Below are positions 1 through 64,000 of a stretch of 64,000 bases of DNA, in pieces. The notes beneath the pieces are model-generated. The model did no database searches and had not been told where the DNA came from. It worked only from the letters and a program-made list of their open reading frames with translations. How positions within the stretch are numbered: position 1 is the first letter of the stretch; each line of letters starts with the position of its first letter. Where the stretch lies: assembly GCA_035448065.1 (NCBI GenBank), contig DAOTIG010000002.1, positions 234-64,233 of the forward strand. The letters run 5' to 3'. The DNA is from Dermatophilaceae bacterium (GTDB taxonomy: Bacteria > Actinomycetota > Actinomycetes > Actinomycetales > Dermatophilaceae). The translations under genes and the position numbers were made by a program.

Positions 1-1050
1 CAGCCGCTCCGCGCTCCCCCGAGCGGGCGCGGTGCCGGCCAGCAGCAGCGCGTCGACGAGCCCGGCCACCCCGGTGCCGAGCGAGCAGTCGCCCAGCCCG
101 TCGCCCGGCGCGCCATCGAGCCGCTCACGCCGGCCGAGCCCGACCCCGCGCTCGTCGCCACCGGCCTCCCCCGTGAGCCGATCCACGGCCTCCTGACACC
201 GCCGCACCCCCTCGTCGGCCTCGCGCGCCAGCCGCTCCCCCATGGCGGACAGCGCGCCACCTCCGTGCCGCTCCCGCTCCCCCCGCGCCAGCTCGGCCAG
301 CCGCAGCCGCACCGCCGTCGCCCCCGCGACGCCGTGCGCCCAGCCGATCGGCACGTCCGACCGGCCCTGCAGGCAGCTCGCCTCCCAGTCGAGGCCACGC
401 TCGATGAGCTCGCCGATCGGCTGCAACGGCAACCCGTCCGACGCCTCCGCGAGGGCCAGCACGACCCCGCTCGTGCCGTCCCGCACCCCACACTGCGGCG
501 CCGGATCCCACTCGTGCGGGTCCGTCGCGTCCGCCCATCCCCAGCCGACCTCCCGCGGCCGCGCCCCCCGGGCGACGAGCCGCACCAGCGCCGGATCGGG
601 GTCGGCGCCGCACCGCACCTGTGCGAGCAGCACGCCGGCAGCACCGGCACCGAGATCCGCGCCACGCGGCATACTCGTCGGCTCGTCCACCCCCAGACCG
701 CACGCATGCCGCGCGACCCGCACGCCGGCCGCGCCGGTGAGCAGGCCCGACTCGTCCACCACCCCGATCCGGTATGCCGCCCGCTCACCCGCCGCGCGCA
801 GCGCACCGTCGTCGAGGGCTCGCCCGAGCGAGGCCAGCGCCCACGCCGCGCCCGCCCAGCCTCCCGTGAGCCCGCTGCGCTGGTGCTCCGACGGCTCGGC
901 GCCTGGCCAGCCGTCCGACTGCACCATCGCCACGAGCGCCCCCATCGCTCGTTCGGCGCACCGCAGAGCCAGCTCCGTGCCGGTCCCGTCCTGCACGTTG
1001 TCTCGCACGTGGTTTCGCCCTCCAGTGCCATCGCCTCGACGCGACGACAT
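1..1050 (-). CDS. LanC-like (lanthionine synthetase C-like) protein, partial; 3' end runs off the left window edge
   Basis: Absent from the ORF track because it has no in-window stop. My own minus-strand translation from the ATG (complement of 1048-1050) gives MSSRRGDGTGGRNHVRDNVQDGTGTELALRCAERAMGALVAMVQSDGWPG...SGLTGGWAGAAWALASLG...SGLLTGAAGV...DGTSGVVLAL...GWAHGVAGATAV...CSLGTGVAGLVDALLLAG. It is open for all 350 codons with high GC3. The repeated Gly-rich motifs, including GWAHGVAG, fit the LanC alpha/alpha-toroid pattern. Confidence 0.6.
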   Translation of the reverse strand, partial: MSSRRGDGTGGRNHVRDNVQDGTGTELALRCAERAMGALVAMVQSDGWPGAEPSEHQRSGLTGGWAGAAWALASLGRALDDGALRAAGERAAYRIGVVDESGLLTGAAGVRVARHACGLGVDEPTSMPRGADLGAGAAGVLLAQVRCGADPDPALVRLVARGARPREVGWGWADATDPHEWDPAPQCGVRDGTSGVVLALAEASDGLPLQPIGELIERGLDWEASCLQGRSDVPIGWAHGVAGATAVRLRLAELARGERERHGGGALSAMGERLAREADEGVRRCQEAVDRLTGEAGGDERGVGLGRRERLDGAPGDGLGDCSLGTGVAGLVDALLLAGTAPARGSAERL

Positions 1051-1228
1051 AGAGATGGAGCAGGTCCGACCTGTCCTGATACATCGGACTCGCCCTCGTC
1101 TGCTCGTTCACCCGGCCCGACGGCGGCGGCCGAGGTATCTGGCGTGGTCAGCAGCGCCTCCTCCCGCACAAGGACCACTCGCCAATAGGCTTGGTCCGAC
1201 ATTGCGCTCCCCAGTGAGGTCACCCCCG

Positions 1229-2896
1229 ATGAAGCCCACGCCCCCGTCCCGATCGCAGTCGGCTGCCGGCCGACCGGCGAGCCGCCGCCGAGCGTCGGCC
1301 GCGCAGCCCGACGAGACCGCCCGCACCCCGGTCGCAGCCGTCTCGACCCAGCTCGCGCAGCTCTATGGCGCCCGCTCGCTCGACCCGGTGTGGGCGATGC
1401 GCCTGGCCGACGGTGCGGCGCCGCAGTCGACGGTCTACGTCGGTGACCGGATGCTCGTGCGTGGCGCGCCCGGCCGGGACCTCGAGGCCTTCACCGAGCT
1501 CACGACGATCGCCGACGAGATCGGCGTGACGGTGACCCGGGTGCCGATGCCCGGCACCAAGGGCCTGCCGAGCGACCTGCACCCCGACGCGGCCCGGATC
1601 GTCCAGGAGCACTGGGTCGAGGCGGTCCGGCTCGACCCGGCCAAGGGCAGCCCCTCGCTGCCGGTCGACGCCTGGCCGGTGCTGCGCACGGTGCAGGACC
1701 GGGCGACGAGCGGGCTCACCCTCGGGCTCGACCATCTGCTCGCGTCCGCCCCGGCGATCTCGGGCACCCCGTACTGGTCAGGCACTCCCTATTGGTCCGG
1801 CACCCCGTACTGGTCAGGGACTCCCTACTGGTCCGGCACCCCCTACTGGTCGGGCACCCCGGCCTCCGAATACGGCCGCACCGGCATCGGCGGCCGGCAA
1901 CCCGTGAGCGTCGTGCTCCCCGACCCGGCCCGCAGCGCCGCACCGGTCGCTCGCCGGCCGGTCGTCGCCGTCCCCGACACCGGCCTCGGCACCCACCCCT
2001 GGTTCCCGCGCGGCGGCACCGCGACCAGCCAGGTCCGCTTCGCCGGCACCCTGCTCGGGCTCGACGGCCCGATGGGCCGCGACTTCCGCCGGCCGGTGCG
2101 CAACCCGCTCGACCCGGTCATCGAGCCGGATGCCGGGCACGGCACCTTCATCTCCGGCATCGTCCGCCAGCTCTGCCCGCAGGCCGAGATCCTCGCCATC
2201 CCGGTCATGGGCTCCGACGGAGTCGTGCCTGAGAGCCTGCTCGTCAACACGCTCGCCCTGCTGCTCGCCCGGCACGTCCAGGCCCTGCGCACCGGCGCGA
2301 CCGACGGCCTGCTCGACGTCCTCTCGCTCTCGCTCGGCTACTACCACGAGCAGCCCGGCGATGCGGCGATGGACGGCCCGCTCGGCTCACTGCTGCGGGC
2401 CTACGGCGAGCACGGCGTCGCCGTCGTCGCGGCCGCAGGCAATGCGACCAGCCTCGCCCCGATGTATCCCGCCGCCCTCGCGGCCCAGGTCACCGGCTTC
2501 GCGCGCGACCGGGTGCCGTTGGCCAGCGTGGGCGCCACCAACCCCGACGGTGAGACGGTCGCCTTCTTCAGCAACGCCGGCGACTGGGTGAGCACCCACC
2601 GACCCGGGTCGCTGCTCGTCAGCACCTTCCCGACCGACGTCACCGCCTCCTCCCAGGCCAGCGCCCGGGTCGACTACGGCGGCCGCACGCGGACCACCCC
2701 CGACCCGGACGACTTCTCCGGCGGCTTCTGCACGTGGAGCGGCACCTCGTTCGCCGCCCCCGTGCTCGCCGGCGAGATCGCCGCAGCCATCGCCGCCGAC
2801 CCCGACGCGGCGACCGTCGACCAGGCTGCGGCAGTCGCCCGCGGCCGGCGCGCCGTCTTCGGCGCGGTCACCGAGTGGAAGAAGGTCCCCCAATGA
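1229..2896 (+). CDS. S8 (subtilisin-like) serine peptidase with no signal peptide and an internal GTPYWS x5 repeat
   Basis: C-terminal two-thirds of ORF 242..2896. The catalytic triad motifs are VAVPDTG (Asp), GHGTFISG (His) and GTSFAAP (Ser). I chose the ATG at 1229 because the 242-1228 part of the ORF overlaps the better-supported minus-strand LanC-like gene. The N-terminus MKPTPPSRSQSAAGRP is not hydrophobic. Confidence 0.8.
   Translation: MKPTPPSRSQSAAGRPASRRRASAAQPDETARTPVAAVSTQLAQLYGARSLDPVWAMRLADGAAPQSTVYVGDRMLVRGAPGRDLEAFTELTTIADEIGVTVTRVPMPGTKGLPSDLHPDAARIVQEHWVEAVRLDPAKGSPSLPVDAWPVLRTVQDRATSGLTLGLDHLLASAPAISGTPYWSGTPYWSGTPYWSGTPYWSGTPYWSGTPASEYGRTGIGGRQPVSVVLPDPARSAAPVARRPVVAVPDTGLGTHPWFPRGGTATSQVRFAGTLLGLDGPMGRDFRRPVRNPLDPVIEPDAGHGTFISGIVRQLCPQAEILAIPVMGSDGVVPESLLVNTLALLLARHVQALRTGATDGLLDVLSLSLGYYHEQPGDAAMDGPLGSLLRAYGEHGVAVVAAAGNATSLAPMYPAALAAQVTGFARDRVPLASVGATNPDGETVAFFSNAGDWVSTHRPGSLLVSTFPTDVTASSQASARVDYGGRTRTTPDPDDFSGGFCTWSGTSFAAPVLAGEIAAAIAADPDAATVDQAAAVARGRRAVFGAVTEWKKVPQ
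1763..1852 (+). repeat. Five tandem 18-bp units encoding GTPYWS, followed by a partial sixth (GTP)
   Basis: The units are ggcaccccgtactggtca / ggcactccctattggtcc / ggcaccccgtactggtca / gggactccctactggtcc / ggcaccccctactggtcg. The peptide is identical in all five and the DNA differs only at synonymous sites. Confidence 0.95.
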
Positions 2897-3477
2897 GCAC
2901 CGGCACCCTCGCCGACCGCGCGGCCGCGGCCTTCGCGGCATACCGGTCCGGCGACGAGCAGCGGATGGGTGAGCTGGTCGACCTGCTCACCCCGATCCTC
3001 TGGCACACCGCCCGCAGCCAGGGCCTCGACGCGAGCAGCGCCGAGGACGTCGTGCAGACCGCGTGGATCCGGCTGGTCGAGCGGGCCGGCAGCGTCCAGG
3101 ATGCGCAGGCCGTCCTCGGCTGGCTGGTGACGACGGTGCGCCGCGAGGCCTGGCGGGTCGGCCGCAAGGACGGGCGGGCCGCGCCCACCGACGACGTGCC
3201 CGAGCCCGAGCATGAGGCGCCCCGGCAGGCCGAGCTCGACCCCGCCGTCCTCGCCGTCCTCCGCGACGACCAGCGCACCCTGTGGCGGCACGTCCAGGCG
3301 CTCGGCGCGCGCTGCGCCGCGCTGCTGCGACTCGTCGCCTTCGTCGACCGACCCGACTATGCCGCCGTGTCCGACGCGCTCGGCATGCCGATCGGCTCGA
3401 TCGGACCCACCCGCGGCCGGTGTCTGGCCAAGCTGCGGACCGCCCTGCTCGCCGACCCCGCCTGGAGCACCCGATGA
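2893..3477 (+). CDS. ECF-type sigma-70 family RNA polymerase sigma factor
   Basis: MSTGTLADRAAAAFAAYRSGDEQRMGELVDLL...DVVQTAWIRLVE (region 2) ...DYAAVSDALGMPIGSIGPTRGRCLAKLR (region 4 HTH). Its ATG overlaps the S8 stop as ATGA (2893-2896). Confidence 0.85.
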   Translation: MSTGTLADRAAAAFAAYRSGDEQRMGELVDLLTPILWHTARSQGLDASSAEDVVQTAWIRLVERAGSVQDAQAVLGWLVTTVRREAWRVGRKDGRAAPTDDVPEPEHEAPRQAELDPAVLAVLRDDQRTLWRHVQALGARCAALLRLVAFVDRPDYAAVSDALGMPIGSIGPTRGRCLAKLRTALLADPAWSTR

Positions 3478-4010
3478 GCGACGACCAGAGCCCTGCCGAC
3501 GCCTCCGGCGACAGCCCGCAGCTGCTCGCGCTGGCCGCCGAGCCGATCGACGCCATCGACCTCGAGCTGCTCGCCGCGATGCGCGAGGTCTACTCCCGCA
3601 TCGACCCGGTGCCGGGCGGGCTCACCGACCGGATCAAGTTCGAGCTCACCCTCGCGGCCCTGCACGCCGAGGTCGCCGAGCTGCAGCACGTCTCGCTCGC
3701 CGGCGTCCGCGACGAGGCCGCGCACTACACCCCGACCGAGTCGGTGACCTTCACCAGCAGCCGGCTCAGCCTCATGGTGACCCTCGGACCCGGTCGTGAG
3801 GAGGCACCCGACACGGTGCGGGTCGACGGGTGGGTCACCGGCGGCACGGTCACTGTCGAGCTGCGGATCGGTGACGAGAGCCGGCTGGCCACGCCCGACG
3901 AGGACGGCCGCTTCGTCATCACCGACGTCCCGCACGGCGCCGCCCGCTTCGTGCTGCGCCCCGTCGACGACGTCGAGCGCCCGGTCATCACCCCGGTCGT
4001 CGAGATCTAG
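3474..4010 (+). CDS. Hypothetical protein, possible sigma-factor partner; C-terminal CarboxypepD_reg-like beta-sandwich
   Basis: ATGA overlap with the sigma gene stop (3474-3477). Sequence: MSDDQSPADASGDSPQLL...VRVDGWVTGGTVTVELRIGDESRLATPDEDGRFVITDVPHG. No TM segment and no zf-HC2 motif seen. Good GC3. Confidence 0.5.
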   Translation: MSDDQSPADASGDSPQLLALAAEPIDAIDLELLAAMREVYSRIDPVPGGLTDRIKFELTLAALHAEVAELQHVSLAGVRDEAAHYTPTESVTFTSSRLSLMVTLGPGREEAPDTVRVDGWVTGGTVTVELRIGDESRLATPDEDGRFVITDVPHGAARFVLRPVDDVERPVITPVVEI

Positions 4011-4103
4011 CTCGGTCGACGCGCCCCGCGTCGAGCCCGAGCCCGCACCAGCCGCACGAGCCACCACGAGCCCCCAGGAGCCGCCTCGCCAGCCCGCACC
4101 GGT

Positions 4104-6758
4104 ATGCCGCGTGGCCCGCACCCGGCCGGTGCCGACGGGGTGGGTGCGGATGACGCTGCGCTCGAGCAGGTGGCCACCCTGCACCGACGGGCCGTCGAGG
4201 CGATCGAGCAGCACCGCGTCGACGACGCCGGGCGGCTGGTCGACGAGGGGCTCGAGCGACTGGCCCGGCTGGTCTCGGCCGACTCGGCACGGGCGCGCGA
4301 GCTCGAGGCCCGGCTCACGCTGAGCCGCAGCTGGGTGGTGGCCGAGCGCTCCGGACCCACCGCCGGCTTCGCCGAGCTCGATCGGGCCCTCGCCCTGGCC
4401 GAGGCGGCCGGTCTGCCGGGGCTGGCGGCCCTGTGCCACAACCAGGCCGCGATCGCTCTCGGCCGGATCGGCGACCTCGGCGGTGCGCTCACCCGGATGC
4501 GCCTCGCCGAGCCCGGCCTGCCGCTGCTGCCGGAGGCCGACCAGGTGCGGATCCTCGTCAACCGCGGCACCCTCGCCCTGCACCTCATGCAGCTCGACGA
4601 TGCCCGGGCCGACCTCGACCGGGCCGTCGAGCTGGCCCACGCGCACGGCCACACCGCCAACGAGTTCATGGCCCGGCACAACGCCGGCTACGTCGAGTTC
4701 CTCCGCGGGGACCTGCCCGCGGCCCTGCGGCTGATGGCCGAGGCCGATGCGATGCCCGTCGACGTGGCGCGCGGGGTGAGCCGCCTCGACCGCGCCCGCG
4801 TGCTGCTCGAGGCCGGCCTGCTCACCGACGCGGCCGCCGGGCTGCGTGAGGCGGCCGACCTGCTGGCCGACAGCCCGCAGGACCTCGCCGAGACCGAGCT
4901 CGACCTGGCCCGCGTCACCTTGCTCCTCGGCGATCCGGCTGCAGCACAACGACTTGCGGCCACTGCGCGACGTCGCTTCCGGGATCGCGAGGCCGGCTCC
5001 TGGCGCCGGCAGGCCCAGCTCGTCGAGCTCGAGGCGGTCGCGCTCGATCACGGCGACGGCAGCCGATCCCGGCGCACGGCCCGACTTGCCGAGGCCCTCG
5101 GCACGGCGGCGGCCGCTCACGACGAGGAGCACCTGGCCCGCCGGGCCGCGCTGGTGAGCGCCGATGCGCTGCTCGACCTCGGCGACCGGGAGGGGGCGCT
5201 CGCGGCATACCGGACGGCGGCGGGCTTGCACCGCTCGGGCTCGCTCGCCACGAGGCTGCACGTGCGCCTCGTCGGCGCCCGGCTCGCGGACACCAACCGC
5301 CGAGCCGGCGCGATCCTCGCCGCCGCCGCCGACGACCTCGCCCGCGCGCAGCACCGCTCGGCGAGCCTCGACCTGCGCACGGCGATGGCGGTGCACGGCA
5401 GCCGCCTGGCCGCCACCGACCTCGCGCTGGGGTTCGAGAGCCGTTCCGTGGCAAGCCTGTTCACCCGCAGTGAGCGATGGCGCGCGGTGTCCGACCGGGT
5501 GCCGGTGGTCCACCCGCCGCCCGACCCGCGGTTGGCCGACCTGCTCAGCCGCCTTCGGCGGGTGCGCGAGGACCTGCGCTCAGCGCCGCCCGAGGCCCAC
5601 CCGGGGCTGCGTGCCTCCGCAGCCGCGCTCGAGAGCGAGGCGCGGGCGCTCACCTGGACGACCGCCGCCAGCGCGAGCGGCGACGGCTCCCCCACGCGCA
5701 CGGTCCGGTATGCCGCGGCGCTCGCCGCCGTCCGGGAGCGCGAGTGCGAGCTGGTGAGCTATGTGCCGCACGGGTCCGAGCTGCACGCCGTGCACCTCTC
5801 GGCGCGCGGCGGACGGGCGGTCCGGATCGGTCCGGTGGCCGACATCGCGGCGCTCGTGCAGCGAGTCCGGGCCGATGTCGAGGCGGCGGCCCTGCCGGTG
5901 CCGACCGCGATGCGGGCGGCGATCGAGGCGAGCCTGCAGCATGGGCTCGCCCAGCTCGACGCCGCCGTGCTCGGGCCGCTGCGCGGGTCGGACAGCGCGG
6001 GTGGCCCGGGTGGCCGAGGCGGCTCGCGTGGTGCTCAGCGCGGCGCCGGCCTGCTCGACGGCCGGCTGGTCGTCGTGCCCAACCGCACCCTGGCTGCGGT
6101 GCCGTGGGGCATGCTGCCGAGCCGGCGCGGCCGGCCGACGACGGTGGCCCGCACCGTGACCGCGTGGTCCGCTGCGCCGGCCCGACCCGTGCTGCCCCGT
6201 CCGGCGGGCCCCCGGGTGGTCGCCGTGGCCGGGCCTGACCTCGACGACGCCGACCTCGAGGTGGCCGAGGTCGCGCAGGCCTGGGGCGGTGTGGCGATGC
6301 CGGCGGCCCAGGCGACGAGGGCGGCCGTGATGGCGGCGCTGCCCGGCGCCGATCTCGTCCACCTGGCCGCCCATGGCACCCATCAGCACCAGAGTCCGCT
6401 CTTCTCGACGGTGCGGCTGGCCGACGGGGCGACCTTCGCCCACGAGCTGCCGATGGCCGGGCTGGCGGCATCCCACGTCGTGCTCGCCGCCTGCGAGGTG
6501 GGCCGCGCGACGATCCGCCCGGGCGACGAGTCGCTGGGGCTGACTGCTGTGCTGCTGTCCCTCGGGGTCCGCTGCGTCGTGGCCCCGGTGAGCCGGATCC
6601 CCGACGGCGTCGCGCGGGAGGCGATGGCGGCATACCACCGGCTGCTCGCGGACGGCCACGACGCGTCGAGCGCACTCGCCGAGGCGACCGCCGACCTCCC
6701 GACCGTGGCCCGCGCCTTCACCTGCCTCGGCACCGACTGGCGCGCGAACCCGGACTAA
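4104..6758 (+). CDS. TPR-repeat / CHAT-domain (caspase-like) protease
   Basis: 884-aa ORF. The N-terminal two-thirds is helical and Ala/Leu/Arg-rich, TPR-like. The C-terminus has the CHAT His-Cys dyad context: DLVHLAAHGTHQHQSPLFSTVRLADG and HVVLAACEVG. The start is uncertain because in-frame GTG codons lie shortly downstream. Confidence 0.8.
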   Translation: MPRGPHPAGADGVGADDAALEQVATLHRRAVEAIEQHRVDDAGRLVDEGLERLARLVSADSARARELEARLTLSRSWVVAERSGPTAGFAELDRALALAEAAGLPGLAALCHNQAAIALGRIGDLGGALTRMRLAEPGLPLLPEADQVRILVNRGTLALHLMQLDDARADLDRAVELAHAHGHTANEFMARHNAGYVEFLRGDLPAALRLMAEADAMPVDVARGVSRLDRARVLLEAGLLTDAAAGLREAADLLADSPQDLAETELDLARVTLLLGDPAAAQRLAATARRRFRDREAGSWRRQAQLVELEAVALDHGDGSRSRRTARLAEALGTAAAAHDEEHLARRAALVSADALLDLGDREGALAAYRTAAGLHRSGSLATRLHVRLVGARLADTNRRAGAILAAAADDLARAQHRSASLDLRTAMAVHGSRLAATDLALGFESRSVASLFTRSERWRAVSDRVPVVHPPPDPRLADLLSRLRRVREDLRSAPPEAHPGLRASAAALESEARALTWTTAASASGDGSPTRTVRYAAALAAVRERECELVSYVPHGSELHAVHLSARGGRAVRIGPVADIAALVQRVRADVEAAALPVPTAMRAAIEASLQHGLAQLDAAVLGPLRGSDSAGGPGGRGGSRGAQRGAGLLDGRLVVVPNRTLAAVPWGMLPSRRGRPTTVARTVTAWSAAPARPVLPRPAGPRVVAVAGPDLDDADLEVAEVAQAWGGVAMPAAQATRAAVMAALPGADLVHLAAHGTHQHQSPLFSTVRLADGATFAHELPMAGLAASHVVLAACEVGRATIRPGDESLGLTAVLLSLGVRCVVAPVSRIPDGVAREAMAAYHRLLADGHDASSALAEATADLPTVARAFTCLGTDWRANPD

Positions 6759-6842
6759 CCGCCTCCCCGGGCACTTCTGCGCGACACGCCGGCAGAATGC
6801 CGCGACACGCCGTGGCCAGCCGACGCGAGCACCCGCCCCGGC

Positions 6843-7595
6843 TCAGATCCAGATCGCGGGACTGTGCTCAAGCATCTCCTCCGGCGTCAGACCCTCGACC
6901 GCGGGCCGGATCTGCGCCGGGATGCCGACCGCGACGTAGCCGTCGGGCACCTCCTTGACGACGACCGAGTTGGCGCCCACCTGCGCGTCGTGGCCGATCC
7001 GGATCGGGCCGAGGATCTTCGCGCCGGCCCCGACGGTCACCCGGTCGCCGAGCGTCGGGTGCCGCTTCACCGGCTCGAGCGATCGCCCGCCCAGCGTGAC
7101 CCCGTGGTAGAGCATGACGTCGTCGCCGATCTCGGCCGTCTCGCCGATGACGACGCCCATCCCGTGGTCGATGAAGAAGCGCCGACCGATCGTCGCCCCC
7201 GGGTGGATCTCGACGCCGGTCGCCGCCCGCGCCAGCTGGGACACGAGCCGGGCAGCGAGCCGGGTCTGCGGGCTGCCCCACAGCGAGTGGGCGACCCGAT
7301 AGGCCCAGATCGCGTGCAGCCCCGAACTCGCGAGGAACATCTCGAGCCGGCTGTGCGCGGCCGGGTCGCGCCGCATCGCGGCGTCGACGTCCTCGCGCAC
7401 CATCGCGAGCGTCCGCCGGATCACCTTGCGGCGCGGCCGCTCCACCGGGCCGGGCGGGCCGACCGGCTCGTGTCGGGTGACCAGCCCGGTGTCCGGGTCG
7501 GCCTTGACCTCCCACGACCGCTCTCGTCGCAGACCGTTGGCCAGTGCCGCAAACATGGGGTATGCCGCTCTCTCAGTGGGGTGCTCGCGCGTCAC
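6843..7595 (-). CDS. cysE: Serine O-acetyltransferase
   Basis: Hexapeptide-repeat core [38 protein letters not shown], and it is adjacent to cysK. An alternative ATG start lies at 7556 (MFAALANG). Confidence 0.85.
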
Positions 7596-7625
7596 CGCGC
7601 GAACGGGGTTGGTTCACAAGGGAAT

Positions 7626-8558
7626 TCAGTCGACGAGGCCCTCGAAGAGCACCGTCGACAGATAGCGCTCGCCGAAGCTCGGGATGATGACGACGATCGT
7701 CTTGCCCGCGTTCTCCGGCCGCGCGGCGACCTGGCCCGCGGCATACAGGGCGGCACCGGAGGACAGTCCGACGAGCAGGCCCTCCTCGGTGGCGGCCCGG
7801 CGGGCCAGCTCGACGGACTGGGCGATGTTGACGTCGATGACCTCGTCGTAGACGGTCGTGTCGAGGATCTCGGGCACGAAGTTGGCGCCGATGCCCTGGA
7901 TCTTGTGCGGGCCGGGCTGGCCGCCGTTGAGGATCGGGCTCTCCTCGGGCTCGACCGCGACGATCCGCACCCCAGGCTTGCGCGCCTTGAGCACCTGCCC
8001 TACCCCGGTGATCGTGCCGCCCGTGCCGATTCCTGCGACGACGATGTCGACGGCGCCGTCGGTGTCCTTCCAGATCTCCTCGGCCGTCGTGCGGCGATGG
8101 ATCTCGGGGTTGGCCGCATTGGCGAACTGGCGGGCCAGGACCGCCCCAGGCCGCTCGGCGACGATCTCGTCGGCGCGCTCGACGGCGCCCTTCATGCCCT
8201 TGCTCGGGTCGGTGAGGATGAGCTCGGCCCCGAACGCCCGCAGCAGGGCGCGCCGCTCTTTGGACATCGACTCGGGCATGGTGAGCACGACGCGATAGCC
8301 GCGGGCGGCGCCGACCATGGCCAGCGCGATGCCCGTGTTGCCCGAGGTGGCCTCGACGATCGTGCCGCCGGGCGTGAGCTCGCCGGAGGCTTCCGCAGCG
8401 TCGACGATGGCGACGCCGATCCGGTCCTTGACCGAGTTGGCCGGGTTGTAGAACTCCAGCTTGGCCGCGACGGTGGCGTGGGAGTCCGGGAAGAGCCGGT
8501 TGATCCGGACCAGCGGGGTGTTGCCGATCAGCGTGGTGACGTCGTCGTGGATGGGCAT
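7626..8558 (-). CDS. cysK: Cysteine synthase A (O-acetylserine sulfhydrylase)
   Basis: [22 protein letters not shown]...[11 protein letters not shown] (PLP lysine motif) ...GTGGTITG. Confidence 0.9.
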
Positions 8559-8725
8559 CGCGGGCAGGCTCCCAGTGTCGAAGGGTCGGCAGTCGGCCGA
8601 GGATTCCCCCTAACGAACCCCCGCCGAGTTATGCCTATTCCAACACAGGGTTATCGGTCGCCTCAAACTGCCCTGGTGCTGCGGGGACCAGCGGCGTCAG
8701 CCGGCCCCGCGGCATACCCGTTGGG

Positions 8726-9049
8726 TCAGGGCGTGGACCGGTGCCGCCCGGGCGTCGCGTCGGCGTAGAGCTCGCCGTCCGGGCCGCGCTCGAGGGTGGC
8801 GGGCAGGGTCTCGCGGCCGGCCTTGGCCTTGACCTGCCGACCGGCCGCCTTGACCGCGTCGCCGACCTTGTCCGCGACGAACGGCACGGCCTGGGTCTTG
8901 ACGGCCTGCTTGCCCGCCTCAAGCCGCCCCTGCACCGGCTCGGACTGCCACAGCCTCTTCGAGCCGCGCTTGATCTGCTCGTAGCGCTGCCGGCCCGCGC
9001 GAGTGCCCAGCACGTAGCCCACTGCGGCTCCGGCCACGAAACCGATCAT
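8726..9049 (-). CDS. Small YtxH-like membrane-anchored protein
   Basis: Internal ATG of ORF 8726..9301, preceded by GAAGGAG on the minus strand. Sequence: MIGFVAGAAVGYVLGTRAGRQRYEQIKRGSKRL..., 107 aa. Confidence 0.55.
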   Translation of the reverse strand: MIGFVAGAAVGYVLGTRAGRQRYEQIKRGSKRLWQSEPVQGRLEAGKQAVKTQAVPFVADKVGDAVKAAGRQVKAKAGRETLPATLERGPDGELYADATPGRHRSTP

Positions 9050-9142
9050 CGACGACTCCTTCAGGTATGCCGCGCGGCCCTCGGCCGCTCCGGGCGTGCG
9101 GTCCCGCCACTGTAACCCCGGGCGCGGGAGGTTTCCCTTGGC

Positions 9143-9238
9143 CGCCCCATCCACGTGAAACGACGCCATGGCGTCGTTCCTGGTGGGTGGCGGCGCTATA
9201 TCGACGCCATCCAGTCGAAGCGACGCCATGGCGTCGTT
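9143..9238. repeat. Two copies, 60 bp apart, of a roughly 36-bp unit ending in the palindrome CGACGCCATGGCGTCG
   Basis: Copy 1 is ccgccccatccacgtgaaacgacgccatggcgtcgtt (palindrome core 9161-9176, perfect 20-mer 9159-9178). Copy 2 is gacgccatccagtcgaagcgacgccatggcgtcgtt (core 9221-9236). Both lie in the divergent intergenic region between the 9049 and 9277 starts. Confidence 0.85.
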
Positions 9239-9249
9239 CAGTAGACAAG

Positions 9250-9270
9250 ATACCAACCAGTCGGTATGTT
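9250..9270 (+). promoter_or_regulatory. Imperfect palindrome ATACCAACCAGTCGGTAT overlapping a -10-like TATGTT; probable TetR operator and leaderless promoter
   Basis: TATGTT (9265-9270, TAnnnT) lies 6 nt before the TetR ATG at 9277. There is no SD, so a leaderless transcript is plausible. The palindrome arms are ATACC..GGTAT. Confidence 0.4.
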
Positions 9271-9276
9271 TGACCC

Positions 9277-9906
9277 ATGAGTCCGAGGGACACCAATGCA
9301 CGCGGCCGGCTGCTCGACGCCGCCCTGCAGGTCATCCGGCAGCAGGGGTATGCCGCGACCACCGTCGACGACCTGTGCGCCGCCGCGGGGGTCACCAAGG
9401 GCGCCTTCTTCCACCACTTCGCGAGCAAGGAGGCCCTCGCCGTGGCCGCGGCCGAGCACTGGTCGGCGACGACCGGCGCGCTCTTCGCCGCCGCGGCATA
9501 CCACGACGTTGCCGATCCGCTCGAGCGCGTGCTCGCCTACCTCGACCTGCGCGCGGCCCTCGTCGACCGGGTCGACCGCGACCCGTCGCTCTACAGCTGC
9601 GTCGCAGGCACCATGGCCCAGGAGACCTTCGCCACCGCCCCTGCCATCCGGCAGGCTTGCGGCGCAAGCATTCTCGGCCACGCGCAGACTCTCGAGCCCG
9701 ACTTCGAGGCGGTGCTCGCGGCATACCCGACGGACGCCGACGTCACCGCGCGGAGCCTTGCCGTGCACACCCAGGCCGTGCTGCAGGGCGCCTTCGTCGT
9801 GAGCAAGGCCGCCGACGACCCGCAGCTCGTCCACGACGCGATCGACCACCTGCGGCGCTACCTGCGCCTGCTGTTCACCCCATCCACCGAGAGGACGGCT
9901 CGATGA
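9277..9906 (+). CDS. TetR/AcrR family transcriptional regulator
   Basis: N-terminal HTH: RGRLLDAALQVIRQQGYAATTVDDLCAAAGVTKGAFFHHFASKEAL. Confidence 0.85.
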   Translation: MSPRDTNARGRLLDAALQVIRQQGYAATTVDDLCAAAGVTKGAFFHHFASKEALAVAAAEHWSATTGALFAAAAYHDVADPLERVLAYLDLRAALVDRVDRDPSLYSCVAGTMAQETFATAPAIRQACGASILGHAQTLEPDFEAVLAAYPTDADVTARSLAVHTQAVLQGAFVVSKAADDPQLVHDAIDHLRRYLRLLFTPSTERTAR

Positions 9907-10424
9907 TCCAGCCGAAGACCTGCTTGTGGTTCGACACCCAAGCCGCGGAGGCGGCGCAGCTCTACACGAGCGTCATCCCCGGCGGCGAGATCCTCAGCAC
10001 CAGCCGCTACGGCGAGGACCTCCCCCACGGCGTGGCCGGCCAGGTGCTCACCGTCGAGTTCCGGCTCGGCGACCAGCAGTTCGTCGCGCTCAACGGCGGG
10101 CCGCACTTCACCCACAGCCCGGCCGCGTCCGTGCAGGTCTTCTGCGAGGACCAGGCCGAGGTGGACCGGATCTGGGACGCCCTCATCGCCGACGGCGGCG
10201 CTGAGTCCCAATGCGGTTGGCTCACCGACCGATTCGGCTTCTCCTGGCAGGTCATCCCGACCCGCTACCTCGAGCTGGCCGCCGACCCCGACCCCGAGGT
10301 CGCCGGCCGCGTCACCCGGGCGATGCTGCAGATGCGCAAGCTCGACATCGCCGCCCTCGAAGCCGCCGCGCTCGCCGACTCCGGCGCGGGGATGCCCTCG
10401 ACCATGGGAGCCGACCGTGCGTGA
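9903..10424 (+). CDS. VOC-family protein (PhnB-like / 3-demethylubiquinone-9 3-methyltransferase domain)
   Basis: ATGA overlap with the TetR stop. Sequence: MIQPKTCLWFDTQAAEAAQLYTSVIPGGEILSTSRYGED...QCGWLTDRFGFSWQVIP. Confidence 0.7.
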   Translation: MIQPKTCLWFDTQAAEAAQLYTSVIPGGEILSTSRYGEDLPHGVAGQVLTVEFRLGDQQFVALNGGPHFTHSPAASVQVFCEDQAEVDRIWDALIADGGAESQCGWLTDRFGFSWQVIPTRYLELAADPDPEVAGRVTRAMLQMRKLDIAALEAAALADSGAGMPSTMGADRA

Positions 10425-10959
10425 GATCGTCGCCGGCTACTTCGCCTCGGTCGACGGGGTGCTCGAGAGCCCGCACGTCTTCCAGCTCGACGCCTTCGAC
10501 GACGGCGTGGGCGCGGCCATGGACCGGGCCACCGCAGGCGTCGACACGGTGCTCATGGGTCGGGTGACCTACGACCAGTGGTCGGGCTATTGGCCCACCG
10601 CCGAGGACGAGTTCAAGGACTTCATCAACCCGGTCACCAAGCTCGTCGCGTCCCGCACCCGCACCCGCCCACTCGACTGGCAGAACAGCCGGCTCGTCGG
10701 TGGCGACCTCCTCGACACGGTCCGCGCGCTGAAGGCGACCGACGGCGGGCGGATCGCCGTGTCCGGCTCCCTCTCGATCGCCCGGCAGCTCGCCTACGCC
10801 GGGCTGCTCGACGAGCTCATCCTCGTCGTCCACCCGGCCCTGGCCGGCACCGGCCGCCGGCTCACCGAGGACGGCGACCCGCCGCTGCCGCTGCGCCTCG
10901 CCGACCACCAGGTGACCGAGAAGGGCAACGTCGTGCTCACCTACCGCCTGCGCGGCTGA
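10417..10959 (+). CDS. Dihydrofolate reductase-family (RibD C-terminal domain) protein
   Basis: GTG start. Sequence: MREIVAGYFASVDGVLESP...MGRVTYDQWSGYWPT...IAVSGSLSIARQL. Confidence 0.75.
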   Translation: MREIVAGYFASVDGVLESPHVFQLDAFDDGVGAAMDRATAGVDTVLMGRVTYDQWSGYWPTAEDEFKDFINPVTKLVASRTRTRPLDWQNSRLVGGDLLDTVRALKATDGGRIAVSGSLSIARQLAYAGLLDELILVVHPALAGTGRRLTEDGDPPLPLRLADHQVTEKGNVVLTYRLRG

Positions 10960-10987
10960 GCGGCTGACCCAGCCCCACCACCCAGAT

Positions 10988-11027
10988 CCGGTATGCCGCC
11001 CGCTCACCCGAGCGGGCGGCATACCGG
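10988..11027. terminator. Perfect 18-bp stem / 4-nt loop hairpin built from an inverted pair of the abundant CCGGTATGCCGC motif
   Basis: CCGGTATGCCGCCCGCTC-ACCC-GAGCGGGCGGCATACCGG, 29 nt after the stop at 10959. There is no U-tract. Confidence 0.55.
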
Positions 11028-11081
11028 CGCGACGGGATCGACGTCACCCTCACGCCAGGTGAGCAAGCGCTTAGTGACCGC

Positions 11082-11087
11082 TAGACT
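11082..11087 (+). promoter_or_regulatory. -10-like TAGACT placed 6 nt before the ATG at 11094 (leaderless promoter candidate)
   Basis: The context is cTAGACTccggccATG. TAnnnT plus a 6-nt spacer with no SD is the usual actinobacterial leaderless arrangement. Confidence 0.4.
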
Positions 11088-11093
11088 CCGGCC

Positions 11094-13412
11094 ATGAGCC
11101 CGCTGCAGATCGTCGCGATCGCGTTGTGCTTCACGATCCCCCTCGTCGGCTGGATCCTGCTGTTCCGTCAGGTGGCCCGGTTCTACCGGTTCTTCCAGCT
11201 CGGCCAGGCCGACCCGACCCGACGCGACGAGCCGGCCACCCGCACGATGACCCTGGCTCGCGAGTTCCTCGGGCACACCCGGATGTCGCGCCTGCCGATC
11301 GTCTCGATCGCGCACTGGTTCACCGCGCTCGGCTTCTTCCTGCTCTTCGCGACGCTCGTCAACGCCTTCTTCCAGCTCATCTGGGCGGACTTCCGGCTGC
11401 CCGTCCTAGGCCACTTCGCGCCCTTCGAGTGGCTCATCGAGCTCTTCGCCGGCGTCGGCTTCATCGCGATCTGCGTGCTCATCGTCATCCGCCAGCGCAA
11501 CCACCCGCGCTCGGCTTCCGGCGCTGACGGCCGGCGCAGCCGCTTCTTCGGCTCGGTGTGGTGGCAGGCCTACTACGTCGAGTTCACGATCTTCGTCGTG
11601 ATGCTCTGCATCATGCTGCTGCGCACCCTCGAGGCGCGGCACGTCCAGCTCACCAACCCCGGCGAGTCGCTCGTCGTGCACTTCCCGCTCTCCGGCTGGG
11701 GCGCGCAGTGGCTGTGGCAGTGGGCCGACAAGGGCACCGTCGAGCAGCTCATCTACCTCGTCGCGATGATCAAGATCCTGGTGTCCTTCGCCTGGATGAT
11801 CACCATCTCGCTGCAGCCGACGATGGGCGTCGCCTGGCACCGCTTCCTCGCGTTCTTCAACATCTGGTTCAAGCGGCACGCCGACGGGCGCACCTCGCTC
11901 GGCGAGCTGCAGCCGATGACCGTCAAGGGCGAGCCGCTCGACTTCGAGAAGGTCGACGAGCTCGACGAGGATGCCGCGCTCGGCGTCGGCAAGGTCGAGG
12001 ACTTCACGTGGAAGGGCCTGCTCGACTTCACCACGTGCACCGAGTGCGGCCGCTGCCAGAGCCAGTGCCCCGCGTGGAACACCGACAAGCCGCTGTCCCC
12101 CAAGCTCCTCGTCATGACGCTGCGCGACCACGCGCACGCCAAGGCACCCTGGCTGCAGGCCAGCGAGGCCGCCCGCGAGGCGCTGCCCGCCGAGGTCCAG
12201 GCGCTCGGCGAGGCGCCCCTGGTCGGCACGCCCAGCGGGTATGCCGCGGACGCGCCGCTCACGGCATACGCGCCGTTGGGCTCGGAAGGCGTCATCGCCG
12301 AGGACGTGCTGTGGTCGTGCACGACGTGCGGTGCGTGCGTCGAGCAGTGCCCCGTCGACATCGAGCACGTCGACGCGATCGTCGACATGCGGCGCTACCA
12401 GAACCTCATCGCGAGCGCCTTCCCGAGCGAGCTCGGGACGCTCTACAAGAACCTCGAGAAGAACGGCAACCCGTGGGGTCTGGCTCCGCGGATGCGGATG
12501 GACTGGGCCAAGGGGCTGCCCTTCGAGGTGCCGATCCTCGGTGCCGACGTCGAGGACGCCACCGAGCTCGACTACCTGCTCTGGGTCGGCTGCGCCGGCG
12601 CCTTCGAGGACCGGGCCAAGCGCACCACCCGCGCGGTCGCCGAGCTGCTGCACACGGCCGGCGTCCGGTATGCCGTCCTCGGCGACGGCGAGTCGTGCAC
12701 CGGCGACTCGGCCCGCCGCTCCGGCAACGAGTTCCTCTTCCAGATGCTCGCGATGCAGAACGTCGAAGTGCTGGGCGAGCTCAAGGTGACCAAGATCGTC
12801 GTCACCTGCGCGCACTGCTTCAACACGCTCAAGAACGAGTACCCCCAGGTCGGCGGCCACTACGAGGTCGTCCACCACACCCAGCTGCTCAACCGGCTGG
12901 TTCGCGAGCAGCGGCTCGTCCCGGTCTCCCGCCCCGGCGAGTCGGCCGGCTCCAAGGACGCCTCGACCGCGGCCACGGTCACCTATCACGACCCGTGCTA
13001 CCTCGGCCGGCACAACCACGTCTACGCCCCGCCACGCGAGCTGCTCGGTGCCCTGCCGGGCGTCGAGGTCCGCGAGATGGAGCGCTCGGAGATCCGGTCC
13101 TTCTGCTGCGGCGCCGGTGGCGCCCGGATGTGGATGGAGGAGCGGCTCGGCACCCGGATCAACGTCAACCGGACCACCGAGGCGGTCGGCACCGGCGCGG
13201 CCCGGATCGCCGTGGGCTGCCCGTTCTGCAAGGTGATGCTCAGCGACGGGGTCAACAAGCTCGTCGAGGAGGGCAAGGCCAGCGAGGGTCAGGTCGAGGT
13301 CGTCGACGTCGCGCAGATGCTGCTCGCCGCTGTCCGCCAGGGCGAGGAGGGTATGCCGCCCGGCGCCGCCGCGCAGCCCCAGCCTGACCCCGAGCCCTCC
13401 CCCGCCGGCTGA
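11094..13412 (+). CDS. Membrane-anchored (Fe-S)-binding, heterodisulfide-reductase-like oxidoreductase (Rv0338c-like)
   Basis: N-terminal TM helices. Two 4Fe-4S motifs (CTECGRCQSQCP, CTTCGACVEQCP) and CCG-domain motifs (FCCGAGG, GCPFCKVML). Confidence 0.8.
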   Translation: MSPLQIVAIALCFTIPLVGWILLFRQVARFYRFFQLGQADPTRRDEPATRTMTLAREFLGHTRMSRLPIVSIAHWFTALGFFLLFATLVNAFFQLIWADFRLPVLGHFAPFEWLIELFAGVGFIAICVLIVIRQRNHPRSASGADGRRSRFFGSVWWQAYYVEFTIFVVMLCIMLLRTLEARHVQLTNPGESLVVHFPLSGWGAQWLWQWADKGTVEQLIYLVAMIKILVSFAWMITISLQPTMGVAWHRFLAFFNIWFKRHADGRTSLGELQPMTVKGEPLDFEKVDELDEDAALGVGKVEDFTWKGLLDFTTCTECGRCQSQCPAWNTDKPLSPKLLVMTLRDHAHAKAPWLQASEAAREALPAEVQALGEAPLVGTPSGYAADAPLTAYAPLGSEGVIAEDVLWSCTTCGACVEQCPVDIEHVDAIVDMRRYQNLIASAFPSELGTLYKNLEKNGNPWGLAPRMRMDWAKGLPFEVPILGADVEDATELDYLLWVGCAGAFEDRAKRTTRAVAELLHTAGVRYAVLGDGESCTGDSARRSGNEFLFQMLAMQNVEVLGELKVTKIVVTCAHCFNTLKNEYPQVGGHYEVVHHTQLLNRLVREQRLVPVSRPGESAGSKDASTAATVTYHDPCYLGRHNHVYAPPRELLGALPGVEVREMERSEIRSFCCGAGGARMWMEERLGTRINVNRTTEAVGTGAARIAVGCPFCKVMLSDGVNKLVEEGKASEGQVEVVDVAQMLLAAVRQGEEGMPPGAAAQPQPDPEPSPAG

Positions 13413-13429
13413 CCCGAGCCGGCCGCCCT

Positions 13430-13506
13430 CCCACCGCGGGTGGGTCCCTCCGCGCGTGGAGGTATCTGCCTGGGCCCACGACGCCGCCGAATACCTCCAC
13501 CGCGCG
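13430..13506. terminator. Two hairpins between convergent genes
   Basis: CCCACCGCGGGTGGG (13430-13444). CGCGCGTGGAGGTAT (13451-13465) pairs with ATACCTCCACCGCGCG (13491-13506), with one bulge. Confidence 0.4.
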
Positions 13507-13521
13507 TGAGAGCGGCGCGGC

Positions 13522-14583
13522 CTACTCCTCCCAGCGGAACAGGCGGGCGGCGAGCAGCGAGAAGACGACGGTGAAGCCGATCAGCACGAGGGAGGGCACC
13601 AGGATCGCCGCCGGCCCCTCGCCGCGCACCATGACCGCCGACATGCCCTTGTTGAGGTGGCCCATCGGCAGGAAGTTCGAGACCGTGCGCAGCCAGTCAG
13701 GGGCGCTGTCCAACGGGATGAAGCTGCCCGAGAGGAAGGCCATCGGCATCACGACGAGGTTGGCCATGCCGGAGGCCGCCTCTTCCGTCTTGCTCACCGC
13801 GCCGACGACCAGCCCGATCGCCTGGAAGGCCAGCGAGCCGAGGATGAGCAGCGGGACAGCCGCCCACCAGGATCCGCTCAGCCGGAGCCCGAAGGCGAGC
13901 ATCCCGACGCCGAGGAAGATGACCAGCTGCAGCAGCGCGAGGATGATGGTGATGAGCGAGCGGGACAGCACGAGCGCGCTGGTGCTCACCGGCGACAGCC
14001 GCAGCCGGCGCAGCAGCCCGCTCTTGCGCCACATCACCAGGGTGAGTGCCCCGCCGAAGACGGCCCCCATCGAGACTGCCCAGGCCAGCAGCCCCGGCGT
14101 GACGTACTGGATCGCCTTGAGCGAGCGATCCTCGACCTGCTCGGCCTTGAGGGTGAGGGCCGGCGGTTGGCCCGAGATGGCGATGTTCGCGCCGTTGACG
14201 ATCGAGTCGAAGGTGCCGCGGACGATCCCGGCCTTCACCTGGTCGGCGGCCGAGTAGTAGAGAGTGACCGTGCCCCCTTGCATGGCGATGGCACCGGCCC
14301 GCTCGCCCTTGCGCACCCGGTCCATCGCCGTGCCGAGGTCGTCGACCCGGTCCAGCTCGATGACCTTGTCGATCTCGGCGCGCGCGGCCGGCGGCATCTG
14401 GTCGAAGAGCGCGACCTGCCCCACCTGGGTCACCTTGACCCGGTTGGCCGAATCGCCGCCGGTGAAGATGCCGCCGAAGAGCACGAGGAACATCAACGGG
14501 AAGAGGATGGTCCAGAAGATGAGCATCCGGTCGCGGGTGAAGGCCTTGAGCTGGGCCGCAGCCAGCGCACGGAAGCCGGTCAT
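13522..14583 (-). CDS. ABC-2 type transporter permease
   Basis: Real start is the internal ATG of the 605-aa ORF (MTGFRALAAAQLKAFTRDRMLIFWTILFPLMFLVLFGG). ATGA overlap with the upstream ATPase stop (14580-14583). Multiple TM segments. Confidence 0.75.
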   Translation of the reverse strand: MTGFRALAAAQLKAFTRDRMLIFWTILFPLMFLVLFGGIFTGGDSANRVKVTQVGQVALFDQMPPAARAEIDKVIELDRVDDLGTAMDRVRKGERAGAIAMQGGTVTLYYSAADQVKAGIVRGTFDSIVNGANIAISGQPPALTLKAEQVEDRSLKAIQYVTPGLLAWAVSMGAVFGGALTLVMWRKSGLLRRLRLSPVSTSALVLSRSLITIILALLQLVIFLGVGMLAFGLRLSGSWWAAVPLLILGSLAFQAIGLVVGAVSKTEEAASGMANLVVMPMAFLSGSFIPLDSAPDWLRTVSNFLPMGHLNKGMSAVMVRGEGPAAILVPSLVLIGFTVVFSLLAARLFRWEE

Positions 14584-15479
14584 GCGCGCAACTCCCGTCC
14601 GGTGAGGTTGAGGAAGACGTCCTCGAGGGTGGCCCCACGCACCTGCAGGCCGGTCAGCGCATCCCGCTCGGCGAGGGCGACGAGCACCGGCGCGGGATCT
14701 CGGGTGGTCATCGTCAACGACCCGTTGTCGACGCTCACCGCCTCCCCGCCGACCAGCCGCTCGGCGTCCTCGCGGCCGATCGCCGTGTCGGGCAAGGTGA
14801 TCCGGGTCGGGGCGTCGAGGCCGCGGACCAGGTTGGCCGGCGTATCGACGGCGAGGATCTTGCCGTGGTCGATGATCGCAACCCGATCGCAGAGATACTC
14901 GGCCTCGTCCATGTAGTGGGTCGTCAGCACGACCGTGCGCCCGTCGCCGTTGACGCCCTTGAGCAGATCCCAGAGGTTGCGCCGGGCTTGCGGGTCCAAG
15001 GCCGCGCTCGGCTCGTCGAGGAAGACCATCTCCGGCTCGTGCACCAGTGCCGCGGCGATCGAGAGACGTTGCTGCTGGCCGCCACTGAGCTTCTTGGTCT
15101 GATGGTTGGCGAAGTCGCCGAGCCCCACCTCCTCCAGCAGCGCACCCGCCCTGGCTCGCGGCGCGGCATACAGGTCGGCGAAGACCTCGAGCTGCTCGCG
15201 GGCGGTGAGCATCTCGAAGAAGGCCGTCGCCTGGTGCTGCACGCCGATCCGTCGCACCAGGCCGGTGTTGCGAGGCCACGGCGACTCGCCGAAGACCGAG
15301 ATCGTGCCCGAGTCCGGCTGGCGGATCCCCTCGATGCACTCCAGGGTGGTCGTCTTTCCGGCGCCGTTGGGCCCCAGCACGCCGAAGAACTCACCCGCCT
15401 CGACCTGCAGATCCAGGCCGTCGACGGCCCGGACCTCCCCGTAGTGCTTGGTCAGTCCCTGCACGTCGATCACGGACAC
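14580..15479 (-). CDS. ABC transporter ATP-binding protein (DrrA-like)
   Basis: Walker A GPNGAGKTT, signature LSGGQQQRL, Walker B VFLDEP. Confidence 0.9.
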   Translation of the reverse strand: MSVIDVQGLTKHYGEVRAVDGLDLQVEAGEFFGVLGPNGAGKTTTLECIEGIRQPDSGTISVFGESPWPRNTGLVRRIGVQHQATAFFEMLTAREQLEVFADLYAAPRARAGALLEEVGLGDFANHQTKKLSGGQQQRLSIAAALVHEPEMVFLDEPSAALDPQARRNLWDLLKGVNGDGRTVVLTTHYMDEAEYLCDRVAIIDHGKILAVDTPANLVRGLDAPTRITLPDTAIGREDAERLVGGEAVSVDNGSLTMTTRDPAPVLVALAERDALTGLQVRGATLEDVFLNLTGRELRA

Positions 15480-15622
15480 GAGCGCTCCCCTGAGTCAGCC
15501 ACGACCTTGACAGGCCGGGTGTTTCCGACGCTAGCGGAATCCGGTATGCCGCACACGGCGCGCCCGCCAGGGCCGCCTGGACCGACCGGACTCGGGCGAT
15601 GACCTCCCGCGCCGGCCCAGCG

Positions 15623-16573
15623 TCAGCCGAGGCCGACCGTGGCGAGCCACTCCTTGGCGACGACCTTGGCGTCCTTCTTGTCGACGTCGACCTGCTTGAC
15701 CAGCCCGGTCAGACCGGCCGTGTCGAGCTTGGCCGAGACCGCGTCGAGGGTGGCCTTTAGCTGGTCGGTGAGCTTGTCCTTGCGCACCAGCGGCACGACG
15801 TTGTCGGAGCCGAAGAGCAGCTTGGGGTCGGCCAGGGTGACGAAGCCGTTGGTCGAGATCGACGGGTCGGTGGAGAAGATGTTGGCCGCCTGGGCCTGGT
15901 CGCCGAGCAGCGCGTCGACGACCGCCTTGCCCTTGAGCGGCCGGAAGTCCTTGGGCACGAAGCCGTACTGCTCCTTGAGCCCGACCAGCCCCTGCTGGCG
16001 GTCCTTGAACTCCGGCGGCGCCGCGATGACCACCTCGCCCTGGTGAGCGACGAGGTCGCCGATCTGGGTGAGCGACCACTTCGCCGCGGTCGCCTTGGTG
16101 ACGACGATCGAGTTCTTGTCCTCGGCGGCGCTCTTCGCGGTGACGACGACACCGGCGGGCAGCGCCTTCTGCAGCGCGGCATACACCTCGTCCGGTGCCT
16201 TGGCCGTCGCGGTCTTGTCGAGGAAGGACAGCAGCGAGCCGGTGTACTCCGGGACGATGTCGACCGAGCCGTCCTGCAGCGCCTTGAGGTAGACCTCGCG
16301 GCTGCCGATGGCCGGCCGGGTGCCGGCCTTGACGCCCTTGGCGGTGAGCGCCTGGGCATAGATCTCGGCGAGCACCTGCGACTCGGAGAAGTCCGCCGCG
16401 CCGACGGTGAGCGTGCCGCTCGCGGCCCCCGTGCCGCCGCCGGTCGCGCCGGTCGCCGGGCTCATCGGGTTGCTGCCCGAGCCACAGGCCGCGAGGCCGA
16501 GGCCGGCGGCGCCGGCGACACCGAGCAGGACGGCTCGCCGGGACGGGCCAGAGGGGCTGGTCGAGGGGGTCAT
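15623..16573 (-). CDS. Glycine betaine/choline-type ABC substrate-binding lipoprotein (OpuAC/ProX family)
   Basis: Signal plus lipobox: RRAVLLGVAGAAGLGLAACGSGS. The body is typical of OpuAC-family binding proteins, and it is the last gene of a four-gene importer operon. Confidence 0.8.
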   Translation of the reverse strand: MTPSTSPSGPSRRAVLLGVAGAAGLGLAACGSGSNPMSPATGATGGGTGAASGTLTVGAADFSESQVLAEIYAQALTAKGVKAGTRPAIGSREVYLKALQDGSVDIVPEYTGSLLSFLDKTATAKAPDEVYAALQKALPAGVVVTAKSAAEDKNSIVVTKATAAKWSLTQIGDLVAHQGEVVIAAPPEFKDRQQGLVGLKEQYGFVPKDFRPLKGKAVVDALLGDQAQAANIFSTDPSISTNGFVTLADPKLLFGSDNVVPLVRKDKLTDQLKATLDAVSAKLDTAGLTGLVKQVDVDKKDAKVVAKEWLATVGLG

Positions 16574-17337
16574 GATGGCTCGCTTCCGTGGGAGAGCCGG
16601 CCGACGGTCGGCGCGGCGGGCATACGGCGTGCAACCCCAGACCTACCCCCACGCTTCCCGGATATGCCGCCGAGTCCGGGTGACACGGCATACCGCGTGA
16701 CGAGCGCGAGCAGGCCGTCGACGGCGAGGGCGAGCGCGGCGACGAGCAGCGCGCCGCCGGCCATCTGCGCATAGTCGCTCACCGCGAGCCCGTCGATGAG
16801 ATAGCGGCCGAGGCCCCCAAGGCTCACCGACGCGGCGATCGTCGCGGTCGCGATGACCTGCAGGGTGGCCGCGCGCACGCCGGAGAGCAGCAGCGGCAGC
16901 GCGCACGGGAGCTCGACGCCCAGCAGCACCTCGCGGGCCCGCATCCCCATCCCGTATGCCGCGTCGCGCGCCGCCGGGTCGACCGCCCGTACGCCGGACT
17001 CGGCGCCGGCGAGCAGCGGGGGCACGGCGAGCAGGACGAGGACGACGAGGCTCGGCACGACATAGGCGAAGTCGCCGCGGATCCGCGGACCGGCGAGCAT
17101 GGCGACGACGAAGAGCAGCCCGAGGCTGGGCACCGCGCGCGCCGCGTTGGCCGCGGTGACCAGCCAGCGGGCCCGGCCGGAGTGGCCGATCCACGCCCCG
17201 AGCGGCAGCGCGACGGCCGCCGCGAGGACGAGGGCGACGACGCTGTAGAGCAGGTGCTCGACGAGCCGGGTGGGGATGCCGTCGCGGCCCGACCAACTCG
17301 CCGGGTCGGTGAGCCAGGCCCAGATCGAGGTCAGCAC
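16570..17337 (-). CDS. ABC transporter permease (osmoprotectant importer)
   Basis: Multi-TM BPD_transp_1-like sequence. Four-nt overlap with the binding-protein gene. Confidence 0.8.
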   Translation of the reverse strand: MLTSIWAWLTDPASWSGRDGIPTRLVEHLLYSVVALVLAAAVALPLGAWIGHSGRARWLVTAANAARAVPSLGLLFVVAMLAGPRIRGDFAYVVPSLVVLVLLAVPPLLAGAESGVRAVDPAARDAAYGMGMRAREVLLGVELPCALPLLLSGVRAATLQVIATATIAASVSLGGLGRYLIDGLAVSDYAQMAGGALLVAALALAVDGLLALVTRYAVSPGLGGISGKRGGRSGVARRMPAAPTVGRLSHGSEPS

Positions 17338-17341
17338 GGCC

Positions 17342-17992
17342 TCACCGCCCCACCCGCAGCCACGGCGTGAGCGCTCGCTCTCCGCCGCGGATGGCCAGGT
17401 CGAAGAGCAGCGCGAGCAGCAGGCAGCCGACGATGCCGACCCCGATCTCGAGCGGGTAGTCGCGCTGATAGCCGTCGGTGAGGTAGGAGCCGAGCTGCGG
17501 ATAGCCGATGAGCGCCGAGACGCTGACGATGCTCACATTGCTCACCGCGGCGACCCGCAACCCGCTCGCGAGCACGGGCACGGCCAGCGGCAGGTCGACC
17601 GCGACGAGCCGCCCGAGCCCGCGATAGCCCATCGCGGTGGCCGCCGCCCGGGTCGCCTCAGGCACCGAGCCGAGCGCGTCGACGACGGTGCGCACGAGCA
17701 GCGCGAGGGTGTAGATCGTCATCGCGACGTAGACGTTGAGCGGGTCGAGGATCCGGGTGCCGAGCAGCAGTGGTATGAGGATGAACAGCGCGAGGCTGGG
17801 GATCGTGTAGAGCAGCCCGGAGCCGCCGACGATGAGCCCGGCCAGCCGCGGCTGCCGACGCGCGAGCCACCCGACCGGCAGCGCGATCGCCAGCCCGACG
17901 AGCAGCGGCAGGCCCGCGAGCGCGGCGTGCGACGCGGCATACCGGAGGATCTCCGGCAGGTGGTCACCGATCCACTGCATGCCCACCGCCAT
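17342..17992 (-). CDS. ABC transporter permease (osmoprotectant importer)
   Basis: MAVGMQWIGDHLPEILRYAASHAALAGLPLLVGLAIALPVGWL..., a paralogue of the downstream permease. Confidence 0.8.
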   Translation of the reverse strand: MAVGMQWIGDHLPEILRYAASHAALAGLPLLVGLAIALPVGWLARRQPRLAGLIVGGSGLLYTIPSLALFILIPLLLGTRILDPLNVYVAMTIYTLALLVRTVVDALGSVPEATRAAATAMGYRGLGRLVAVDLPLAVPVLASGLRVAAVSNVSIVSVSALIGYPQLGSYLTDGYQRDYPLEIGVGIVGCLLLALLFDLAIRGGERALTPWLRVGR

Positions 17993-19142
17993 CCGGTATG
18001 CCGCCCGGCCGCACCGCCGGCGCGGCGAGCGCCGCCGTCACCTGGGCGGCGGTCACCGTGCCGACGAAGGCGCCCTGCTCGTCGACGAGCACCCCGCGAC
18101 CGGACGGCGCGGACAGCGCGGCGTCGAGCAGCGCGCGCAGCGAGCCGTCGCGGCGGGCGACGGTGCCCCCGCGGTGCAGGTCGTCGCGGGAGACCGCACC
18201 GGTGAGCCGCTCCGGCTCGACCCAGCCGACCGGCCGGCCCGCCTCGTCGACGACGAGCAGCCAGCGGTCGGTGGCGGTCGCGCGGGCCTGCCCGACGTCG
18301 GCGCCGAGCGGGACGGTGGGCTCCGGTGTCGGCTGGATCGGCAGGGCGTCGCGGAAGCCGAGCGCGCGGTAGCCCCGGTCGCGGCCGACGAAATCGGCGA
18401 CGAAGTCGTCGGCCGGGTCGGCCAGCAGCCGGGCCGGTGAGTCGACCTGCGCGAGCCGGCCGCCCACCCGGAGCACGGCGACCTGGTCGCCCAGCCGGAT
18501 CGCCTCGTCGATGTCGTGGGTGACGAAGAGGATCGTCTTGCCGAGGTCGGCCTGCAGGCCGAGCAGCTCGTCCTGCAGCTGCTCGCGGACCACCGGGTCG
18601 ACGGCCGAGAAGGGCTCGTCCATGAGCAGCACCGGGGGGTCGGCGGCCAGCGCCCGGGCCACGCCGACCCGCTGCTGCTGACCGCCGGAGAGCTGGCTGG
18701 GATAGCGGTCGGCAAGGGCCGCGTCGAGGCCGACCCGCTCGAGCAGCTCGAGCGCCCGGGCCCGGGAGCGGCGTCGGTCCCAGCCGAGCAGTCGCGGCAC
18801 GGTGGCGACGTTGTCGGCGACCGTGCGGTGCGGGAAGAGGCCGGCGTGCTGGATGACATAGCCGATGCCGCGGCGCAGCTCGGCGGGGTCGAGCGTGGCG
18901 GTGTCGCGGCCGCCGAGGGTGATCGTGCCGGAGGTCGGCTCGATCATCCGGTTGACCATCCGCAGGGTCGTCGTCTTCCCGCAACCGGAGGGCCCGACGA
19001 GCACGGTGACCTGCCCGGCCGGCACGTCGAGGGTCAGCTCGTCGACGGCGACCGTCGGGGCGTTCCGGTCGCCCGCCGCCGAGCCGGCACCGCGAGCCGG
19101 CCGCGCGGCATACGACTTGGTGACGCGCTCGAAGCGGATCAT
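17964..19142 (-). CDS. ABC transporter ATP-binding protein with C-terminal CBS pair (OpuCA/ProV-like)
   Basis: Start chosen at the internal ATG (MIRFERVTKSY). Walker A GPSGCGKTT, LSGGQQQRVGVARAL, LLMDEP. The C-terminal CBS-like region is DRWLLVVDEAGRPVGWV...VLVDEQGAFVGTV. Confidence 0.85.
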   Translation of the reverse strand: MIRFERVTKSYAARPARGAGSAAGDRNAPTVAVDELTLDVPAGQVTVLVGPSGCGKTTTLRMVNRMIEPTSGTITLGGRDTATLDPAELRRGIGYVIQHAGLFPHRTVADNVATVPRLLGWDRRRSRARALELLERVGLDAALADRYPSQLSGGQQQRVGVARALAADPPVLLMDEPFSAVDPVVREQLQDELLGLQADLGKTILFVTHDIDEAIRLGDQVAVLRVGGRLAQVDSPARLLADPADDFVADFVGRDRGYRALGFRDALPIQPTPEPTVPLGADVGQARATATDRWLLVVDEAGRPVGWVEPERLTGAVSRDDLHRGGTVARRDGSLRALLDAALSAPSGRGVLVDEQGAFVGTVTAAQVTAALAAPAVRPGGIPDGGGHAVDR

Positions 19143-19300
19143 CCCGTGACGGTATCCCGGGACACCGACAGCCACACCCGGTCGCCTCCGCACGATCTGG
19201 CCACGGGGGCGTCATGATGTGACCCGTATCACGTCCAATGGATGCGGCTCCTTCACGAGAGGAATCGAGCCGGACGTCTTACACCCGCGAGGAGGCGGCG

Positions 19301-19624
19301 ATGGACCAGACCGAGGTGGGCCTGCCCGGCCCCGGGATGCGGCCGTGGGCGGCCCGCGTGCACCGCCTCGACCTCGGTCCCGGCAGCCTGTTGCGCTGCG
19401 GGGCGCAGACCTGGTTCGTGCCCGTCGAGGTGATGCTGGCCTACGAGCGGGCCGGCGGCCCGAGCGGCGCCCTGGGGCTGCCGGCGAGCGGTCCGGTGCT
19501 CGAGGACGCCGCCGGCGTGGCCGACGGGCCGGCGGCATACACGGTCCGCTTCGAGCACGGAGCGATCCGCGTCACCGACGGCACCGACCCGGTCACCACC
19601 CTCGACGCGCTGCCCGCCGCCTGA
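19301..19624 (+). CDS. Hypothetical protein with a weak LGFP-repeat-like segment
   Basis: GAGGAGG precedes the ATG at 19301. Sequence: MDQTEVGLPGPGMRPW...AYERAGGPSGALGLPASGPV. Function unknown. Confidence 0.4.
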   Translation: MDQTEVGLPGPGMRPWAARVHRLDLGPGSLLRCGAQTWFVPVEVMLAYERAGGPSGALGLPASGPVLEDAAGVADGPAAYTVRFEHGAIRVTDGTDPVTTLDALPAA

Positions 19625-19628
19625 GGCG

Positions 19629-20198
19629 TCAGACCTCGGTGCGGTGGAAGCTCTGCCACGACCGGCTCGCGGTCGGGCCGCGCTGGCCCTGGTAGTGCGA
19701 GCCGTAGGTCGCTGAGCCGTACGGATTCTCGGCCGGCGACGAGAGCCGGAAGAAGCACAGCTGACCGATCTTCATCCCCGGATAGAGCATGATCGGCAGG
19801 GTCGCGACATTGCTCAGCTCGAGGGTGACATGCCCCGAGAAGCCCGGGTCGACGAATCCCGCCGTCGCGTGGGTGAGCAACCCCAGCCGACCGAGGCTCG
19901 ACTTGCCCTCGACGCGGGCGGCCAGGTCGTCGGGCAGGGTGACCGTCTCGAGCGTCGAGCCGAGCACGAACTCGCCGGGATGCAGCACGAAGGCGTCGTC
20001 GGCCTCGACGAGCCGGGTGAGGTCGGGCTGCTCGGCCGCCGGGTCGATGACCGGATAGCGGTGGTTGTCGAAGAGCCGGAAGAACTTGTCCAGCCGGACG
20101 TCGACGCTCGAGGGCTGGATCATCGCCGGATCCCACGGCTCCAGCCGCACCCGACCGGCGTCGACCTCGGCGCGAATGTCCCTGTCGGAGAGCAGCAC
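19629..20198 (-). CDS. dcd: dCTP deaminase
   Basis: (M)[42 protein letters not shown]...[20 protein letters not shown] at 20198 chosen. The track ORF starts at a TTG at 20207. Confidence 0.85.
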
Positions 20199-20294
20199 GG
20201 CGCCCAACCTATCCGGTTCGAGAGGGCCCGCGGAGGTGGGCTAGACTGCCGACTCGCCACGCGGCATACGCACGACCACTCGGTATGCCGCCGC

Positions 20295-20365
20295 GCGAGC
20301 GTAGCTCAATGGTAGAGCGCCAGCTTCCCAAGCTGGATACGCGGGTTCGATTCCCGTCGCTCGCT
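20295..20365 (+). tRNA. tRNA-Gly (anticodon CCC)
   Basis: Hand-folded cloverleaf: acceptor GCGAGCG/CGCTCGC, D arm GCTC-AATGGTA-GAGC, anticodon arm CCAGC-TTCCCAA-GCTGG, T arm GCGGG-TTCGATT-CCCGT, discriminator T. CCA is not encoded. Confidence 0.9.
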
Positions 20366-20376
20366 CCGATGGAGCA

Positions 20377-20404
20377 GGCCCGGCCGATCTCGGCCGGGCC
20401 TTTC
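20377..20404 (+). terminator. Intrinsic terminator after tRNA-Gly
   Basis: GGCCCGGCCG-atct-CGGCCGGGCC followed by TTT. Confidence 0.6.
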
Positions 20405-20465
20405 CGTATGCCGCGTGCGCTCGCAGTGACCGAGAGTCCACACTCGCCACCCTTCCGGAGATGCC

Positions 20466-20497
20466 AGTGGCGGCCCGGCATCGGCCGGACCGCCACT
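20466..20497 (-). terminator. Hairpin downstream of the lipoprotein gene
   Basis: AGTGGCGGCCCGGC-atcg-GCCGGACCGCCACT, 13 of 14 bp paired. No U-tract. Confidence 0.35.
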
Positions 20498-20512
20498 CGA
20501 GGCCCTCCCGGG

Positions 20513-21265
20513 TCAGGGGACGGCGACGACCTCGGCGGCCGGCGGAGCCTGCGGCGCCGGCGCCTTGTTCCAGTCGGTGAAGAGGACCTCGCCGGAGGTG
20601 CCCTTGGCGTCGACGCCGGTGAGCTTGACCGGCAGGTAGGTCTTGGCGTCGAGCATGAGCTTGCCCGGCGAGGCTGACGTGGAGTCGGTGAGGACGTAGA
20701 CGGTGGCTCCGTCGACGGTGTCGGTCTTCACCTCGGCGTCGACCTTGACGTCCTTGTACATCGAGGTGAGCAGCGATGCCGTCGTGAAGTCCTTCATCTT
20801 GTTCACCAGCGACGGCGACTTCACCCACTTGTCGACGACCTTCGTCGTGTCGACGCCACCGGCGTTCTTCTTCCAGAACGCGGCATTGGCCTTGAGATAG
20901 CCGTCGGCGCCGATCCGCAGGACGGTGATCTGCTGGTCGCCCTGGGTGATCGAGTAGCTCCCGTTGCTGCCGTCGGTGGCACCGTTGAAGTCCAGCGCCA
21001 TCGTCGAGCCGCTGTCGACGATCGAGCCCTTGAGGTGCACCGAGGTCGCGGCGAGCGCGGCGGCCTTGGACTTGTCGAGGAGCTCCTGGCCCTTCAGCGT
21101 CGGGGTCGGCGTGGGCGTCGGGGTCGGCGTCGCGGCCTTCGTCGTGGCCGCCGGCGCGCTCGACGCGGTGGTGGACGAGGTCGAGCTCTGGCAGGCGCCG
21201 AGCGCGATGACGGCGAGCGCCGCGGGCACGGCGACCCGGCTAAGGCGGGTGAGGGACATGGTCAT
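20513..21265 (-). CDS. Secreted lipoprotein with a PT-rich linker (possibly LppX/LprAFG-like)
   Basis: Internal ATG preceded by AGGAGG. Sequence: MTMSLTRLSRVAVPAALAVIALGACQSS (lipobox), then TPTPTPTPTPT linker and a beta-rich body. Confidence 0.7.
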   Translation of the reverse strand: MTMSLTRLSRVAVPAALAVIALGACQSSTSSTTASSAPAATTKAATPTPTPTPTPTLKGQELLDKSKAAALAATSVHLKGSIVDSGSTMALDFNGATDGSNGSYSITQGDQQITVLRIGADGYLKANAAFWKKNAGGVDTTKVVDKWVKSPSLVNKMKDFTTASLLTSMYKDVKVDAEVKTDTVDGATVYVLTDSTSASPGKLMLDAKTYLPVKLTGVDAKGTSGEVLFTDWNKAPAPQAPPAAEVVAVP

Positions 21266-21492
21266 GAGTGGACAGCCTCCTGCTGGTCGTGGCGGGATCG
21301 AGATGATCGACCGGCAGCCCCCTGCTCGGCCCAGGCTGATTCTAGCCGTTCGCCCCGAATCCGAAGGCTGGCGGCCGGGGCCGCCACCGGCCCTCACCAG
21401 CGCAGATCCCCCGATCGGGTCTTGGCGCCATCCGCGCGACGGCGTAGGCTCGACGCTTCAGCCGACCCAACCCGGCACCCTGCAGGAGCGTC

Positions 21493-23259
21493 ATGGCCCA
21501 CCGCACCGCCCGCGTCGTCAGCGCCGTCGCCGCAGCCAGCGCGCTGCTGGGGCAGCTCGCGCTCGGCGCCCCGGGCGCCATGGCCGACACCTCCGGCGGC
21601 GAGCAGCCCACAGGAGCGCGGACGCTGGCTGCCGCGGTCGCGGCATACGACGTGCAGGCCAACCGACCGCAAGTGGCCGGTGACGCGGGCTCCGACGGCA
21701 CGGCGCGCTTCCCCACGAACAAGCAGAACGAGACCTCGATCGCGGTCAACCCGATCGCCCAGCGCTATCTCGTCGCCGGGGCCAACGACGAGCAGCGTCA
21801 GCCGGCGTGCGGTCCAGGGCCGGTCCGCGGGCCGAGCGTGCCGGCATCCGACTGCTCCTTCGTCCCGGGCGTCGGCACGTCGGGCGTCTACACCTCCGAC
21901 GACGGTGGCCAGACCTGGACCAACCGCGGACTGCTCGACGACCAGCCGTCCTGGGCCGGCCTCGGCGTCATCAGCGACGGCGACCCGGTCATCGCCTACG
22001 GCCCCAAGCCCGACGGTGCTGGTGGCTTCTCGTATGCCGCGGGCGCCCGGGTCTACTACTCGAGCCTGGCGACGATCACGGGTGGCAAGGGCTACGAGTA
22101 CATCGTCGTCGCGTGGTCCGACGACGACGGCCGCACCTGGTCGGCGCCGGTCATCGGCACGACCAAGACGAGCAACGTCGACTTCAACGACAAGAACTGG
22201 ATCTCGGTCGACACCTCGCCCAGCAGCCCACACTTCGGCCAGGTTTATCTCACCTGGACCGAGTTCCGCTCCGCCACATCCACCGGCAACGGCAGCGAAC
22301 CGGTCATGGTGTCGGTGTCCCGGGACGGCGGACTCTCCTTCGGCAGCCCGAAGCAGCTGTCACCGGCGGGCAACAACGGCACCGGCAACGGACGTCAGGG
22401 CAGCACGAGCACCGTCGGACCGGACGGCACCGTCTACGTCGGCTTCGAGCAAGGCAGCGACCAGGTCGTCTCGATCTCACGGGACGGCGGCTCGTCGTGG
22501 ACCCGACCGGCATCGATGGGCTCAGTCCGCGAGATCGCCGATCCGATCCCCGGCGCGGCCTTCCGCACCAACAGCTTCCCCGTGCTTGCCGCCGACCCGC
22601 GCGTGGGCAGCACGGTCGTGTATGCCGCGTGGGCCACCCGGGTTGCCGACGCCGACGGCGCGGACACCGGGCGGATCGTCGTCGTCCGCTCGGCCGACGC
22701 CGGCCGGACATGGGGCACGCCGGTGGAGGTGAGCGGCGGCGGCGAGGGCTACGCCTTCTTCCCCGGGCTCGACGTCGCGGCCAACGGTCGGGTCGACCTG
22801 GGCTACCAGGCGCTGCAGGCAGCCGACCCGCACGCCTTCGGCACCGGCAACGCCACCATCGACGCGTGGTATCGCACGTCGACCGACGGCCAGCTGTGGA
22901 GCCAGGCGCAGCGCGTCTCCTCCGCCTCCAGTGACCCCGCAGTGAGTGCGCAGAACAACCTGCAGCGACAGTTCTGGGGGGACTACACCACCCTGGTGTC
23001 CGGTGACGAGGCCGCGTGGTTCGTCTACACCGACTCGCGCAACGGGGAGGGCTGCGCGGCCGTCGATGCCTATCAGCGCTACCTCGTCGACACCGGCGCG
23101 GTCGTCCGGGGCGACATGGCTGATCGGCTGCAGCTCAAGACGACCGGCGTCAACCCGGCCGCGACCCCGCCGAGCGAGAAGCCGGCCCCGCCGACCGCCT
23201 GCCCGGCCCAGTACGGCAACACCGACGTCTACGTGTCGGTCATCGACCCGACGCCCTGA
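21493..23259 (+). CDS. Secreted BNR/Asp-box repeat protein (sialidase-like beta-propeller)
   Basis: Signal peptide MAHRTARVVSAVAAASALLGQLALGAPGAMA. Asp-boxes SDDGGQTW, SDDDGRTW, SRDGGLSF, SRDGGSSW, SADAGRTW, STDGQLW. Confidence 0.75.
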   Translation: MAHRTARVVSAVAAASALLGQLALGAPGAMADTSGGEQPTGARTLAAAVAAYDVQANRPQVAGDAGSDGTARFPTNKQNETSIAVNPIAQRYLVAGANDEQRQPACGPGPVRGPSVPASDCSFVPGVGTSGVYTSDDGGQTWTNRGLLDDQPSWAGLGVISDGDPVIAYGPKPDGAGGFSYAAGARVYYSSLATITGGKGYEYIVVAWSDDDGRTWSAPVIGTTKTSNVDFNDKNWISVDTSPSSPHFGQVYLTWTEFRSATSTGNGSEPVMVSVSRDGGLSFGSPKQLSPAGNNGTGNGRQGSTSTVGPDGTVYVGFEQGSDQVVSISRDGGSSWTRPASMGSVREIADPIPGAAFRTNSFPVLAADPRVGSTVVYAAWATRVADADGADTGRIVVVRSADAGRTWGTPVEVSGGGEGYAFFPGLDVAANGRVDLGYQALQAADPHAFGTGNATIDAWYRTSTDGQLWSQAQRVSSASSDPAVSAQNNLQRQFWGDYTTLVSGDEAAWFVYTDSRNGEGCAAVDAYQRYLVDTGAVVRGDMADRLQLKTTGVNPAATPPSEKPAPPTACPAQYGNTDVYVSVIDPTP

Positions 23260-23298
23260 TCGGCTCACCGGACAGCAGCGCCGGGCTCGGGCAGCCGG

Positions 23299-23568
23299 TC
23301 ACCCGGCGAGCTGGGTCCCGGACCCGCCGCTCATCGAGCCGACCATGCCCGTGACGTAGGGCACCAGCCAGAGCGCCCACACCCAGAGCGAGAAGCGGTG
23401 GAAGCCGACGAGCTCGGGCTCGCGCCCCCGCCGCACGACGGCCAGCGCCCAGGCCGCGTGGACCGCCATGACGATCAGCGCCAGCGCTCCGGTGACCGCC
23501 ATCACCTGGGTCAACCCGGGCGACCCGGTCTCGGCCGCGCCGGCGTGGCCGGCTGCGATGCGGCTCAT
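23299..23568 (-). CDS. Small membrane protein, possibly an N-terminally truncated remnant
   Basis: 89 aa with 2-3 TM segments. The same frame stays open and hydrophobic for 20 more codons upstream (QDADAAFLVGLTVDATGTFV) without any start codon, up to a stop at 23629-23631. Confidence 0.35.
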   Translation of the reverse strand: MSRIAAGHAGAAETGSPGLTQVMAVTGALALIVMAVHAAWALAVVRRGREPELVGFHRFSLWVWALWLVPYVTGMVGSMSGGSGTQLAG

Positions 23569-23646
23569 GACGAAGGTGCCGGTGGCATCGACGGTGAGGC
23601 CGACGAGGAAGGCCGCGTCAGCATCTTGTCAACATGACTGTCGGGA

Positions 23647-24708
23647 TCATCGCAGCGGGTCGACCACCACCAGGCCCGTCGCCGCCATCGCCATCAGCGC
23701 CGCCGGCGCGTCGGCCAGCGGCACCACGTGGGACACCAGCCGGGCCGGCTCGAGGCGGCCCCCGTCCACCAGGTCGAGCAGCTCGGGATAGTCACGCGCC
23801 GGCATCCCGTGCGACCCGAGCACGGCCAGCTCCCGCGCGATGACCTGCCCCATCGGCACCTCGCACACCGCGTCCGCGCGGAGCAGCAGGCCGACCTGGA
23901 CATGCCGGCCTCGAGGTCGCAGCGAGCGCACCGACGTGCGCAGCACGTCGACCGAGCCGATCGCATCGAGGGACAGGTGCGGTCCGCCCTCGGTCGCCTC
24001 GACGAGGTCGGCCAGCGCCGCGCGCTCACCCCGGCCCTGCTCCCCCACGCCGCGACCGACCCCGGCCGCCAGCGCCACCTCGGCGCCCAGGTCGAGCGCC
24101 GCCTGGCGGGCCGCGGATGCCACGTCGACCGCCACCACCCGAGCCCCCAGCGCGACGCCGATCTGCACCGCCGACAGCCCGACCCCGCCGCACCCGTGCA
24201 CCGCGAGCCACTCGCCCGCCTGCAGCCGGCCGACGCCGACGAGCGCCCGGTAGGCCGTGGCATAGCGACAGCCGAGGGCGGCCGCGGCGACCACGTCGAC
24301 CGAGTCCGGCAGCCGGATCAGGTTGGTGTCGGCCGCCTCGATGGCGACGAGCTCGCCGAAGGAGCCCCACCCGGTGAAGCCCGGCTGGGTCTGCCGGGGG
24401 CAGACGTGCGTGTCGCCGGCGCGGCATACCGGACAGTCACCGCAGCCACACGCGAACGGCACGGTGACCCGGTCGCCGACCCGCCACCGGCGCACCGCCG
24501 GCCCGACCTCGGCGACCTCGCCGGCGAGCTCGTGCCCCGGCACCATCGGCAGCGGCACGGGGTCGTGGCCGAGCCACGCGTGCCAGTCCGAGCGGCATAC
24601 GCCGGTCGCGAGCACGCGCACGACGACGCCGCCGGGCGGACAGACCGGGTCGGGCAGCTCGCCCACCGTCGGCGGCTGTCCGTATGCCGCGTAGCTCACC
24701 GCGCGCAC
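23647..24708 (-). CDS. Zinc-binding alcohol dehydrogenase family protein
   Basis: GVCRSDWHAWLGH (catalytic Zn), CGDCPVCRAGDTHVC (structural Zn), GCGGVGLSAVQ (Rossmann). Confidence 0.85.
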   Translation of the reverse strand: MRAVSYAAYGQPPTVGELPDPVCPPGGVVVRVLATGVCRSDWHAWLGHDPVPLPMVPGHELAGEVAEVGPAVRRWRVGDRVTVPFACGCGDCPVCRAGDTHVCPRQTQPGFTGWGSFGELVAIEAADTNLIRLPDSVDVVAAAALGCRYATAYRALVGVGRLQAGEWLAVHGCGGVGLSAVQIGVALGARVVAVDVASAARQAALDLGAEVALAAGVGRGVGEQGRGERAALADLVEATEGGPHLSLDAIGSVDVLRTSVRSLRPRGRHVQVGLLLRADAVCEVPMGQVIARELAVLGSHGMPARDYPELLDLVDGGRLEPARLVSHVVPLADAPAALMAMAATGLVVVDPLR

Positions 24709-24724
24709 GAGGCCACTCCCTCCC

Positions 24725-25966
24725 TCACTCCGAGCCGTGCATGTTCTCGACCGACTGGCCGCTGGCGGCCTTGCGCTCGTTGTCGGCCGTGGCCACCCGA
24801 TCGCGGTCGCGCACGAGGAACTCCGCGAGCGCGAGCACGAGGACGACCCCGACGAGCAGCACGGTCAGCCCGGTCTCGAGCCCGGCGAGGCATACCGCGA
24901 TGACGACGACGGAGGTGGCGACGCCGCGGCGCAGCGTCTTCCACGATGCCGAGTCGACGCCGTGCAGCCAGCCGAGCATGAGCAGGTATGCCGCGACCGG
25001 CAGTCCCAGGGTGAGCGCAGCTGCGCGGCTGCTCACGTGCGCCACGTGCTCGACGACGTCGATGCATGCGCCCAGGCCGGCCCCGACCGCCGCCACGGAG
25101 GCGTAGATGACGTAGTGCCCGTAGCCCCACAGCCACGGGGAGTCGCGGTCCTCCTCGGCGAGCCGCTCCTCGTAGGAGTGCTTGAAGTAGAACCACCACA
25201 GGCAGAAGACGACCAGCAGGCCGCCGACGATGGCCAGCAGCAGCGGGCCGGTGATGCCGTGCTCGTCGAGGGACCCCGAGATCGCCCGCGTCGTCGACAG
25301 CAGCACCTCGCCGAGCACGATGATCGTCATCAGGCCGTAGCGCTCGACCATGTGCGCCGGGTGCCAGGGCGTGGTGCCGTGCCGCTCGGCGACCACCGGC
25401 ACGAGCAGCTCGCCGGCGACGAGCAGCAGCAGCAGGGCCACTCCGCCCGGGGAGCCCAGCAGCAGCCAGCCGACCCACAGCAGCTGCATGAGCTGGATGC
25501 CGGCGGCATAGCTGCGCGCGGTCGCGCGCCGGTCCTCGTCGGCGTGGGCGGCGCGCAGCCACTGCACGACCATCGGCGCCCGCATGATCGCGTAGCCGAG
25601 GACGACGACCCCGTAGTCGCCGTCCGCGAAGGCCCGCGGCACGCCGGCGGCGAGCACGAGCACGCCGGCCATCTGGACGAAGGTGAGCACCCGCCACACG
25701 ACGTCGTTCGTGTCGTAGGCGGAGGCGAACCAGGAGTAGTTCATCCAGGCCCACCAGATCCCGAAGAACGTGACGAGGTAGCCGCCGAGGTTGGACCAAT
25801 GCCCCTCGGCCAGCCCGTGGTGCAGCTCGGAGGCGGCCGCCGCGACCGCGACGACGAAGGTCAGGTCGAAGAACAGCTCGAGCGGGGTCGCCGCCCGATG
25901 CTCCTCATGTCGGTCCCGGCCGACGAGCGGAGTGATCCATGGGGTCTCGTTGCCCGTTGACGCCAT
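24725..25966 (-). CDS. Low-temperature-requirement protein A (LtrA) family membrane protein
   Basis: ATPLELFFDLTFVVAVAAAA near the N-terminus, followed by about 10 TM segments. Confidence 0.8.
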   Translation of the reverse strand: MASTGNETPWITPLVGRDRHEEHRAATPLELFFDLTFVVAVAAAASELHHGLAEGHWSNLGGYLVTFFGIWWAWMNYSWFASAYDTNDVVWRVLTFVQMAGVLVLAAGVPRAFADGDYGVVVLGYAIMRAPMVVQWLRAAHADEDRRATARSYAAGIQLMQLLWVGWLLLGSPGGVALLLLLVAGELLVPVVAERHGTTPWHPAHMVERYGLMTIIVLGEVLLSTTRAISGSLDEHGITGPLLLAIVGGLLVVFCLWWFYFKHSYEERLAEEDRDSPWLWGYGHYVIYASVAAVGAGLGACIDVVEHVAHVSSRAAALTLGLPVAAYLLMLGWLHGVDSASWKTLRRGVATSVVVIAVCLAGLETGLTVLLVGVVLVLALAEFLVRDRDRVATADNERKAASGQSVENMHGSE

Positions 25967-25996
25967 GGGCAGACCCTAGGGCGTTGCGGCTCCGGG

Positions 25997-27136
25997 TCAG
26001 CGCAGCCGCTCGCGTCCCACCCGCTCGGCGAGCCGGCGCAGCAACCAGCCCGCCTCGCTCATGCAGCGCTGCTCGTCGGGCTCGAGGTCGGTGAGCGCAT
26101 AGACCTGCTCGATGCCCGAGGCCGCGACGTCGTCCGCCGACAGCAGCGCCCGACCACACACGGCGACCACCGGAATGCCGTGAGCCGCAGCGGCGCTTGC
26201 CACGCCGGCCGGGGTCTTGCCGAGCAAGGTCTGCCGGTCGAGCGATCCCTCACCGGTGACGACGAGGGCGGCACCCTCGACGACCTGCTCGAAGCCGACG
26301 ACGTCGAGGACGAGCTCGACCCCGGGTCGCATCCGGGCGCCGAGCACGGCCTGCGCGGCATACCCGACGCCGCCGGCGGCCCCGGCTCCGGGCAGGCCGG
26401 TGTCGTCGCGACCCATCGCCGCGGTGACCAGGGCGGCGTAGTGGGTGAGCGCGGCCTCGAGCACCTGCTGCTCAGCCTCGCCGGCGCCCTTCTGCGGGCT
26501 GAAGATCGCGACCGCACCGGACTCCCCGAGCAAGGGGTTGTTGACGTCGCACGCGAGAGTGAGCTGCACGTCGGCCAGCCGAGGATGCAGGCCGCTGAGG
26601 TCGACCGCCGCCAGACCGGCGAGCGCCGCGCCGCCGTCGGCCAGCGGACGCCCCTCGGCGTCGATGAGCCGCGCACCGAGGGCGGCGAGCATGCCCGCGC
26701 CGCCGTCGGTGCTCGCGCTGCCGCCGATGCCGACGACGAGGTGCTCGACCTGCTCGCTGCCGTCGAGCGCGGCCGCCATCATCTCGCCGAGGCCGCGCGA
26801 GCTCGCCGTGAGCGGCTGTCGGATCCCGCCGGGCAGGTGCACGAGGCCGCAGCAGTCGGCCATCTCGACGACGGCGACGCCGTCGCGCACGGCATACCCG
26901 CTGGTCACCGGCTCGCCGGTGGGGCCGGCGACGGTGACCGGGACGTGCGTGAAGCCCGCCGACTCGGCCGCCGCGAGCGTGCCGTCGCCGCCGTCGGCGA
27001 CGAGGACCGAGCGCACCTCACGGCCGGGCGCGGCCGCCGCGAGACCGTCGCGGATCGCCTCGACCACCTCGATCGCGGTGAGCGAGCCCTTGAACTTGTC
27101 GCACGCGATGACGACGTGCCCCGTCGCATTCGTCAT
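25997..27136 (-). CDS. Glycerate kinase
   Basis: Internal ATG (MTNATGHVVIACDKFKGSLTAIEV...LVADGGDGTL...GIGGSASTDGGAGML). The 53-codon upstream part of the ORF is Arg-rich and has no homology-like features. Confidence 0.85.
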   Translation of the reverse strand: MTNATGHVVIACDKFKGSLTAIEVVEAIRDGLAAAAPGREVRSVLVADGGDGTLAAAESAGFTHVPVTVAGPTGEPVTSGYAVRDGVAVVEMADCCGLVHLPGGIRQPLTASSRGLGEMMAAALDGSEQVEHLVVGIGGSASTDGGAGMLAALGARLIDAEGRPLADGGAALAGLAAVDLSGLHPRLADVQLTLACDVNNPLLGESGAVAIFSPQKGAGEAEQQVLEAALTHYAALVTAAMGRDDTGLPGAGAAGGVGYAAQAVLGARMRPGVELVLDVVGFEQVVEGAALVVTGEGSLDRQTLLGKTPAGVASAAAAHGIPVVAVCGRALLSADDVAASGIEQVYALTDLEPDEQRCMSEAGWLLRRLAERVGRERLR

Positions 27137-27282
27137 GCTCGCACTGTATGCCGCGTGGCGCCGTCTGCGGGAGGACGCAGGTCCCCCGCGCGCACGCGCG
27201 CGCAGCGCTAGATTCGACACGACCAGATCAGGTCGCACTCCGACCCAACGGCACCCCCACAACGGCGTGAAGGACGGCATCC

Positions 27283-35975: not shown

Positions 35976-36038
35976 CCGGTATGCCGCGTGGTCGCCTTGC
36001 GGCCGCGCGGCCCGGGTGGCGGCCACGCGGCATACCGG
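35976..36038. terminator. Long inverted repeat after rtcB, made of two CCGGTATGCCGCGTGG motif copies
   Basis: CCGGTATGCCGCGTGGTCGCC (35976-35996) pairs with GGCGGCCACGCGGCATACCGG (36018-36038). 21 bp with one G-U, and a 21-nt GC-rich loop. Confidence 0.5.
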
Positions 36039-36061
36039 GTGCGGCTCGACCCGAGAAGCTG

Positions 36062-36120
36062 GCGCTTCACCCCAGGAGCTTCCTGGGGTGAAGCGCCGGT
36101 TTATCGGGTCACCCGATAAT
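36062..36120 (+). promoter_or_regulatory. Composite element, copy R: 35-nt hairpin plus the 21-bp palindromic box (TTTATCGGGTCACCCGATAAT)
   Basis: The hairpin GCGCTTCACCCCAGGA-gct-TCCTGGGGTGAAGCGC is at 36062-36096. The box is at 36100-36120, ending in GATAAT 6 nt before the GTG at 36127. Confidence 0.75.
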
Positions 36121-36126
36121 CAGCAG

Positions 36127-36990
36127 GTGGGCCAGGACCTGGTGCGGGTGGCGACCTTCAACGCCAACGGGATTCGCGCGGCGGTCCGGCGCGGCTTCGG
36201 CGACTGGCTCGCCACTCGCGGCTGCGACCTCGTCGCCGTGCAGGAGATGCGTTGCGGCACAGGCGATCTGCCCGACCTACCCGGCTATCACCTCGCCTAC
36301 GACCCCGGGTCACGGCCGGGCCGCAACGGCGTCGCCGTCTACTCCCGGATGCCGCCGGGTGCCACCCGGCTGATGGACCGGCGCGCCTTCGCCGACGAGG
36401 GTCGTTATCTCGAGGTCGACTACGACCTCGGCGGCGGTCGGCTGCTCACCGTCGTCTCGGTCTACGTGCCCAAGGGCGGCTGGGCCAGCACCGTCGGCCC
36501 GGACGCCGCCGGCGAGGCCCGCCGGCTCGCGCACAAGCAGCGCTTCTGCGCCTCGCTGACCCACCGCCTCGCCACAGCCCGCCGCACCGCCCAGGCCGCC
36601 GGCCGCGAGCTGCTCGTCATGGGGGACCTCAACATCGCGCACACCCCCCAGGACCTCGCCCGCGCGAGCGCCAACCGCCGGCAGGTCGGCTTCCTGCCGT
36701 GGGAGCGCGAGTGGCTCGGCGCGCAGCTCTCGCCCCGTCGGCTCGTCGATGTCGTCCGGCGCGTCCACCCCGACGCCCAGGGCCCCTACTCGTGGTGGCG
36801 CTGGGGCGCCGTCGGTCGGCCTGGCCCCTTCGAGGGCGACGTCGGCTGGCGGATCGACTATCACCTGGCCACGCCCGGGCTGGCCCGCCGTGCGGTCGCC
36901 GCGTCGACCGACAAGGGCGAGCACGCGGCATACCGGATGAGCGACCATGCCCCCGTCGTCGTCGACTACGACTGGCCGGCCGGCACCTGA
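36127..36990 (+). CDS. xthA: Exodeoxyribonuclease III (AP endonuclease family 1)
   Basis: (M)GQDLVRVATFNANGIRAAVRRGF...VAVQEMR...GDLNIAHTPQDL...MSDHAPVVVDY. Start at GTG 36127; in-frame GTGs at 36142 and 36148 are alternatives. Confidence 0.85.
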   Translation: MGQDLVRVATFNANGIRAAVRRGFGDWLATRGCDLVAVQEMRCGTGDLPDLPGYHLAYDPGSRPGRNGVAVYSRMPPGATRLMDRRAFADEGRYLEVDYDLGGGRLLTVVSVYVPKGGWASTVGPDAAGEARRLAHKQRFCASLTHRLATARRTAQAAGRELLVMGDLNIAHTPQDLARASANRRQVGFLPWEREWLGAQLSPRRLVDVVRRVHPDAQGPYSWWRWGAVGRPGPFEGDVGWRIDYHLATPGLARRAVAASTDKGEHAAYRMSDHAPVVVDYDWPAGT

Positions 36991-37045
36991 CCGCACCCCG
37001 ATCCGGTATGCCGCGTGGCTCACGCCGCGCAGCCCTTGCGTTTGT

Positions 37046-37061
37046 TACTGGCCAGTAGCAT
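37046..37061 (+). promoter_or_regulatory. 12-bp perfect palindrome TACTGGCCAGTA overlapping a -10-like TAGCAT, upstream of the acyl-CoA dehydrogenase gene
   Basis: The context is gttACTGGCCAGTAGCATcatgg. The palindrome is at 37046-37057 and TAGCAT at 37056-37061, about 75 nt before the ATG at 37137. Confidence 0.35.
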
Positions 37062-37136
37062 CATGGTGAGCGACCGCTTACCACGGCCCGGTGAGGTGCA
37101 CCCTCAGGCGGGCGGGGACGACGAAGGGCGACACCG

Positions 37137-39005
37137 ATGGGGCACTACAAGGCCAACGTCCGCGACCTCGAGTTCAACCTCTTCGAGGTGTTCAACCGGG
37201 GCGAGATCCTCGGCCAGGGCATCTACGAGGACGTCGACGTCGAGGCCGCCAAGGACATCCTGGCCCAGGTCGCCAAGCTCGCCGAGGGGCCGCTGGCCGC
37301 AAGCTTCGTCGACAGCGACCGCAACCCCCCGGTCTACGACCCGACCACGTGCTCGGTGACCATGCCCGAGTCGTTCACGAAGACCTACCGCGCCTACCTC
37401 GACGCCGAGTGGTGGCGGATGGACATCCCCGAGGAGCTCGGCGGCATGCGGGTGCCGCCGTCGCTGCGCTGGGCCACCGCCGAGATGGTCTGCGGGGCCA
37501 ACCCGGCCGTCCACATGTATGCCGCGACCTTCGCCTTCTCGCACATCATGTACGCCCTCGGCAACGAGGACCAGAAGAGGCTGGCCAAGCACACGATCGA
37601 CAATGCCTGGCACACGACGATGGTCCTCACCGAGCCCGACGCCGGCTCCGACGTCGGCGCGGGCCGCACCAAGGCGGTCCAGCAGCCCGACGGCACCTGG
37701 CACATCTCCGGCGTCAAGCGCTTCATCACCTCGGCCGAGTCCGACATGGTCGACAACGTCGTGCACCTCGTGCTGGCCCGGCCCGAGGGCGCCGTCCCCG
37801 GCACCAAGGGACTGTCGCTCTTCGTCGTGCCGAAGTTCCACGTCGACCTCGAGACCGGCGCGCTCGGCGAGCGCAACGGCGTCTATGTCACCAACGTCGA
37901 GCACAAGATGGGCCTCAAGGTCTCGACGACCTGCGAGGTGACCTTCGGCGACAAGCACCCGGCCGTCGGCACCCTGCTCGGCGACGTCCACGACGGCATC
38001 GCGCAGATGTTCCACGTCATCGAGGGCGCGCGAATGTTCGTGGGCACCAAGGCGATTGCGACGCTGTCGGCCGGCTACCTCAATGCGCTGGAGTACGCCA
38101 AGCAGCGTGTCCAGGGCGCCGACCTCACGACGCCGGCCAAGGACGCGCCGCGCGTGACGATCACCCACCACCCCGACGTGCGCCGCTCGCTCATGCTGCA
38201 GAAGGCGTATGCCGAGGGCCTCCGCGCGCTCATCGTCTTCACCGCCTGCCAGCAGGACGCCGTCGACCTGGCCACCGGCGGTGACCTCGGCGCGCACCCG
38301 CCGAAGGGCTCGCCGGCCGACGTCGCGGCCCGGATGAGCGACCTGCTGCTGCCGATCGTCAAGGGCCTGGGCTCCGAGCGGGCCTGGGTGCTGCTCGGCA
38401 CCGAGTCGCTGCAGACGCTCGGTGGCTCGGGCTTCCTGCAGGAGTACCCCATCGAGCAGTACATCCGCGACGCGAAGATCGACACCCTCTACGAGGGCAC
38501 CACGGCGATCCAGGGGCTGGACTTCTTCTTCCGCAAGATCGTCAAGGACCAGGGGCAGTCGCTCACGGCCCTGTCGATGCAGATGACCGAGTTCGCCAAG
38601 GACCTCGGCGTCGACAAGGGCGTGCTCGACCGCGAGCGCGAGCTGCTCGGCAAGGCGATCGAGGACGTCCAGGGCATCGTCGGCGTCTGCGCGGGAGCGG
38701 CCTTCGCATCCGACCCGCGCACCGGGGGCCAGCCGAGCAACCTCTACAAGGTCGGCCTCAACACGACCCGGCTGCTGCTCGGTGCCGGCGACCTCATCGT
38801 CGGCTGGCTGCTGCTGCGCCAGGCCGAGGTGGCGGTTCGCGCCATCGAGGCCGGGGCCAAGGGCAAGGACCTCTCCTTCTACCAGGGCAAGGTGGCGGCG
38901 GCGAAGTTCTTCGCCCGCCAGGTGCTGCCTCGTCTCGCGGCGGAGCGGGCGATGGCCGAGGCGACCGACCTGGACCTCATGGACCTGCCCGAGTCGGCCT
39001 TCTGA
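37137..39005 (+). CDS. Large acyl-CoA dehydrogenase (FadE5-like)
   Basis: [19 protein letters not shown]... 622 aa with ACAD N, middle and C domains plus a C-terminal extension. It resembles mycobacterial FadE5 (MSHYKSNVRD..., recalled from memory). Confidence 0.9.
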
Positions 39006-39057
39006 CCCCTCCCCGTCGCAGACCGGGGTCGCCTCGCCCGGCCCCGCGGGGGGCAGC

Positions 39058-39360
39058 TCAGCTGATCTCCGCGATGGCCAGATGGCCGACGTCGAAGCTG
39101 AGCCCGGCGATCCGGCGAAGCTCCTCGATCGCTTCGGCGGAGATCGACATCGCCTGCCGACTGCTGTCGGCGCGGACGAAGAGGACCGCGCGAATCGGGT
39201 CGGCCAATGCGGCTCCAACTGACTCGCCGTCGGCCACATAGACGTGGCCGACCCGCGGGTCCGCGCGGGTGAGTCCCCGCAACTCGGCCGCCAGGGCCGA
39301 CCGGTCGGTGGACCGGTCAGCCCTGGCCGCGACATGCAGGGCGACCTCGACGGGGTACAT
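39058..39360 (-). CDS. Hypothetical protein (100 aa)
   Basis: The ORF has moderately high GC3, lower than the core genes. It lies 30 nt downstream of the small secreted-peptide gene on the same strand. No recognisable motif. Confidence 0.45.
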   Translation of the reverse strand: MYPVEVALHVAARADRSTDRSALAAELRGLTRADPRVGHVYVADGESVGAALADPIRAVLFVRADSSRQAMSISAEAIEELRRIAGLSFDVGHLAIAEIS

Positions 39361-39390
39361 GGTTCACCTGCCCGCTCGACTCGAGCGGAG

Positions 39391-39603
39391 TCAGCCCCGC
39401 GGCGCGTGCGGCGGCCACCAGATGACCAAGGCCCCCTCGCCGGGAGCCTTGGTCGCCGAACCGGCCTGCGCTGCGGGGACGAGCCCTCCCGTGAGCCCGG
39501 CTGCGAGCAGCGTCACGCCGAGCATGCGGGCACCGAGCCGCGCTCGGCGCGGCCGGGCGCCCCGGACGACGGCGGGCGACGAGGTGGAGATGGACATGGA
39601 CAT
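39391..39603 (-). CDS. Small secreted peptide precursor (70 aa; predicted mature peptide about 23 aa)
   Basis: Internal ATG preceded by GGAGG 7 nt upstream. MSMSISTSSPAVVRGARPRRARLGARMLGVTLLAAGLTGGLVPAAQA / GSATKAPGEGALVIWWPPHAPRG: an Arg-rich n-region, an h-region and an AQA cleavage site. Confidence 0.5.
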   Translation of the reverse strand: MSMSISTSSPAVVRGARPRRARLGARMLGVTLLAAGLTGGLVPAAQAGSATKAPGEGALVIWWPPHAPRG

Positions 39604-39845
39604 GACTGCCTCCGGGGAGAGTTGGGGGGAGGCCGAGCAACGCCCGGCCAGTCCACTCTCACGGCGCGCCGGGGTCCGGCGCCAGCGATTCGAGCGGCCG
39701 GGACGGGCCATGACAGCAACCGGCCACCCGGCATACCCGAACGTTCGCAAGACGGCGGTGAGTCGCCTCGCTCACCTCTGCGAAAGTCGACACAGAAAGC
39801 GCAAATACACTGTCGCCGAGAATCCTCTCTCCCCAGGGGGCCGGC

Positions 39846-40826
39846 GTGTTGCAGCTTTTCGGCGTGGGCGCGCAAACCGAGCGCGTCTACCGAGCGATGT
39901 TGGCGAGCACCGAGGCCGATGTCGGCCAGCTCGCCGATGAATTGGGCCTGACCACCGAGCAGACCGTCGCCGAATTGGATCGGCTGGCCCAGCTCATGCT
40001 CGTCGAGCCGGCCGGCCCCCCAAGCCACTACATCGCCGTCCCGCCCGACCAGGCGATCGAGCTGCTCATCGCCCAGGAGGAAGCCCGGCTGGCCGAGCGG
40101 CAGGCCGAGATGAAGCGCAGCCGGGCCGATCTGCACGACTACGTCGAGACCTTCGTCGAGAGCCGGGTGACCCGCGACGGCCTCGGCCTCATCGAGCAGA
40201 TCGACGACGGCTCGGTGGTCCGCAGCCGGCTCTATCAGCTGGTGCGCGACGCGACGTCCTCGGTGCTCGTGCAAATGCCCGGCGATGCCCTACCCGCCGA
40301 CGCGGTGGCGGCCTCCTCCCGGCTCGATGCGGCGGTCTTAGGTCGCGGGCTGCTCGTGCGCTTCCTCGTCTCCGAGGCGTCGGCGCGGGCGCCACATTGG
40401 CTCGATCATCTGCGGGCGCAATCGGTGCAGGGTGCCGTGATTCGCCTTCATCCGGCACCACCATTGCATTGCATCATCGTCGACCGGCATGCCGCGCTCT
40501 TGCCCCGTTCCGACTCGGCGGGGGCCTTTCTGCTGCGTGGTCACGACATCGTGCAGCCGATCGTCGCGCTCTTCGACGAGATCTGGCGCGACGGTGACCC
40601 GCAGCCCGGGCCGGACGACACGACCGGGAGCCTGGTCACCGAGGCCCGGCTCCGGCAGATCGTCACCCTGCTCGCTCAGGGACACAAGGACGAGGCCATC
40701 GGGCGCAAGCTCGGTCTGTCGGTCCGCACCGTGCGTCGCCTCGTGTCGTCGGCGATCACCGAGCTGCAGGCCGAGAGCCGGTTCCAGGCCGGCGTCGAGG
40801 CGGTCCGCCGCGGCTGGGTGAGCTGA
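39846..40826 (+). CDS. LuxR-family transcriptional regulator (N-terminal TrmB-like wHTH, C-terminal LuxR HTH)
   Basis: N-terminus: GAQTERVYRAMLASTEADVGQLADELGLTTEQTVAELDRLAQLMLV. C-terminus: LRQIVTLLAQGHKDEAIGRKLGLSVRTVRRLVSSAITEL. Confidence 0.8.
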   Translation: MLQLFGVGAQTERVYRAMLASTEADVGQLADELGLTTEQTVAELDRLAQLMLVEPAGPPSHYIAVPPDQAIELLIAQEEARLAERQAEMKRSRADLHDYVETFVESRVTRDGLGLIEQIDDGSVVRSRLYQLVRDATSSVLVQMPGDALPADAVAASSRLDAAVLGRGLLVRFLVSEASARAPHWLDHLRAQSVQGAVIRLHPAPPLHCIIVDRHAALLPRSDSAGAFLLRGHDIVQPIVALFDEIWRDGDPQPGPDDTTGSLVTEARLRQIVTLLAQGHKDEAIGRKLGLSVRTVRRLVSSAITELQAESRFQAGVEAVRRGWVS

Positions 40827-40995
40827 CCGATACCGGCCATGGCCGCTGCAGGCCAGCCAGGTCGCTCGGCCTGAGCCACTCGGTGTCCCTACCGTCGGTG
40901 ACACGCCGCGGACCTCGCGGTCACCCACACAGCGCGACGCCGGGGATCCCTCCTGGACCAAACCGGCGCCGCGTTGCCTACCCAAGGAGTCAATC

Positions 40996-41268
40996 ATGCT
41001 CAGCACCTCTCCCACCACCGGTCGGCGCCTCTTCTCGGGGCTGCTGGCCTCCATCGGTCTGGCCGTCGGCGCTGCCGCGACGCTCTACATCGCCGGCGCA
41101 TTCGGCCTCAGCAAAACCACCGCGGCGAACATCGTCCGGGCCTACGAGATCGGCGGGTGGGTCCTCACCGCGGCACTCGTGATCTTCTCGGCGGGCACCG
41201 CCGCGGCGCTGCTCGCGGTGATCCGCTACTTCATCACCCGGATGACCCGCGCCGCCCTGGTCGCCTGA
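40996..41268 (+). CDS. Candidate circular (head-to-tail cyclised) bacteriocin precursor, circularin A/uberolysin/AS-48-like
   Basis: AAGGAG (40984-40989) lies 6 nt before the ATG. 90 aa: MLSTSPTTGRRLFSGLLASIGLAVGAAATLYIAGAFGLSKTTAANIVRAYEIGGWVLTAALVIFSAGTAAALLAVIRYFITRMTRAALVA. By memory, it resembles circularin A (AGALGVQTAAATTIVNVILNAG...KQSMARAIAY) and the AS-48 GGWV segment. Confidence 0.55.
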   Translation: MLSTSPTTGRRLFSGLLASIGLAVGAAATLYIAGAFGLSKTTAANIVRAYEIGGWVLTAALVIFSAGTAAALLAVIRYFITRMTRAALVA

Positions 41269-41855
41269 TGACCAGTCCGACGGTCACGCCGGCCACGGCT
41301 GCCGCCCACGTCACGCCAGCGCGGCGCGGTCTATCGCTCGAGCTCCGCGCAGCGTTGGCCGGAGCGGTGCTGCTCGCCGTCGTCGGCGTGACCGTCGGCT
41401 ACGCCGCCTTCGTCCCGGAGTCGATGGCTGGTGACCCCGTCTTCGCCCTGGACGGCCGCTCGGCACCGGCGATCTTCGTGCAGATCCTCGGCCGGAACGC
41501 CGGCGCCGCAGGCCTGCTCGCCTCGGGCTACGTCACCTTCGGGCTGAGCTCCGTCGCGGCCATCCTGCTGACCTCAACGTGGATCGGTGCCACAGTCCAT
41601 GCACTCGCGGCCGGGCCGACGGTGGCCCTGTCCGCCCCCACCGTGCTCTACATCGTGGCCGAGTTCGTCGGCCTGCTGCTCGCCGCAACTGCTGGCCTGC
41701 TCGCGCCAGCAGCACACGTCCTCGCCGCCGCCAGCTCGGGCAACCGGCCGCGGCGAGACATCACGGGGAGCTTCCTGCGCCTGCTTCTCGCCGCTGCCGC
41801 CTGCATCGTGGGCGCGGCCGCCGTGGAGACCGCCGTCATCCTGTCCCGACTCTGA
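41268..41855 (+). CDS. Multi-TM membrane protein, DUF95/SpoIIM-like (circular-bacteriocin maturation candidate)
   Basis: Start overlaps the precursor stop (TGATG). 195 aa with about 5 TM segments and the segment IFVQILGRNAGAAGLL, reminiscent of DUF95. The position directly after the precursor matches cir and as-48 loci. Confidence 0.5.
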   Translation: MTSPTVTPATAAAHVTPARRGLSLELRAALAGAVLLAVVGVTVGYAAFVPESMAGDPVFALDGRSAPAIFVQILGRNAGAAGLLASGYVTFGLSSVAAILLTSTWIGATVHALAAGPTVALSAPTVLYIVAEFVGLLLAATAGLLAPAAHVLAAASSGNRPRRDITGSFLRLLLAAAACIVGAAAVETAVILSRL

Positions 41856-41869
41856 CCCAGGAGCCATCC

Positions 41870-42433
41870 ATGTCCTCGACCCTCAACCTCGCGGCCGAGC
41901 CGTCCATCGCGGCCAGCTCCGGCCGGCCGCGGTCGCCGCGCGCCCCCTGGCTCATCGCGTATGCCGCGTGCGTCCTCGCCGTCCTGGCTCGCGTTCCGAC
42001 CGTGGCGACCTCGATCCGCACCATGGTGGACGAGGCGATCGCCGCCGGCACGCTCACCGATACCAGCCAGCGCCCGCTCGCGGTGAGCGTCGGGGTGACC
42101 CTCGCCGTCGCGCTCACCTGCACCGCGCTGGCGGTCGTGGTCGTCGTCCTGCGGCGACTCGAGGGCCGGCTCCGCCTGCCCACCGTCACGATCGGATCCG
42201 TCCGGCGGGTGCCGGGTGCCCTCGTCGTGCTCGTCGTCGTCTGGATGGCCAAGCAGCTGGCAGGGGCGATTCGTCAGCCCACGAGTCCGCTCACCGACCC
42301 GGTGATGTGGTTGGCCGCGGCGGCCGGATGCGCCCTCGCGGTCCTGCTCGTGAGTCGGGCGGCCCCCACGGACGCCCGCCGTCGGGTCCTGGTCACCGCG
42401 CTGCCCCTCGGCGTCGTGCTCGCCGCAATCTGA
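41870..42433 (+). CDS. Membrane protein (187 aa, about 4 TM), accessory or immunity candidate
   Basis: CAGGAG precedes the ATG at 41870. Hydrophobic segments WLIAYAACVLAVLA, LAVSVGVTLAVALTCTALAVVVVVL, ALVVLVVVWMA, WLAAAAGCALAVLLV. Confidence 0.55.
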   Translation: MSSTLNLAAEPSIAASSGRPRSPRAPWLIAYAACVLAVLARVPTVATSIRTMVDEAIAAGTLTDTSQRPLAVSVGVTLAVALTCTALAVVVVVLRRLEGRLRLPTVTIGSVRRVPGALVVLVVVWMAKQLAGAIRQPTSPLTDPVMWLAAAAGCALAVLLVSRAAPTDARRRVLVTALPLGVVLAAI

Positions 42434-42443
42434 GGAATCCGAC

Positions 42444-42827
42444 GTGCTCGAGCGATATGTGGTGCGACTCACCCGGCCGGTCGCAGCGCTGGGCGTCAGC
42501 TGCCTGGTCGCCGCCGTCCTCCTTGCCCACCGCGCCCCGACCGCCGCCTTCCAGGCCTATCCGGGGCTGTGGTGGAGTGCGGTGGCCGTCGCCGCCGGGT
42601 CTCTCATCGCGCTGTTGGCCGCCGGGCCGCGGCTCGGTCTGCGGCTGCGCGTGATCGTGCTCAGTGTCGGCGGGCTCGCGGGCGCTGTGCTGACCGGCAA
42701 CGGCCTGCAGGACGGTGCAGGGCGGGTCCTGACCCTGGTCGCCGTCCTCACCATGCTCGCCTTGGCGGTGGCAGCGACCGTCGTGCTCCTCGAGCGAATC
42801 CAGCGCACGCCCGTCCGGAGGCTCTGA
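42444..42827 (+). CDS. Small membrane protein (127 aa, about 4 TM), immunity candidate
   Basis: GTG start 10 nt after the previous stop. Sequence: MLERYVVRLTRPVAALGVSCLVAAVLLA... Hydrophobic with cationic ends. Confidence 0.5.
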   Translation: MLERYVVRLTRPVAALGVSCLVAAVLLAHRAPTAAFQAYPGLWWSAVAVAAGSLIALLAAGPRLGLRLRVIVLSVGGLAGAVLTGNGLQDGAGRVLTLVAVLTMLALAVAATVVLLERIQRTPVRRL

Positions 42828-44392
42828 TGGCCAGACTGTGGCTGCCGGCCGTGCGCGCGGCTGTCGACATGTGGGCGGTGCGCGTCCTCACCGGCTTCGG
42901 CACGACGTTGTCCGCCCGGACCTTCGAGCTGCTCGTCCTGATCGCCGCCGTGGTGAGTCTTCCCCTCATCGCTGCAGGCACCCTGCTGGTCACCACCTTC
43001 GGTGCCGTCCTGATCGCCGACGGCAGGACGGCCGACCCGCAGGTGGTGGCCGGCCTGGGCGCTCTGGTCGTCGCCGGGTGCGGCTATCTCGGCGCGGTGG
43101 ACCTGGCGCGCACCCATCTCGGAAGGGCGGCATACGCCATCTCGGGCTCGCCGCTGCGCGGCATGTGGGTCGCGGCAGACATCCCCCTACCGATCGTCGT
43201 TCTCGTAGAGCGCGGTAGCGGCCTGGTCCACCGCGCGCTGAGCCAGTCGGCAGCGACGATCGGCGCGGCAGTGGGGGTCGCCCGGACCCTCGGGCCGACG
43301 GACTCCCACCTCCCCGTCCAGGATCTGCTCGCGTGTGCCGTCCTCGGGCCGGTGGCCTATGCCGCGGCCGGGCTGGCGCTGGCTCTCGCCCATGGGCGTC
43401 GCAGCGGGCCACGTCGCTCTGCGCGCTGGCCGGGGGTGGTCGCCCTGGTTCTCGGCGCCGGCGCCACAGGGGTGGCAGCTGCCCGGCTGCTCGCCGGGCC
43501 GGCGACCGACCGGCTGGCGACACCGTCCCTGCCGCTCACGCTGCTCGCTCAGCAGCTCGGACCACTGCGGCTGGGCCTGTCGGCGGCGACCATGCTCGCC
43601 ATCGGGGCCCTCGTCGTGGCGATCGCCGGGGGCACCCGGTTCCGAGCGGCCGCCCCAGCCGCCCCGATGCTCGCCCCGGAGCCTCGACGCTGCGCCCTGC
43701 CCTCCGGTGGTGGGCTGAGCCGACCCGTGGCGCTTGCGGGCGTGCTCTGGCGGGGCATCGGCGGAGCACGCGGAGTCGACGTCGCCACCCGGGTCGTGGC
43801 TGCACTGGTGGCGGTCACCCTCGCCGTCGTCGGGTGGCGGTGGGCCGGTGGGCCGGTGCTGCCGACCGGCGCGCGAGCGGCGGCCGCGGCTGCTCTCGTA
43901 TTCGTCGCGATCACCGTGGCCATGACGGTCAGCGCGGTGACCCTCATGCGACTGGGATTGACCCGATTGCTGTGGCAGCTGCGCGCACTGGCCGAGGCCA
44001 AGGTCCCGGCGCCGGCGATGTTCTGGGCCGTCGCGGCCCCCGCCCTCGGCTACGGCACGATCGCCGCCCTGGCCATCGCCGTCCTCGCCGTCGCGCTCGG
44101 AATCGGCCTGCCGACCGGCGCGATGCTCGCGATCGCAGCGACGATCGCCTCCGAGCACCTCATCGACGCCCTCTGCGCCCGCAGTGACGCCGGGGAGGGC
44201 CGCCGGGCCACCGACAGCGTTCTCGCGGTCCTCGGATTCGTCGCGCTCGTCCCCATCTACCTCCTGGGCGTCGCGCACGGATGGCCCGCGCACGCCGCGC
44301 TCGCCCTGCTCACCTGTCTCGCCGTCATCGGAGGTCTCGCATGCTTCGCGTTCCGTCTCCAGCGTCTGCCCGTCCGGCTCAGCCAGCCATGA
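42827..44392 (+). CDS. Large polytopic membrane protein (521 aa), CirB/As-48B-like in size and position
   Basis: Internal ATG overlapping the previous stop (TGATG, 42825-42829). At least 10 predicted TM segments, Ala/Leu/Val/Gly-rich. Confidence 0.6.
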   Translation: MARLWLPAVRAAVDMWAVRVLTGFGTTLSARTFELLVLIAAVVSLPLIAAGTLLVTTFGAVLIADGRTADPQVVAGLGALVVAGCGYLGAVDLARTHLGRAAYAISGSPLRGMWVAADIPLPIVVLVERGSGLVHRALSQSAATIGAAVGVARTLGPTDSHLPVQDLLACAVLGPVAYAAAGLALALAHGRRSGPRRSARWPGVVALVLGAGATGVAAARLLAGPATDRLATPSLPLTLLAQQLGPLRLGLSAATMLAIGALVVAIAGGTRFRAAAPAAPMLAPEPRRCALPSGGGLSRPVALAGVLWRGIGGARGVDVATRVVAALVAVTLAVVGWRWAGGPVLPTGARAAAAAALVFVAITVAMTVSAVTLMRLGLTRLLWQLRALAEAKVPAPAMFWAVAAPALGYGTIAALAIAVLAVALGIGLPTGAMLAIAATIASEHLIDALCARSDAGEGRRATDSVLAVLGFVALVPIYLLGVAHGWPAHAALALLTCLAVIGGLACFAFRLQRLPVRLSQP

Positions 44393-45021
44393 CCGCGGCC
44401 GCACTCGCCGACATCGTCGTCCTGGACGATGTCACCGCCGCCTACGACCCGGATCGGCCGGTGATCCGCGGCCTGACGGCGGGCATCGCCGCTCAGGGCC
44501 TGACCCAGGTGGCCGGTGGCAACGGCACCGGCAAGTCGACCTTCGTCGAGCTGCTCAGCGGCTACCTGTCACCGATCCAGGGCACAGTGACGGTGGCCGG
44601 CCAGCCGGCCGGCGCCCTCGCGGCACGTCCCTTGCGACGCATTGTGCGCACCACGCCGGCCCTCTTCGACCTGTTGACCGTGCGGGACCACCTCACGCTG
44701 TTCGCAACCGCCTACGGGATCCCGGTGGCCGGGCAGCTCGAACGCGCCTCGCGCCTGGGCCTGGCCCCATGGTTCGACGAGCACGCCTCGGGCTTGTCGT
44801 CAGGGACCGCGAAGAAGCTCTGGTACGTCATGTGCTCCGGCGGCCGGCCCCGCCTGGTCGTCCTGGACGAGCCATTCAACGCCGTCGATGCCGACGGCGT
44901 CGACACGATGGTCGACGAGATCACCGCCTGGGCGGCAGACAGCGCCGTGGTCCTCGTCGCCCACACCGTCCCCGCGCGCCTCGAGGTCGACCAGGTGCTC
45001 ACCTTGGGGGGACCGGCATGA
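44389..45021 (+). CDS. ABC transporter ATP-binding protein (short, 210 aa)
   Basis: ATGA overlap. Walker A GGNGTGKST, signature LSSGTAKKL, Walker B LVVLDEP. Confidence 0.85.
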   Translation: MTAAALADIVVLDDVTAAYDPDRPVIRGLTAGIAAQGLTQVAGGNGTGKSTFVELLSGYLSPIQGTVTVAGQPAGALAARPLRRIVRTTPALFDLLTVRDHLTLFATAYGIPVAGQLERASRLGLAPWFDEHASGLSSGTAKKLWYVMCSGGRPRLVVLDEPFNAVDADGVDTMVDEITAWAADSAVVLVAHTVPARLEVDQVLTLGGPA

Positions 45022-45983
45022 CGCCCCTCGAGCCGATCGAGGTCCGGGCCGTGGGGCTGACCAAGCGCTTCGGCGACCTGTCCGCCGTGCAGGACGTCTC
45101 GTTCACCGCCCCGGCCGGGGCCGTCACCGCACTGCTCGGGGGCAACGGGGCCGGGAAGAGCACGACGCTGCGTCTCATGCTCGGGCTCAGTCACGGCGGT
45201 GGGCGGACGACCTACGGCGGACGGCGGCTCGTGGACTGGCCCGCGGCATACCAGCAGGTCGGGATCTTCCTCGGGGCGCCGGCCTTCCACCCCGGGCGCA
45301 CTGCACGCGACCACCTCCGCGTCCTCGCCAGCGGCACCGCCATCGGCCGGGACCGCGTCGACGAGGTCCTCGCCGCGGTCGGGCTCGCCGCCCGCGCCAT
45401 GGACCGACCCCGCGGCTTCAGCACCGGCATGCGCCAGCGGCTCGGGCTCGCCGCCGCTCTGCTGGCCGACCCGAGCGTCCTCGTCCTCGATGAGCCGATC
45501 AACGGGCTGGACCCGCACGGCGTCATCGCGGTGCGCGAGCTGTTGGCCGCTCACGCCCGGCGAGGCGGGACGGTGATCCTGGCCAGCCACATCCTCTCCG
45601 AGGTGGTCCTGGTGGCCGATCGGGTCGTCATGGTCGCCGGTGGGCGGGTCGTCGGCGACTCGACGCTGGCCGACCTCCTGCAAACGAGCACTCGGGTCCT
45701 CGTGCGGAGCACCGAGCCGCATCGGCTGGCCGCGGGCTTGGATCGGGCCGGTGGGCAGTGCGCTGCCTCGACCAGCGATCCGGACGAGCTGGCCGTGAGA
45801 GGTCTCGACCAGCGGTCGGTCGCCGAGGTGGCCCGCGATCTCGGCATCCTCGTGTGGGAGCTCACCGCCGAGCGGTCCCTCGAGTCCGTCTACCTCGAGC
45901 GGGTCGGCCAGCCGGCCGGCGCTGCGGACAGCGTCCTCGATCACCACGCGCTCAGCGGAAGGACCGTCGATGTTGCATCATGA
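45018..45983 (+). CDS. ABC transporter ATP-binding protein (321 aa)
   Basis: ATGA overlap. GGNGAGKSTT, FSTGMRQRLGLA, VLVLDEP, ASHIL. Confidence 0.85.
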   Translation: MTPLEPIEVRAVGLTKRFGDLSAVQDVSFTAPAGAVTALLGGNGAGKSTTLRLMLGLSHGGGRTTYGGRRLVDWPAAYQQVGIFLGAPAFHPGRTARDHLRVLASGTAIGRDRVDEVLAAVGLAARAMDRPRGFSTGMRQRLGLAAALLADPSVLVLDEPINGLDPHGVIAVRELLAAHARRGGTVILASHILSEVVLVADRVVMVAGGRVVGDSTLADLLQTSTRVLVRSTEPHRLAAGLDRAGGQCAASTSDPDELAVRGLDQRSVAEVARDLGILVWELTAERSLESVYLERVGQPAGAADSVLDHHALSGRTVDVAS

Positions 45984-46698
45984 GCTGCGCAAGCTGCTGA
46001 CCTTGCGTTCGACCTGGATCTCGGCGACCGTCGCCTGCATCGCCTCCGCCGCCGTCGCGGCCCTGCTCGGGTGGGCATTCACCAGTCCTGAGCTCGGCTA
46101 CAGCGGGGACAGCCTCGGCCTGCTGCAGACTGTGGCCCGCACGACTGGCCCGAGCCTCTACTGTGCGGCCGTGCTGGGGGTGACCGCCGTGCGAGCTGAC
46201 ATCCGGGACGGCGTCGCCCGACTCACCCTGGTGCGGGAGCCGAGGCGTGACCGGGTCTGGGCCGCGAAAGCGGGCGCGACCGCCCTGCTCGCCGGCGCGA
46301 TCTGCCTGCTGTCCAGCCTCGCCGAGGTCGCTCTGGTCTGCGCCCTCTTCGATGCCGTGCCGGTTGCTGGCGGGCTGCGAGCGGTCGCGGTGCACACGCT
46401 CGTCGGCATGTCCTGGGCGTTGGTAGGCATCGCGCTCGGCACGATCATCGACAGCGTGCTGCCGGCGGTGCTCGCCGTGCTGGCGCTCCCACTGGTGATC
46501 GAGCCCCTCGTCACGGCCCTCGTCGGTGGACCCGTGGCCTGGCTGCCCTTCGCGTCCGGTCACACCGCCTATGCGCTCATCGGCGGCGACGTCGGACCCG
46601 GCGCCTCGGCCGGCGGCGCCAATCCAGCAGCCTTCCTGCTGTTCGTCGTCGGCCTGGCGGTGCTCGCCCTGCGACGGTTCCGGACTGCGGAGGTCTAG
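45970..46698 (+). CDS. ABC-2 type transporter permease
   Basis: MLHHELRKLLTLRSTWISATVACIASAAVAALL..., six TM-like segments. Overlaps the ATPase gene by 14 nt. Confidence 0.7.
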   Translation: MLHHELRKLLTLRSTWISATVACIASAAVAALLGWAFTSPELGYSGDSLGLLQTVARTTGPSLYCAAVLGVTAVRADIRDGVARLTLVREPRRDRVWAAKAGATALLAGAICLLSSLAEVALVCALFDAVPVAGGLRAVAVHTLVGMSWALVGIALGTIIDSVLPAVLAVLALPLVIEPLVTALVGGPVAWLPFASGHTAYALIGGDVGPGASAGGANPAAFLLFVVGLAVLALRRFRTAEV

Positions 46699-46789
46699 TC
46701 GTCCCAGACCGCGCCGGCGGACGAGGAAAGACCGACCGGCTCGAAGCGGCCGGTTCGGGACGCCGACTCTCGCGAGGCGACCTCGTGCG

Positions 46790-48163
46790 TCACCGAGGCG
46801 GCCCGGACTGCGCCGCGGCGACGCTGCCTGAGCCGCTCTCCGGTGAGCGGGCGGCATACAGCAGCGCGAGACCGGCGACGAGCACGCCGAACGACACGGC
46901 CGGCGTCACCTCGCCGACGAGGAAGAACTGCGGCCGGTTGCCGAGGACGTCGACGCCGACGATCGACACCATGAGGATGCCGAAGACCGTGAGCAGCACC
47001 CCGAGCACGGCGAGCGGGTCGACCCAGCGCGGCTGCTGCGTCGGTATGCCGCGGGCCCCCTTGGGCCCCGCGTCGAAGCGCACGAAGAGCGCCACGAGCA
47101 GCGCGGTGGGGACGGCCAGCACGAGGAACCACAGCGGCCGGCTCCACCACCACGAGGCCGTGCCGACCTCGGGCAGCCCGATGCCGAGCACCCGGGCCGC
47201 GAGGATGGTCAGCAGCAGGGCGGTGAGGTGCCAGAGGAAGGCGGTCATCGCGAAGGCGCCGGCGACCACGACGGCCCGCCAGACCCGGGGGCGCTCGAGC
47301 ACCCGGCGCATCGTGCCGCGCAGCAGCGCCGCGGCGCCGATGAGCGCGAGCCCCTGACACAGCAGGGCGAAGCTCGGCGGCGCCATGTTGGAGATCTCGT
47401 CACCAGGCAGGCCGACCATCGAGACCGGGTAGGGCCCGAGCGTCACCGCCGCGATCAGGCCGACCGCGCCACCGCCGAAGAGCACCCAGGCGATCTGCGT
47501 CGTCAGCCGGCCGTCGCGCCACGAGAAGCCGAGCTGGTGCAGGGCGAGCCAGACCAGCGCGAAGTTGAGGTTGCCGACCAGCCCGATCCCGGCGCCGAAG
47601 CGGATCAGGTCGACCAGTCCTGCAGCGACCACGAGGCCGAGCACGGCCCAGAGGCCGGCGCGGCGGTGCAGCCGAAGCATCGCCGGCGCGAAGGCCGCGA
47701 TGCCGAGGTAGATGCCGACGAACCACAGCAGCTGGGGCACCATGACGAGTGCGTCCCGGATGAGCCGGCCCTGCTCGCCGCGGGTCCAGCCGGCGAGGTG
47801 AGCGACCGCGCCGAGGATGACCCACACGACGAGGAAGGCGAGGGTGGGCCGCATCAGCCGGGCGGCCCGGGAGCGCACGAACGCGGCATACCCGATGGGG
47901 CGTTGCAGGGTGTGCGCGTGGGCGACGCCGCCGACGAGGAAGAAGAGCGGCATGACCTGCAGCACCCAGGTGACCGGCTGCAGGGCGGGAATCAGCGTGA
48001 GCGCATTGGTGATCTGGCCGTCCGGGGTGATCGCCACCATGAGCCAGTGGCCGAGCACGACGACGAGCAGCGAGCCCACGCGCAGGGTGTCGGCCCATCG
48101 ATCACGGTCGGCCGGCGTGGCCGCCGCCACGGCGGAGGCGGTCCGGGGGCGTTGCTCGGTCAC
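46790..48163 (-). CDS. Acyltransferase family 3 membrane protein
   Basis: DRWADTLRVGSLLVVVLGHWLMV near the N-terminus, followed by about 10 TM segments. This is the typical Acyl_transf_3 layout. Confidence 0.8.
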   Translation of the reverse strand: MTEQRPRTASAVAAATPADRDRWADTLRVGSLLVVVLGHWLMVAITPDGQITNALTLIPALQPVTWVLQVMPLFFLVGGVAHAHTLQRPIGYAAFVRSRAARLMRPTLAFLVVWVILGAVAHLAGWTRGEQGRLIRDALVMVPQLLWFVGIYLGIAAFAPAMLRLHRRAGLWAVLGLVVAAGLVDLIRFGAGIGLVGNLNFALVWLALHQLGFSWRDGRLTTQIAWVLFGGGAVGLIAAVTLGPYPVSMVGLPGDEISNMAPPSFALLCQGLALIGAAALLRGTMRRVLERPRVWRAVVVAGAFAMTAFLWHLTALLLTILAARVLGIGLPEVGTASWWWSRPLWFLVLAVPTALLVALFVRFDAGPKGARGIPTQQPRWVDPLAVLGVLLTVFGILMVSIVGVDVLGNRPQFFLVGEVTPAVSFGVLVAGLALLYAARSPESGSGSVAAAQSGPPR

Positions 48164-48232
48164 CCCGCAACTGTGCCACGAGCCTCGCCCCGGACGCCTC
48201 CGCCGTTCAGCAGGCGGGTGTGCGGTGCGGCG

Positions 48233-48496
48233 TCAGCGGGCGACCGGGCCGTCGTCCCGCCGCTCGACGTGCTCGACGTGCCCCTCCTCGATGTTGCGCC
48301 GCTCGACGACCGACGTGTGGGAGGTGTTGGCCCGCTGCTTGTTCATCGTCAGCGCCATGATGAGGGCGAGCACGCCGCCGCCCATCAGGATGTAGCCGAA
48401 CACGTCGAGGTTCTGCTTGACGAGCTGGTTGTCGATGTTGGTGAACGAGATGATCGCTCCCAGAACGAGCAGGAAGATCCCGAGACCAGCACCCAT
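48233..48496 (-). CDS. Small membrane protein (DUF6458-like)
   Basis: Internal ATG preceded by AAGGAG. Sequence: MGAGLGIFLLVLGAIISFTNIDNQLVKQNLDVFGYILMGGGVLALIMAL... Confidence 0.6.
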   Translation of the reverse strand: MGAGLGIFLLVLGAIISFTNIDNQLVKQNLDVFGYILMGGGVLALIMALTMNKQRANTSHTSVVERRNIEEGHVEHVERRDDGPVAR

Positions 48497-48589
48497 GTTT
48501 GTCTCCTTGTGTGGGTCGCGCGCTCGTGGCGCGAGTGTCTGGGCGGTACCCCGGGACAGCGCTTTCACCACGTCAAGAGCGCGGGCGAG

Positions 48590-50599
48590 TCAGCCGTGCC
48601 GTCCCTCGCGGGCCTCGTCCTGACGGGCCAGTCGGGCCAGCTCGTCGTTGTATGCCGCGAGCGCGGCATCCCCGTCACGGTCGGCCTGCCGGTCCAGCCG
48701 GCGGGCCTCGGCGGCGTCGGAGCGCACCCACTGCAGCACGACGATGAGCGCCAGGGCGAGTGACGGGACGTCGCCGATGCCCCACGCGATCGCGCCGCCG
48801 AGACGCTGGTCCTGCAGCGGATCGGGGATCCACGGGATGCCGATGATGCCGAAGAAGTCGGGGGCGATGAGGGTGTCGCCCGACTGCAGCGCGACGCCGA
48901 AGAAGGCGTGGAAGGAGATCGTCGCGAAGAGCACGACGAGCCGCAGCGCCGGTGCCCACTTGCGGGGGCCGGGGTCGACGCCGACGAGCACCATGGCGAA
49001 GAGATAGCCGGCGAGCAGGAAGTGGACGACCATCAGGATGTGCCCGGTGTGGGTCGTCAGCGCCAGCTCGAAGAGGCCGGTGTAGTAGAAGACGATGAGG
49101 CTGAAGGCGAAGTTGATGCCGGCGACGATCGGGTTGGCCCAGAAGGCGACGTAGCGGGAGTGCACGATGCCGAGGAGGATCTCGCGCGGGCCCAGGGTGC
49201 CGTCCTTGCGTGGGTGCTCGACCCGGATGACGAGGGTGAGCGGGGCCGCGAGCACGAGCAGGACCGGCGCGATCATCGCGATGGTCATGTGGCTCATCAT
49301 GTGCCAGGCGAAGGACACCCGGCCGTAGACACCGCCCGCCCCGCAGGTCGCCCAGAGCATGGCGACCCAGCCGAGGACCCAGCACACGGTGCGCCCGATC
49401 GGCCAGCGGTCACCGCGCCGGTGCAGCCGCACCACCGCCCCGATGTAGAGGGCGATGGCGAGGACGGCGACCGTGCCCCACAGCCAGTCCCAGCGCCAGA
49501 CGGTGAGCCAGGAGCTGCCGGTCGGCGCCGGGGGGATGGGGTAGTTCGTCAACGTCTCGGTGAGGTTGGCCGCCGGGGGGCGCACGTACTCAGGATTGGC
49601 GCTGCGGGACAGCGCGGTGGCCACGCCGACCGTGGCGCCCATGACCGCCAGCTCGGTGACCACGAGCCGCGCGAACAGGCCTGCGGCAGTGGGGTTCTCG
49701 CGTAGCTTGCCGATGACGTGCCGGCGCTGCTGCAGACCCAGCAGGCCGAGGACGACGAGGCCCACGGCCTTCGCGATGACGAGTGCGCCGTATGACGTGC
49801 GGAGGTCTCCCAGCCCCGACATGCGGACCGATGCGCTCACGATTCCTGACAGCCCGACGGTGACCAGCGCCCAGCCGGCGACGACGGAGTAACGGTCCAG
49901 GACGACCGGCAGCCAGGCTCGCAGCCGGGGCCGGAGAGCGACCAGGGCGGCCAGCCCGCCGATCCAGGCGACCGTGCCGACGAGGTGGAACAGGAGGGCG
50001 TTGACCGCGGTCTCGTGGTCGGCGGCGGTCGCCGAGTGACCGGCGAGGGCGAGCGGGAAGAGCGAGACCAGGCCGACGGCGCCGGCCCAGCACAGCGACG
50101 CGCGGCTGGTGCCGACGGCGGTGATCGTGACGGCGATCGCGGCGAGCAGGGCCGAGATGAGCCCCTCGCGCAGCGACTCCACCGACCAGACGAACTGCTG
50201 CAGCTGGCGCAGATAGGCGCTGCTCGTCGGGGAGAGCCCGACGATGTCGCCGAAGCCGAGGAGCACGCCGACCAGGCCGCTGGCGATCCACACGATGCCG
50301 GAGCGGACGGCGATCCGGGGCGCCGCGGCCAGCGCCTGCTTGGCTCGGTCCGGCACGGCGACGGCACCGAGCAGCAGCAGGCCGACAGTGAGCGCAGCCG
50401 ACAGGTCGTGCACGGCGCGGACGATCGGCAGCCCCCAGCGCACGACCGGCCCCGGGTCCTGCAGCCCGGCCACCGGCGGCTGGGTAGCTCCGCCCCCCGC
50501 AGCGGCGGCGACACAGGCGAGCACGGCGGCAGTGAGGGTGAGGACGGCGGCGGTGCGCGGCATACCGGATGAGCGGGCTGAAGTGGCAGCGAGGGCCAT
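48590..50599 (-). CDS. Fused CopD-like copper resistance / cytochrome c oxidase assembly (CtaG-type) membrane protein
   Basis: 669 aa with about 14 TM segments. The N-terminal half is CopD-like (many His in TM loops). The C-terminal half is caa3_CtaG-like (WHMMSHMTIAMIAPVLLVLAAP, HFLLAGYLF). Confidence 0.8.
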   Translation of the reverse strand: MALAATSARSSGMPRTAAVLTLTAAVLACVAAAAGGGATQPPVAGLQDPGPVVRWGLPIVRAVHDLSAALTVGLLLLGAVAVPDRAKQALAAAPRIAVRSGIVWIASGLVGVLLGFGDIVGLSPTSSAYLRQLQQFVWSVESLREGLISALLAAIAVTITAVGTSRASLCWAGAVGLVSLFPLALAGHSATAADHETAVNALLFHLVGTVAWIGGLAALVALRPRLRAWLPVVLDRYSVVAGWALVTVGLSGIVSASVRMSGLGDLRTSYGALVIAKAVGLVVLGLLGLQQRRHVIGKLRENPTAAGLFARLVVTELAVMGATVGVATALSRSANPEYVRPPAANLTETLTNYPIPPAPTGSSWLTVWRWDWLWGTVAVLAIALYIGAVVRLHRRGDRWPIGRTVCWVLGWVAMLWATCGAGGVYGRVSFAWHMMSHMTIAMIAPVLLVLAAPLTLVIRVEHPRKDGTLGPREILLGIVHSRYVAFWANPIVAGINFAFSLIVFYYTGLFELALTTHTGHILMVVHFLLAGYLFAMVLVGVDPGPRKWAPALRLVVLFATISFHAFFGVALQSGDTLIAPDFFGIIGIPWIPDPLQDQRLGGAIAWGIGDVPSLALALIVVLQWVRSDAAEARRLDRQADRDGDAALAAYNDELARLARQDEAREGRHG

Positions 50600-50646
50600 G
50601 GATCCACCTTAGGCACCCGAGCCCGGCGCACCGGACCCGGCTTCAT

Positions 50647-50663
50647 TTGCTTGCAGCAAGCAA
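50647..50663. promoter_or_regulatory. Perfect 8-1-8 palindrome TTGCTTGCAGCAAGCAA, likely the MarR operator
   Basis: It lies in the 66-bp divergent region between the copD-like gene (50599) and the marR ATG (50666). Confidence 0.5.
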
Positions 50664-50665
50664 CT

Positions 50666-51145
50666 ATGAGACGGTTCTCCGTCGTGACCACCGACACCCT
50701 GACGGCCGAGCTGGGCGAGGAGCTCATCCGGATGATCAAGGTGCTCGTCGCCATGCGTCAGCACGCTCCGGCCCAGCACCCGCACGTCGACCACACCCAC
50801 TGGCCGGTGTTGTTCAACCTGCGCGAGCCGCGTCGGGTGTCCGACCTCGCCGGGTGCGTGCATGCCGACGTCAGCACGGTGAGCCGCCAGGTCAGCCACC
50901 TCGTCGCGCACGGGCTCGCCGAGAAGCTGCCCGAGCCGGACGACGGTCGGGCCTACCGGGTCTCCCTCACCGCCGAGGGACGAGCCCTGACCGACCGGAT
51001 CGCGGCGACGCGCGGCGAGTGGATCGCCCGCCTCACCGCCGACTGGAGCCCGGCCGAGATCGCCGGCTTCCTCGCCTCGGTCACCCGCTTCGCCGATGCC
51101 CTCGAGGCAGCCAAGTCCGCGACCACCCAGGAGCCCCGCCGATGA
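50666..51145 (+). CDS. MarR family transcriptional regulator
   Basis: ATG at 50666 preferred over the track's TTG at 50651, which lies inside the palindrome. The wHTH is RVSDLAGCVHADVSTVSRQVSHLVAHGLAEKLPEPDDGRAYRVSLT. Confidence 0.85.
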   Translation: MRRFSVVTTDTLTAELGEELIRMIKVLVAMRQHAPAQHPHVDHTHWPVLFNLREPRRVSDLAGCVHADVSTVSRQVSHLVAHGLAEKLPEPDDGRAYRVSLTAEGRALTDRIAATRGEWIARLTADWSPAEIAGFLASVTRFADALEAAKSATTQEPRR

Positions 51146-52875
51146 CCACGCCCGCGTATGCCGCCGCCGAGCCGGACGCCCCGCTCACCCATCGGCAGAT
51201 CGTCACCATCCTCATCGGCCTGATGATGGGGATGTTCCTCGCCGCCCTCGACCAGACCATCGTCGCCTCGGCGATGCGGGTCATCGCCGACGACCTCCAG
51301 GGGCTGTCCGCGCAGGCCTGGGTGACGACGGCATACCTCATCACCTCGACGATCGTCACCCCGCTCTACGGCAAGCTCTCCGACATCTACGGGCGCAAGC
51401 AGTTCTTCATCGCGGCCATCACGATCTTCACCATCGGCTCGATGCTCTGCACGCTCGCCTGGTCGATCCCGTCGCTCGCGGCCTTCCGCGCGGTGCAGGG
51501 CCTCGGCGCCGGCGGCCTCTTCTCGCTCGCCCTGGCGATCATCGGCGACATCGTCCCGCCGCGCGAGCGGGCCAAGTACCAGGGCTACTTCCTCGCCGTC
51601 TTCGGCACCAGCTCGGTGCTCGGCCCGGTCATCGGCGGCTTCTTCGCCGGCACCGAGTCGATCCTCGGGGTCACCGGCTGGCGTTGGGTCTTCCTCGTCA
51701 ACGTGCCGATCGCCGTCGCCGCGCTCTTCGTCGTGACCCGCACCCTGCACCTGCACCACCACCGGCTCGACCACCGGATCGACTGGTGGGGCGCCGTCGC
51801 GCTCACCGTCGCGCTCGTGCCTTTGCTCATCGTCGCCGAGCAGGGCCGCGAGTGGGGCTGGACCTCCACGACCGCGCTCGCCTGCTACGCCATCGGCGTG
51901 GCCGGGCTCGTCGTCGGCTGGTTCGTCGAGCGGTCGATGGGCGACGAGGCGCTCATCCCGTTGCGGCTCTTCCGCAACCGGACGATGACCTGGGCCTCGA
52001 TCGGCTCGGTCTTCATCGGCATGGGCATGTTCGGCGGGCTCGCTGCGCTGCCGCTCTATCTGCAGATCGTCAAGGGCGCCTCGGCGACCCAGGCCGGCCT
52101 GCAGCTGCTGCCGATGACCCTCGGCATCATGACCGGCTCGGTCTTCTCCGGCCAGATGATCTCCCGCACCGGCCGCTACCGGCGCTACCCGATCATCGGC
52201 GCGGCGCTGCTCGTCGTGTCGCTCTTCGCCTTTCACTACGTCACCGCCGACACCCCGCTGTGGCAGTCGATGATCGTCATGGTGTTCTTCGGCATCGGGC
52301 TCGGCTTCAACTTCCAGCCGCTCACCCTCGCGATCCAGAATGCCGTGCCGCCGCGCGACATCGGGGTGGCCACCTCGTCGGCGACCTTCACCCGTCAGAT
52401 CGGCGGCACGCTCGGCACGGCGATCTTCCTGTCGCTGCTGTTCAGCGGGGCCAAGGACAAGATCGGCGAGGCCTTCCGCGCCATCGCGCCCACCCCGGAG
52501 TTCCAGGCCGCGCTGCGCGACCCGCAGGGCGACCCGGCCGCCAACCAGGCTTTCATCGCCCAGGTCAAGGCCGGCGCGGCCTCGGGCGACGCGGCATCGG
52601 GCTTCGGCAACGCCCTCAACGACAGCTCCTTCCTGTCGCACATCGACCCCCGGTTGGCTCGGCCCTTCCTCGTCGGCTTCAGCGACGCGATGTCGACGGT
52701 GTTCCTCGTCGCGTCGGGGATCCTCGTGCTCGCCTTCCTCGCCTCGATGCTGCTGCCGCATGTCGAGCTGCGGTCCGGGTCGGCCTACAGCCAGCGCAAC
52801 GCCGAGGCCCGCGCGGACGCCGCTGCGGCCGAGGAGGATTCGCTCACCGAGCCGCTGCCGCCGGCCGGGCACTGA
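51142..52875 (+). CDS. MFS transporter, DHA2 (EmrB/QacA, 14-TM) family
   Basis: ATGA overlap with marR. LDQTIVASAMRVIADDL, GKLSDIYGRKQFF and 14 TM segments. Confidence 0.9.
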   Translation: MTTPAYAAAEPDAPLTHRQIVTILIGLMMGMFLAALDQTIVASAMRVIADDLQGLSAQAWVTTAYLITSTIVTPLYGKLSDIYGRKQFFIAAITIFTIGSMLCTLAWSIPSLAAFRAVQGLGAGGLFSLALAIIGDIVPPRERAKYQGYFLAVFGTSSVLGPVIGGFFAGTESILGVTGWRWVFLVNVPIAVAALFVVTRTLHLHHHRLDHRIDWWGAVALTVALVPLLIVAEQGREWGWTSTTALACYAIGVAGLVVGWFVERSMGDEALIPLRLFRNRTMTWASIGSVFIGMGMFGGLAALPLYLQIVKGASATQAGLQLLPMTLGIMTGSVFSGQMISRTGRYRRYPIIGAALLVVSLFAFHYVTADTPLWQSMIVMVFFGIGLGFNFQPLTLAIQNAVPPRDIGVATSSATFTRQIGGTLGTAIFLSLLFSGAKDKIGEAFRAIAPTPEFQAALRDPQGDPAANQAFIAQVKAGAASGDAASGFGNALNDSSFLSHIDPRLARPFLVGFSDAMSTVFLVASGILVLAFLASMLLPHVELRSGSAYSQRNAEARADAAAAEEDSLTEPLPPAGH

Positions 52876-52922
52876 CGCCCAGCGCCGGTCGGCCCGGAGC
52901 GATCGCGGTGCCGGGGGAGTGA

Positions 52923-53783
52923 CTATCCCTCGACCGCGTCGTCGAGCTCGTGGACGGCCAGCAGGTAGCCCATCGACCCGCTCTGCCCTGGCTCGATGAC
53001 GACCGTATGCCCGCGCACGTTCGCCGACTCGACGCACAGGAAGCCGGGCCACGCGTCGCCGAGGTCGGCCAGCGTGTGCGCGGTCTGCTCGCCCGGGTTC
53101 CACACCACCCGCTGAGCCGCACCGGTCGTCTCGACGACCAGCCGACGGCGCAGCACCGGGTCGGTGACGGTGACCGTGCGGCTGCTCTCGTAGATCCGGT
53201 CGGTCTCGCCGGCGATCACCAGCTCGTCGGACTCCTGCACCCGCTGGGTGGGCGCGCCCACCATGTCGAGGTATGCCGCGCCGCCCAGACCGCCGACCCG
53301 CACCGTGCGCACGTCCCCGACCCGCAGGTAGGTGTGCAAGGCCGCCTCGAAGACGAGCGGCTCGGCGCCGGTGTTGCTCACCTGCAGCGACACTCGCAGC
53401 CGCTCGCCGAAGACCGCCGTGAGCCGGGTCTCGAAGAGGTAGGGATAGAGCTGGCCGAAGCGCGGGTCGCAATGCGCCGTGAGCAGATAGGTGAGCGCCG
53501 TCTCGCGCTCGCCGTCGACCTGCTTCTCCAGCGCCCAGCGGGCCGTGCGAGCCAGCCCATGCCGGGGCGACCGGTCACCACCCGGGCCGGCGCCGAACCA
53601 CGGCCAACACACCGGTATGCCGCCCCGGATCGCCGCGGTGCCGTCGAGGACCGCGCGCGGGCTGACGAAGAGGACCTCCTCGTGGCCGGTCGGTCGCCAG
53701 GACAGCACGGTGGCGCCGTGCGCGCTGACCCGACCGGTCGCGGCGGCATTGCCGATCTCGCGGATGTCGCTCATCGAGCTCAT
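52923..53783 (-). CDS. D-hexose-6-phosphate mutarotase (aldose 1-epimerase family)
   Basis: Internal ATG overlapping the E2 stop (ATGA). AIRGGIPVCWPWFG...RHGLART..W, FEAALHTYL, LCVESAN. Confidence 0.8.
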   Translation of the reverse strand: MSSMSDIREIGNAAATGRVSAHGATVLSWRPTGHEEVLFVSPRAVLDGTAAIRGGIPVCWPWFGAGPGGDRSPRHGLARTARWALEKQVDGERETALTYLLTAHCDPRFGQLYPYLFETRLTAVFGERLRVSLQVSNTGAEPLVFEAALHTYLRVGDVRTVRVGGLGGAAYLDMVGAPTQRVQESDELVIAGETDRIYESSRTVTVTDPVLRRRLVVETTGAAQRVVWNPGEQTAHTLADLGDAWPGFLCVESANVRGHTVVIEPGQSGSMGYLLAVHELDDAVEG

Positions 53784-55282
53784 CCCCACACGAGCGCGCG
53801 GCCCGGATCCTCGAGCAGGGCCGCGACATCGGCGAGGTAGCGGGACCCGAGCTCGCCGTCGACGAGCCGGTGGTCGAAGGACAGCCCGAGGGTCGTCACG
53901 TGCCGGATCGCGATGGCGTCGACGCCGTCCTCGGTGACGACCCACGGCTGCTTGCGGATGACGCCGAAGGCCATGATGGCCGCCTCGCCCGGGTTGAGGA
54001 TCGGCGTGCCGGTGTCGACGCCGAAGACCCCGACGTTGGTGATGGTGATCGTGCCGCCGGCCATGTCGGCCGGTGGGGTGCGTCCCTCGCGCGCGGTGGC
54101 GGTCAGCGTCGAGATCGCCTCGGCCAGCTCGCGCAGGCTGAGCAGGTCGGCGTCCTTGATGTTGGGCACCATGAGCCCACGCGGGGTCGCAGCGGCGATG
54201 CCGAGGTTGACGTAGTGCTTGACCGCGATCTCCTGGGCGGCCTCGTCCCACGCGGCGTTGATCTGCGGGTTGCGCCGGACCGCGAGGCACATCGCCTTGG
54301 CGAGGATGAGCAGCGGGGTGACCTTGACGTCGCGGAACTCCCGATCGGCCTTCAGCCGCTCGACGAGGCGCATCGTCTCGGTGACGTCGACGGTGATCCA
54401 CTCGGTGACGTGCGGGGCGGTGAAAGCGGAGGCGACCATCGCCTGCGCGGTCACCTTGCGCACGCTCTTGATCGGCGTCCGTGTCTCGCCGCGGCTGTTC
54501 ACTCCCTCGGGGGGTGCGCCGAGCGTCCCGCGCTGGACCGACGAGTCAAGCGACGAGGAGGGATGGGCAGGACCAGAGCGATCCGGCTCGGCCCCCCGAG
54601 CCACGGCCGCCGACTCGACGTCGCTGCGGGTGACGATGCCGCCCGCTCCGCTGCCGGCGATGGTGTCGAGGTCGACGCCGAGGTCCTTGGCGAGCTTGCG
54701 CACCGGGGGCTTGGCCAGCGCTCGGGTCTGCTCCGGGGTGGGGGCCGGTTGGGCCGGCGCGGCCGCCGGCTCGCTCGACGGCTCCGGTCGCCCGGGGCGC
54801 CCGGCCGGCTCGGTCGGCTCGGCCGGTGCCGCTGCGACGTCGGGGACTCCCTCGGTCGCCGCGAGCACGCGCCGGGCGCGCCGCCGGGTGCCCTCGGCCT
54901 TGGGGCCGGAGCCGACGAGCAGCTTGACCGGCTCCTCCTCTGAGTCCGATGCTCCAGAGCCCGAACCGGCGCGCTCCCGGCCCGCGCTTCCCTCCTCGCT
55001 GCCGGCGCGTGAGCCGGGCGCCTGGGCTCCCGAGTCCCCGCTGCCGTCGTCGATCTGGATGATCGGCGTGCCGACGGCGACCTCCTGGCCGACCTCGGCG
55101 AGCAGGGCGACGACCGTGCCGGCCCACGGGATGGGCAGCTCGACGAGGGACTTGGCGGTCTCGACCTCGACGACGATGTCGTTGACCTTGACCTGGTCGC
55201 CGACGGCGACCTTCCACTCGACGATCTCGGCCTCGAGCAGGCCCTCGCCCGGGTCGGGGAGCTTGAACTCCTTCACAGCCAC
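53780..55282 (-). CDS. bkdC: Dihydrolipoamide acyltransferase, E2 of branched-chain 2-oxoacid dehydrogenase
   Basis: GTG start (VAVKEFKLPDPGEGLLEAEIVEWKV...VETAKSLVELP, lipoyl domain), E3-binding region (ALAKPPVRKLAKDLGVDL), and catalytic DHRLVDG. Confidence 0.85.
   Translation of the reverse strand: MAVKEFKLPDPGEGLLEAEIVEWKVAVGDQVKVNDIVVEVETAKSLVELPIPWAGTVVALLAEVGQEVAVGTPIIQIDDGSGDSGAQAPGSRAGSEEGSAGRERAGSGSGASDSEEEPVKLLVGSGPKAEGTRRRARRVLAATEGVPDVAAAPAEPTEPAGRPGRPEPSSEPAAAPAQPAPTPEQTRALAKPPVRKLAKDLGVDLDTIAGSGAGGIVTRSDVESAAVARGAEPDRSGPAHPSSSLDSSVQRGTLGAPPEGVNSRGETRTPIKSVRKVTAQAMVASAFTAPHVTEWITVDVTETMRLVERLKADREFRDVKVTPLLILAKAMCLAVRRNPQINAAWDEAAQEIAVKHYVNLGIAAATPRGLMVPNIKDADLLSLRELAEAISTLTATAREGRTPPADMAGGTITITNVGVFGVDTGTPILNPGEAAIMAFGVIRKQPWVVTEDGVDAIAIRHVTTLGLSFDHRLVDGELGSRYLADVAALLEDPGRALVWG
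54957..55000. repeat. 44-bp repeat, copy A, inside the E2 linker
   Basis: gagcccgaaccggcgcgcTcccgGcccgcgcttccctcctcgct. It differs at 2 positions from copy B at 57685-57728. A second shared block, gcgcctgggctc, lies at 55018-55029. Confidence 0.9.
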
Positions 55283-55314
55283 GGCATACCCAATCTTGTT
55301 GTGTGCGAGCGGTG

Positions 55315-56301
55315 TCAGTAGGCGAAGGACCGGTCGACCGCGTCGAGCACCCGGTCGAGGTCGGGCAGGAAGTGCTCCTCGAGCCGGCTCGCCGGATAGG
55401 GCGCGTTGTAGCCCGTGACCCGCAGCACCGGCGCCTCGAGATGGTAGAAGCAGCGCTCGGTGACCGCAGCGGCGATCTCGGCGCCGAAGCCGCAGAACTC
55501 GCTGGCCTCGTGCACGACGACGAGCCGCCGGGTCTTCTCGACCGAGGTCGTCAGGGCGTCGATGTCGAGCGGCGACACCGAGCGCAGGTCGATGACCTCG
55601 AGCGAGCGCCCCTCTGTCGCAGCGGCGTTCGCGGCATCCATGCAGGTCTTCACCATCGGCCCGTAGGCCGCGAGGGTGAGGTCGGCGCCCTCGCTCAGCA
55701 GCCGCGCCTCGAAGAGACCGCGCGGTGCCTCGGTGGCCTCGAGGTCGACCTCGCCCTTCTCGTGGTAGCGCCGCTTGGGCTCGTAGAAGATCACCGGGTC
55801 GTCGCACTCGATGGCCTGCTGGATCATCCAGTAGGCATCCTCGGGGTTGCTGCAGAAGACGACCTTGAGCCCCAGCGTGTGCGCGAAGTAGGCCTCGTTG
55901 GACTCGCTGTGGTGCTCCACCGCGCCGATGCCGCCACCCATCGGGATACGCACGACGACCGGGACCTTGAGGTGCCCGCGCGAGCGCGAGTGCAGCTTGG
56001 CGAGCTGGCTGACGATCTGGTCGAAGCCGGGGTAGACGAAGCCGTCGAACTGGATCTCGACGACCGGCCGATAGCCCCGCAGCGCCATCCCGATCGCCGT
56101 GCCGACGATGCCCGACTCGGCCAGCGGCGCGTCGATGACCCGGTCCTCGCCGAAGTCCTTCTGCAGGTGCTCGGTGATCCGGAAGACCCCGCCGAGCTTG
56201 CCGATGTCCTCACCGGTGAGGATGACCTTGGGGTCGCGATCCATGGCCCGGCGCAGGCCGGCGTTGAGCGCCTTGGCGATCGTCGTGCGCGTGGCCGCCA
56301 T
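55315..56301 (-). CDS. bkdB: 2-oxoisovalerate dehydrogenase E1 beta subunit
   Basis: MAATRTTIAKALNAGLRRAMDRDPKVILTGEDIGKLGGVFRIT...DAPLAESGIVG. ATG at 56301 chosen. The track start is the GTG at 56310. Confidence 0.9.
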   Translation of the reverse strand: MAATRTTIAKALNAGLRRAMDRDPKVILTGEDIGKLGGVFRITEHLQKDFGEDRVIDAPLAESGIVGTAIGMALRGYRPVVEIQFDGFVYPGFDQIVSQLAKLHSRSRGHLKVPVVVRIPMGGGIGAVEHHSESNEAYFAHTLGLKVVFCSNPEDAYWMIQQAIECDDPVIFYEPKRRYHEKGEVDLEATEAPRGLFEARLLSEGADLTLAAYGPMVKTCMDAANAAATEGRSLEVIDLRSVSPLDIDALTTSVEKTRRLVVVHEASEFCGFGAEIAAAVTERCFYHLEAPVLRVTGYNAPYPASRLEEHFLPDLDRVLDAVDRSFAY

Positions 56302-56302
56302 G

Positions 56303-57475
56303 TCACTCACCGTCCTCGTCGGCGAAGGAGTCGAGGTAGTCGCGCAACTGGTCGTAGTGGTCGTCGACCTGTCGGTGCGGCTCGACGTAGACGTGCTCGA
56401 AGATGTCGCCGACCTCCGGGTCCGGCATGCCCACCGTCTCGGCGCGCAGCCGGGCCGCGAGCTCGTCGGCCTGCTCCTCGACCGAGGCGAAGAAGGCGCC
56501 GTCGGCGATGCCCTCGTGGCCGAGCCAGGCCTTGAAGCGGGCGATCGGGTCGCGCAGCTTCCACATCTCGACCTCGGCGGCGAAGCGGTACTTCGTCGGG
56601 TCGTCGGAGGTGGTGTGCGCGCCCATCCGGTAGGTGTAGGCCTCGATGAGCGAGGGCCCCTCCCCCGACCTAGCGCGGTCGAGCATCGCCCGCGTCACGG
56701 CATACACGGCGAGGACGTCGTTGCCGTCGACCCGGACGCCGGGGAAGCCGAAGCCGTCGGCTCGGCGGTAGATCGGGATGCGGGTCTGGCGGGTGTTCGG
56801 CTCGGAGATGGCCCACTGGTTGTTCTGGCAGAAGAAGACGATCGGGCTGTCGTTGACCGCGGCGAAGACGAAGCCCTCGTTGACGTCGCCCTGCGCGGTC
56901 GCGCCGTCGCCCATGAAGGCGACGACCGCGGTGTCGCGGTCGGGGTCGCCGGTGCCGACCGCCCCGTCGCGCTGGACGCCCATCGCGTACCCGACGCCGA
57001 GCAGCACCTGGTTGCCGATGACGATCGTGTAGCCGTGGAAGTTGTGCGCGTTCGGGTCCCACGCGCCCTTGTCGACGCCGCGGAACAGGCCGATGAGCTC
57101 CATCGGGTCGATCCCGCGGCACCAGGCGATGCCGTGCTCGCGATAGCCGGGGAAGGCGTAGTCCTGCCGGCGCATCGCCCGGCCGCAGCCGATCTGGCTG
57201 GCCTCCTGCCCGAGCAGGCTGACCCAGATGCCGAGCTCGCCCTGGCGTTGCAGGGCGGTGGCCTCCTGGTCGACCCGGCGCACGAGGACCAGGTCGCGGT
57301 AGAGCCCGCGCAGGTCGTCGTGGGTCAGCTCGTCGAGGTAGTGCACGTAGTCGGCCGCCGTTCCGCCCAGCACGCGCTCGCCCTCGGGGGTGAGCAGCTG
57401 GATCATGTCGACGCCGCCATCGGCGCTCGCGGGAGGGCGTCGGTCGAGGACCGAGGCCGAGCCGGTGTCGCTCAC
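56303..57475 (-). CDS. bkdA: 2-oxoisovalerate dehydrogenase E1 alpha subunit (TPP-dependent)
   Basis: GTG at 57475 preceded by AAGGAG. TPP motif: FMGDGATAQGDVNEGFVFAAVNDSPIVFFCQNN. Confidence 0.85.
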   Translation of the reverse strand: MSDTGSASVLDRRPPASADGGVDMIQLLTPEGERVLGGTAADYVHYLDELTHDDLRGLYRDLVLVRRVDQEATALQRQGELGIWVSLLGQEASQIGCGRAMRRQDYAFPGYREHGIAWCRGIDPMELIGLFRGVDKGAWDPNAHNFHGYTIVIGNQVLLGVGYAMGVQRDGAVGTGDPDRDTAVVAFMGDGATAQGDVNEGFVFAAVNDSPIVFFCQNNQWAISEPNTRQTRIPIYRRADGFGFPGVRVDGNDVLAVYAVTRAMLDRARSGEGPSLIEAYTYRMGAHTTSDDPTKYRFAAEVEMWKLRDPIARFKAWLGHEGIADGAFFASVEEQADELAARLRAETVGMPDPEVGDIFEHVYVEPHRQVDDHYDQLRDYLDSFADEDGE

Positions 57476-57645
57476 AGCCACTCCTTGTCGTCCCGGGGTC
57501 GCCGGGCCGGTCAGTCGCCGGCGCGCTGGCCGGGATCGCCGGACGGTCGCCGCGCGGGCGTCGTTGCCGCTGGTTGGGGGCCACCCTAGCCGCAGACCAG
57601 GGTGAATCTCACGCCCGACCCAGCGCTCGTGCGAGTCTGGTCGGT

Positions 57646-60600
57646 ATGCCGCGCACCACCGCACCGCTCGAGCCGGATCCTCGCGAGCCCGAACCGGCGC
57701 GCCCCCGACCCGCGCTTCCCTCCTCGCTCGCTCCTGTCAACAGCTCGCGAGGCGAGCGCGCCTGGGCTCTTGAGCAGCGGTTCACCGCCGACGCGGGGAC
57801 GCACTACCTCACCGGCATCCAGGCGCTGGTGCGGATGCTGCGCGATCGGGCGGTGCTCGACCGGCATACCGGATTGTCGACCTCGACCTTCGTGTCCGGC
57901 TACGAGGGCTCACCACTCTCGGGCTACGACCAGGAGCTGGCCCGACGTGCCGGGCTCTTCGCCGGGCTCGACCTCGTGCACCGGCCGGGGCTCAACGAGG
58001 AGATCGCGGCGACCTCGGTGATGGGCACCCAGGTCGCCGCCACCGTCGCGACGCTGCGGCCCGACGGGGTGGTCGGCTATTGGTACGGCAAGGCGCCCGG
58101 CCTGGACCGCGCGACCGACGCGCTGCGACACGCCAACATCATCGGCACCTCGCCGACCGGAGGCGCGGTCGCGCTGGTCGGCGACGACGCGGGGGCCAAG
58201 TCCTCGACCGTGCCGTCCGGCTCGGAGCTCGCCCTCGCCGATCTCTGGATGCCGACCCTCGTGCCCGCGGACGCGCAGGACGCGCTGGACCTCGGCGTGC
58301 ACGCGGCGCTGCTGTCCCGCGCGAGCGGGCTCTGGGCGGCACTGAAGATCAGCGTGCCGATGGCCGACGGGGCCAGCACGGCCCAGGTTGGTCTCGACCG
58401 CTTCGACGCGGCGCTCGCGGCCACCGCCGGGCTCGGGCCGAGCCGGCACCGGCCGACGGCTGCGGTCTTCGGGCGACCGCTGGCCGAGCTCGAGCGGTCG
58501 CTGCACGACGTGCGCCTGCCCCGAGCGGTCGACTACCTGCGCCTCGCGGGGATCAACCGGATCGAGGGCGCCCGGGGCGGCGCGCGCATCGGCATCGTCG
58601 CCGCCGGCACCACCTGGCTCGCTGTGCGAGAGGCGTTGCGGCTGTTGGGAATCCGCGATGAGGAGCTTGGTTCCCGCGGCATCCGGCTGCTCAAGCTCGG
58701 AGCCGTGTGGCCGCTCGAGCCGGGCATCGTCCGCGAGTTCGCCGACGGGCTGGCCGAGATCGTCGTCGTCGAGGAGAAGCGCTCGTTCGTCGAGAGCGGC
58801 ATCCGCGACCTGCTCTACGGCCGGGCCGACGCGCCGGTCGTCGTGGGCCGCACCGACGAGCGCGGAGACCGGCTCTTCACGCCCATCGGCGACCTCGACG
58901 TCGACGCGGTGACGACCGGCCTGGCCTCCCGATTGGGAATGCCGCCCGCACCCTCGGCCGAGCCGATCCGGATGCCCTCGCTGCCGATCACGCCCACGCC
59001 GACGCTGGCCGCCCGCACGCCCTACTTCTGCTCAGGCTGCCCGCACAACACGTCGACCAAGGTGCCCGACGGCACGCTCGTGGGCGGCGGCATCGGCTGC
59101 CATGCGCTCGTGCTGCTCATGGACCCGAAGCAGGTCGGCACGGTCACCGGCCTGACCCAGATGGGCGGCGAAGGCAGCCAGTGGATCGGCATGTCGCCCT
59201 TCGTCACCGAGGGACACATCGTGCAGAACATCGGCGACGGCACCTTCGCCCACTCCGGCTCTCTCGCGGTGCGGGCCGCGATCGCGAGCGGTGCCAACCT
59301 CACCTACAAGCTGCTCTTCAACGGCACAGTCGCGATGACCGGCGGCCAGGACCCGGTCGGCGCGATGACGCTCGATCAGGTATGCCGCGTGCTCCTCGCC
59401 GAGGGCGTCGCCCGCATCGTCGTCACCGGCGATGACGTCGAACGGCTCTCTGCCGCAGGGCTGCCCGCGGGTGTCGACGTCCGCCCACGGGCCGACGTCG
59501 TCGAGGTGCAGCGCGAGCTTGCCGCCGTGCCGGGGGTGACCGTGCTCGTCCACGACCAGGCCTGCGCCACCGAGCAGCGACGGCGGCGCAAGCGCGGCAC
59601 GGTCGCACCGGCCGCGACCAGGGTCTGGATCAACGAGCGGATCTGCGAGGGCTGCGGCGACTGCGGCGAGAAGTCCAACTGTCTGTCCGTGCATCCGGTC
59701 GACACCGCCTTCGGGCGCAAGACGCGCATCCACCAGAGCTCGTGCAACGTCGACGCCTCCTGCCTTGCGGGCGACTGTCCCTCCTTCGTGACCGTTGTGC
59801 CGGGTCGACCGGTCGAGCGGGATCGGGCGGCCGACCTCGCCGACGACGCGATCCCCCCGCCGGTCGATGAGACCGTCAGCGGCGCAGCCGATTTCGCGAT
59901 GCGGATCACTGGGATCGGTGGCACCGGGGTGGTCACGGTGTCGCAGATCCTCGCGACAGCGGCGGTGCTCGAGGGTCGGCATGCCCGGGCGCTCGACCAG
60001 ACCGGCGCCGCGCAGAAGGGCGGCGCGGTCGTCGGCGACGTGCGGGTGACTGCCGAGCCGGTCGAGTGCTCCCCGAAGATCCCGGCGGGTGGCGCCGATC
60101 TCTACCTCGTGTGTGACGAGCTCGTCGGGGCGGACCCGAGAAACCTCGTCGTCGCGTCACCCCAGCGCACGGTGGCGGTGGTGTCCTCGACCCGCACGCC
60201 GACCGGGTCGATGGTCGTCGACACGGGCGTGACCTATCCACAGGCAGATTCGGTGGCCGCTGTGCTCGAGCCGGCAATGCGCCGGACGCTGCGGCTGGAC
60301 CCGGCTGGACTGTCGATGCAGTGCTTCGGGTCGGCGCAGTACGCCAACCTCGTCCTCGTCGGAGTTGCCTATCAGGCCGGAGCGCTGCCGATCGGCGCCG
60401 CCGCGATCGAGCAGGCCATCGAGCTCAACGGCGTGTCCGTGCACGCCAACGTCCAGGCCTTCCGCCGCGGCCGCCAGTCGGTGGCCGACCCGGACTCCTT
60501 AGTGTCGGCAATCGCACTGGCGCACAAGGGGGTCCGGGTTGCCGGGGCCCGCGCTGGTCACGGGAAGCGCGGTGGTGAGCCACCGGCATACCGGAGCGAG

Positions 60601-61227
60601 GCGAGTCTCGCCGAGCTCGTGGCGCACCGGCGCGCGGAGCTGGTCGACTACCAGGACGAGCGCTACGCCGGCCGGTATGCCGCCTTCGTCGAGCAGGTGC
60701 GCGCGGCCGAGTCGGCGGCGGTGCCGGGCTCGGAGCGGCTGGCCCGGGCGGTGGCCCACCACCTGCACAAGCTGATGGCCTACAAGGACGAGTACGAGGT
60801 GGCCCGGCTGGCGACGCTGCCGGAGGTTCAGGCCGAGCTCGCCGACCTCTTCGGCTCGGACGCGCAGGCGTCGGTCATGCTGCACCCGCCGATGCTGCGG
60901 GCGCTCGGGATGCAGCGCAAGCTCGCTCTCGGCGCCGCGGCGCGACCGGTGCTCGAGCGCCTGGCGTCGCTGAAGTCGTTGCGGGGCAGACCGATCGACC
61001 CCTTCGGCAAGGCGCACGTCCGCCGGGTGGAGCGCCGGCTGATCCGCGACTATCACGACACGATCGAGGCCCTGCTGCCGCGGATCAGCCCTGCGACCCT
61101 CGACGCTCTGGTCGAGATCGCCGAGCTGCCCGACCTGATCCGCGGCTACGAGGAGATCAAGCTGCGCACCGTCGAGCGCTACCGCACCGCCCTCGCCACG
61201 GCGCTCCGGGAGCTGCCGACCGAGTAG
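57646..61227 (+). CDS. Indolepyruvate:ferredoxin oxidoreductase family protein (fused IorA/IorB, about 1190 aa)
   Basis: LTGIQALVRMLRD, GYEGSPLSGYD, GDGTFAHSG (TPP), ferredoxin-like CxxCGDCGEKSNC, C-terminal IorB-like ITGIGGTGVVT. Start at the ATG inside a GGTATGCCGC motif. Confidence 0.85.
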   Translation: MPRTTAPLEPDPREPEPARPRPALPSSLAPVNSSRGERAWALEQRFTADAGTHYLTGIQALVRMLRDRAVLDRHTGLSTSTFVSGYEGSPLSGYDQELARRAGLFAGLDLVHRPGLNEEIAATSVMGTQVAATVATLRPDGVVGYWYGKAPGLDRATDALRHANIIGTSPTGGAVALVGDDAGAKSSTVPSGSELALADLWMPTLVPADAQDALDLGVHAALLSRASGLWAALKISVPMADGASTAQVGLDRFDAALAATAGLGPSRHRPTAAVFGRPLAELERSLHDVRLPRAVDYLRLAGINRIEGARGGARIGIVAAGTTWLAVREALRLLGIRDEELGSRGIRLLKLGAVWPLEPGIVREFADGLAEIVVVEEKRSFVESGIRDLLYGRADAPVVVGRTDERGDRLFTPIGDLDVDAVTTGLASRLGMPPAPSAEPIRMPSLPITPTPTLAARTPYFCSGCPHNTSTKVPDGTLVGGGIGCHALVLLMDPKQVGTVTGLTQMGGEGSQWIGMSPFVTEGHIVQNIGDGTFAHSGSLAVRAAIASGANLTYKLLFNGTVAMTGGQDPVGAMTLDQVCRVLLAEGVARIVVTGDDVERLSAAGLPAGVDVRPRADVVEVQRELAAVPGVTVLVHDQACATEQRRRRKRGTVAPAATRVWINERICEGCGDCGEKSNCLSVHPVDTAFGRKTRIHQSSCNVDASCLAGDCPSFVTVVPGRPVERDRAADLADDAIPPPVDETVSGAADFAMRITGIGGTGVVTVSQILATAAVLEGRHARALDQTGAAQKGGAVVGDVRVTAEPVECSPKIPAGGADLYLVCDELVGADPRNLVVASPQRTVAVVSSTRTPTGSMVVDTGVTYPQADSVAAVLEPAMRRTLRLDPAGLSMQCFGSAQYANLVLVGVAYQAGALPIGAAAIEQAIELNGVSVHANVQAFRRGRQSVADPDSLVSAIALAHKGVRVAGARAGHGKRGGEPPAYRSEASLAELVAHRRAELVDYQDERYAGRYAAFVEQVRAAESAAVPGSERLARAVAHHLHKLMAYKDEYEVARLATLPEVQAELADLFGSDAQASVMLHPPMLRALGMQRKLALGAAARPVLERLASLKSLRGRPIDPFGKAHVRRVERRLIRDYHDTIEALLPRISPATLDALVEIAELPDLIRGYEEIKLRTVERYRTALATALRELPTE
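57685..57728. repeat. 44-bp repeat, copy B, inside the N-terminal extension of the IOR-like gene
   Basis: gagcccgaaccggcgcgcCcccgAcccgcgcttccctcctcgct. The shared block gcgcctgggctc recurs at 57758-57769. Confidence 0.9.
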
Positions 61228-61262
61228 CGGAGCCGGGAGGGCGGGGCGCGGCCCCGGTGCGC

Positions 61263-62372
61263 TCAGCGCGGACCGAAGGTGCGGCATACCTCGAGGAAGC
61301 GCGTGTTGGCCTCGGGCTCACCGATGGTGACCCGCACGCCGTCGTCGCCGTAGCGGCGCACCATCAGCCCGGCGGCCTCGCACGCCTCGGCGAAGGCCGC
61401 ACCGTCGGTGCCGATCGGGAACCACACGAAGTTCGCCTCCGACGGAGCCAGCGCCCAGCCCTGCTCGGCGAGCCCGGCCGCCACCCGCTCGCGCTCGGCG
61501 ACGATGTCGCGCACCCGCACCATGAGCTCGTCGCGCGCCTCGAGCGAGGCGATCGCCGCCGCCTGGGCAAGGCTGTTGACGCCGAAGGGGACGGCGGTCT
61601 TGCGCAGCGCCGCCGCGACCGCCTCGTGCGCGACGGCATAGCCGACCCGCAGGCCGGCCAGGCCGTAGGCCTTGGAGAAGGTCCGCAGCACCATGACGTT
61701 GGGGTTGGCCCGCCACACCTCGATGGCGTCGGGAGCGTCGGGGTCCGTGACGAACTCGGTGTAGGCCTCGTCGAGCACGACGAGCACGTGCCGCGGCACG
61801 GCCTGCAGGAAGGCCTCGAGCTCGGCGCGGTGGACGACCGTGCCGGTGGGGTTGTTCGGGCTGCAGACGATGACCACCCGGGTGCGGTCGGTGACGGCTG
61901 CGGCCATCGCGTCGAGCCGGTGCCGCTGCCCCTCGTCGACGGCCACCGGCACCCCGACCGCATCGGCGAGCGCCGCGACGATGGGATAGGCCTCGAAGGA
62001 GCGCCAGGCATAGACGACCTCGTCGCCGGCGTCGCAGGTCGACTGGACGATCTGGCCGAGGATGCCGACCGACCCGGTGCCGACCGCGATGTTCGCCGGG
62101 TCGCAGCCGACGAAGGCCGCGATCGCCGCGATGAGGTCGACCGAGGCCATGTCGGGATAGCGGTTGATCGTGTCGAGCTGCTTGTCGAGGACGACTCGCA
62201 CCGAGTCCAGCGGCGGGAAGGGGTTCTCGTTCGACGACAGCTTGTATGCCGTGACGCCCTCCGGCGCGCGCGCGGGCTTGCCAGGGACATAGGCAGGCAC
62301 TCGGTCGAGGGCGGCCCGCAGCCGCGGGTGCAGGTCGGCGCTGGCAGGGGAGGTGTCGGGGCGCTCGGTCAT
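61263..62372 (-). CDS. Histidinol-phosphate/aromatic aminotransferase (HisC family)
   Basis: LSSNENPFPP, YPD, VCSPNNPTG, FSKAYGLAGLRVGY. Confidence 0.85.
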   Translation of the reverse strand: MTERPDTSPASADLHPRLRAALDRVPAYVPGKPARAPEGVTAYKLSSNENPFPPLDSVRVVLDKQLDTINRYPDMASVDLIAAIAAFVGCDPANIAVGTGSVGILGQIVQSTCDAGDEVVYAWRSFEAYPIVAALADAVGVPVAVDEGQRHRLDAMAAAVTDRTRVVIVCSPNNPTGTVVHRAELEAFLQAVPRHVLVVLDEAYTEFVTDPDAPDAIEVWRANPNVMVLRTFSKAYGLAGLRVGYAVAHEAVAAALRKTAVPFGVNSLAQAAAIASLEARDELMVRVRDIVAERERVAAGLAEQGWALAPSEANFVWFPIGTDGAAFAEACEAAGLMVRRYGDDGVRVTIGEPEANTRFLEVCRTFGPR

Positions 62373-62432
62373 AGGGAGAATCTAGGGGACGACCGGGACG
62401 CGGTGCGAGGTTAGCCGTGCGACGATGCCGCC

Positions 62433-62828
62433 ATGCGCAGCCTCGTCGTCAAGATCGTCGTCAACGCCGCGGCCCTGTGGGTCGCCGCCCTCGTCGTGCC
62501 CGGCATCCACATCGGTCAGGGTGCGCAGTGGACGGCGACCTTCACGACCGTGGTGCTCGTCGCGCTCCTCTTCGGCGTCGTCAACGCCCTCATCAAGCCG
62601 GTGGTGCACTTCTTCGCGACGCCGTTCATCTGGCTGACGCTCGGGTTGTTCACGATCGTCGTCAACGCGCTCATGCTCCAGCTCACGTCGTGGCTCTCCG
62701 GCAACCTCGGGCTGGCCTTCCATGTCGACAGCTTCTTCTGGAGCGCCGTGCTCGGGGCGCTGCTCATCAGCGTCGTGTCGATGGTGCTGCACGGCGTCAT
62801 CCCGGAGAAGAGCCGCAACCGCGACTGA
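62433..62828 (+). CDS. Phage_holin_4_2 / DUF360 family membrane protein
   Basis: MRSLVVKIVVNAAALWVAALVVPGIHI...VVLVALLFGVVNALIKPVV...LGLFTIVVNALMLQLTSWL. Confidence 0.75.
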   Translation: MRSLVVKIVVNAAALWVAALVVPGIHIGQGAQWTATFTTVVLVALLFGVVNALIKPVVHFFATPFIWLTLGLFTIVVNALMLQLTSWLSGNLGLAFHVDSFFWSAVLGALLISVVSMVLHGVIPEKSRNRD

Positions 62829-62909
62829 CCGCCCGCCCACAACACCCATCGGGTATGCCGCGGAAGGTTCCGGTTGTCCTGTGCCACAACGGCACCCGAG
62901 ACTGCTGGG

Positions 62910-63899
62910 GTGAGCTTCCAGGGGGCCGACACCGAGGGCATGCGGACCTGCGCGAGAGAGCTGCGTGCGGGTGGCACTGAGCTCGACACCCTCGGCGCTC
63001 GGCTCAGCGAGGCGGTGACCGGGCTGCCCTGGCAGGGGGCCGACGCGGCCCGCGGCCGGGCCCGCTGGGAGCAGACCGACCGGCCACGGCTGCAGCAGAC
63101 GGCCGAGCTGCTCCGGGCCGCAGCAGAGCTGCTCACCCGCGAGGCCGAGCAGCAGGATGCCGCCTCCAGCGACGGCGGTGGCGCTGTAGGCGCCGGGGCG
63201 CTCACCACGGCCGGCCCGACCGGGCCGGCGCGCAGCGCCGACCCGGGATCCCAGGCGAGCAGCGCGGGCGCGGGCGGCATACCGGCTGGTGCCACGGCGG
63301 ACCCGCCCCGGTCGCTCTGGGAGCGCGCCCGCGAGACCGCGGCCAGGGTCGCCGACGGCCCGGTGGGCGACGCCCTGGGCGCGATGGGCGACGGCATCGA
63401 CAGCGTGCTGGTCGCCGATGCGGTGGCGGTGGGCGGGCAGTACGCCAATCAGCTGGGGCCGACCGCGACGGTGCTCTGGGAGCAGGCCGAGGCGGTCCAT
63501 CTGCCCGGCGGGCTGAGCACGCTCGCCACCGGCATCGGCTATCTCACGACCGGCCTCGACGGGCTCTCGGCCTGGCAGGCGGCCGCCGAGGGCCGCTGGG
63601 ACGGCGCCGTGGAGAAGGGCGTCGCGGCCGGGATCGGCGTGTGGGGGATCGCCGGTGGCGGGCTGCCGGCCGCGGGTGCCGGGCTGGCCTGGGGTGCCGG
63701 CTGGGAGACCGGCGACTGGGCGCGGACCGGCCCGCTGGAGAAGATCGGCTGGAACGACGCCTACCAGAGGGTGATGGCGCCGATGTTCGAGCGCTACGGC
63801 GACTGGGCCCTCCTCTACGCCGTGCAGGGCACCGGCGATGCGAGCCGGCTGTGGCTGCTCGAGCGGCTGTTCGGCAAGCCGGTCAACCCCCAGCCCTGA
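62910..63899 (+). CDS. WXG100-like N-terminal domain fused to a Gly/Trp-rich C-terminal domain (T7SS substrate/toxin candidate)
   Basis: GTG at 62910 ((M)SFQGADTEGMRTCARELRAGGTELDTLGARLSEAVTGLPWQGADAARGRARWEQ). The C-terminus is GIGVWGIAGGGLPAAGAGLAWGAGWETGDW. The track start is 62874. Confidence 0.55.
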   Translation: MSFQGADTEGMRTCARELRAGGTELDTLGARLSEAVTGLPWQGADAARGRARWEQTDRPRLQQTAELLRAAAELLTREAEQQDAASSDGGGAVGAGALTTAGPTGPARSADPGSQASSAGAGGIPAGATADPPRSLWERARETAARVADGPVGDALGAMGDGIDSVLVADAVAVGGQYANQLGPTATVLWEQAEAVHLPGGLSTLATGIGYLTTGLDGLSAWQAAAEGRWDGAVEKGVAAGIGVWGIAGGGLPAAGAGLAWGAGWETGDWARTGPLEKIGWNDAYQRVMAPMFERYGDWALLYAVQGTGDASRLWLLERLFGKPVNPQP

Positions 63900-63919
63900 C
63901 CGACGAAGCAGGTGCCGGG

Positions 63920-64000
63920 TCAGCCGCGGACGCGCAGTGAGCGAGGGTCGTAGCGGGGGCGCAGCGAGCAGGTCACCGGATGGCGCCGCCCGGCGACATC
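63920..64000 (-). CDS. 3' end of an unidentified gene entering from the right edge
   Basis: Own translation gives ...DVAGRRHPVTCSLRPRYDPRSLRVRG*, with high GC3. It is too short to name. Confidence 0.3.
   Translation of the reverse strand, partial: DVAGRRHPVTCSLRPRYDPRSLRVRG

Follow-up and report, generated by a model that had tools for sequence, protein, structure and literature searches.

The stretch analysed here, referred to as the window, comprises 64,000 nt of DNA (72% G+C) from a metagenome organism of the Dermatophilaceae/Intrasporangiaceae, and we compared it with related loci of about 22 kb each. Its genes include two ABC-transporter genes, rtcB, an alcohol dehydrogenase, an acyl-CoA dehydrogenase and a tRNA-Gly(CCC), and throughout the window lies GTATGCCGC, its commonest 9-mer. 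Counting both strands, we recovered 65 exact matches, 33 on the plus and 32 on the minus strand, the same figures as in the original prediction; three of the positions listed there were off (4103 is 4102, 19542 is 19532 and 62862 is 62853), and the others were right. One hundred dinucleotide-preserving shuffles of the window averaged 0.48 matches and never had more than 4, and a third-order Markov model predicts 1.2. A maximal-order Markov model yields 63.4 expected against 65 observed, an uninformative value because the window's 8-mers and 7-mers from which it derives consist almost wholly of copies of the motif.

The composition of imperfect copies reveals the extent of the word. We counted 40 one-mismatch variants of GTATGCCGC, in line with the "at least 15" noted before, and these clustered at positions 1, 2 and 9, with the internal positions 3–8 at background level; the true core is thus the 8-mer GTATGCCG. 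This core occurs 79 times in the window (37 plus, 42 minus), or 1.23 per kb, close to the density of about 1 per kb first proposed; chance expectations for the 9-mer (65 observed) and the 8-mer (79 observed) range from 0.5 to 3.8. The base after the core is C in 65 copies, T in 9, G in 4 and A in 1. Weaker flank preferences extend the word to approximately ATCCG-GTATGCCGC-GTGG, the extended 13-mer CCGGTATGCCGCG occurs 11 times in the window, and flanks are degenerate past about 5 nt. By 8-mer count, 60 copies fall in predicted CDS and 19 in intergenic DNA, where the word is enriched 3-fold. Copies follow one another at essentially random distances (exponential fit, P = 0.62, CV 0.85).

Copies and inverted pairs of the word in the window (signs give the strand; a letter in brackets is the base at position 9)
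Feature	Coordinates	Strand	Detail
Whole window	1..64000	both	79 GTATGCCG, 65 of them GTATGCCGC
Inverted pair 10991+ / 11016-	10988..11027	+	18-bp perfect hairpin, dG -42.8, z -8.5
Inverted pair 35979+ / 36027-	35976..36038	+	long hairpin, dG -63.3, z -6.3
Inverted pair 20261- / 20283+	20261..20291	+	hairpin, dG -24.8, z -3.9
Pair 36925- / 37006+	36922..37017	+	17-nt identical extended arms CACGCGGCATACCGGAT ... ATCCGGTATGCCGCGTG, z -3.5
Inverted pair 666- / 772+	666..780	both	772 copy has 36 nt (97%) in common with the 10991 copy
Inverted pair 17934- / 17996+	17934..18004	both	junction of two ABC-transporter genes
Intragenic inverted pair	12239..12269	both	12239+ GTATGCCGC, 12261- GTATGCCGT
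Intragenic inverted pair 24592- / 24682+	24592..24690	both	alcohol dehydrogenase gene; another copy 24421-
Intragenic inverted pair	60583..60683	both	60583- GTATGCCGG, 60675+ GTATGCCGC
Acyl-CoA dehydrogenase copy, A-Y-A-E	38207..38214	+	orthologue alignment column 365
Second acyl-CoA dehydrogenase copy	37517..37525	+	orthologue alignment column 126
Copy upstream of CHAT/TPR gene, intergenic or 5'-end	4102..4110	+	ATG 4104 possible start codon
Copy in divergent region upstream of 2-oxoacid:ferredoxin oxidoreductase gene	57644..57652	+	ATG 57646 in ORF frame
More 9-mer copies	2935..9726		2935-, 5202-, 5708+, 6627-, 7560+, 7738-, 8709-, 9065+, 9348+, 9493-, 9718-
More copies	12668..19540		12668+(T), 13351+, 15163-, 15544+, 16176-, 16685-(T), 16954+, 19105-, 19532-
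More copies	21640..29173		21640-, 22032+, 22620+, 24986+, 26355-, 26889-(T), 27146+, 27912+(G), 28183-, 29165-(T)
More copies	32907..34739		32907-, 33047+, 34523-, 34731-
More copies	39728..48658		39728-(G), 41959+, 43127-, 45243-, 46851-, 47044+, 47883-, 48650+
More copies	50557..57869		50557-, 51156+, 51328-(T), 53271+, 53615+, 55281-(T), 56697-(T), 57861-(G)
More copies	59380..63282		59380+, 61281-, 62244+(T), 62853+, 63274-

Nine of the ten close pairs (within 130 bp) are inverted, and two of them form very stable hairpins right past stop codons, bearing out the earlier remark on inverted pairs after genes. The hairpin at 10988 lies 29 nt past the stop of gene 10417-10959 and is terminator-like without a U tract; that at 35976, likewise terminator-like, lies 10 nt past the rtcB stop at 35966. 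A third sits directly upstream of the tRNA-Gly(CCC) at 20295-20367, with another copy (20406) downstream of the tRNA, and the arms of the pair at 36922 flank a stop codon (36990) on both sides. Overall, about 5–10% of copies reside within terminator-like hairpins. The ATGs at 4104 and 57646, previously taken as start codons supplied by the word, are both in frame, and their use as starts is a possibility.

Coding copies show that the force acts on DNA rather than on protein, as had been argued. Synonymous shuffles preserving all proteins and per-gene codon usage generated 2.6 ± 1.6 coding copies (maximum 8), compared to 48 observed (25 sense, 23 antisense), and in either orientation, sense or antisense, 24 of the 35 peptide contexts compatible with the word carry it (69%). 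Tyr-Ala is written TATGCC in 30 of 37 cases where the next codon begins with G and in 4 of 24 elsewhere. The predicted Tyr-Ala-Ala and Ala-Ala-Tyr frames and their uncommon codons were both recovered: 18 copies read xxG-TAT-GCC-GCx (YAA) and 19 read GCG-GCA-TAC (AAY), and the rare codons TAT, GCA, GTA and ATA all occur inside the word. GCA accounts for 5% of Ala codons and TAT for 19% of Tyr codons outside the Tyr-Ala context, and 4 of 12 GTA and 4 of 6 ATA codons lie within the word. Orthologue alignments of the acyl-CoA dehydrogenase capture two routes by which coding copies arose. At an A-Y-A-E that is invariant across 38 orthologues, TAT occurs solely in motif-bearing lineages: the window and 10 relatives with the motif use GCG-TAT-GCC-GAG, and Tyr is always TAC in motif-free lineages, a case of the word arising through synonymous change alone. 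At the second site an amino-acid change made the word, M-F-A-A (TTC) in most relatives having become M-Y-A-A (TAT) here and in the related locus L011.

These data bear directly on whether the word might be a by-product without signal, arising from a YAA/AAY preference with ordinary codons, from pieces of a longer repeat or mobile element, or from an assembly artefact. The two peptides are each about 3-fold over-represented and their frames account for 37 of the 48 coding copies; a few intergenic copies also have 36–38 nt of common flank (families D18 and D19); within D18 the copies at 772 and 10991 match over 36 nt at 97%, one of the few longer flank similarities. Nevertheless, copies span five frame/orientation classes plus intergenic DNA, their flanks quickly degenerate, and the same word is present in independent isolate genomes and MAGs. 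Given the synonymous shuffles, the rare codons within the word, the TAT at the invariant A-Y-A-E and the finding that no long repeat family holds the copies, we reject this explanation as almost certainly wrong. What is enriched is a signal in the DNA; neither peptide preference nor codon usage nor a repeat family accounts for it. A directional force on DNA itself spread the lineage-specific recognition word GTATGCCG(C) chromosome-wide, filling nearly all positions where only a synonymous change was needed, as well as some where the amino-acid change was cheap and many sites between genes, and the word was then preserved.

Preservation is evident in orthologues from the related loci L001 and L002, where the proposed comparison with the window found 54% of sites identical relative to 22% of background 8-mers, even though flank divergence around sites (0.26–0.29) exceeds the average of 0.21. 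Conserved sites inside faster-diverging flanks are the pattern reported for the DNA uptake sequences (DUS) of Neisseriaceae, which occupy "permissive locations ... but themselves highly conserved" (PMC2397512). Across relatives, the word itself changes. In the window's clade GTATGCCG occurs 199 times versus 8.9 expected, and Terrabacter, Knoellia and Pedococcus have 34–62 copies. Dialects replace it elsewhere: GGATGCCG in Fodinibacter-like loci (50 versus 5.7 expected), GAATGCCG in a Phycicoccus MAG (24 versus 1.4) and GTATGCGG in three MAGs (24 versus 1.6), with an unrelated word, GCGAAGGGG, in Janibacter and Marihabitans (26 versus 4). Outgroup loci are near background for the word and its dialects. 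These dialects follow relatedness. Strand skew was absent from the window and from 13 related loci, confirming the lack of polarity noted at the outset; the word is therefore not Chi or KOPS. The one phage of the group available for comparison, Tetrasphaera phage TJE1, carries the word twice in 49 kb, a weak comparison because its host may use another dialect.

Until now this genomic signature has been associated with the uptake sequences known from Neisseria and Haemophilus, and the word's features match DUS and the USS of Pasteurellaceae point for point, making it a putative uptake signal. DUS (GCCGTCTGAA and its dialects, read by the minor pilin ComP) is likewise an asymmetric word of 8–12 nt found about once per kb on both strands of coding and non-coding DNA, with highly conserved copies in permissive regions (PMC2397512) and species- or genus-specific dialects that lie one or two bases apart and track phylogeny (PMC3630211). 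USS (AAGTGCGGT / ACAAGCGGT) shares a 9-mer core with weaker flank preferences, a density of about one copy every 1.2 kb, mainly in genes, and a bias towards frames with cheap tripeptides, which are over-represented. In both systems inverted pairs serve as terminators (PMC5217627; bioRxiv 10.1101/2025.10.24.684340), roughly half of DUS/USS lying in terminator-like hairpins (bioRxiv 10.1101/2025.10.24.684340). The present word differs in belonging to a monoderm of the Actinomycetota at 72% G+C, in its unrelated sequence, in having most copies (76%) within genes and not terminators, which sets it apart from DUS, and in one-mismatch variants that seem relatively rarer than for USS. An uptake role for the present word is putative, as would be a receptor of the ComP kind. 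The analogy with uptake sequences drawn in the original prediction thus stands at the sequence level, where no comparison overturned it, with extra support from the dialects and from conserved sites in fast-diverging flanks.

We therefore tentatively favor, at somewhat less than an even chance, the reading that the word serves sequence-specific DNA uptake and spreads as a transfer-biased drive signal. The driving force would most likely be transfer bias. A natural-transformation machine with a sequence-specific DNA receptor, perhaps a ComEA-like protein feeding ComEC or else a Tad-type or competence pilus, would favor word-bearing fragments in binding and import, and RecA-mediated replacement would over-transmit word-bearing alleles in the population. 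Copies would build up to an equilibrium between mutation, drive and cost, at about one per kb and on both strands alike; shifts in receptor specificity would give the dialects of sister genera, and inverted pairs may have been co-opted as terminator-type hairpins. Such a system would work like DUS and USS yet have been invented independently in Actinomycetota. Counting against it, transformation in the known Gram-positive systems shows no preference for particular sequences, and in the literature searched we found no report of such a signal for Actinobacteria, nor of competence, biased uptake or a receptor for this family. The share of copies in terminator-like hairpins, about 5–10%, is also well below the roughly half seen for DUS/USS. 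Depletion in accessory DNA, which is expected of a DUS, does not hold up robustly: the two non-syntenic blocks of the window have 0.50 copies per kb versus 1.43 per kb, but in L001 and L002 the unaligned parts are richer (2.1–2.6 per kb) than the aligned parts.

A protein-binding site under direct selection would account just as well for the near-saturated synonymous sites and the very sharp core. An abundant chromosomal protein (nucleoid-associated, a condensin loader or a ParB-like clamp loader) could keep its sites for chromosome organization and co-evolve with the dialects; background-level internal variants, conservation inside divergent flanks and strand symmetry all agree with this, and inverted close pairs could suit a dimer. 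Even so, we know of no nucleoid protein with about one exact 8–9-mer site per kb, it is hard to see how selection could keep overriding codon bias at 69% of accessible positions when each of the thousands of sites is dispensable by itself, random spacing provides no regular architecture, and phage TJE1, despite its near lack of copies, replicates in a member of the group, leaving this reading unlikely, if still worth serious weight. It can point to HIP1 of cyanobacteria (GCGATCGC), also hyperabundant and argued to act in nucleoid structure (PMC5861425). HIP1 resembles the word as an 8-mer of coding and non-coding DNA that is 15- to 300-fold over-represented, conserved between genomes and without a gene-level function found (PMC5861425), and it has recently been linked to natural transformation, an effect that needs its methyltransferase (bioRxiv 10.1101/2024.09.10.611283). 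A family-conserved methyltransferase could likewise have made the word abundant, either because methylated sites are selected for or because methylation directs a bias in repair, and the single-base dialect shifts would be typical of target-recognition domains. We consider this improbable: HIP1 is palindromic with a known cognate enzyme, and the present word is asymmetric without a known one; one-mismatch neighbours are neither depleted nor enriched; and short-patch repair bias, reasoning from Vsr/Dcm, affects one mismatch type at one position and could not build a 60-fold 8-mer excess.

A comparably slim chance attaches to a "self" signal for a DNA-end-processing or defence nuclease, such as an unpolarized Chi analogue for AdnAB/RecBCD or a switch from degradation to repair, that shields own DNA and exposes foreign DNA. 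Like the Chi of RecBCD/AddAB (5–8 nt), the word is over-represented, taxon-specific, asymmetric and read on DNA, and it is almost missing from TJE1; its lineage-specific variants recall the variation of Chi among taxa (PMC8022716), and HIP1 has been suggested to be partly Chi-like during transformation (bioRxiv 10.1101/2024.09.10.611283). The enrichment of 20- to 60-fold and the density of 1 per kb are nonetheless far above those of 8-mer Chi sites, and terminator hairpins from inverted pairs are no Chi property. All characterized Chi sites are co-oriented with replication, whereas the word's strand ratio is 37:42 in the window, and the 13 other loci are likewise close to 1:1. Polarity also weighs against recognition by an FtsK/TraB-type double-stranded DNA translocase in actinomycete-style conjugation, in which word-bearing segments would be transferred preferentially by the same drive logic through another machine. 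FtsK and Streptomyces plasmid TraB do use a winged-helix gamma domain to read 8-bp words that are not palindromic, the present core is likewise asymmetric and exactly 8 bp long, and the organism is an actinomycete, the group to which TraB systems are specific. Yet KOPS/SRS words are strongly polar, known TraB sites cluster at the plasmid clt locus and number no more than tens on the chromosome, neither reaches one per kb with strand symmetry, and we found no conjugation genes in the 64-kb window, so we regard this reading as more doubtful still.

The 64-kb window contains 65 copies of the 9-mer GTATGCCGC (33 plus, 32 minus), compared with a mean of 0.48 and a maximum of 4 in dinucleotide-preserving shuffles and 1.2 copies expected under a third-order Markov model, bearing out the over-representation claimed in the original prediction. 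It is the top-ranking 9-mer of the window despite a G+C content of 72% and three A/T positions in the word. The maximal-order Markov test suggested alongside that claim expects 63 copies, a circular and hence uninformative result because the sub-words occur almost solely within motif copies. Three of the coordinates first listed for the copies were wrong by 1–10 nt; all others were exact. When all single-base variants were scored, specificity resided in the 8-mer GTATGCCG, present 79 times (37 plus, 42 minus; 1.23 per kb); the expected number of copies ranges from 0.5 to 3.8 across estimates for the two words. Of these 79 copies, 65 have C as the ninth base, 9 have T, 4 have G, and 1 has A. 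Substitutions at internal positions 3–8 remain at background (8 observed, ~11 expected), and the flanks show weak preferences, roughly ATCCG-core-GTGG.

Gene calling by a codon model trained on the window itself gave 60 genes, which cover 92% of its length. Their content is ordinary chromosomal, including ABC transporters, a 2-oxoacid dehydrogenase complex, acyl-CoA dehydrogenase, RtcB, cysteine synthase, and dCTP deaminase, together with one tRNA-Gly, the sole Rfam match. Coding sequences hold 48 of the 65 GTATGCCGC copies (25 sense, 23 antisense) and 76% of the GTATGCCG copies, while the other 17 9-mers lie in the intergenic 8% of the window, a 3-fold enrichment. Given this coding share and the degenerate flanks, REP, BIME, and MITE elements were rejected. 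Repeat searches of the window also disposed of the possibility that the copies are parts of one longer dispersed repeat: no long family contains them, and just two groups of three share 36–38 nt. An RNA-level role was rejected as well, since the copies are evenly divided between sense and antisense and Rfam finds the tRNA alone.

Spacing between copies is approximately exponential (KS p = 0.62, CV 0.85, largest gap 3.7 kb), and nine of the ten neighboring pairs within 130 bp are inverted. The inverted pairs after genes that had been described from the sequence include two intergenic ones that give very stable hairpins just past stop codons. An inverted pair also lies immediately 5′ of tRNA-Gly(CCC), where it forms a hairpin, with one further copy 39 nt 3′ of the gene; the latter is preceded by a GC-rich hairpin and then TTTCC. 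The last T of the actinobacterial −10 box (TANNNT) is conserved. A promoter function with TATGCC as the −10 box, including upstream of this tRNA, was rejected: TATGCC lacks that final T, TAGACT further upstream is the better candidate, and three in every four copies fall inside genes, on one strand or the other. Strand skew is absent from the window and from 13 related loci, no locus departing from 1:1, in agreement with the lack of polarity noted originally; the GC skew of the window is mostly of one sign. Polar signals are therefore excluded, both Chi, for which an orientation bias with replication is absent, and KOPS or other architecture-imparting sequences, for which a strong strand skew, reversing at the origin and terminus, is absent. 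The inverted repeat flanking rtcB, each arm of which has its own small hairpin (CTTCACCC...GGGTGAAG), has no Rfam match; its role may be regulatory, or it may be a mobile feature.

Features of the window with their coordinates
Feature	Position	Context	Details
Terminator-like hairpin from inverted intergenic pair	10988–11027	directly after stop codon	dG −42.8 kcal/mol, z −8.5
Terminator-like hairpin from inverted intergenic pair	35976–36038	directly after stop codon	dG −63.3 kcal/mol, z −6.3
tRNA-Gly(CCC)	20295–20367		
TAGACT −10-like box	~20240	upstream of tRNA-Gly(CCC)	
Inverted repeat	34571–34647 and 36044–36120	flanking rtcB	77 nt, 84% complementary
rtcB	34749–35966		
Gene cluster	1229–6758		S8 peptidase, sigma-70 region-2 protein, small unknown protein, 870-aa TPR + CHAT-domain protein
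S8 subtilase gene	1229–2896		
18-nt tandem repeat	1760–1867	N-terminal part of S8 subtilase gene	~6 copies, codes S-G-T-P-Y-W
First non-syntenic block	29435–33649	absent from syntenic L001 and L002	
Three tandem paralogous ORFs	29472–31239	within first non-syntenic block	period ~630 nt, 68–80% nucleotide identity
Second non-syntenic block	39846–46698	absent from L001 and L002	LuxR-type HTH regulator, 90-aa peptide, membrane proteins, two ABC ATPases

Within genes, the dominant frames of GTATGCCGC are xxG-TAT-GCC-GCx (Y-A-A, n = 18) and GCG-GCA-TAC (A-A-Y, n = 19), and three further frame classes are occupied. TAT is used in 21 of the 24 YAA tripeptides of the window, and 19 of the 22 AAY tripeptides are GCG-GCA-TAC, GCA making up 5% of Ala codons; of the 12 GTA and 6 ATA codons in the window, 4 each fall within motif copies. 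Both tripeptides are ~3-fold over-represented, and thus the proteins have been altered as well. Permuting synonymous codons with each protein sequence and each gene’s codon usage kept yielded 2.6 ± 1.6 CDS copies (maximum 8) compared with the 48 observed. The signal therefore lies in the DNA word and not in the peptide, as originally argued, and a YAA/AAY bias with normal codon choice, named at that time as the scenario that could overturn the argument, is removed. The word occupies 24 of 35 compatible peptide contexts in sense and 24 of 35 in antisense, close to saturation, which together with the permutation null rules out a peptide or codon explanation. When the following codon begins with G and so completes the 8-mer, TATGCC encodes Tyr-Ala in 30 of 37 cases, as opposed to only 4 of 24 otherwise.

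Comparison of 38 acyl-CoA dehydrogenase orthologues locates this effect at single codons. An invariant A-Y-A-E is encoded GCG-TAT-GCC-GAG in eleven motif-bearing lineages, whereas all lineages without the motif use TAC; at another site, a Phe-to-Tyr replacement (TTC to TAT) in the window and one relative creates the word. A Phycicoccus lineage with the variant word GAATGCCG uses rare AAT and GCA codons precisely where its own dialect results. These data firmly show that a directional, strand-symmetric force acts on an exact 8–9-nt DNA word family-wide, with lineage-specific variants, and that it beats GC3 and codon bias where the change is synonymous and shifts amino-acid usage where this is cheap.

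The nearest relatives of the host are Dermatophilaceae/Intrasporangiaceae of the Actinomycetota: its acyl-CoA dehydrogenase shares 82–83% identity with proteins from a Dermatophilaceae MAG and Ca. Phosphoribacter baldrii, 76–77% with Terrabacter, and 70–73% with Knoellia, Pedococcus, Fodinibacter, Phycicoccus, and Janibacter. The same sequence is also present on a metagenome contig in ENA. Related genera carry related variants of the word that track phylogeny, as judged by the identity of this one protein, mirroring the DUS (DNA uptake sequence) dialects of Neisseriaceae (PMC3630211). None of the words was found in one Intrasporangium (I. zincisolvens) and one Oryzobacter locus, and outgroup Actinomycetota (650 kb) carry GTATGCCG at 0.04 per kb. 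Some lineages keep a minority of a neighboring dialect, such as 9 GTATGCCG copies in the GAATGCCG lineage, as expected for a shift of specificity. The Marihabitans asiaticum and Janibacter corallicola loci have no GTATGCCG and instead carry GCGAAGGGG(G), with 26 copies in 34 kb where 4 are expected. Hyperabundant words seem to occur across the family, one word having been completely exchanged for another at least once. Farther afield, six loci (Kribbella and a MAG) have CGGCGTAC / CGCCGTAC as their top 8–9-mers, at 10–17 per 22 kb where ~3 are expected, a milder enrichment that may be codon-driven or another lineage-specific word. The clustered intergenic repeat CGTGATCATGCAGAAGTGCACG of a Kineosporiaceae MAG (locus L047, 1640–1670, 4287, and 8283–8440; 8 copies in 10.6 kb, some tandem or inverted) looks like a REP/MITE-type element and is a phenomenon distinct from the motif.

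Hyperabundant words in the window clade and related lineages
Lineage	Word	Observed	Expected
Window clade (149 kb)	GTATGCCG	199	8.9
Terrabacter/Terracoccus	GTATGCCG, position 9 mostly T	56	2.4
Knoellia	GTATGCCG, position 9 mostly T	62	2.9
Pedococcus	GTATGCCG	34	1.7
Two Fodinibacter-like loci	GGATGCCG	50	5.7
A Phycicoccus MAG	GAATGCCG	24	1.4
Three MAGs (L031, L037, L038)	GTATGCGG	24	1.6
Janibacter and Marihabitans	GCGAAGGGG, unrelated word, both strands	26	4.0

Orthologue alignments of the window with L001 and L002, syntenic loci at ~79% nucleotide identity, show 54% of motif sites unchanged in the other genome compared with 22% of background 8-mers, yet the 30 nt on each side diverge by 0.26–0.29 relative to an average of 0.21. 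In 8 of 22 cases, a non-shared motif site has at least four of its eight positions altered, compared with 14% of differing background windows. A conserved word in a permissive location, with non-shared sites often multiply different, is also what Treangen et al. described for the neisserial DUS, where new copies look too different to have arisen by single point mutations (PMC2397512). Motif density falls to 0.50 per kb in the two non-syntenic blocks of the window, relative to 1.43 per kb elsewhere (p = 0.002), whereas L001 and L002 behave oppositely, their unaligned segments being richer in motif than aligned ones; the lower density in accessory DNA of the window thus does not extend to these two loci. 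The three tandem ORFs of the first block have no Pfam match. The second, with a motif density of only ~0.5 per kb, may be a circular-bacteriocin cluster: its 90-aa peptide weakly matches circular bacteriocins of the uberolysin-like kind (E = 0.006, a score that does not reach the Pfam cut-off), and several of its membrane proteins have no Pfam hits. Tetrasphaera phage TJE1 (NC_019930) contains 2 GTATGCCG and 7 GGATGCCG in 49 kb, a scarcity of GTATGCCG that fits a host-restricted signal, with the qualification that its host may use another dialect. This phage has three annotated methyltransferases and 57.7% G+C, well under the ~70% of the host family. Scanning viral contigs with a 14-mer and an inverted-pair pattern returned only single matches at chance level in unrelated viruses of 40–65% G+C, which are uninformative for phages of this clade, and tblastn with an MFS transporter found no Dermatophilaceae plasmids.

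As judged from its sequence properties, GTATGCCG would be a hyperabundant, strand-symmetric recognition word outside the families of DUS and of USS, the uptake signal sequence of Pasteurellaceae. Among the processes that could maintain such a word, we tentatively rank first an uptake-type, transfer-biased drive acting through a putative receptor, uptake, and recombination, because the uptake bias of DUS and USS in natural transformation is, to our knowledge, the only experimentally established process that gives the full pattern. Like DUS and USS, the word occurs about once per kb, orders of magnitude over expectation, is equally frequent on both strands independent of the direction of replication and transcription, and is imposed on codons and peptides with a bias to cheap reading frames. 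It likewise forms inverted-repeat pairs as terminator-like hairpins past genes, but with a lower share of copies (~5–10%, compared with ~50% for DUS/USS; bioRxiv 10.1101/2025.10.24.684340). DUS and USS are scarcer in recently acquired DNA, prophages, and mobile elements; on this point, the densities of the window word gave a mixed picture. In naturally competent Neisseria, the DUS has a cognate receptor, ComP, and raises binding, uptake, and transformation. The present host belongs to Actinomycetota rather than to Neisseriaceae or Pasteurellaceae, and its word differs in sequence, so that membership of the DUS/USS family proper was rejected and the word would at most be an independent analogue, not a homologue. 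Gram-positive DNA uptake is classically non-specific, and our literature searches found neither competence nor specific uptake reported for this family; these points, the few copies in terminators, and an accessory depletion that did not hold beyond the window argue against the uptake reading.

The sharp core and the conservation would also suit a directly selected site for an abundant nucleoid or condensin-loading protein, which we consider unlikely in view of the random spacing and the sheer number of individually dispensable sites. An unpolarised Chi-like self marker is improbable, as the strand skew is missing. The same low probability attaches to a putative methylation-linked word comparable to the other hyperabundant word, HIP1 of cyanobacteria, which is palindromic and methyltransferase-tied (PMC5861425) and whose function remains under debate, a part in transformation having recently been hinted at (bioRxiv 10.1101/2024.09.10.611283). 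GTATGCCG, however, is not its own reverse complement, which rejects a HIP1-type palindrome, and repair bias alone cannot build an 8-mer; short-patch repair as sole cause was discarded on these mechanistic grounds and on the unremarkable counts of one-mismatch neighbors. A recognition word for a TraB/FtsK-type translocase in conjugative transfer would likewise be asymmetric, 8 bp long, and at home in an actinomycete, yet neither polarity nor clustering was seen, making it highly improbable. By-product explanations were refuted and have a negligible probability.

Full-text literature searches turned up no description of the word, matches being primers and unrelated papers, and no uptake-type or hyperabundant word was found in the literature on Actinobacteria, Tetrasphaera, Micrococcus, or Dermatophilaceae. 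Pursuing the uptake reading, it is possible, if rather doubtful, that Dermatophilaceae/Intrasporangiaceae have a system for sequence-specific uptake of DNA, or another transfer-biased system, whose dialects differ by genus; this would be the first self-recognition signal of DUS/USS type in a Gram-positive phylum, independent of the two proteobacterial cases and presumably relying on an unknown receptor type. Ca. Phosphoribacter and Tetrasphaera are phosphate-accumulating organisms in the wastewater literature, and natural transformation would then be indicated in the family to which these bacteria belong. A 2025 survey finds such sequences established in only two families, the proteobacterial Neisseriaceae and Pasteurellaceae (bioRxiv 10.1101/2025.10.24.684340), and whether they originated by selfish drive or as ‘safe sex’ is still debated (PMC2397512). 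A third, independent case in high-G+C Gram-positives, in which the dialects are clear and the cost to codons and proteins is strong and measurable, would provide a natural replicate for this debate. Matching phylogenetic profiles to the dialects would offer a handle on the putative DNA receptor, and constructs with the right dialect might render these organisms genetically tractable. Should the uptake reading be wrong, a family-wide 8-mer that is enriched 20- to 60-fold and overrides codon bias at ~70% of accessible sites would still have to be explained, as has been the case with HIP1 for 25 years.

The window also contains a gene cluster that combines an S8 peptidase, whose gene carries a tandem repeat, with a CHAT-domain protein; CHAT proteases are frequent members of signalling or defence modules.

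Follow-up and report, generated by a model that had tools for sequence, protein, structure and literature searches.

A putative gene cluster for an AS-48-like circular bacteriocin in a Dermatophilaceae actinobacterium

Circular-bacteriocin gene clusters are defined by a precursor, a DUF95 protein and a protein that binds ATP (Xin et al., PMC8534725). The reference locus for AS-48, or bacteriocin 21, is as-48ABCC1DD1EFGH on the Enterococcus faecalis plasmid pPD1 (NZ_KT290268.1, L012 in our locus set). Circular bacteriocins with long leaders are also established, such as pumicyclin A with its 32-residue leader and 64-residue core (PMC13463998). Within Actinobacteria, Arthrobacter sp. APC 3897 has been predicted to carry an AS-48-like cluster (Mar Drugs 2023, PMC10456417), and two circular-bacteriocin precursors were counted by Xin et al. 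2020 (PMC8534725). Furthermore, homologues of the peptide described below carry the JGI label 'circularin A/uberolysin family circular bacteriocin'. In view of these records, an earlier note on this DNA overstated the case in calling such a locus new to actinobacteria; its novelty is moderate, given the existing predictions of circular-bacteriocin loci in actinobacteria.

In the 64,000-nucleotide stretch analyzed here (the window), eight co-directional open reading frames, g1 to g8, lie in frame at 40996-46698. Judged from sequence comparison, the locus is probably a gene cluster that directs the synthesis of a head-to-tail cyclised bacteriocin of the AS-48 or long-leader type, native to this Dermatophilaceae actinobacterium. 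Most likely, the cassette serves to make and export a 59-residue AS-48-like circular peptide antibiotic and to shield the producer from it. This reading is based in part on the joint presence of a precursor, a DUF95 protein and a protein that binds ATP, the defining set of Xin et al. The proposal of such a locus in a high-GC actinobacterium is supported by the precursor profiles, the orthology of g2, the ATPases and the orthology of the permease.

Table 1 Features of the predicted circular-bacteriocin cassette and its upstream region.
Feature	Coordinates	Strand	Length	Description
HTH regulator	39846-40826	+	326 aa	C-terminal LuxR/GerE-type HTH; weak N-terminal TrmB-like HTH
Intergenic leader region	40827-40995	+		Putative promoter region; sequence read directly
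g1	40996-41268	+	90 aa	Putative circular-bacteriocin precursor
g1 leader (predicted)	40996-41088	+		Residues 1-31
g1 core (predicted)	41089-41265	+		Residues 32-90
g2	41268-41855	+	195 aa	Polytopic membrane protein; SpoIIM/DUF95 family, assigned via orthologues
g3	41870-42433	+	187 aa	Basic membrane protein; ~4 TM segments (hydropathy)
g4	42444-42827	+	127 aa	Basic membrane protein; GTG start; 4 predicted TM segments
g5	42827-44392	+	521 aa	Polytopic membrane protein; ~10-12 TM segments
g6	44389-45021	+	210 aa	Stand-alone ABC ATPase; PF00005 E 1.2e-13
g7	45018-45983	+	321 aa	ABC ATPase, DrrA / lantibiotic-protection type; PF00005 E 2e-24
g8	45970-46698	+	242 aa	ABC-2-type permease, g7 partner; six hydrophobic segments

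The eight genes are tightly coupled, with all five junctions exactly as the earlier note had claimed: TGATG at 41266-41270 and 42825-42829, ATGA at 44389-44392 and 45018-45021, and a 14-nt overlap of g7 and g8 at 45970-45983, which recurs in two related loci (L008 and L011). Its description of GC3 as native-looking also holds, with values of 0.86-0.91 for g1-g8 against 0.87-0.97 in two measured neighbors, the upstream regulator and an acyl-CoA dehydrogenase, and GC content shows no drop over the locus. About 10 independent actinobacterial loci with unrelated flanks carry these eight genes in an identical order, and dN/dS is 0.24-0.55 across all eight; together these two observations indicate that the arrangement is more than chance. 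By this measure purifying selection acts on all eight and most strongly on g1, which is the best conserved of the cassette genes.

The 326-aa HTH regulator, absent from the gene set described earlier, belongs to the cassette, which becomes a nine-gene, operon-like unit once it is counted in. It matches the Pfam families GerE (E 3.6e-5) and HTH_23 (E 7.9e-7). Homologues of about 30% identity lie directly upstream of the cassette in three loci (L004, L009 and L010); L006 has a homologue downstream of it, and at the contig edge of L011 a 16-residue match to the regulator C-terminus is 94% identical. The protein is likely the pathway regulator. Between it and g1, an AAGGAG ribosome-binding site (40983-40988) lies 7 nt 5' of the g1 ATG, preceded by an imperfect inverted repeat (40930-40943 and 40963-40976).

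The best profile matches of g1 are two circular-bacteriocin families, both below their curated cut-offs: TIGR03651 (E 1.3e-5, 25.5 bits; cut-off 30.7) and PF09221, Bacteriocin_IId (E 0.006, 17.2 bits; cut-off 23.6), the latter over profile positions 1-65 of 67. TIGR03651 is the top match of all 13 homologues and PF09221 is matched by 12 of the 13; the precursor of a more distant cassette member, the best-scoring one, reaches 30.2 bits against the TIGR03651 cut-off. When the PDB was searched with the g1 family profile, AS-48 was the sole match (E 0.0086). Furthermore, g1 aligns colinearly, from the leader through the C-terminus, with the precursors of AS-48, Listeria and B. thuringiensis, and an E-x-GGW segment is common to all of them. 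The suggested resemblance of the 90-aa peptide to cyclised bacteriocins is borne out by these matches, which fall in the correct register though under the cut-offs. NCBI lists an identical peptide, from a Dermatophilaceae MAG, as a hypothetical protein, a label that fits the sub-cut-off scores.

In the precursor alignment, the AS-48 cleavage site between H-1 and M1 falls between Y31 and I32 of g1. Among the homologues, residue -1 is aromatic (Y or W), residue +1 is hydrophobic and the C-terminus is invariant, the core beginning with an invariant IAG and ending with an invariant LVA. The profile registers would place the core start at residues 31-33; a signal-peptidase cut after A28 would also be allowed, since residues 26-28 form a conserved small-x-Ala motif three residues ahead of the predicted core. 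AlphaFold2 gave long helices for the full precursor (pLDDT 73) and a single long helix for the core alone (pLDDT 82.7); a compact four- or five-helix saposin-like fold was not returned from these shallow alignments of 12-13 close sequences.

The SpoIIM/DUF95 identity suggested earlier for g2 stands by orthology and not on the window's own protein, which has no Pfam match. PF01944 is matched by 6/8 positional orthologues, four of which (L008, L011, L020 and L009 with 34.8, 32.0, 30.1 and 28.9 bits, respectively) exceed the gathering score of 26.9 bits and span profile positions 2-161 of 163; the L011 protein is about 53% identical to g2. E132 and E187 are invariant. We regard g2 as a predicted SpoIIM/DUF95 protein, which would be the maturation and secretion component that defines the class. 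Both g3 and g4 are kept in all loci. The position of g3 is As-48C1-like, and the protein is an accessory or immunity candidate; a weak match to Yip1 (E 0.0019) was set aside, as Yip1 was found in just 1/8 orthologues. An invariant G-N motif (residues 85-86) marks g4, an immunity or accessory candidate for which the profile searches returned no family match.

The large membrane protein g5 resembles CirB and As-48B in size, as had been pointed out, and in topology, but homology is undetectable: neither BLASTP nor hhalign found similarity to As-48B, and no Pfam family matches it. Its family comprises 18 clusters among 1.84 billion protein representatives, all of high-GC composition, Ala-rich and nearly lysine-free. 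Relatives down to 23% identity lie in the same cassette, and g5 was found in this cassette wherever looked for, with one exception. Two motifs are conserved, SxSPxRGLWxAxDIPLxxVVxxERG and GQxxRLWHYRxLWExG. The protein belongs to an orphan actinobacterial family and is, by size and position, a putative As-48B/CirB analogue.

The two ABC ATPases proposed earlier are clear from their PF00005 matches. On the pPD1 as-48 locus, the best tblastn match of g6 is the as-48D position and that of g7 is the ATPase encoded in the as-48EFGH block, which suggests a production ATPase of As-48D/CirD type and a self-protection exporter ATPase, respectively. The g7 product also matches TIGR03740, 'lantibiotic protection ABC transporter ATP-binding subunit' (E 1.4e-48), and the DrrA model (E 5.7e-39), both below the equivalog cut-offs. 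For g8, the ABC-2 permease assignment is a prediction by orthology: ABC2_membrane_2 is matched by 2/5 orthologues (best E 3.7e-7), whereas the window's own sequence has no Pfam match.

These assignments suggest the following working of the cassette. The operon would be controlled by the upstream LuxR-type regulator, and the translated 90-aa precursor would be taken to the membrane by its 31-residue leader, in which a positive N-region is combined with a hydrophobic stretch, as in the AS-48 leader of 35 residues. After removal of the leader at or near the Y31-I32 bond, I32 would be joined to the C-terminal A90, producing a cationic, very hydrophobic ring of 59 residues (predicted pI ~10.9, net charge ~+4, average mass 6067.15 Da). 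Maturation and export may be performed by a membrane complex of g2, g5 and the small ATPase g6, which by analogy and strict co-occurrence would correspond to proteins C, B and D encoded by the as-48 and cir loci. The producer may be protected by g3 and/or g4, and the g7-g8 exporter may add to this protection by expelling the peptide from the producer's own membrane, as As-48EFGH does. The released peptide would, as in its family, permeabilise competing Gram-positive membranes.

An AS-48-like peptide could also be processed and stay linear, its leader being a Sec-type signal cut by signal peptidase I and its product a linear saposin-like bacteriocin or membrane-associated peptide. The n-h-c layout of the leader and the small-x-Ala motif agree with such a route, as do the AlphaFold2 models, in which no compact fold brings the termini together, and the whole locus lacks a recognisable motif of a protease or ligase. 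However, known circular-bacteriocin clusters lack a recognisable cyclase too, and both core ends are invariant, as expected if both are recognised. Direct coupling of a SpoIIM/DUF95 gene to the precursor has, moreover, been described as a defining mark of circular bacteriocins that the leaderless linear type lacks (PMC11580447; PMC8534725). We consider the linear product unlikely.

It is more improbable still that the genes form a transporter or envelope-stress module producing no antibiotic, with g1 as a small integral membrane subunit whose likeness to bacteriocins reflects a shared hydrophobic, Ala/Gly-rich composition. The up to three hydrophobic segments predicted in g1, its sub-cut-off scores and the lack of a family assignment of their own for 5/8 proteins point that way. 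Against it stand the colinear, nearly full-length matches to three independent models (TIGR03651, PF09221 and AS-48) in one register, which extend beyond composition to specific motifs (FG, E-x-GGW), the rank of g1 as the most conserved cassette gene, and its place beside DUF95, a small ATPase and a second ABC exporter in the set that defines circular-bacteriocin clusters. Finally, the cluster may be intact in sequence and no longer expressed or functional in this genome. Its family is rare (2/185,579 GTDB species genomes in a pattern scan and 2 JGI metagenome loci), and neither a sigma-70 consensus promoter nor an intrinsic terminator was found in 39500-47500, although actinobacterial promoters are poorly captured by a sigma-70 consensus scan. 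The intact eight frames and regulator, the conserved translational coupling and the dN/dS values make a silent relic very improbable.

With a circular bacteriocin as the preferred reading, the locus shares with as-48 a long hydrophobic precursor leader (35 aa in AS-48, 31 aa in g1), a colinear core that has the motifs FG and E-x-GGW and a C-terminal helix of basic character, as well as SpoIIM/DUF95, a polytopic membrane protein of >500 aa, a stand-alone ATPase of ~210 aa and a second ABC exporter. In contrast, the precursors are only ~22% identical; the AS-48 core has 70 aa, ends in Trp and follows a His, whereas that predicted for g1 has 59 aa, ends in Ala and follows a Tyr. The gene order A-B-C-C1-D-D1-EFGH is replaced by A-C-x-x-B-D-G-H, g5 shows no detectable similarity to As-48B, and both the 56-aa D1-type immunity peptide and an As-48F-like adaptor (annotated on pPD1 as 'efflux RND transporter periplasmic adaptor subunit') are absent. 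The predicted self-protection permease here is of ABC-2 type, and the locus lies on a high-GC actinobacterial chromosome.

The profiles that g1 and all its homologues match best, almost from end to end, are those of the circularin A/uberolysin family, with g1 itself under the cut-offs. By description, pumicyclin A is similar in leader and core lengths and in its compact cluster, which encodes a SpoIIM-type protein along with an ATPase; it differs as an experimentally proven product of a six-gene Bacillus cluster. The cerecyclin (cyc) locus of Bacillus cereus (Xin et al. 2020, PMC8534725) has the same functional inventory, namely precursor, membrane protein B, DUF95, ATPase, small immunity protein, an extra multi-TM (Yip1) protein, ABC transporter and regulator, in a Firmicutes host; the Yip1 assignment is not carried over to g3. 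The Arthrobacter sp. APC 3897 cluster shares an actinobacterial host and, in silico, a precursor, DUF95, ATP-binding proteins and an immunity candidate. Its published description sets it apart, with a precursor reported as 71.3% identical to AS-48 and a copy of the ten-gene as-48 layout, whereas the present family differs from that layout in gene order and in its accessory proteins. Collectively, on its predicted function, the locus would extend a well-known Firmicute system into Actinobacteria.

The eight co-directional genes at 40996–46698 (g1–g8) probably form a circular-bacteriocin cluster that makes a cyclised peptide, a reading supported by the profile matches of the precursor, the SpoIIM orthologues of the second gene, the two ABC ATPases and a conserved gene order. 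The coordinates and junctions that the earlier note had reported for the locus were all found exactly, including two TGATG junctions, two ATGA junctions and one 14-nt overlap, and the start of g1 is preceded by an AAGGAG ribosome-binding site 7 nt away. The flanks consist of ordinary housekeeping genes, with an acyl-CoA dehydrogenase gene upstream, and a convergent gene for an Acyl_transf_3 protein, the DUF6458 gene and the CopD-CtaG fusion gene downstream. The 100-aa ORF on the upstream side may not be a genuine gene, given the GC-rich sequence. A scan of the locus for promoters and terminators found none. An imperfect inverted repeat, whose 14-nt arms are 86% complementary and separated by 19 nt, stops 7 nt short of the ribosome-binding site of g1; it could be an operator, a 5'-UTR hairpin or a chance pairing in GC-rich DNA.

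Features of the locus, its surroundings and the related loci discussed in the text (window coordinates unless a locus is named)
Feature	Coordinates	Strand	Description
tRNA-Gly(CCC)	20295-20367		sole Rfam or ARAGORN match within the 64-kb window
100-aa ORF	39058-39360	-	between the acyl-CoA dehydrogenase and regulator genes; no Pfam match
Regulator	39846-40826		TrmB/LuxR type, 326 aa
Inverted repeat	40930-40976		imperfect; upstream of g1
g1	40996-41268	+	precursor, 90 aa
Small-x-Ala motif	41071-41088		g1 residues 26-31, motif at 26-28
g2	41268-41855	+	SpoIIM/DUF95 type by orthology, 195 aa
g3	41870-42433	+	basic multi-TM protein, 187 aa
g4	42444-42827	+	basic multi-TM protein, 127 aa
g5	42827-44392	+	polytopic membrane protein, 521 aa
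g6	44389-45021	+	ABC ATPase, 210 aa
g7	45018-45983	+	ABC ATPase, 321 aa
g8	45970-46698	+	permease, 242 aa
DUF6458 protein	48233-48571		small; adjoins the CopD-CtaG fusion
CopD-CtaG fusion	48590-50599	-	CopD copper-resistance and Caa3_CtaG cytochrome oxidase assembly domains, 669 aa
Region of the L001 cassette	L001:7097-9566		no upstream regulator
Region of the L019 g5 relative	L019:6118-8698		most divergent g5 relative

The best Pfam and NCBIfam matches of g1 are the two circular-bacteriocin models, PF09221 (E 0.006, 17.2 bits, residues 33–89 on profile positions 1–65 of 67) and TIGR03651 (E 1.3e-5, 25.5 bits), and the proposal that the 90-aa product is circular-bacteriocin-like thus gains from the profile search, with both scores below the curated cut-offs (23.6 and 30.7 bits, respectively). 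Twelve further homologues of 59–80% identity were found, several of them labelled by JGI as "circularin A/uberolysin family circular bacteriocin"; TIGR03651 is the top match of g1 homologues in 13 of 13 cases and PF09221 in 12 of 13, and of the relatives that were scored one by one, the best reaches 30.2 bits with TIGR03651 against the cut-off of 30.7. By these thresholds, the g1 lineage lies just beyond the curated boundary of both models, consistent with the NCBI record of the exact g1 sequence, which comes from a Dermatophilaceae MAG and is called hypothetical there. Furthermore, when the g1 family profile was searched against all PDB sequences, AS-48 was the sole match (E 0.0086).

A MAFFT alignment of g1 with AS-48 and with the Listeria innocua and B. 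thuringiensis precursors from annotated plasmids is colinear over the leader, the core and the C-terminus. The 31-residue leader of g1 contains a hydrophobic stretch resembling that in the 35-residue leader of AS-48, YEIGGW pairs with VEAGGW, and the C-terminal ...AALVA of g1 is aligned with ...AVIAW of AS-48. The experimentally known cleavage site of AS-48, H-1|M1, falls on Y31|I32 of g1, from which we infer that the core starts at I32. The family members vary over the ten N-terminal residues and agree fully at T29, Y31, I32, A33, G34 and the three C-terminal positions. The predicted core I32–A90 has 59 residues, a pI of 10.9, a net charge of about +4 (about +3.8), a GRAVY of 1.15, Ile and Ala at its ends and a computed average mass of 6067.15 Da (monoisotopic 6063.40 Da) if cyclised. 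Rings that began at Y31 or T29 instead would weigh 6230.33 and 6444.59 Da, and every ring is 18 Da lighter than the corresponding linear peptide. With its start taken from the alignment, this core agrees with the properties of the class, whose cores are of 58–70 residues, hydrophobic, cationic (strongly in subgroup I) and hydrophobic at both ends. A motif of the small-x-Ala type (A, T, G or S, then any residue, then Ala), conserved in the alignment of the g1 family, lies three residues before the predicted core; it looks like a site for signal peptidase I, and a two-step leader removal, in which a cut after A28 would be followed by loss of T-L-Y, is possible. AlphaFold2 gave extended helices for the precursor (pLDDT 73) and one helix over residues 9–58 for the core alone (pLDDT 82.7); because the alignments held 12–13 closely related sequences, these helices were treated as uninformative, neither for nor against, on the compact saposin-like fold of four or five helices with adjacent termini.

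The remaining genes supply the other parts of the literature definition of a circular-bacteriocin cluster, which is a precursor together with a DUF95 and an ATP-binding protein (PMC8534725), with DUF95/SpoIIM being called class-defining (PMC11580447; PMC8659200). The claim that g2 encodes such a DUF95/SpoIIM protein holds through its orthologues and not for g2 itself, which has no Pfam match. The positional orthologues of g2 are 37–52% identical to it, and six of eight align with the full length of the SpoIIM profile PF01944, four of them above the gathering score of 26.9 bits, including the orthologue at L011 (about 53% identical), one of the loci sharing the cassette. By this orthology, a SpoIIM/DUF95-type gene adjoins the precursor. 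Against three Firmicute SpoIIM proteins, hhalign of the g2 family gave a colinear and non-significant alignment and the g2-family HMM scored at most 6 bits; therefore, the assignment rests on the Pfam SpoIIM model. The ATP-binding protein is present twice, as had been claimed, with PF00005 matched by g6 (E 1.2e-13) and g7 (E 2e-24); the best NCBIfam match of g7 is a lantibiotic-protection ATPase (E 1.4e-48). At the as-48 locus of the Enterococcus faecalis plasmid pPD1, the best match of g6 stands at the as-48D position and that of g7 at the EFGH-block ATPase. For g8, the description as an ABC-2 permease likewise derives from orthologues, two of five of which match ABC2_membrane_2 (best E 3.7e-7); g8 itself has six hydrophobic segments. 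Collectively, g7 and g8 are candidate components of a second, multi-component ABC exporter that may contribute to self-protection, as As-48EFGH and CirE-like exporters do, with a different permease type. The basic multi-TM proteins g3 and g4 belong to no family; g3 matches Yip1 at E 0.0019, and this assignment was dropped because just one of eight g3 orthologues does so. By position, size and charge, g3, g4 and g7–g8 are candidate immunity genes. A homologue of the regulator stands beside the cassette in most loci.

The g2 and g5 families were gathered by neighbourhood look-ups and an exhaustive search of representatives, and the arrangement is conserved among the relatives. According to neighbourhood look-ups and tblastn, the eight genes of the window recur with unchanged order at L001 (on a contig of 3.2 Mb), at L004/L007 (from an uncultured Actinomycetota MAG), at L006 (from the MAG of an Intrasporangium sp.), at L008 and at L011, and on the shorter contigs L009 and L010 the order is the same for as far as they reach. 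The cassette is found too at L017, L018 and L020, where the g5 relatives are 31–23% identical and the precursors retain W or Y at position -1, followed by a hydrophobic +1 residue, together with GTFGL and EVGGWAL. All eight genes have dN/dS values of 0.24–0.55 in two independent pairs, the lowest being that of g1. Pattern scans found two loci in GTDB, two in the JGI metagenome collection and none in the plasmid collection; either the cassette family is rare in the scanned collections or the pattern method is narrow.

The polytopic protein g5, with about 10–12 TM segments, had been likened to CirB and As-48B. The likeness is limited to length (521 versus 556–568 aa), topology and membership of the cluster, and no homology was detected: As-48B matched g5 at E 2.6 in BLASTP, hhalign returned no match when the 16-member g5 family was compared with As-48B and the B. 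thuringiensis and Listeria B proteins, and Pfam assigned no family to the 16 members, so that homology of g5 to the As-48B-type proteins was not supported. HMMER, run exhaustively over 1.84 billion representatives, recovered 18 clusters only, the named ones being from an Intrasporangium sp. and a Dermatophilaceae MAG. Relatives of g5 as low as 23% identical still share their locus with a precursor, with the exception of the relative at L019 (about 22%). There, the g5 relative lies beside a gene of g4 size and a single ABC ATPase gene, about 1.5 kb downstream of a gene for a 540-aa DsbB-domain protein and with a two-component system just downstream, and no recognisable precursor or SpoIIM gene was seen; the locus could be a remnant, or the g5 family could serve another purpose there. 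Two loop motifs are common to all 16 aligned relatives, SxSPxRGLWxAxDIPLxxVVxxERG (residues about 106–130) and GQxxRLWHYRxLWExG (about 377–393), each with an R-(G)-L-W element and a Glu that does not vary (E128 and E390); neither was recognised as a known catalytic signature.

A recent horizontal transfer from Firmicutes would offer another origin for the locus in the window. The GC3 of g1–g8 is 0.86–0.91, similar to that of the two adjoining genes measured, and the GC profile over the locus has no island-like dip, as expected from the native-looking GC3 claimed before. The accessory proteins have an actinobacterial composition in every relative, all 18 g5 clusters being Ala-rich and nearly lysine-free, and on these grounds such a transfer was rejected for the window. 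Movement of the cassette between actinobacterial genomes is plausible, because the flanks vary from locus to locus and the L001 cassette follows, at a distance of about 1.7 kb, a gene for an rve-type transposase. At L001, the cassette is preceded by this transposase (LZ_Tnp_IS481 and rve), an acetyltransferase and two DUF6916 genes, and is followed by a LuxR-type two-component system. The locus looks native to a high-GC genome, and it is conserved and under selection in Dermatophilaceae/Intrasporangium-type bacteria. We consider it rather unlikely that the cassette is an independent, vertically maintained actinobacterial lineage of circular bacteriocins in which g5, as an orphan protein with no relative outside these loci, is the membrane component long sought for leader removal and/or ring closure and works jointly with SpoIIM/DUF95 and the small ATPase.

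As the gene set agrees with the literature definition of circular-bacteriocin clusters, a pathway can be proposed in which, beyond the observed homology, gene content and conservation, each biochemical step is one that we infer. The regulator would control the operon, and the long leader would target g1 to the membrane. The peptide would then be cut near Y31|I32 and the ring closed onto A90, with a complex of g2, g5 and g6 maturing and exporting it, and protection of the producer would fall to g3, g4 and the g7–g8 exporter. Within the cluster, no gene for a protease or ligase was recognisable, as is likewise the case in known circular-bacteriocin clusters, and how cleavage and cyclisation proceed is still unexplained class-wide (PMC8534725; PMC8659200). 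If the locus works, it would extend the circular-bacteriocin class to Actinobacteria, add a new, very hydrophobic 59-residue scaffold and, by comparison, help to find the membrane proteins that remove the leader and close the ring; Firmicute clusters have SpoIIM/DUF95 and the ATPase in common with it, whereas the B-like protein is not shared. Tetrasphaera and related Dermatophilaceae have been reported as phosphate-accumulating bacteria of wastewater plants, and the peptide could affect competition there, assuming that the MAG is from that habitat.

To our knowledge, all experimentally characterised circular bacteriocins are from Firmicutes, and the earlier note had regarded an actinobacterial locus as new. 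Our literature search found no paper tying circular bacteriocins to Dermatophilaceae, Intrasporangium or Tetrasphaera. Actinobacterial predictions precede this one, and JGI labels already cover homologues. An AS-48-like ten-gene cluster was predicted in Arthrobacter sp. APC 3897 (PMC10456417), and the survey of Xin et al. counted 6,925 Firmicute precursors versus 2 actinobacterial ones and named Mycobacterium abscessus, the source of one of those two, among the species with a cluster at least 85% identical to the Bacillus amylocyclicin cluster (PMC8534725). Given these predictions, the cassette would represent a distinct high-GC lineage of a known class with its own accessory proteins rather than a new kind of system. 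Its closest characterised system is AS-48. The two differ in the precursor (identity about 22%), the shorter core of the cassette, the gene order, a B-like protein with no detected similarity, the absence of a D1-type immunity peptide from the cassette and its ABC-2 type permease, whereas the leader style, the core motifs and the component inventory are common to both.
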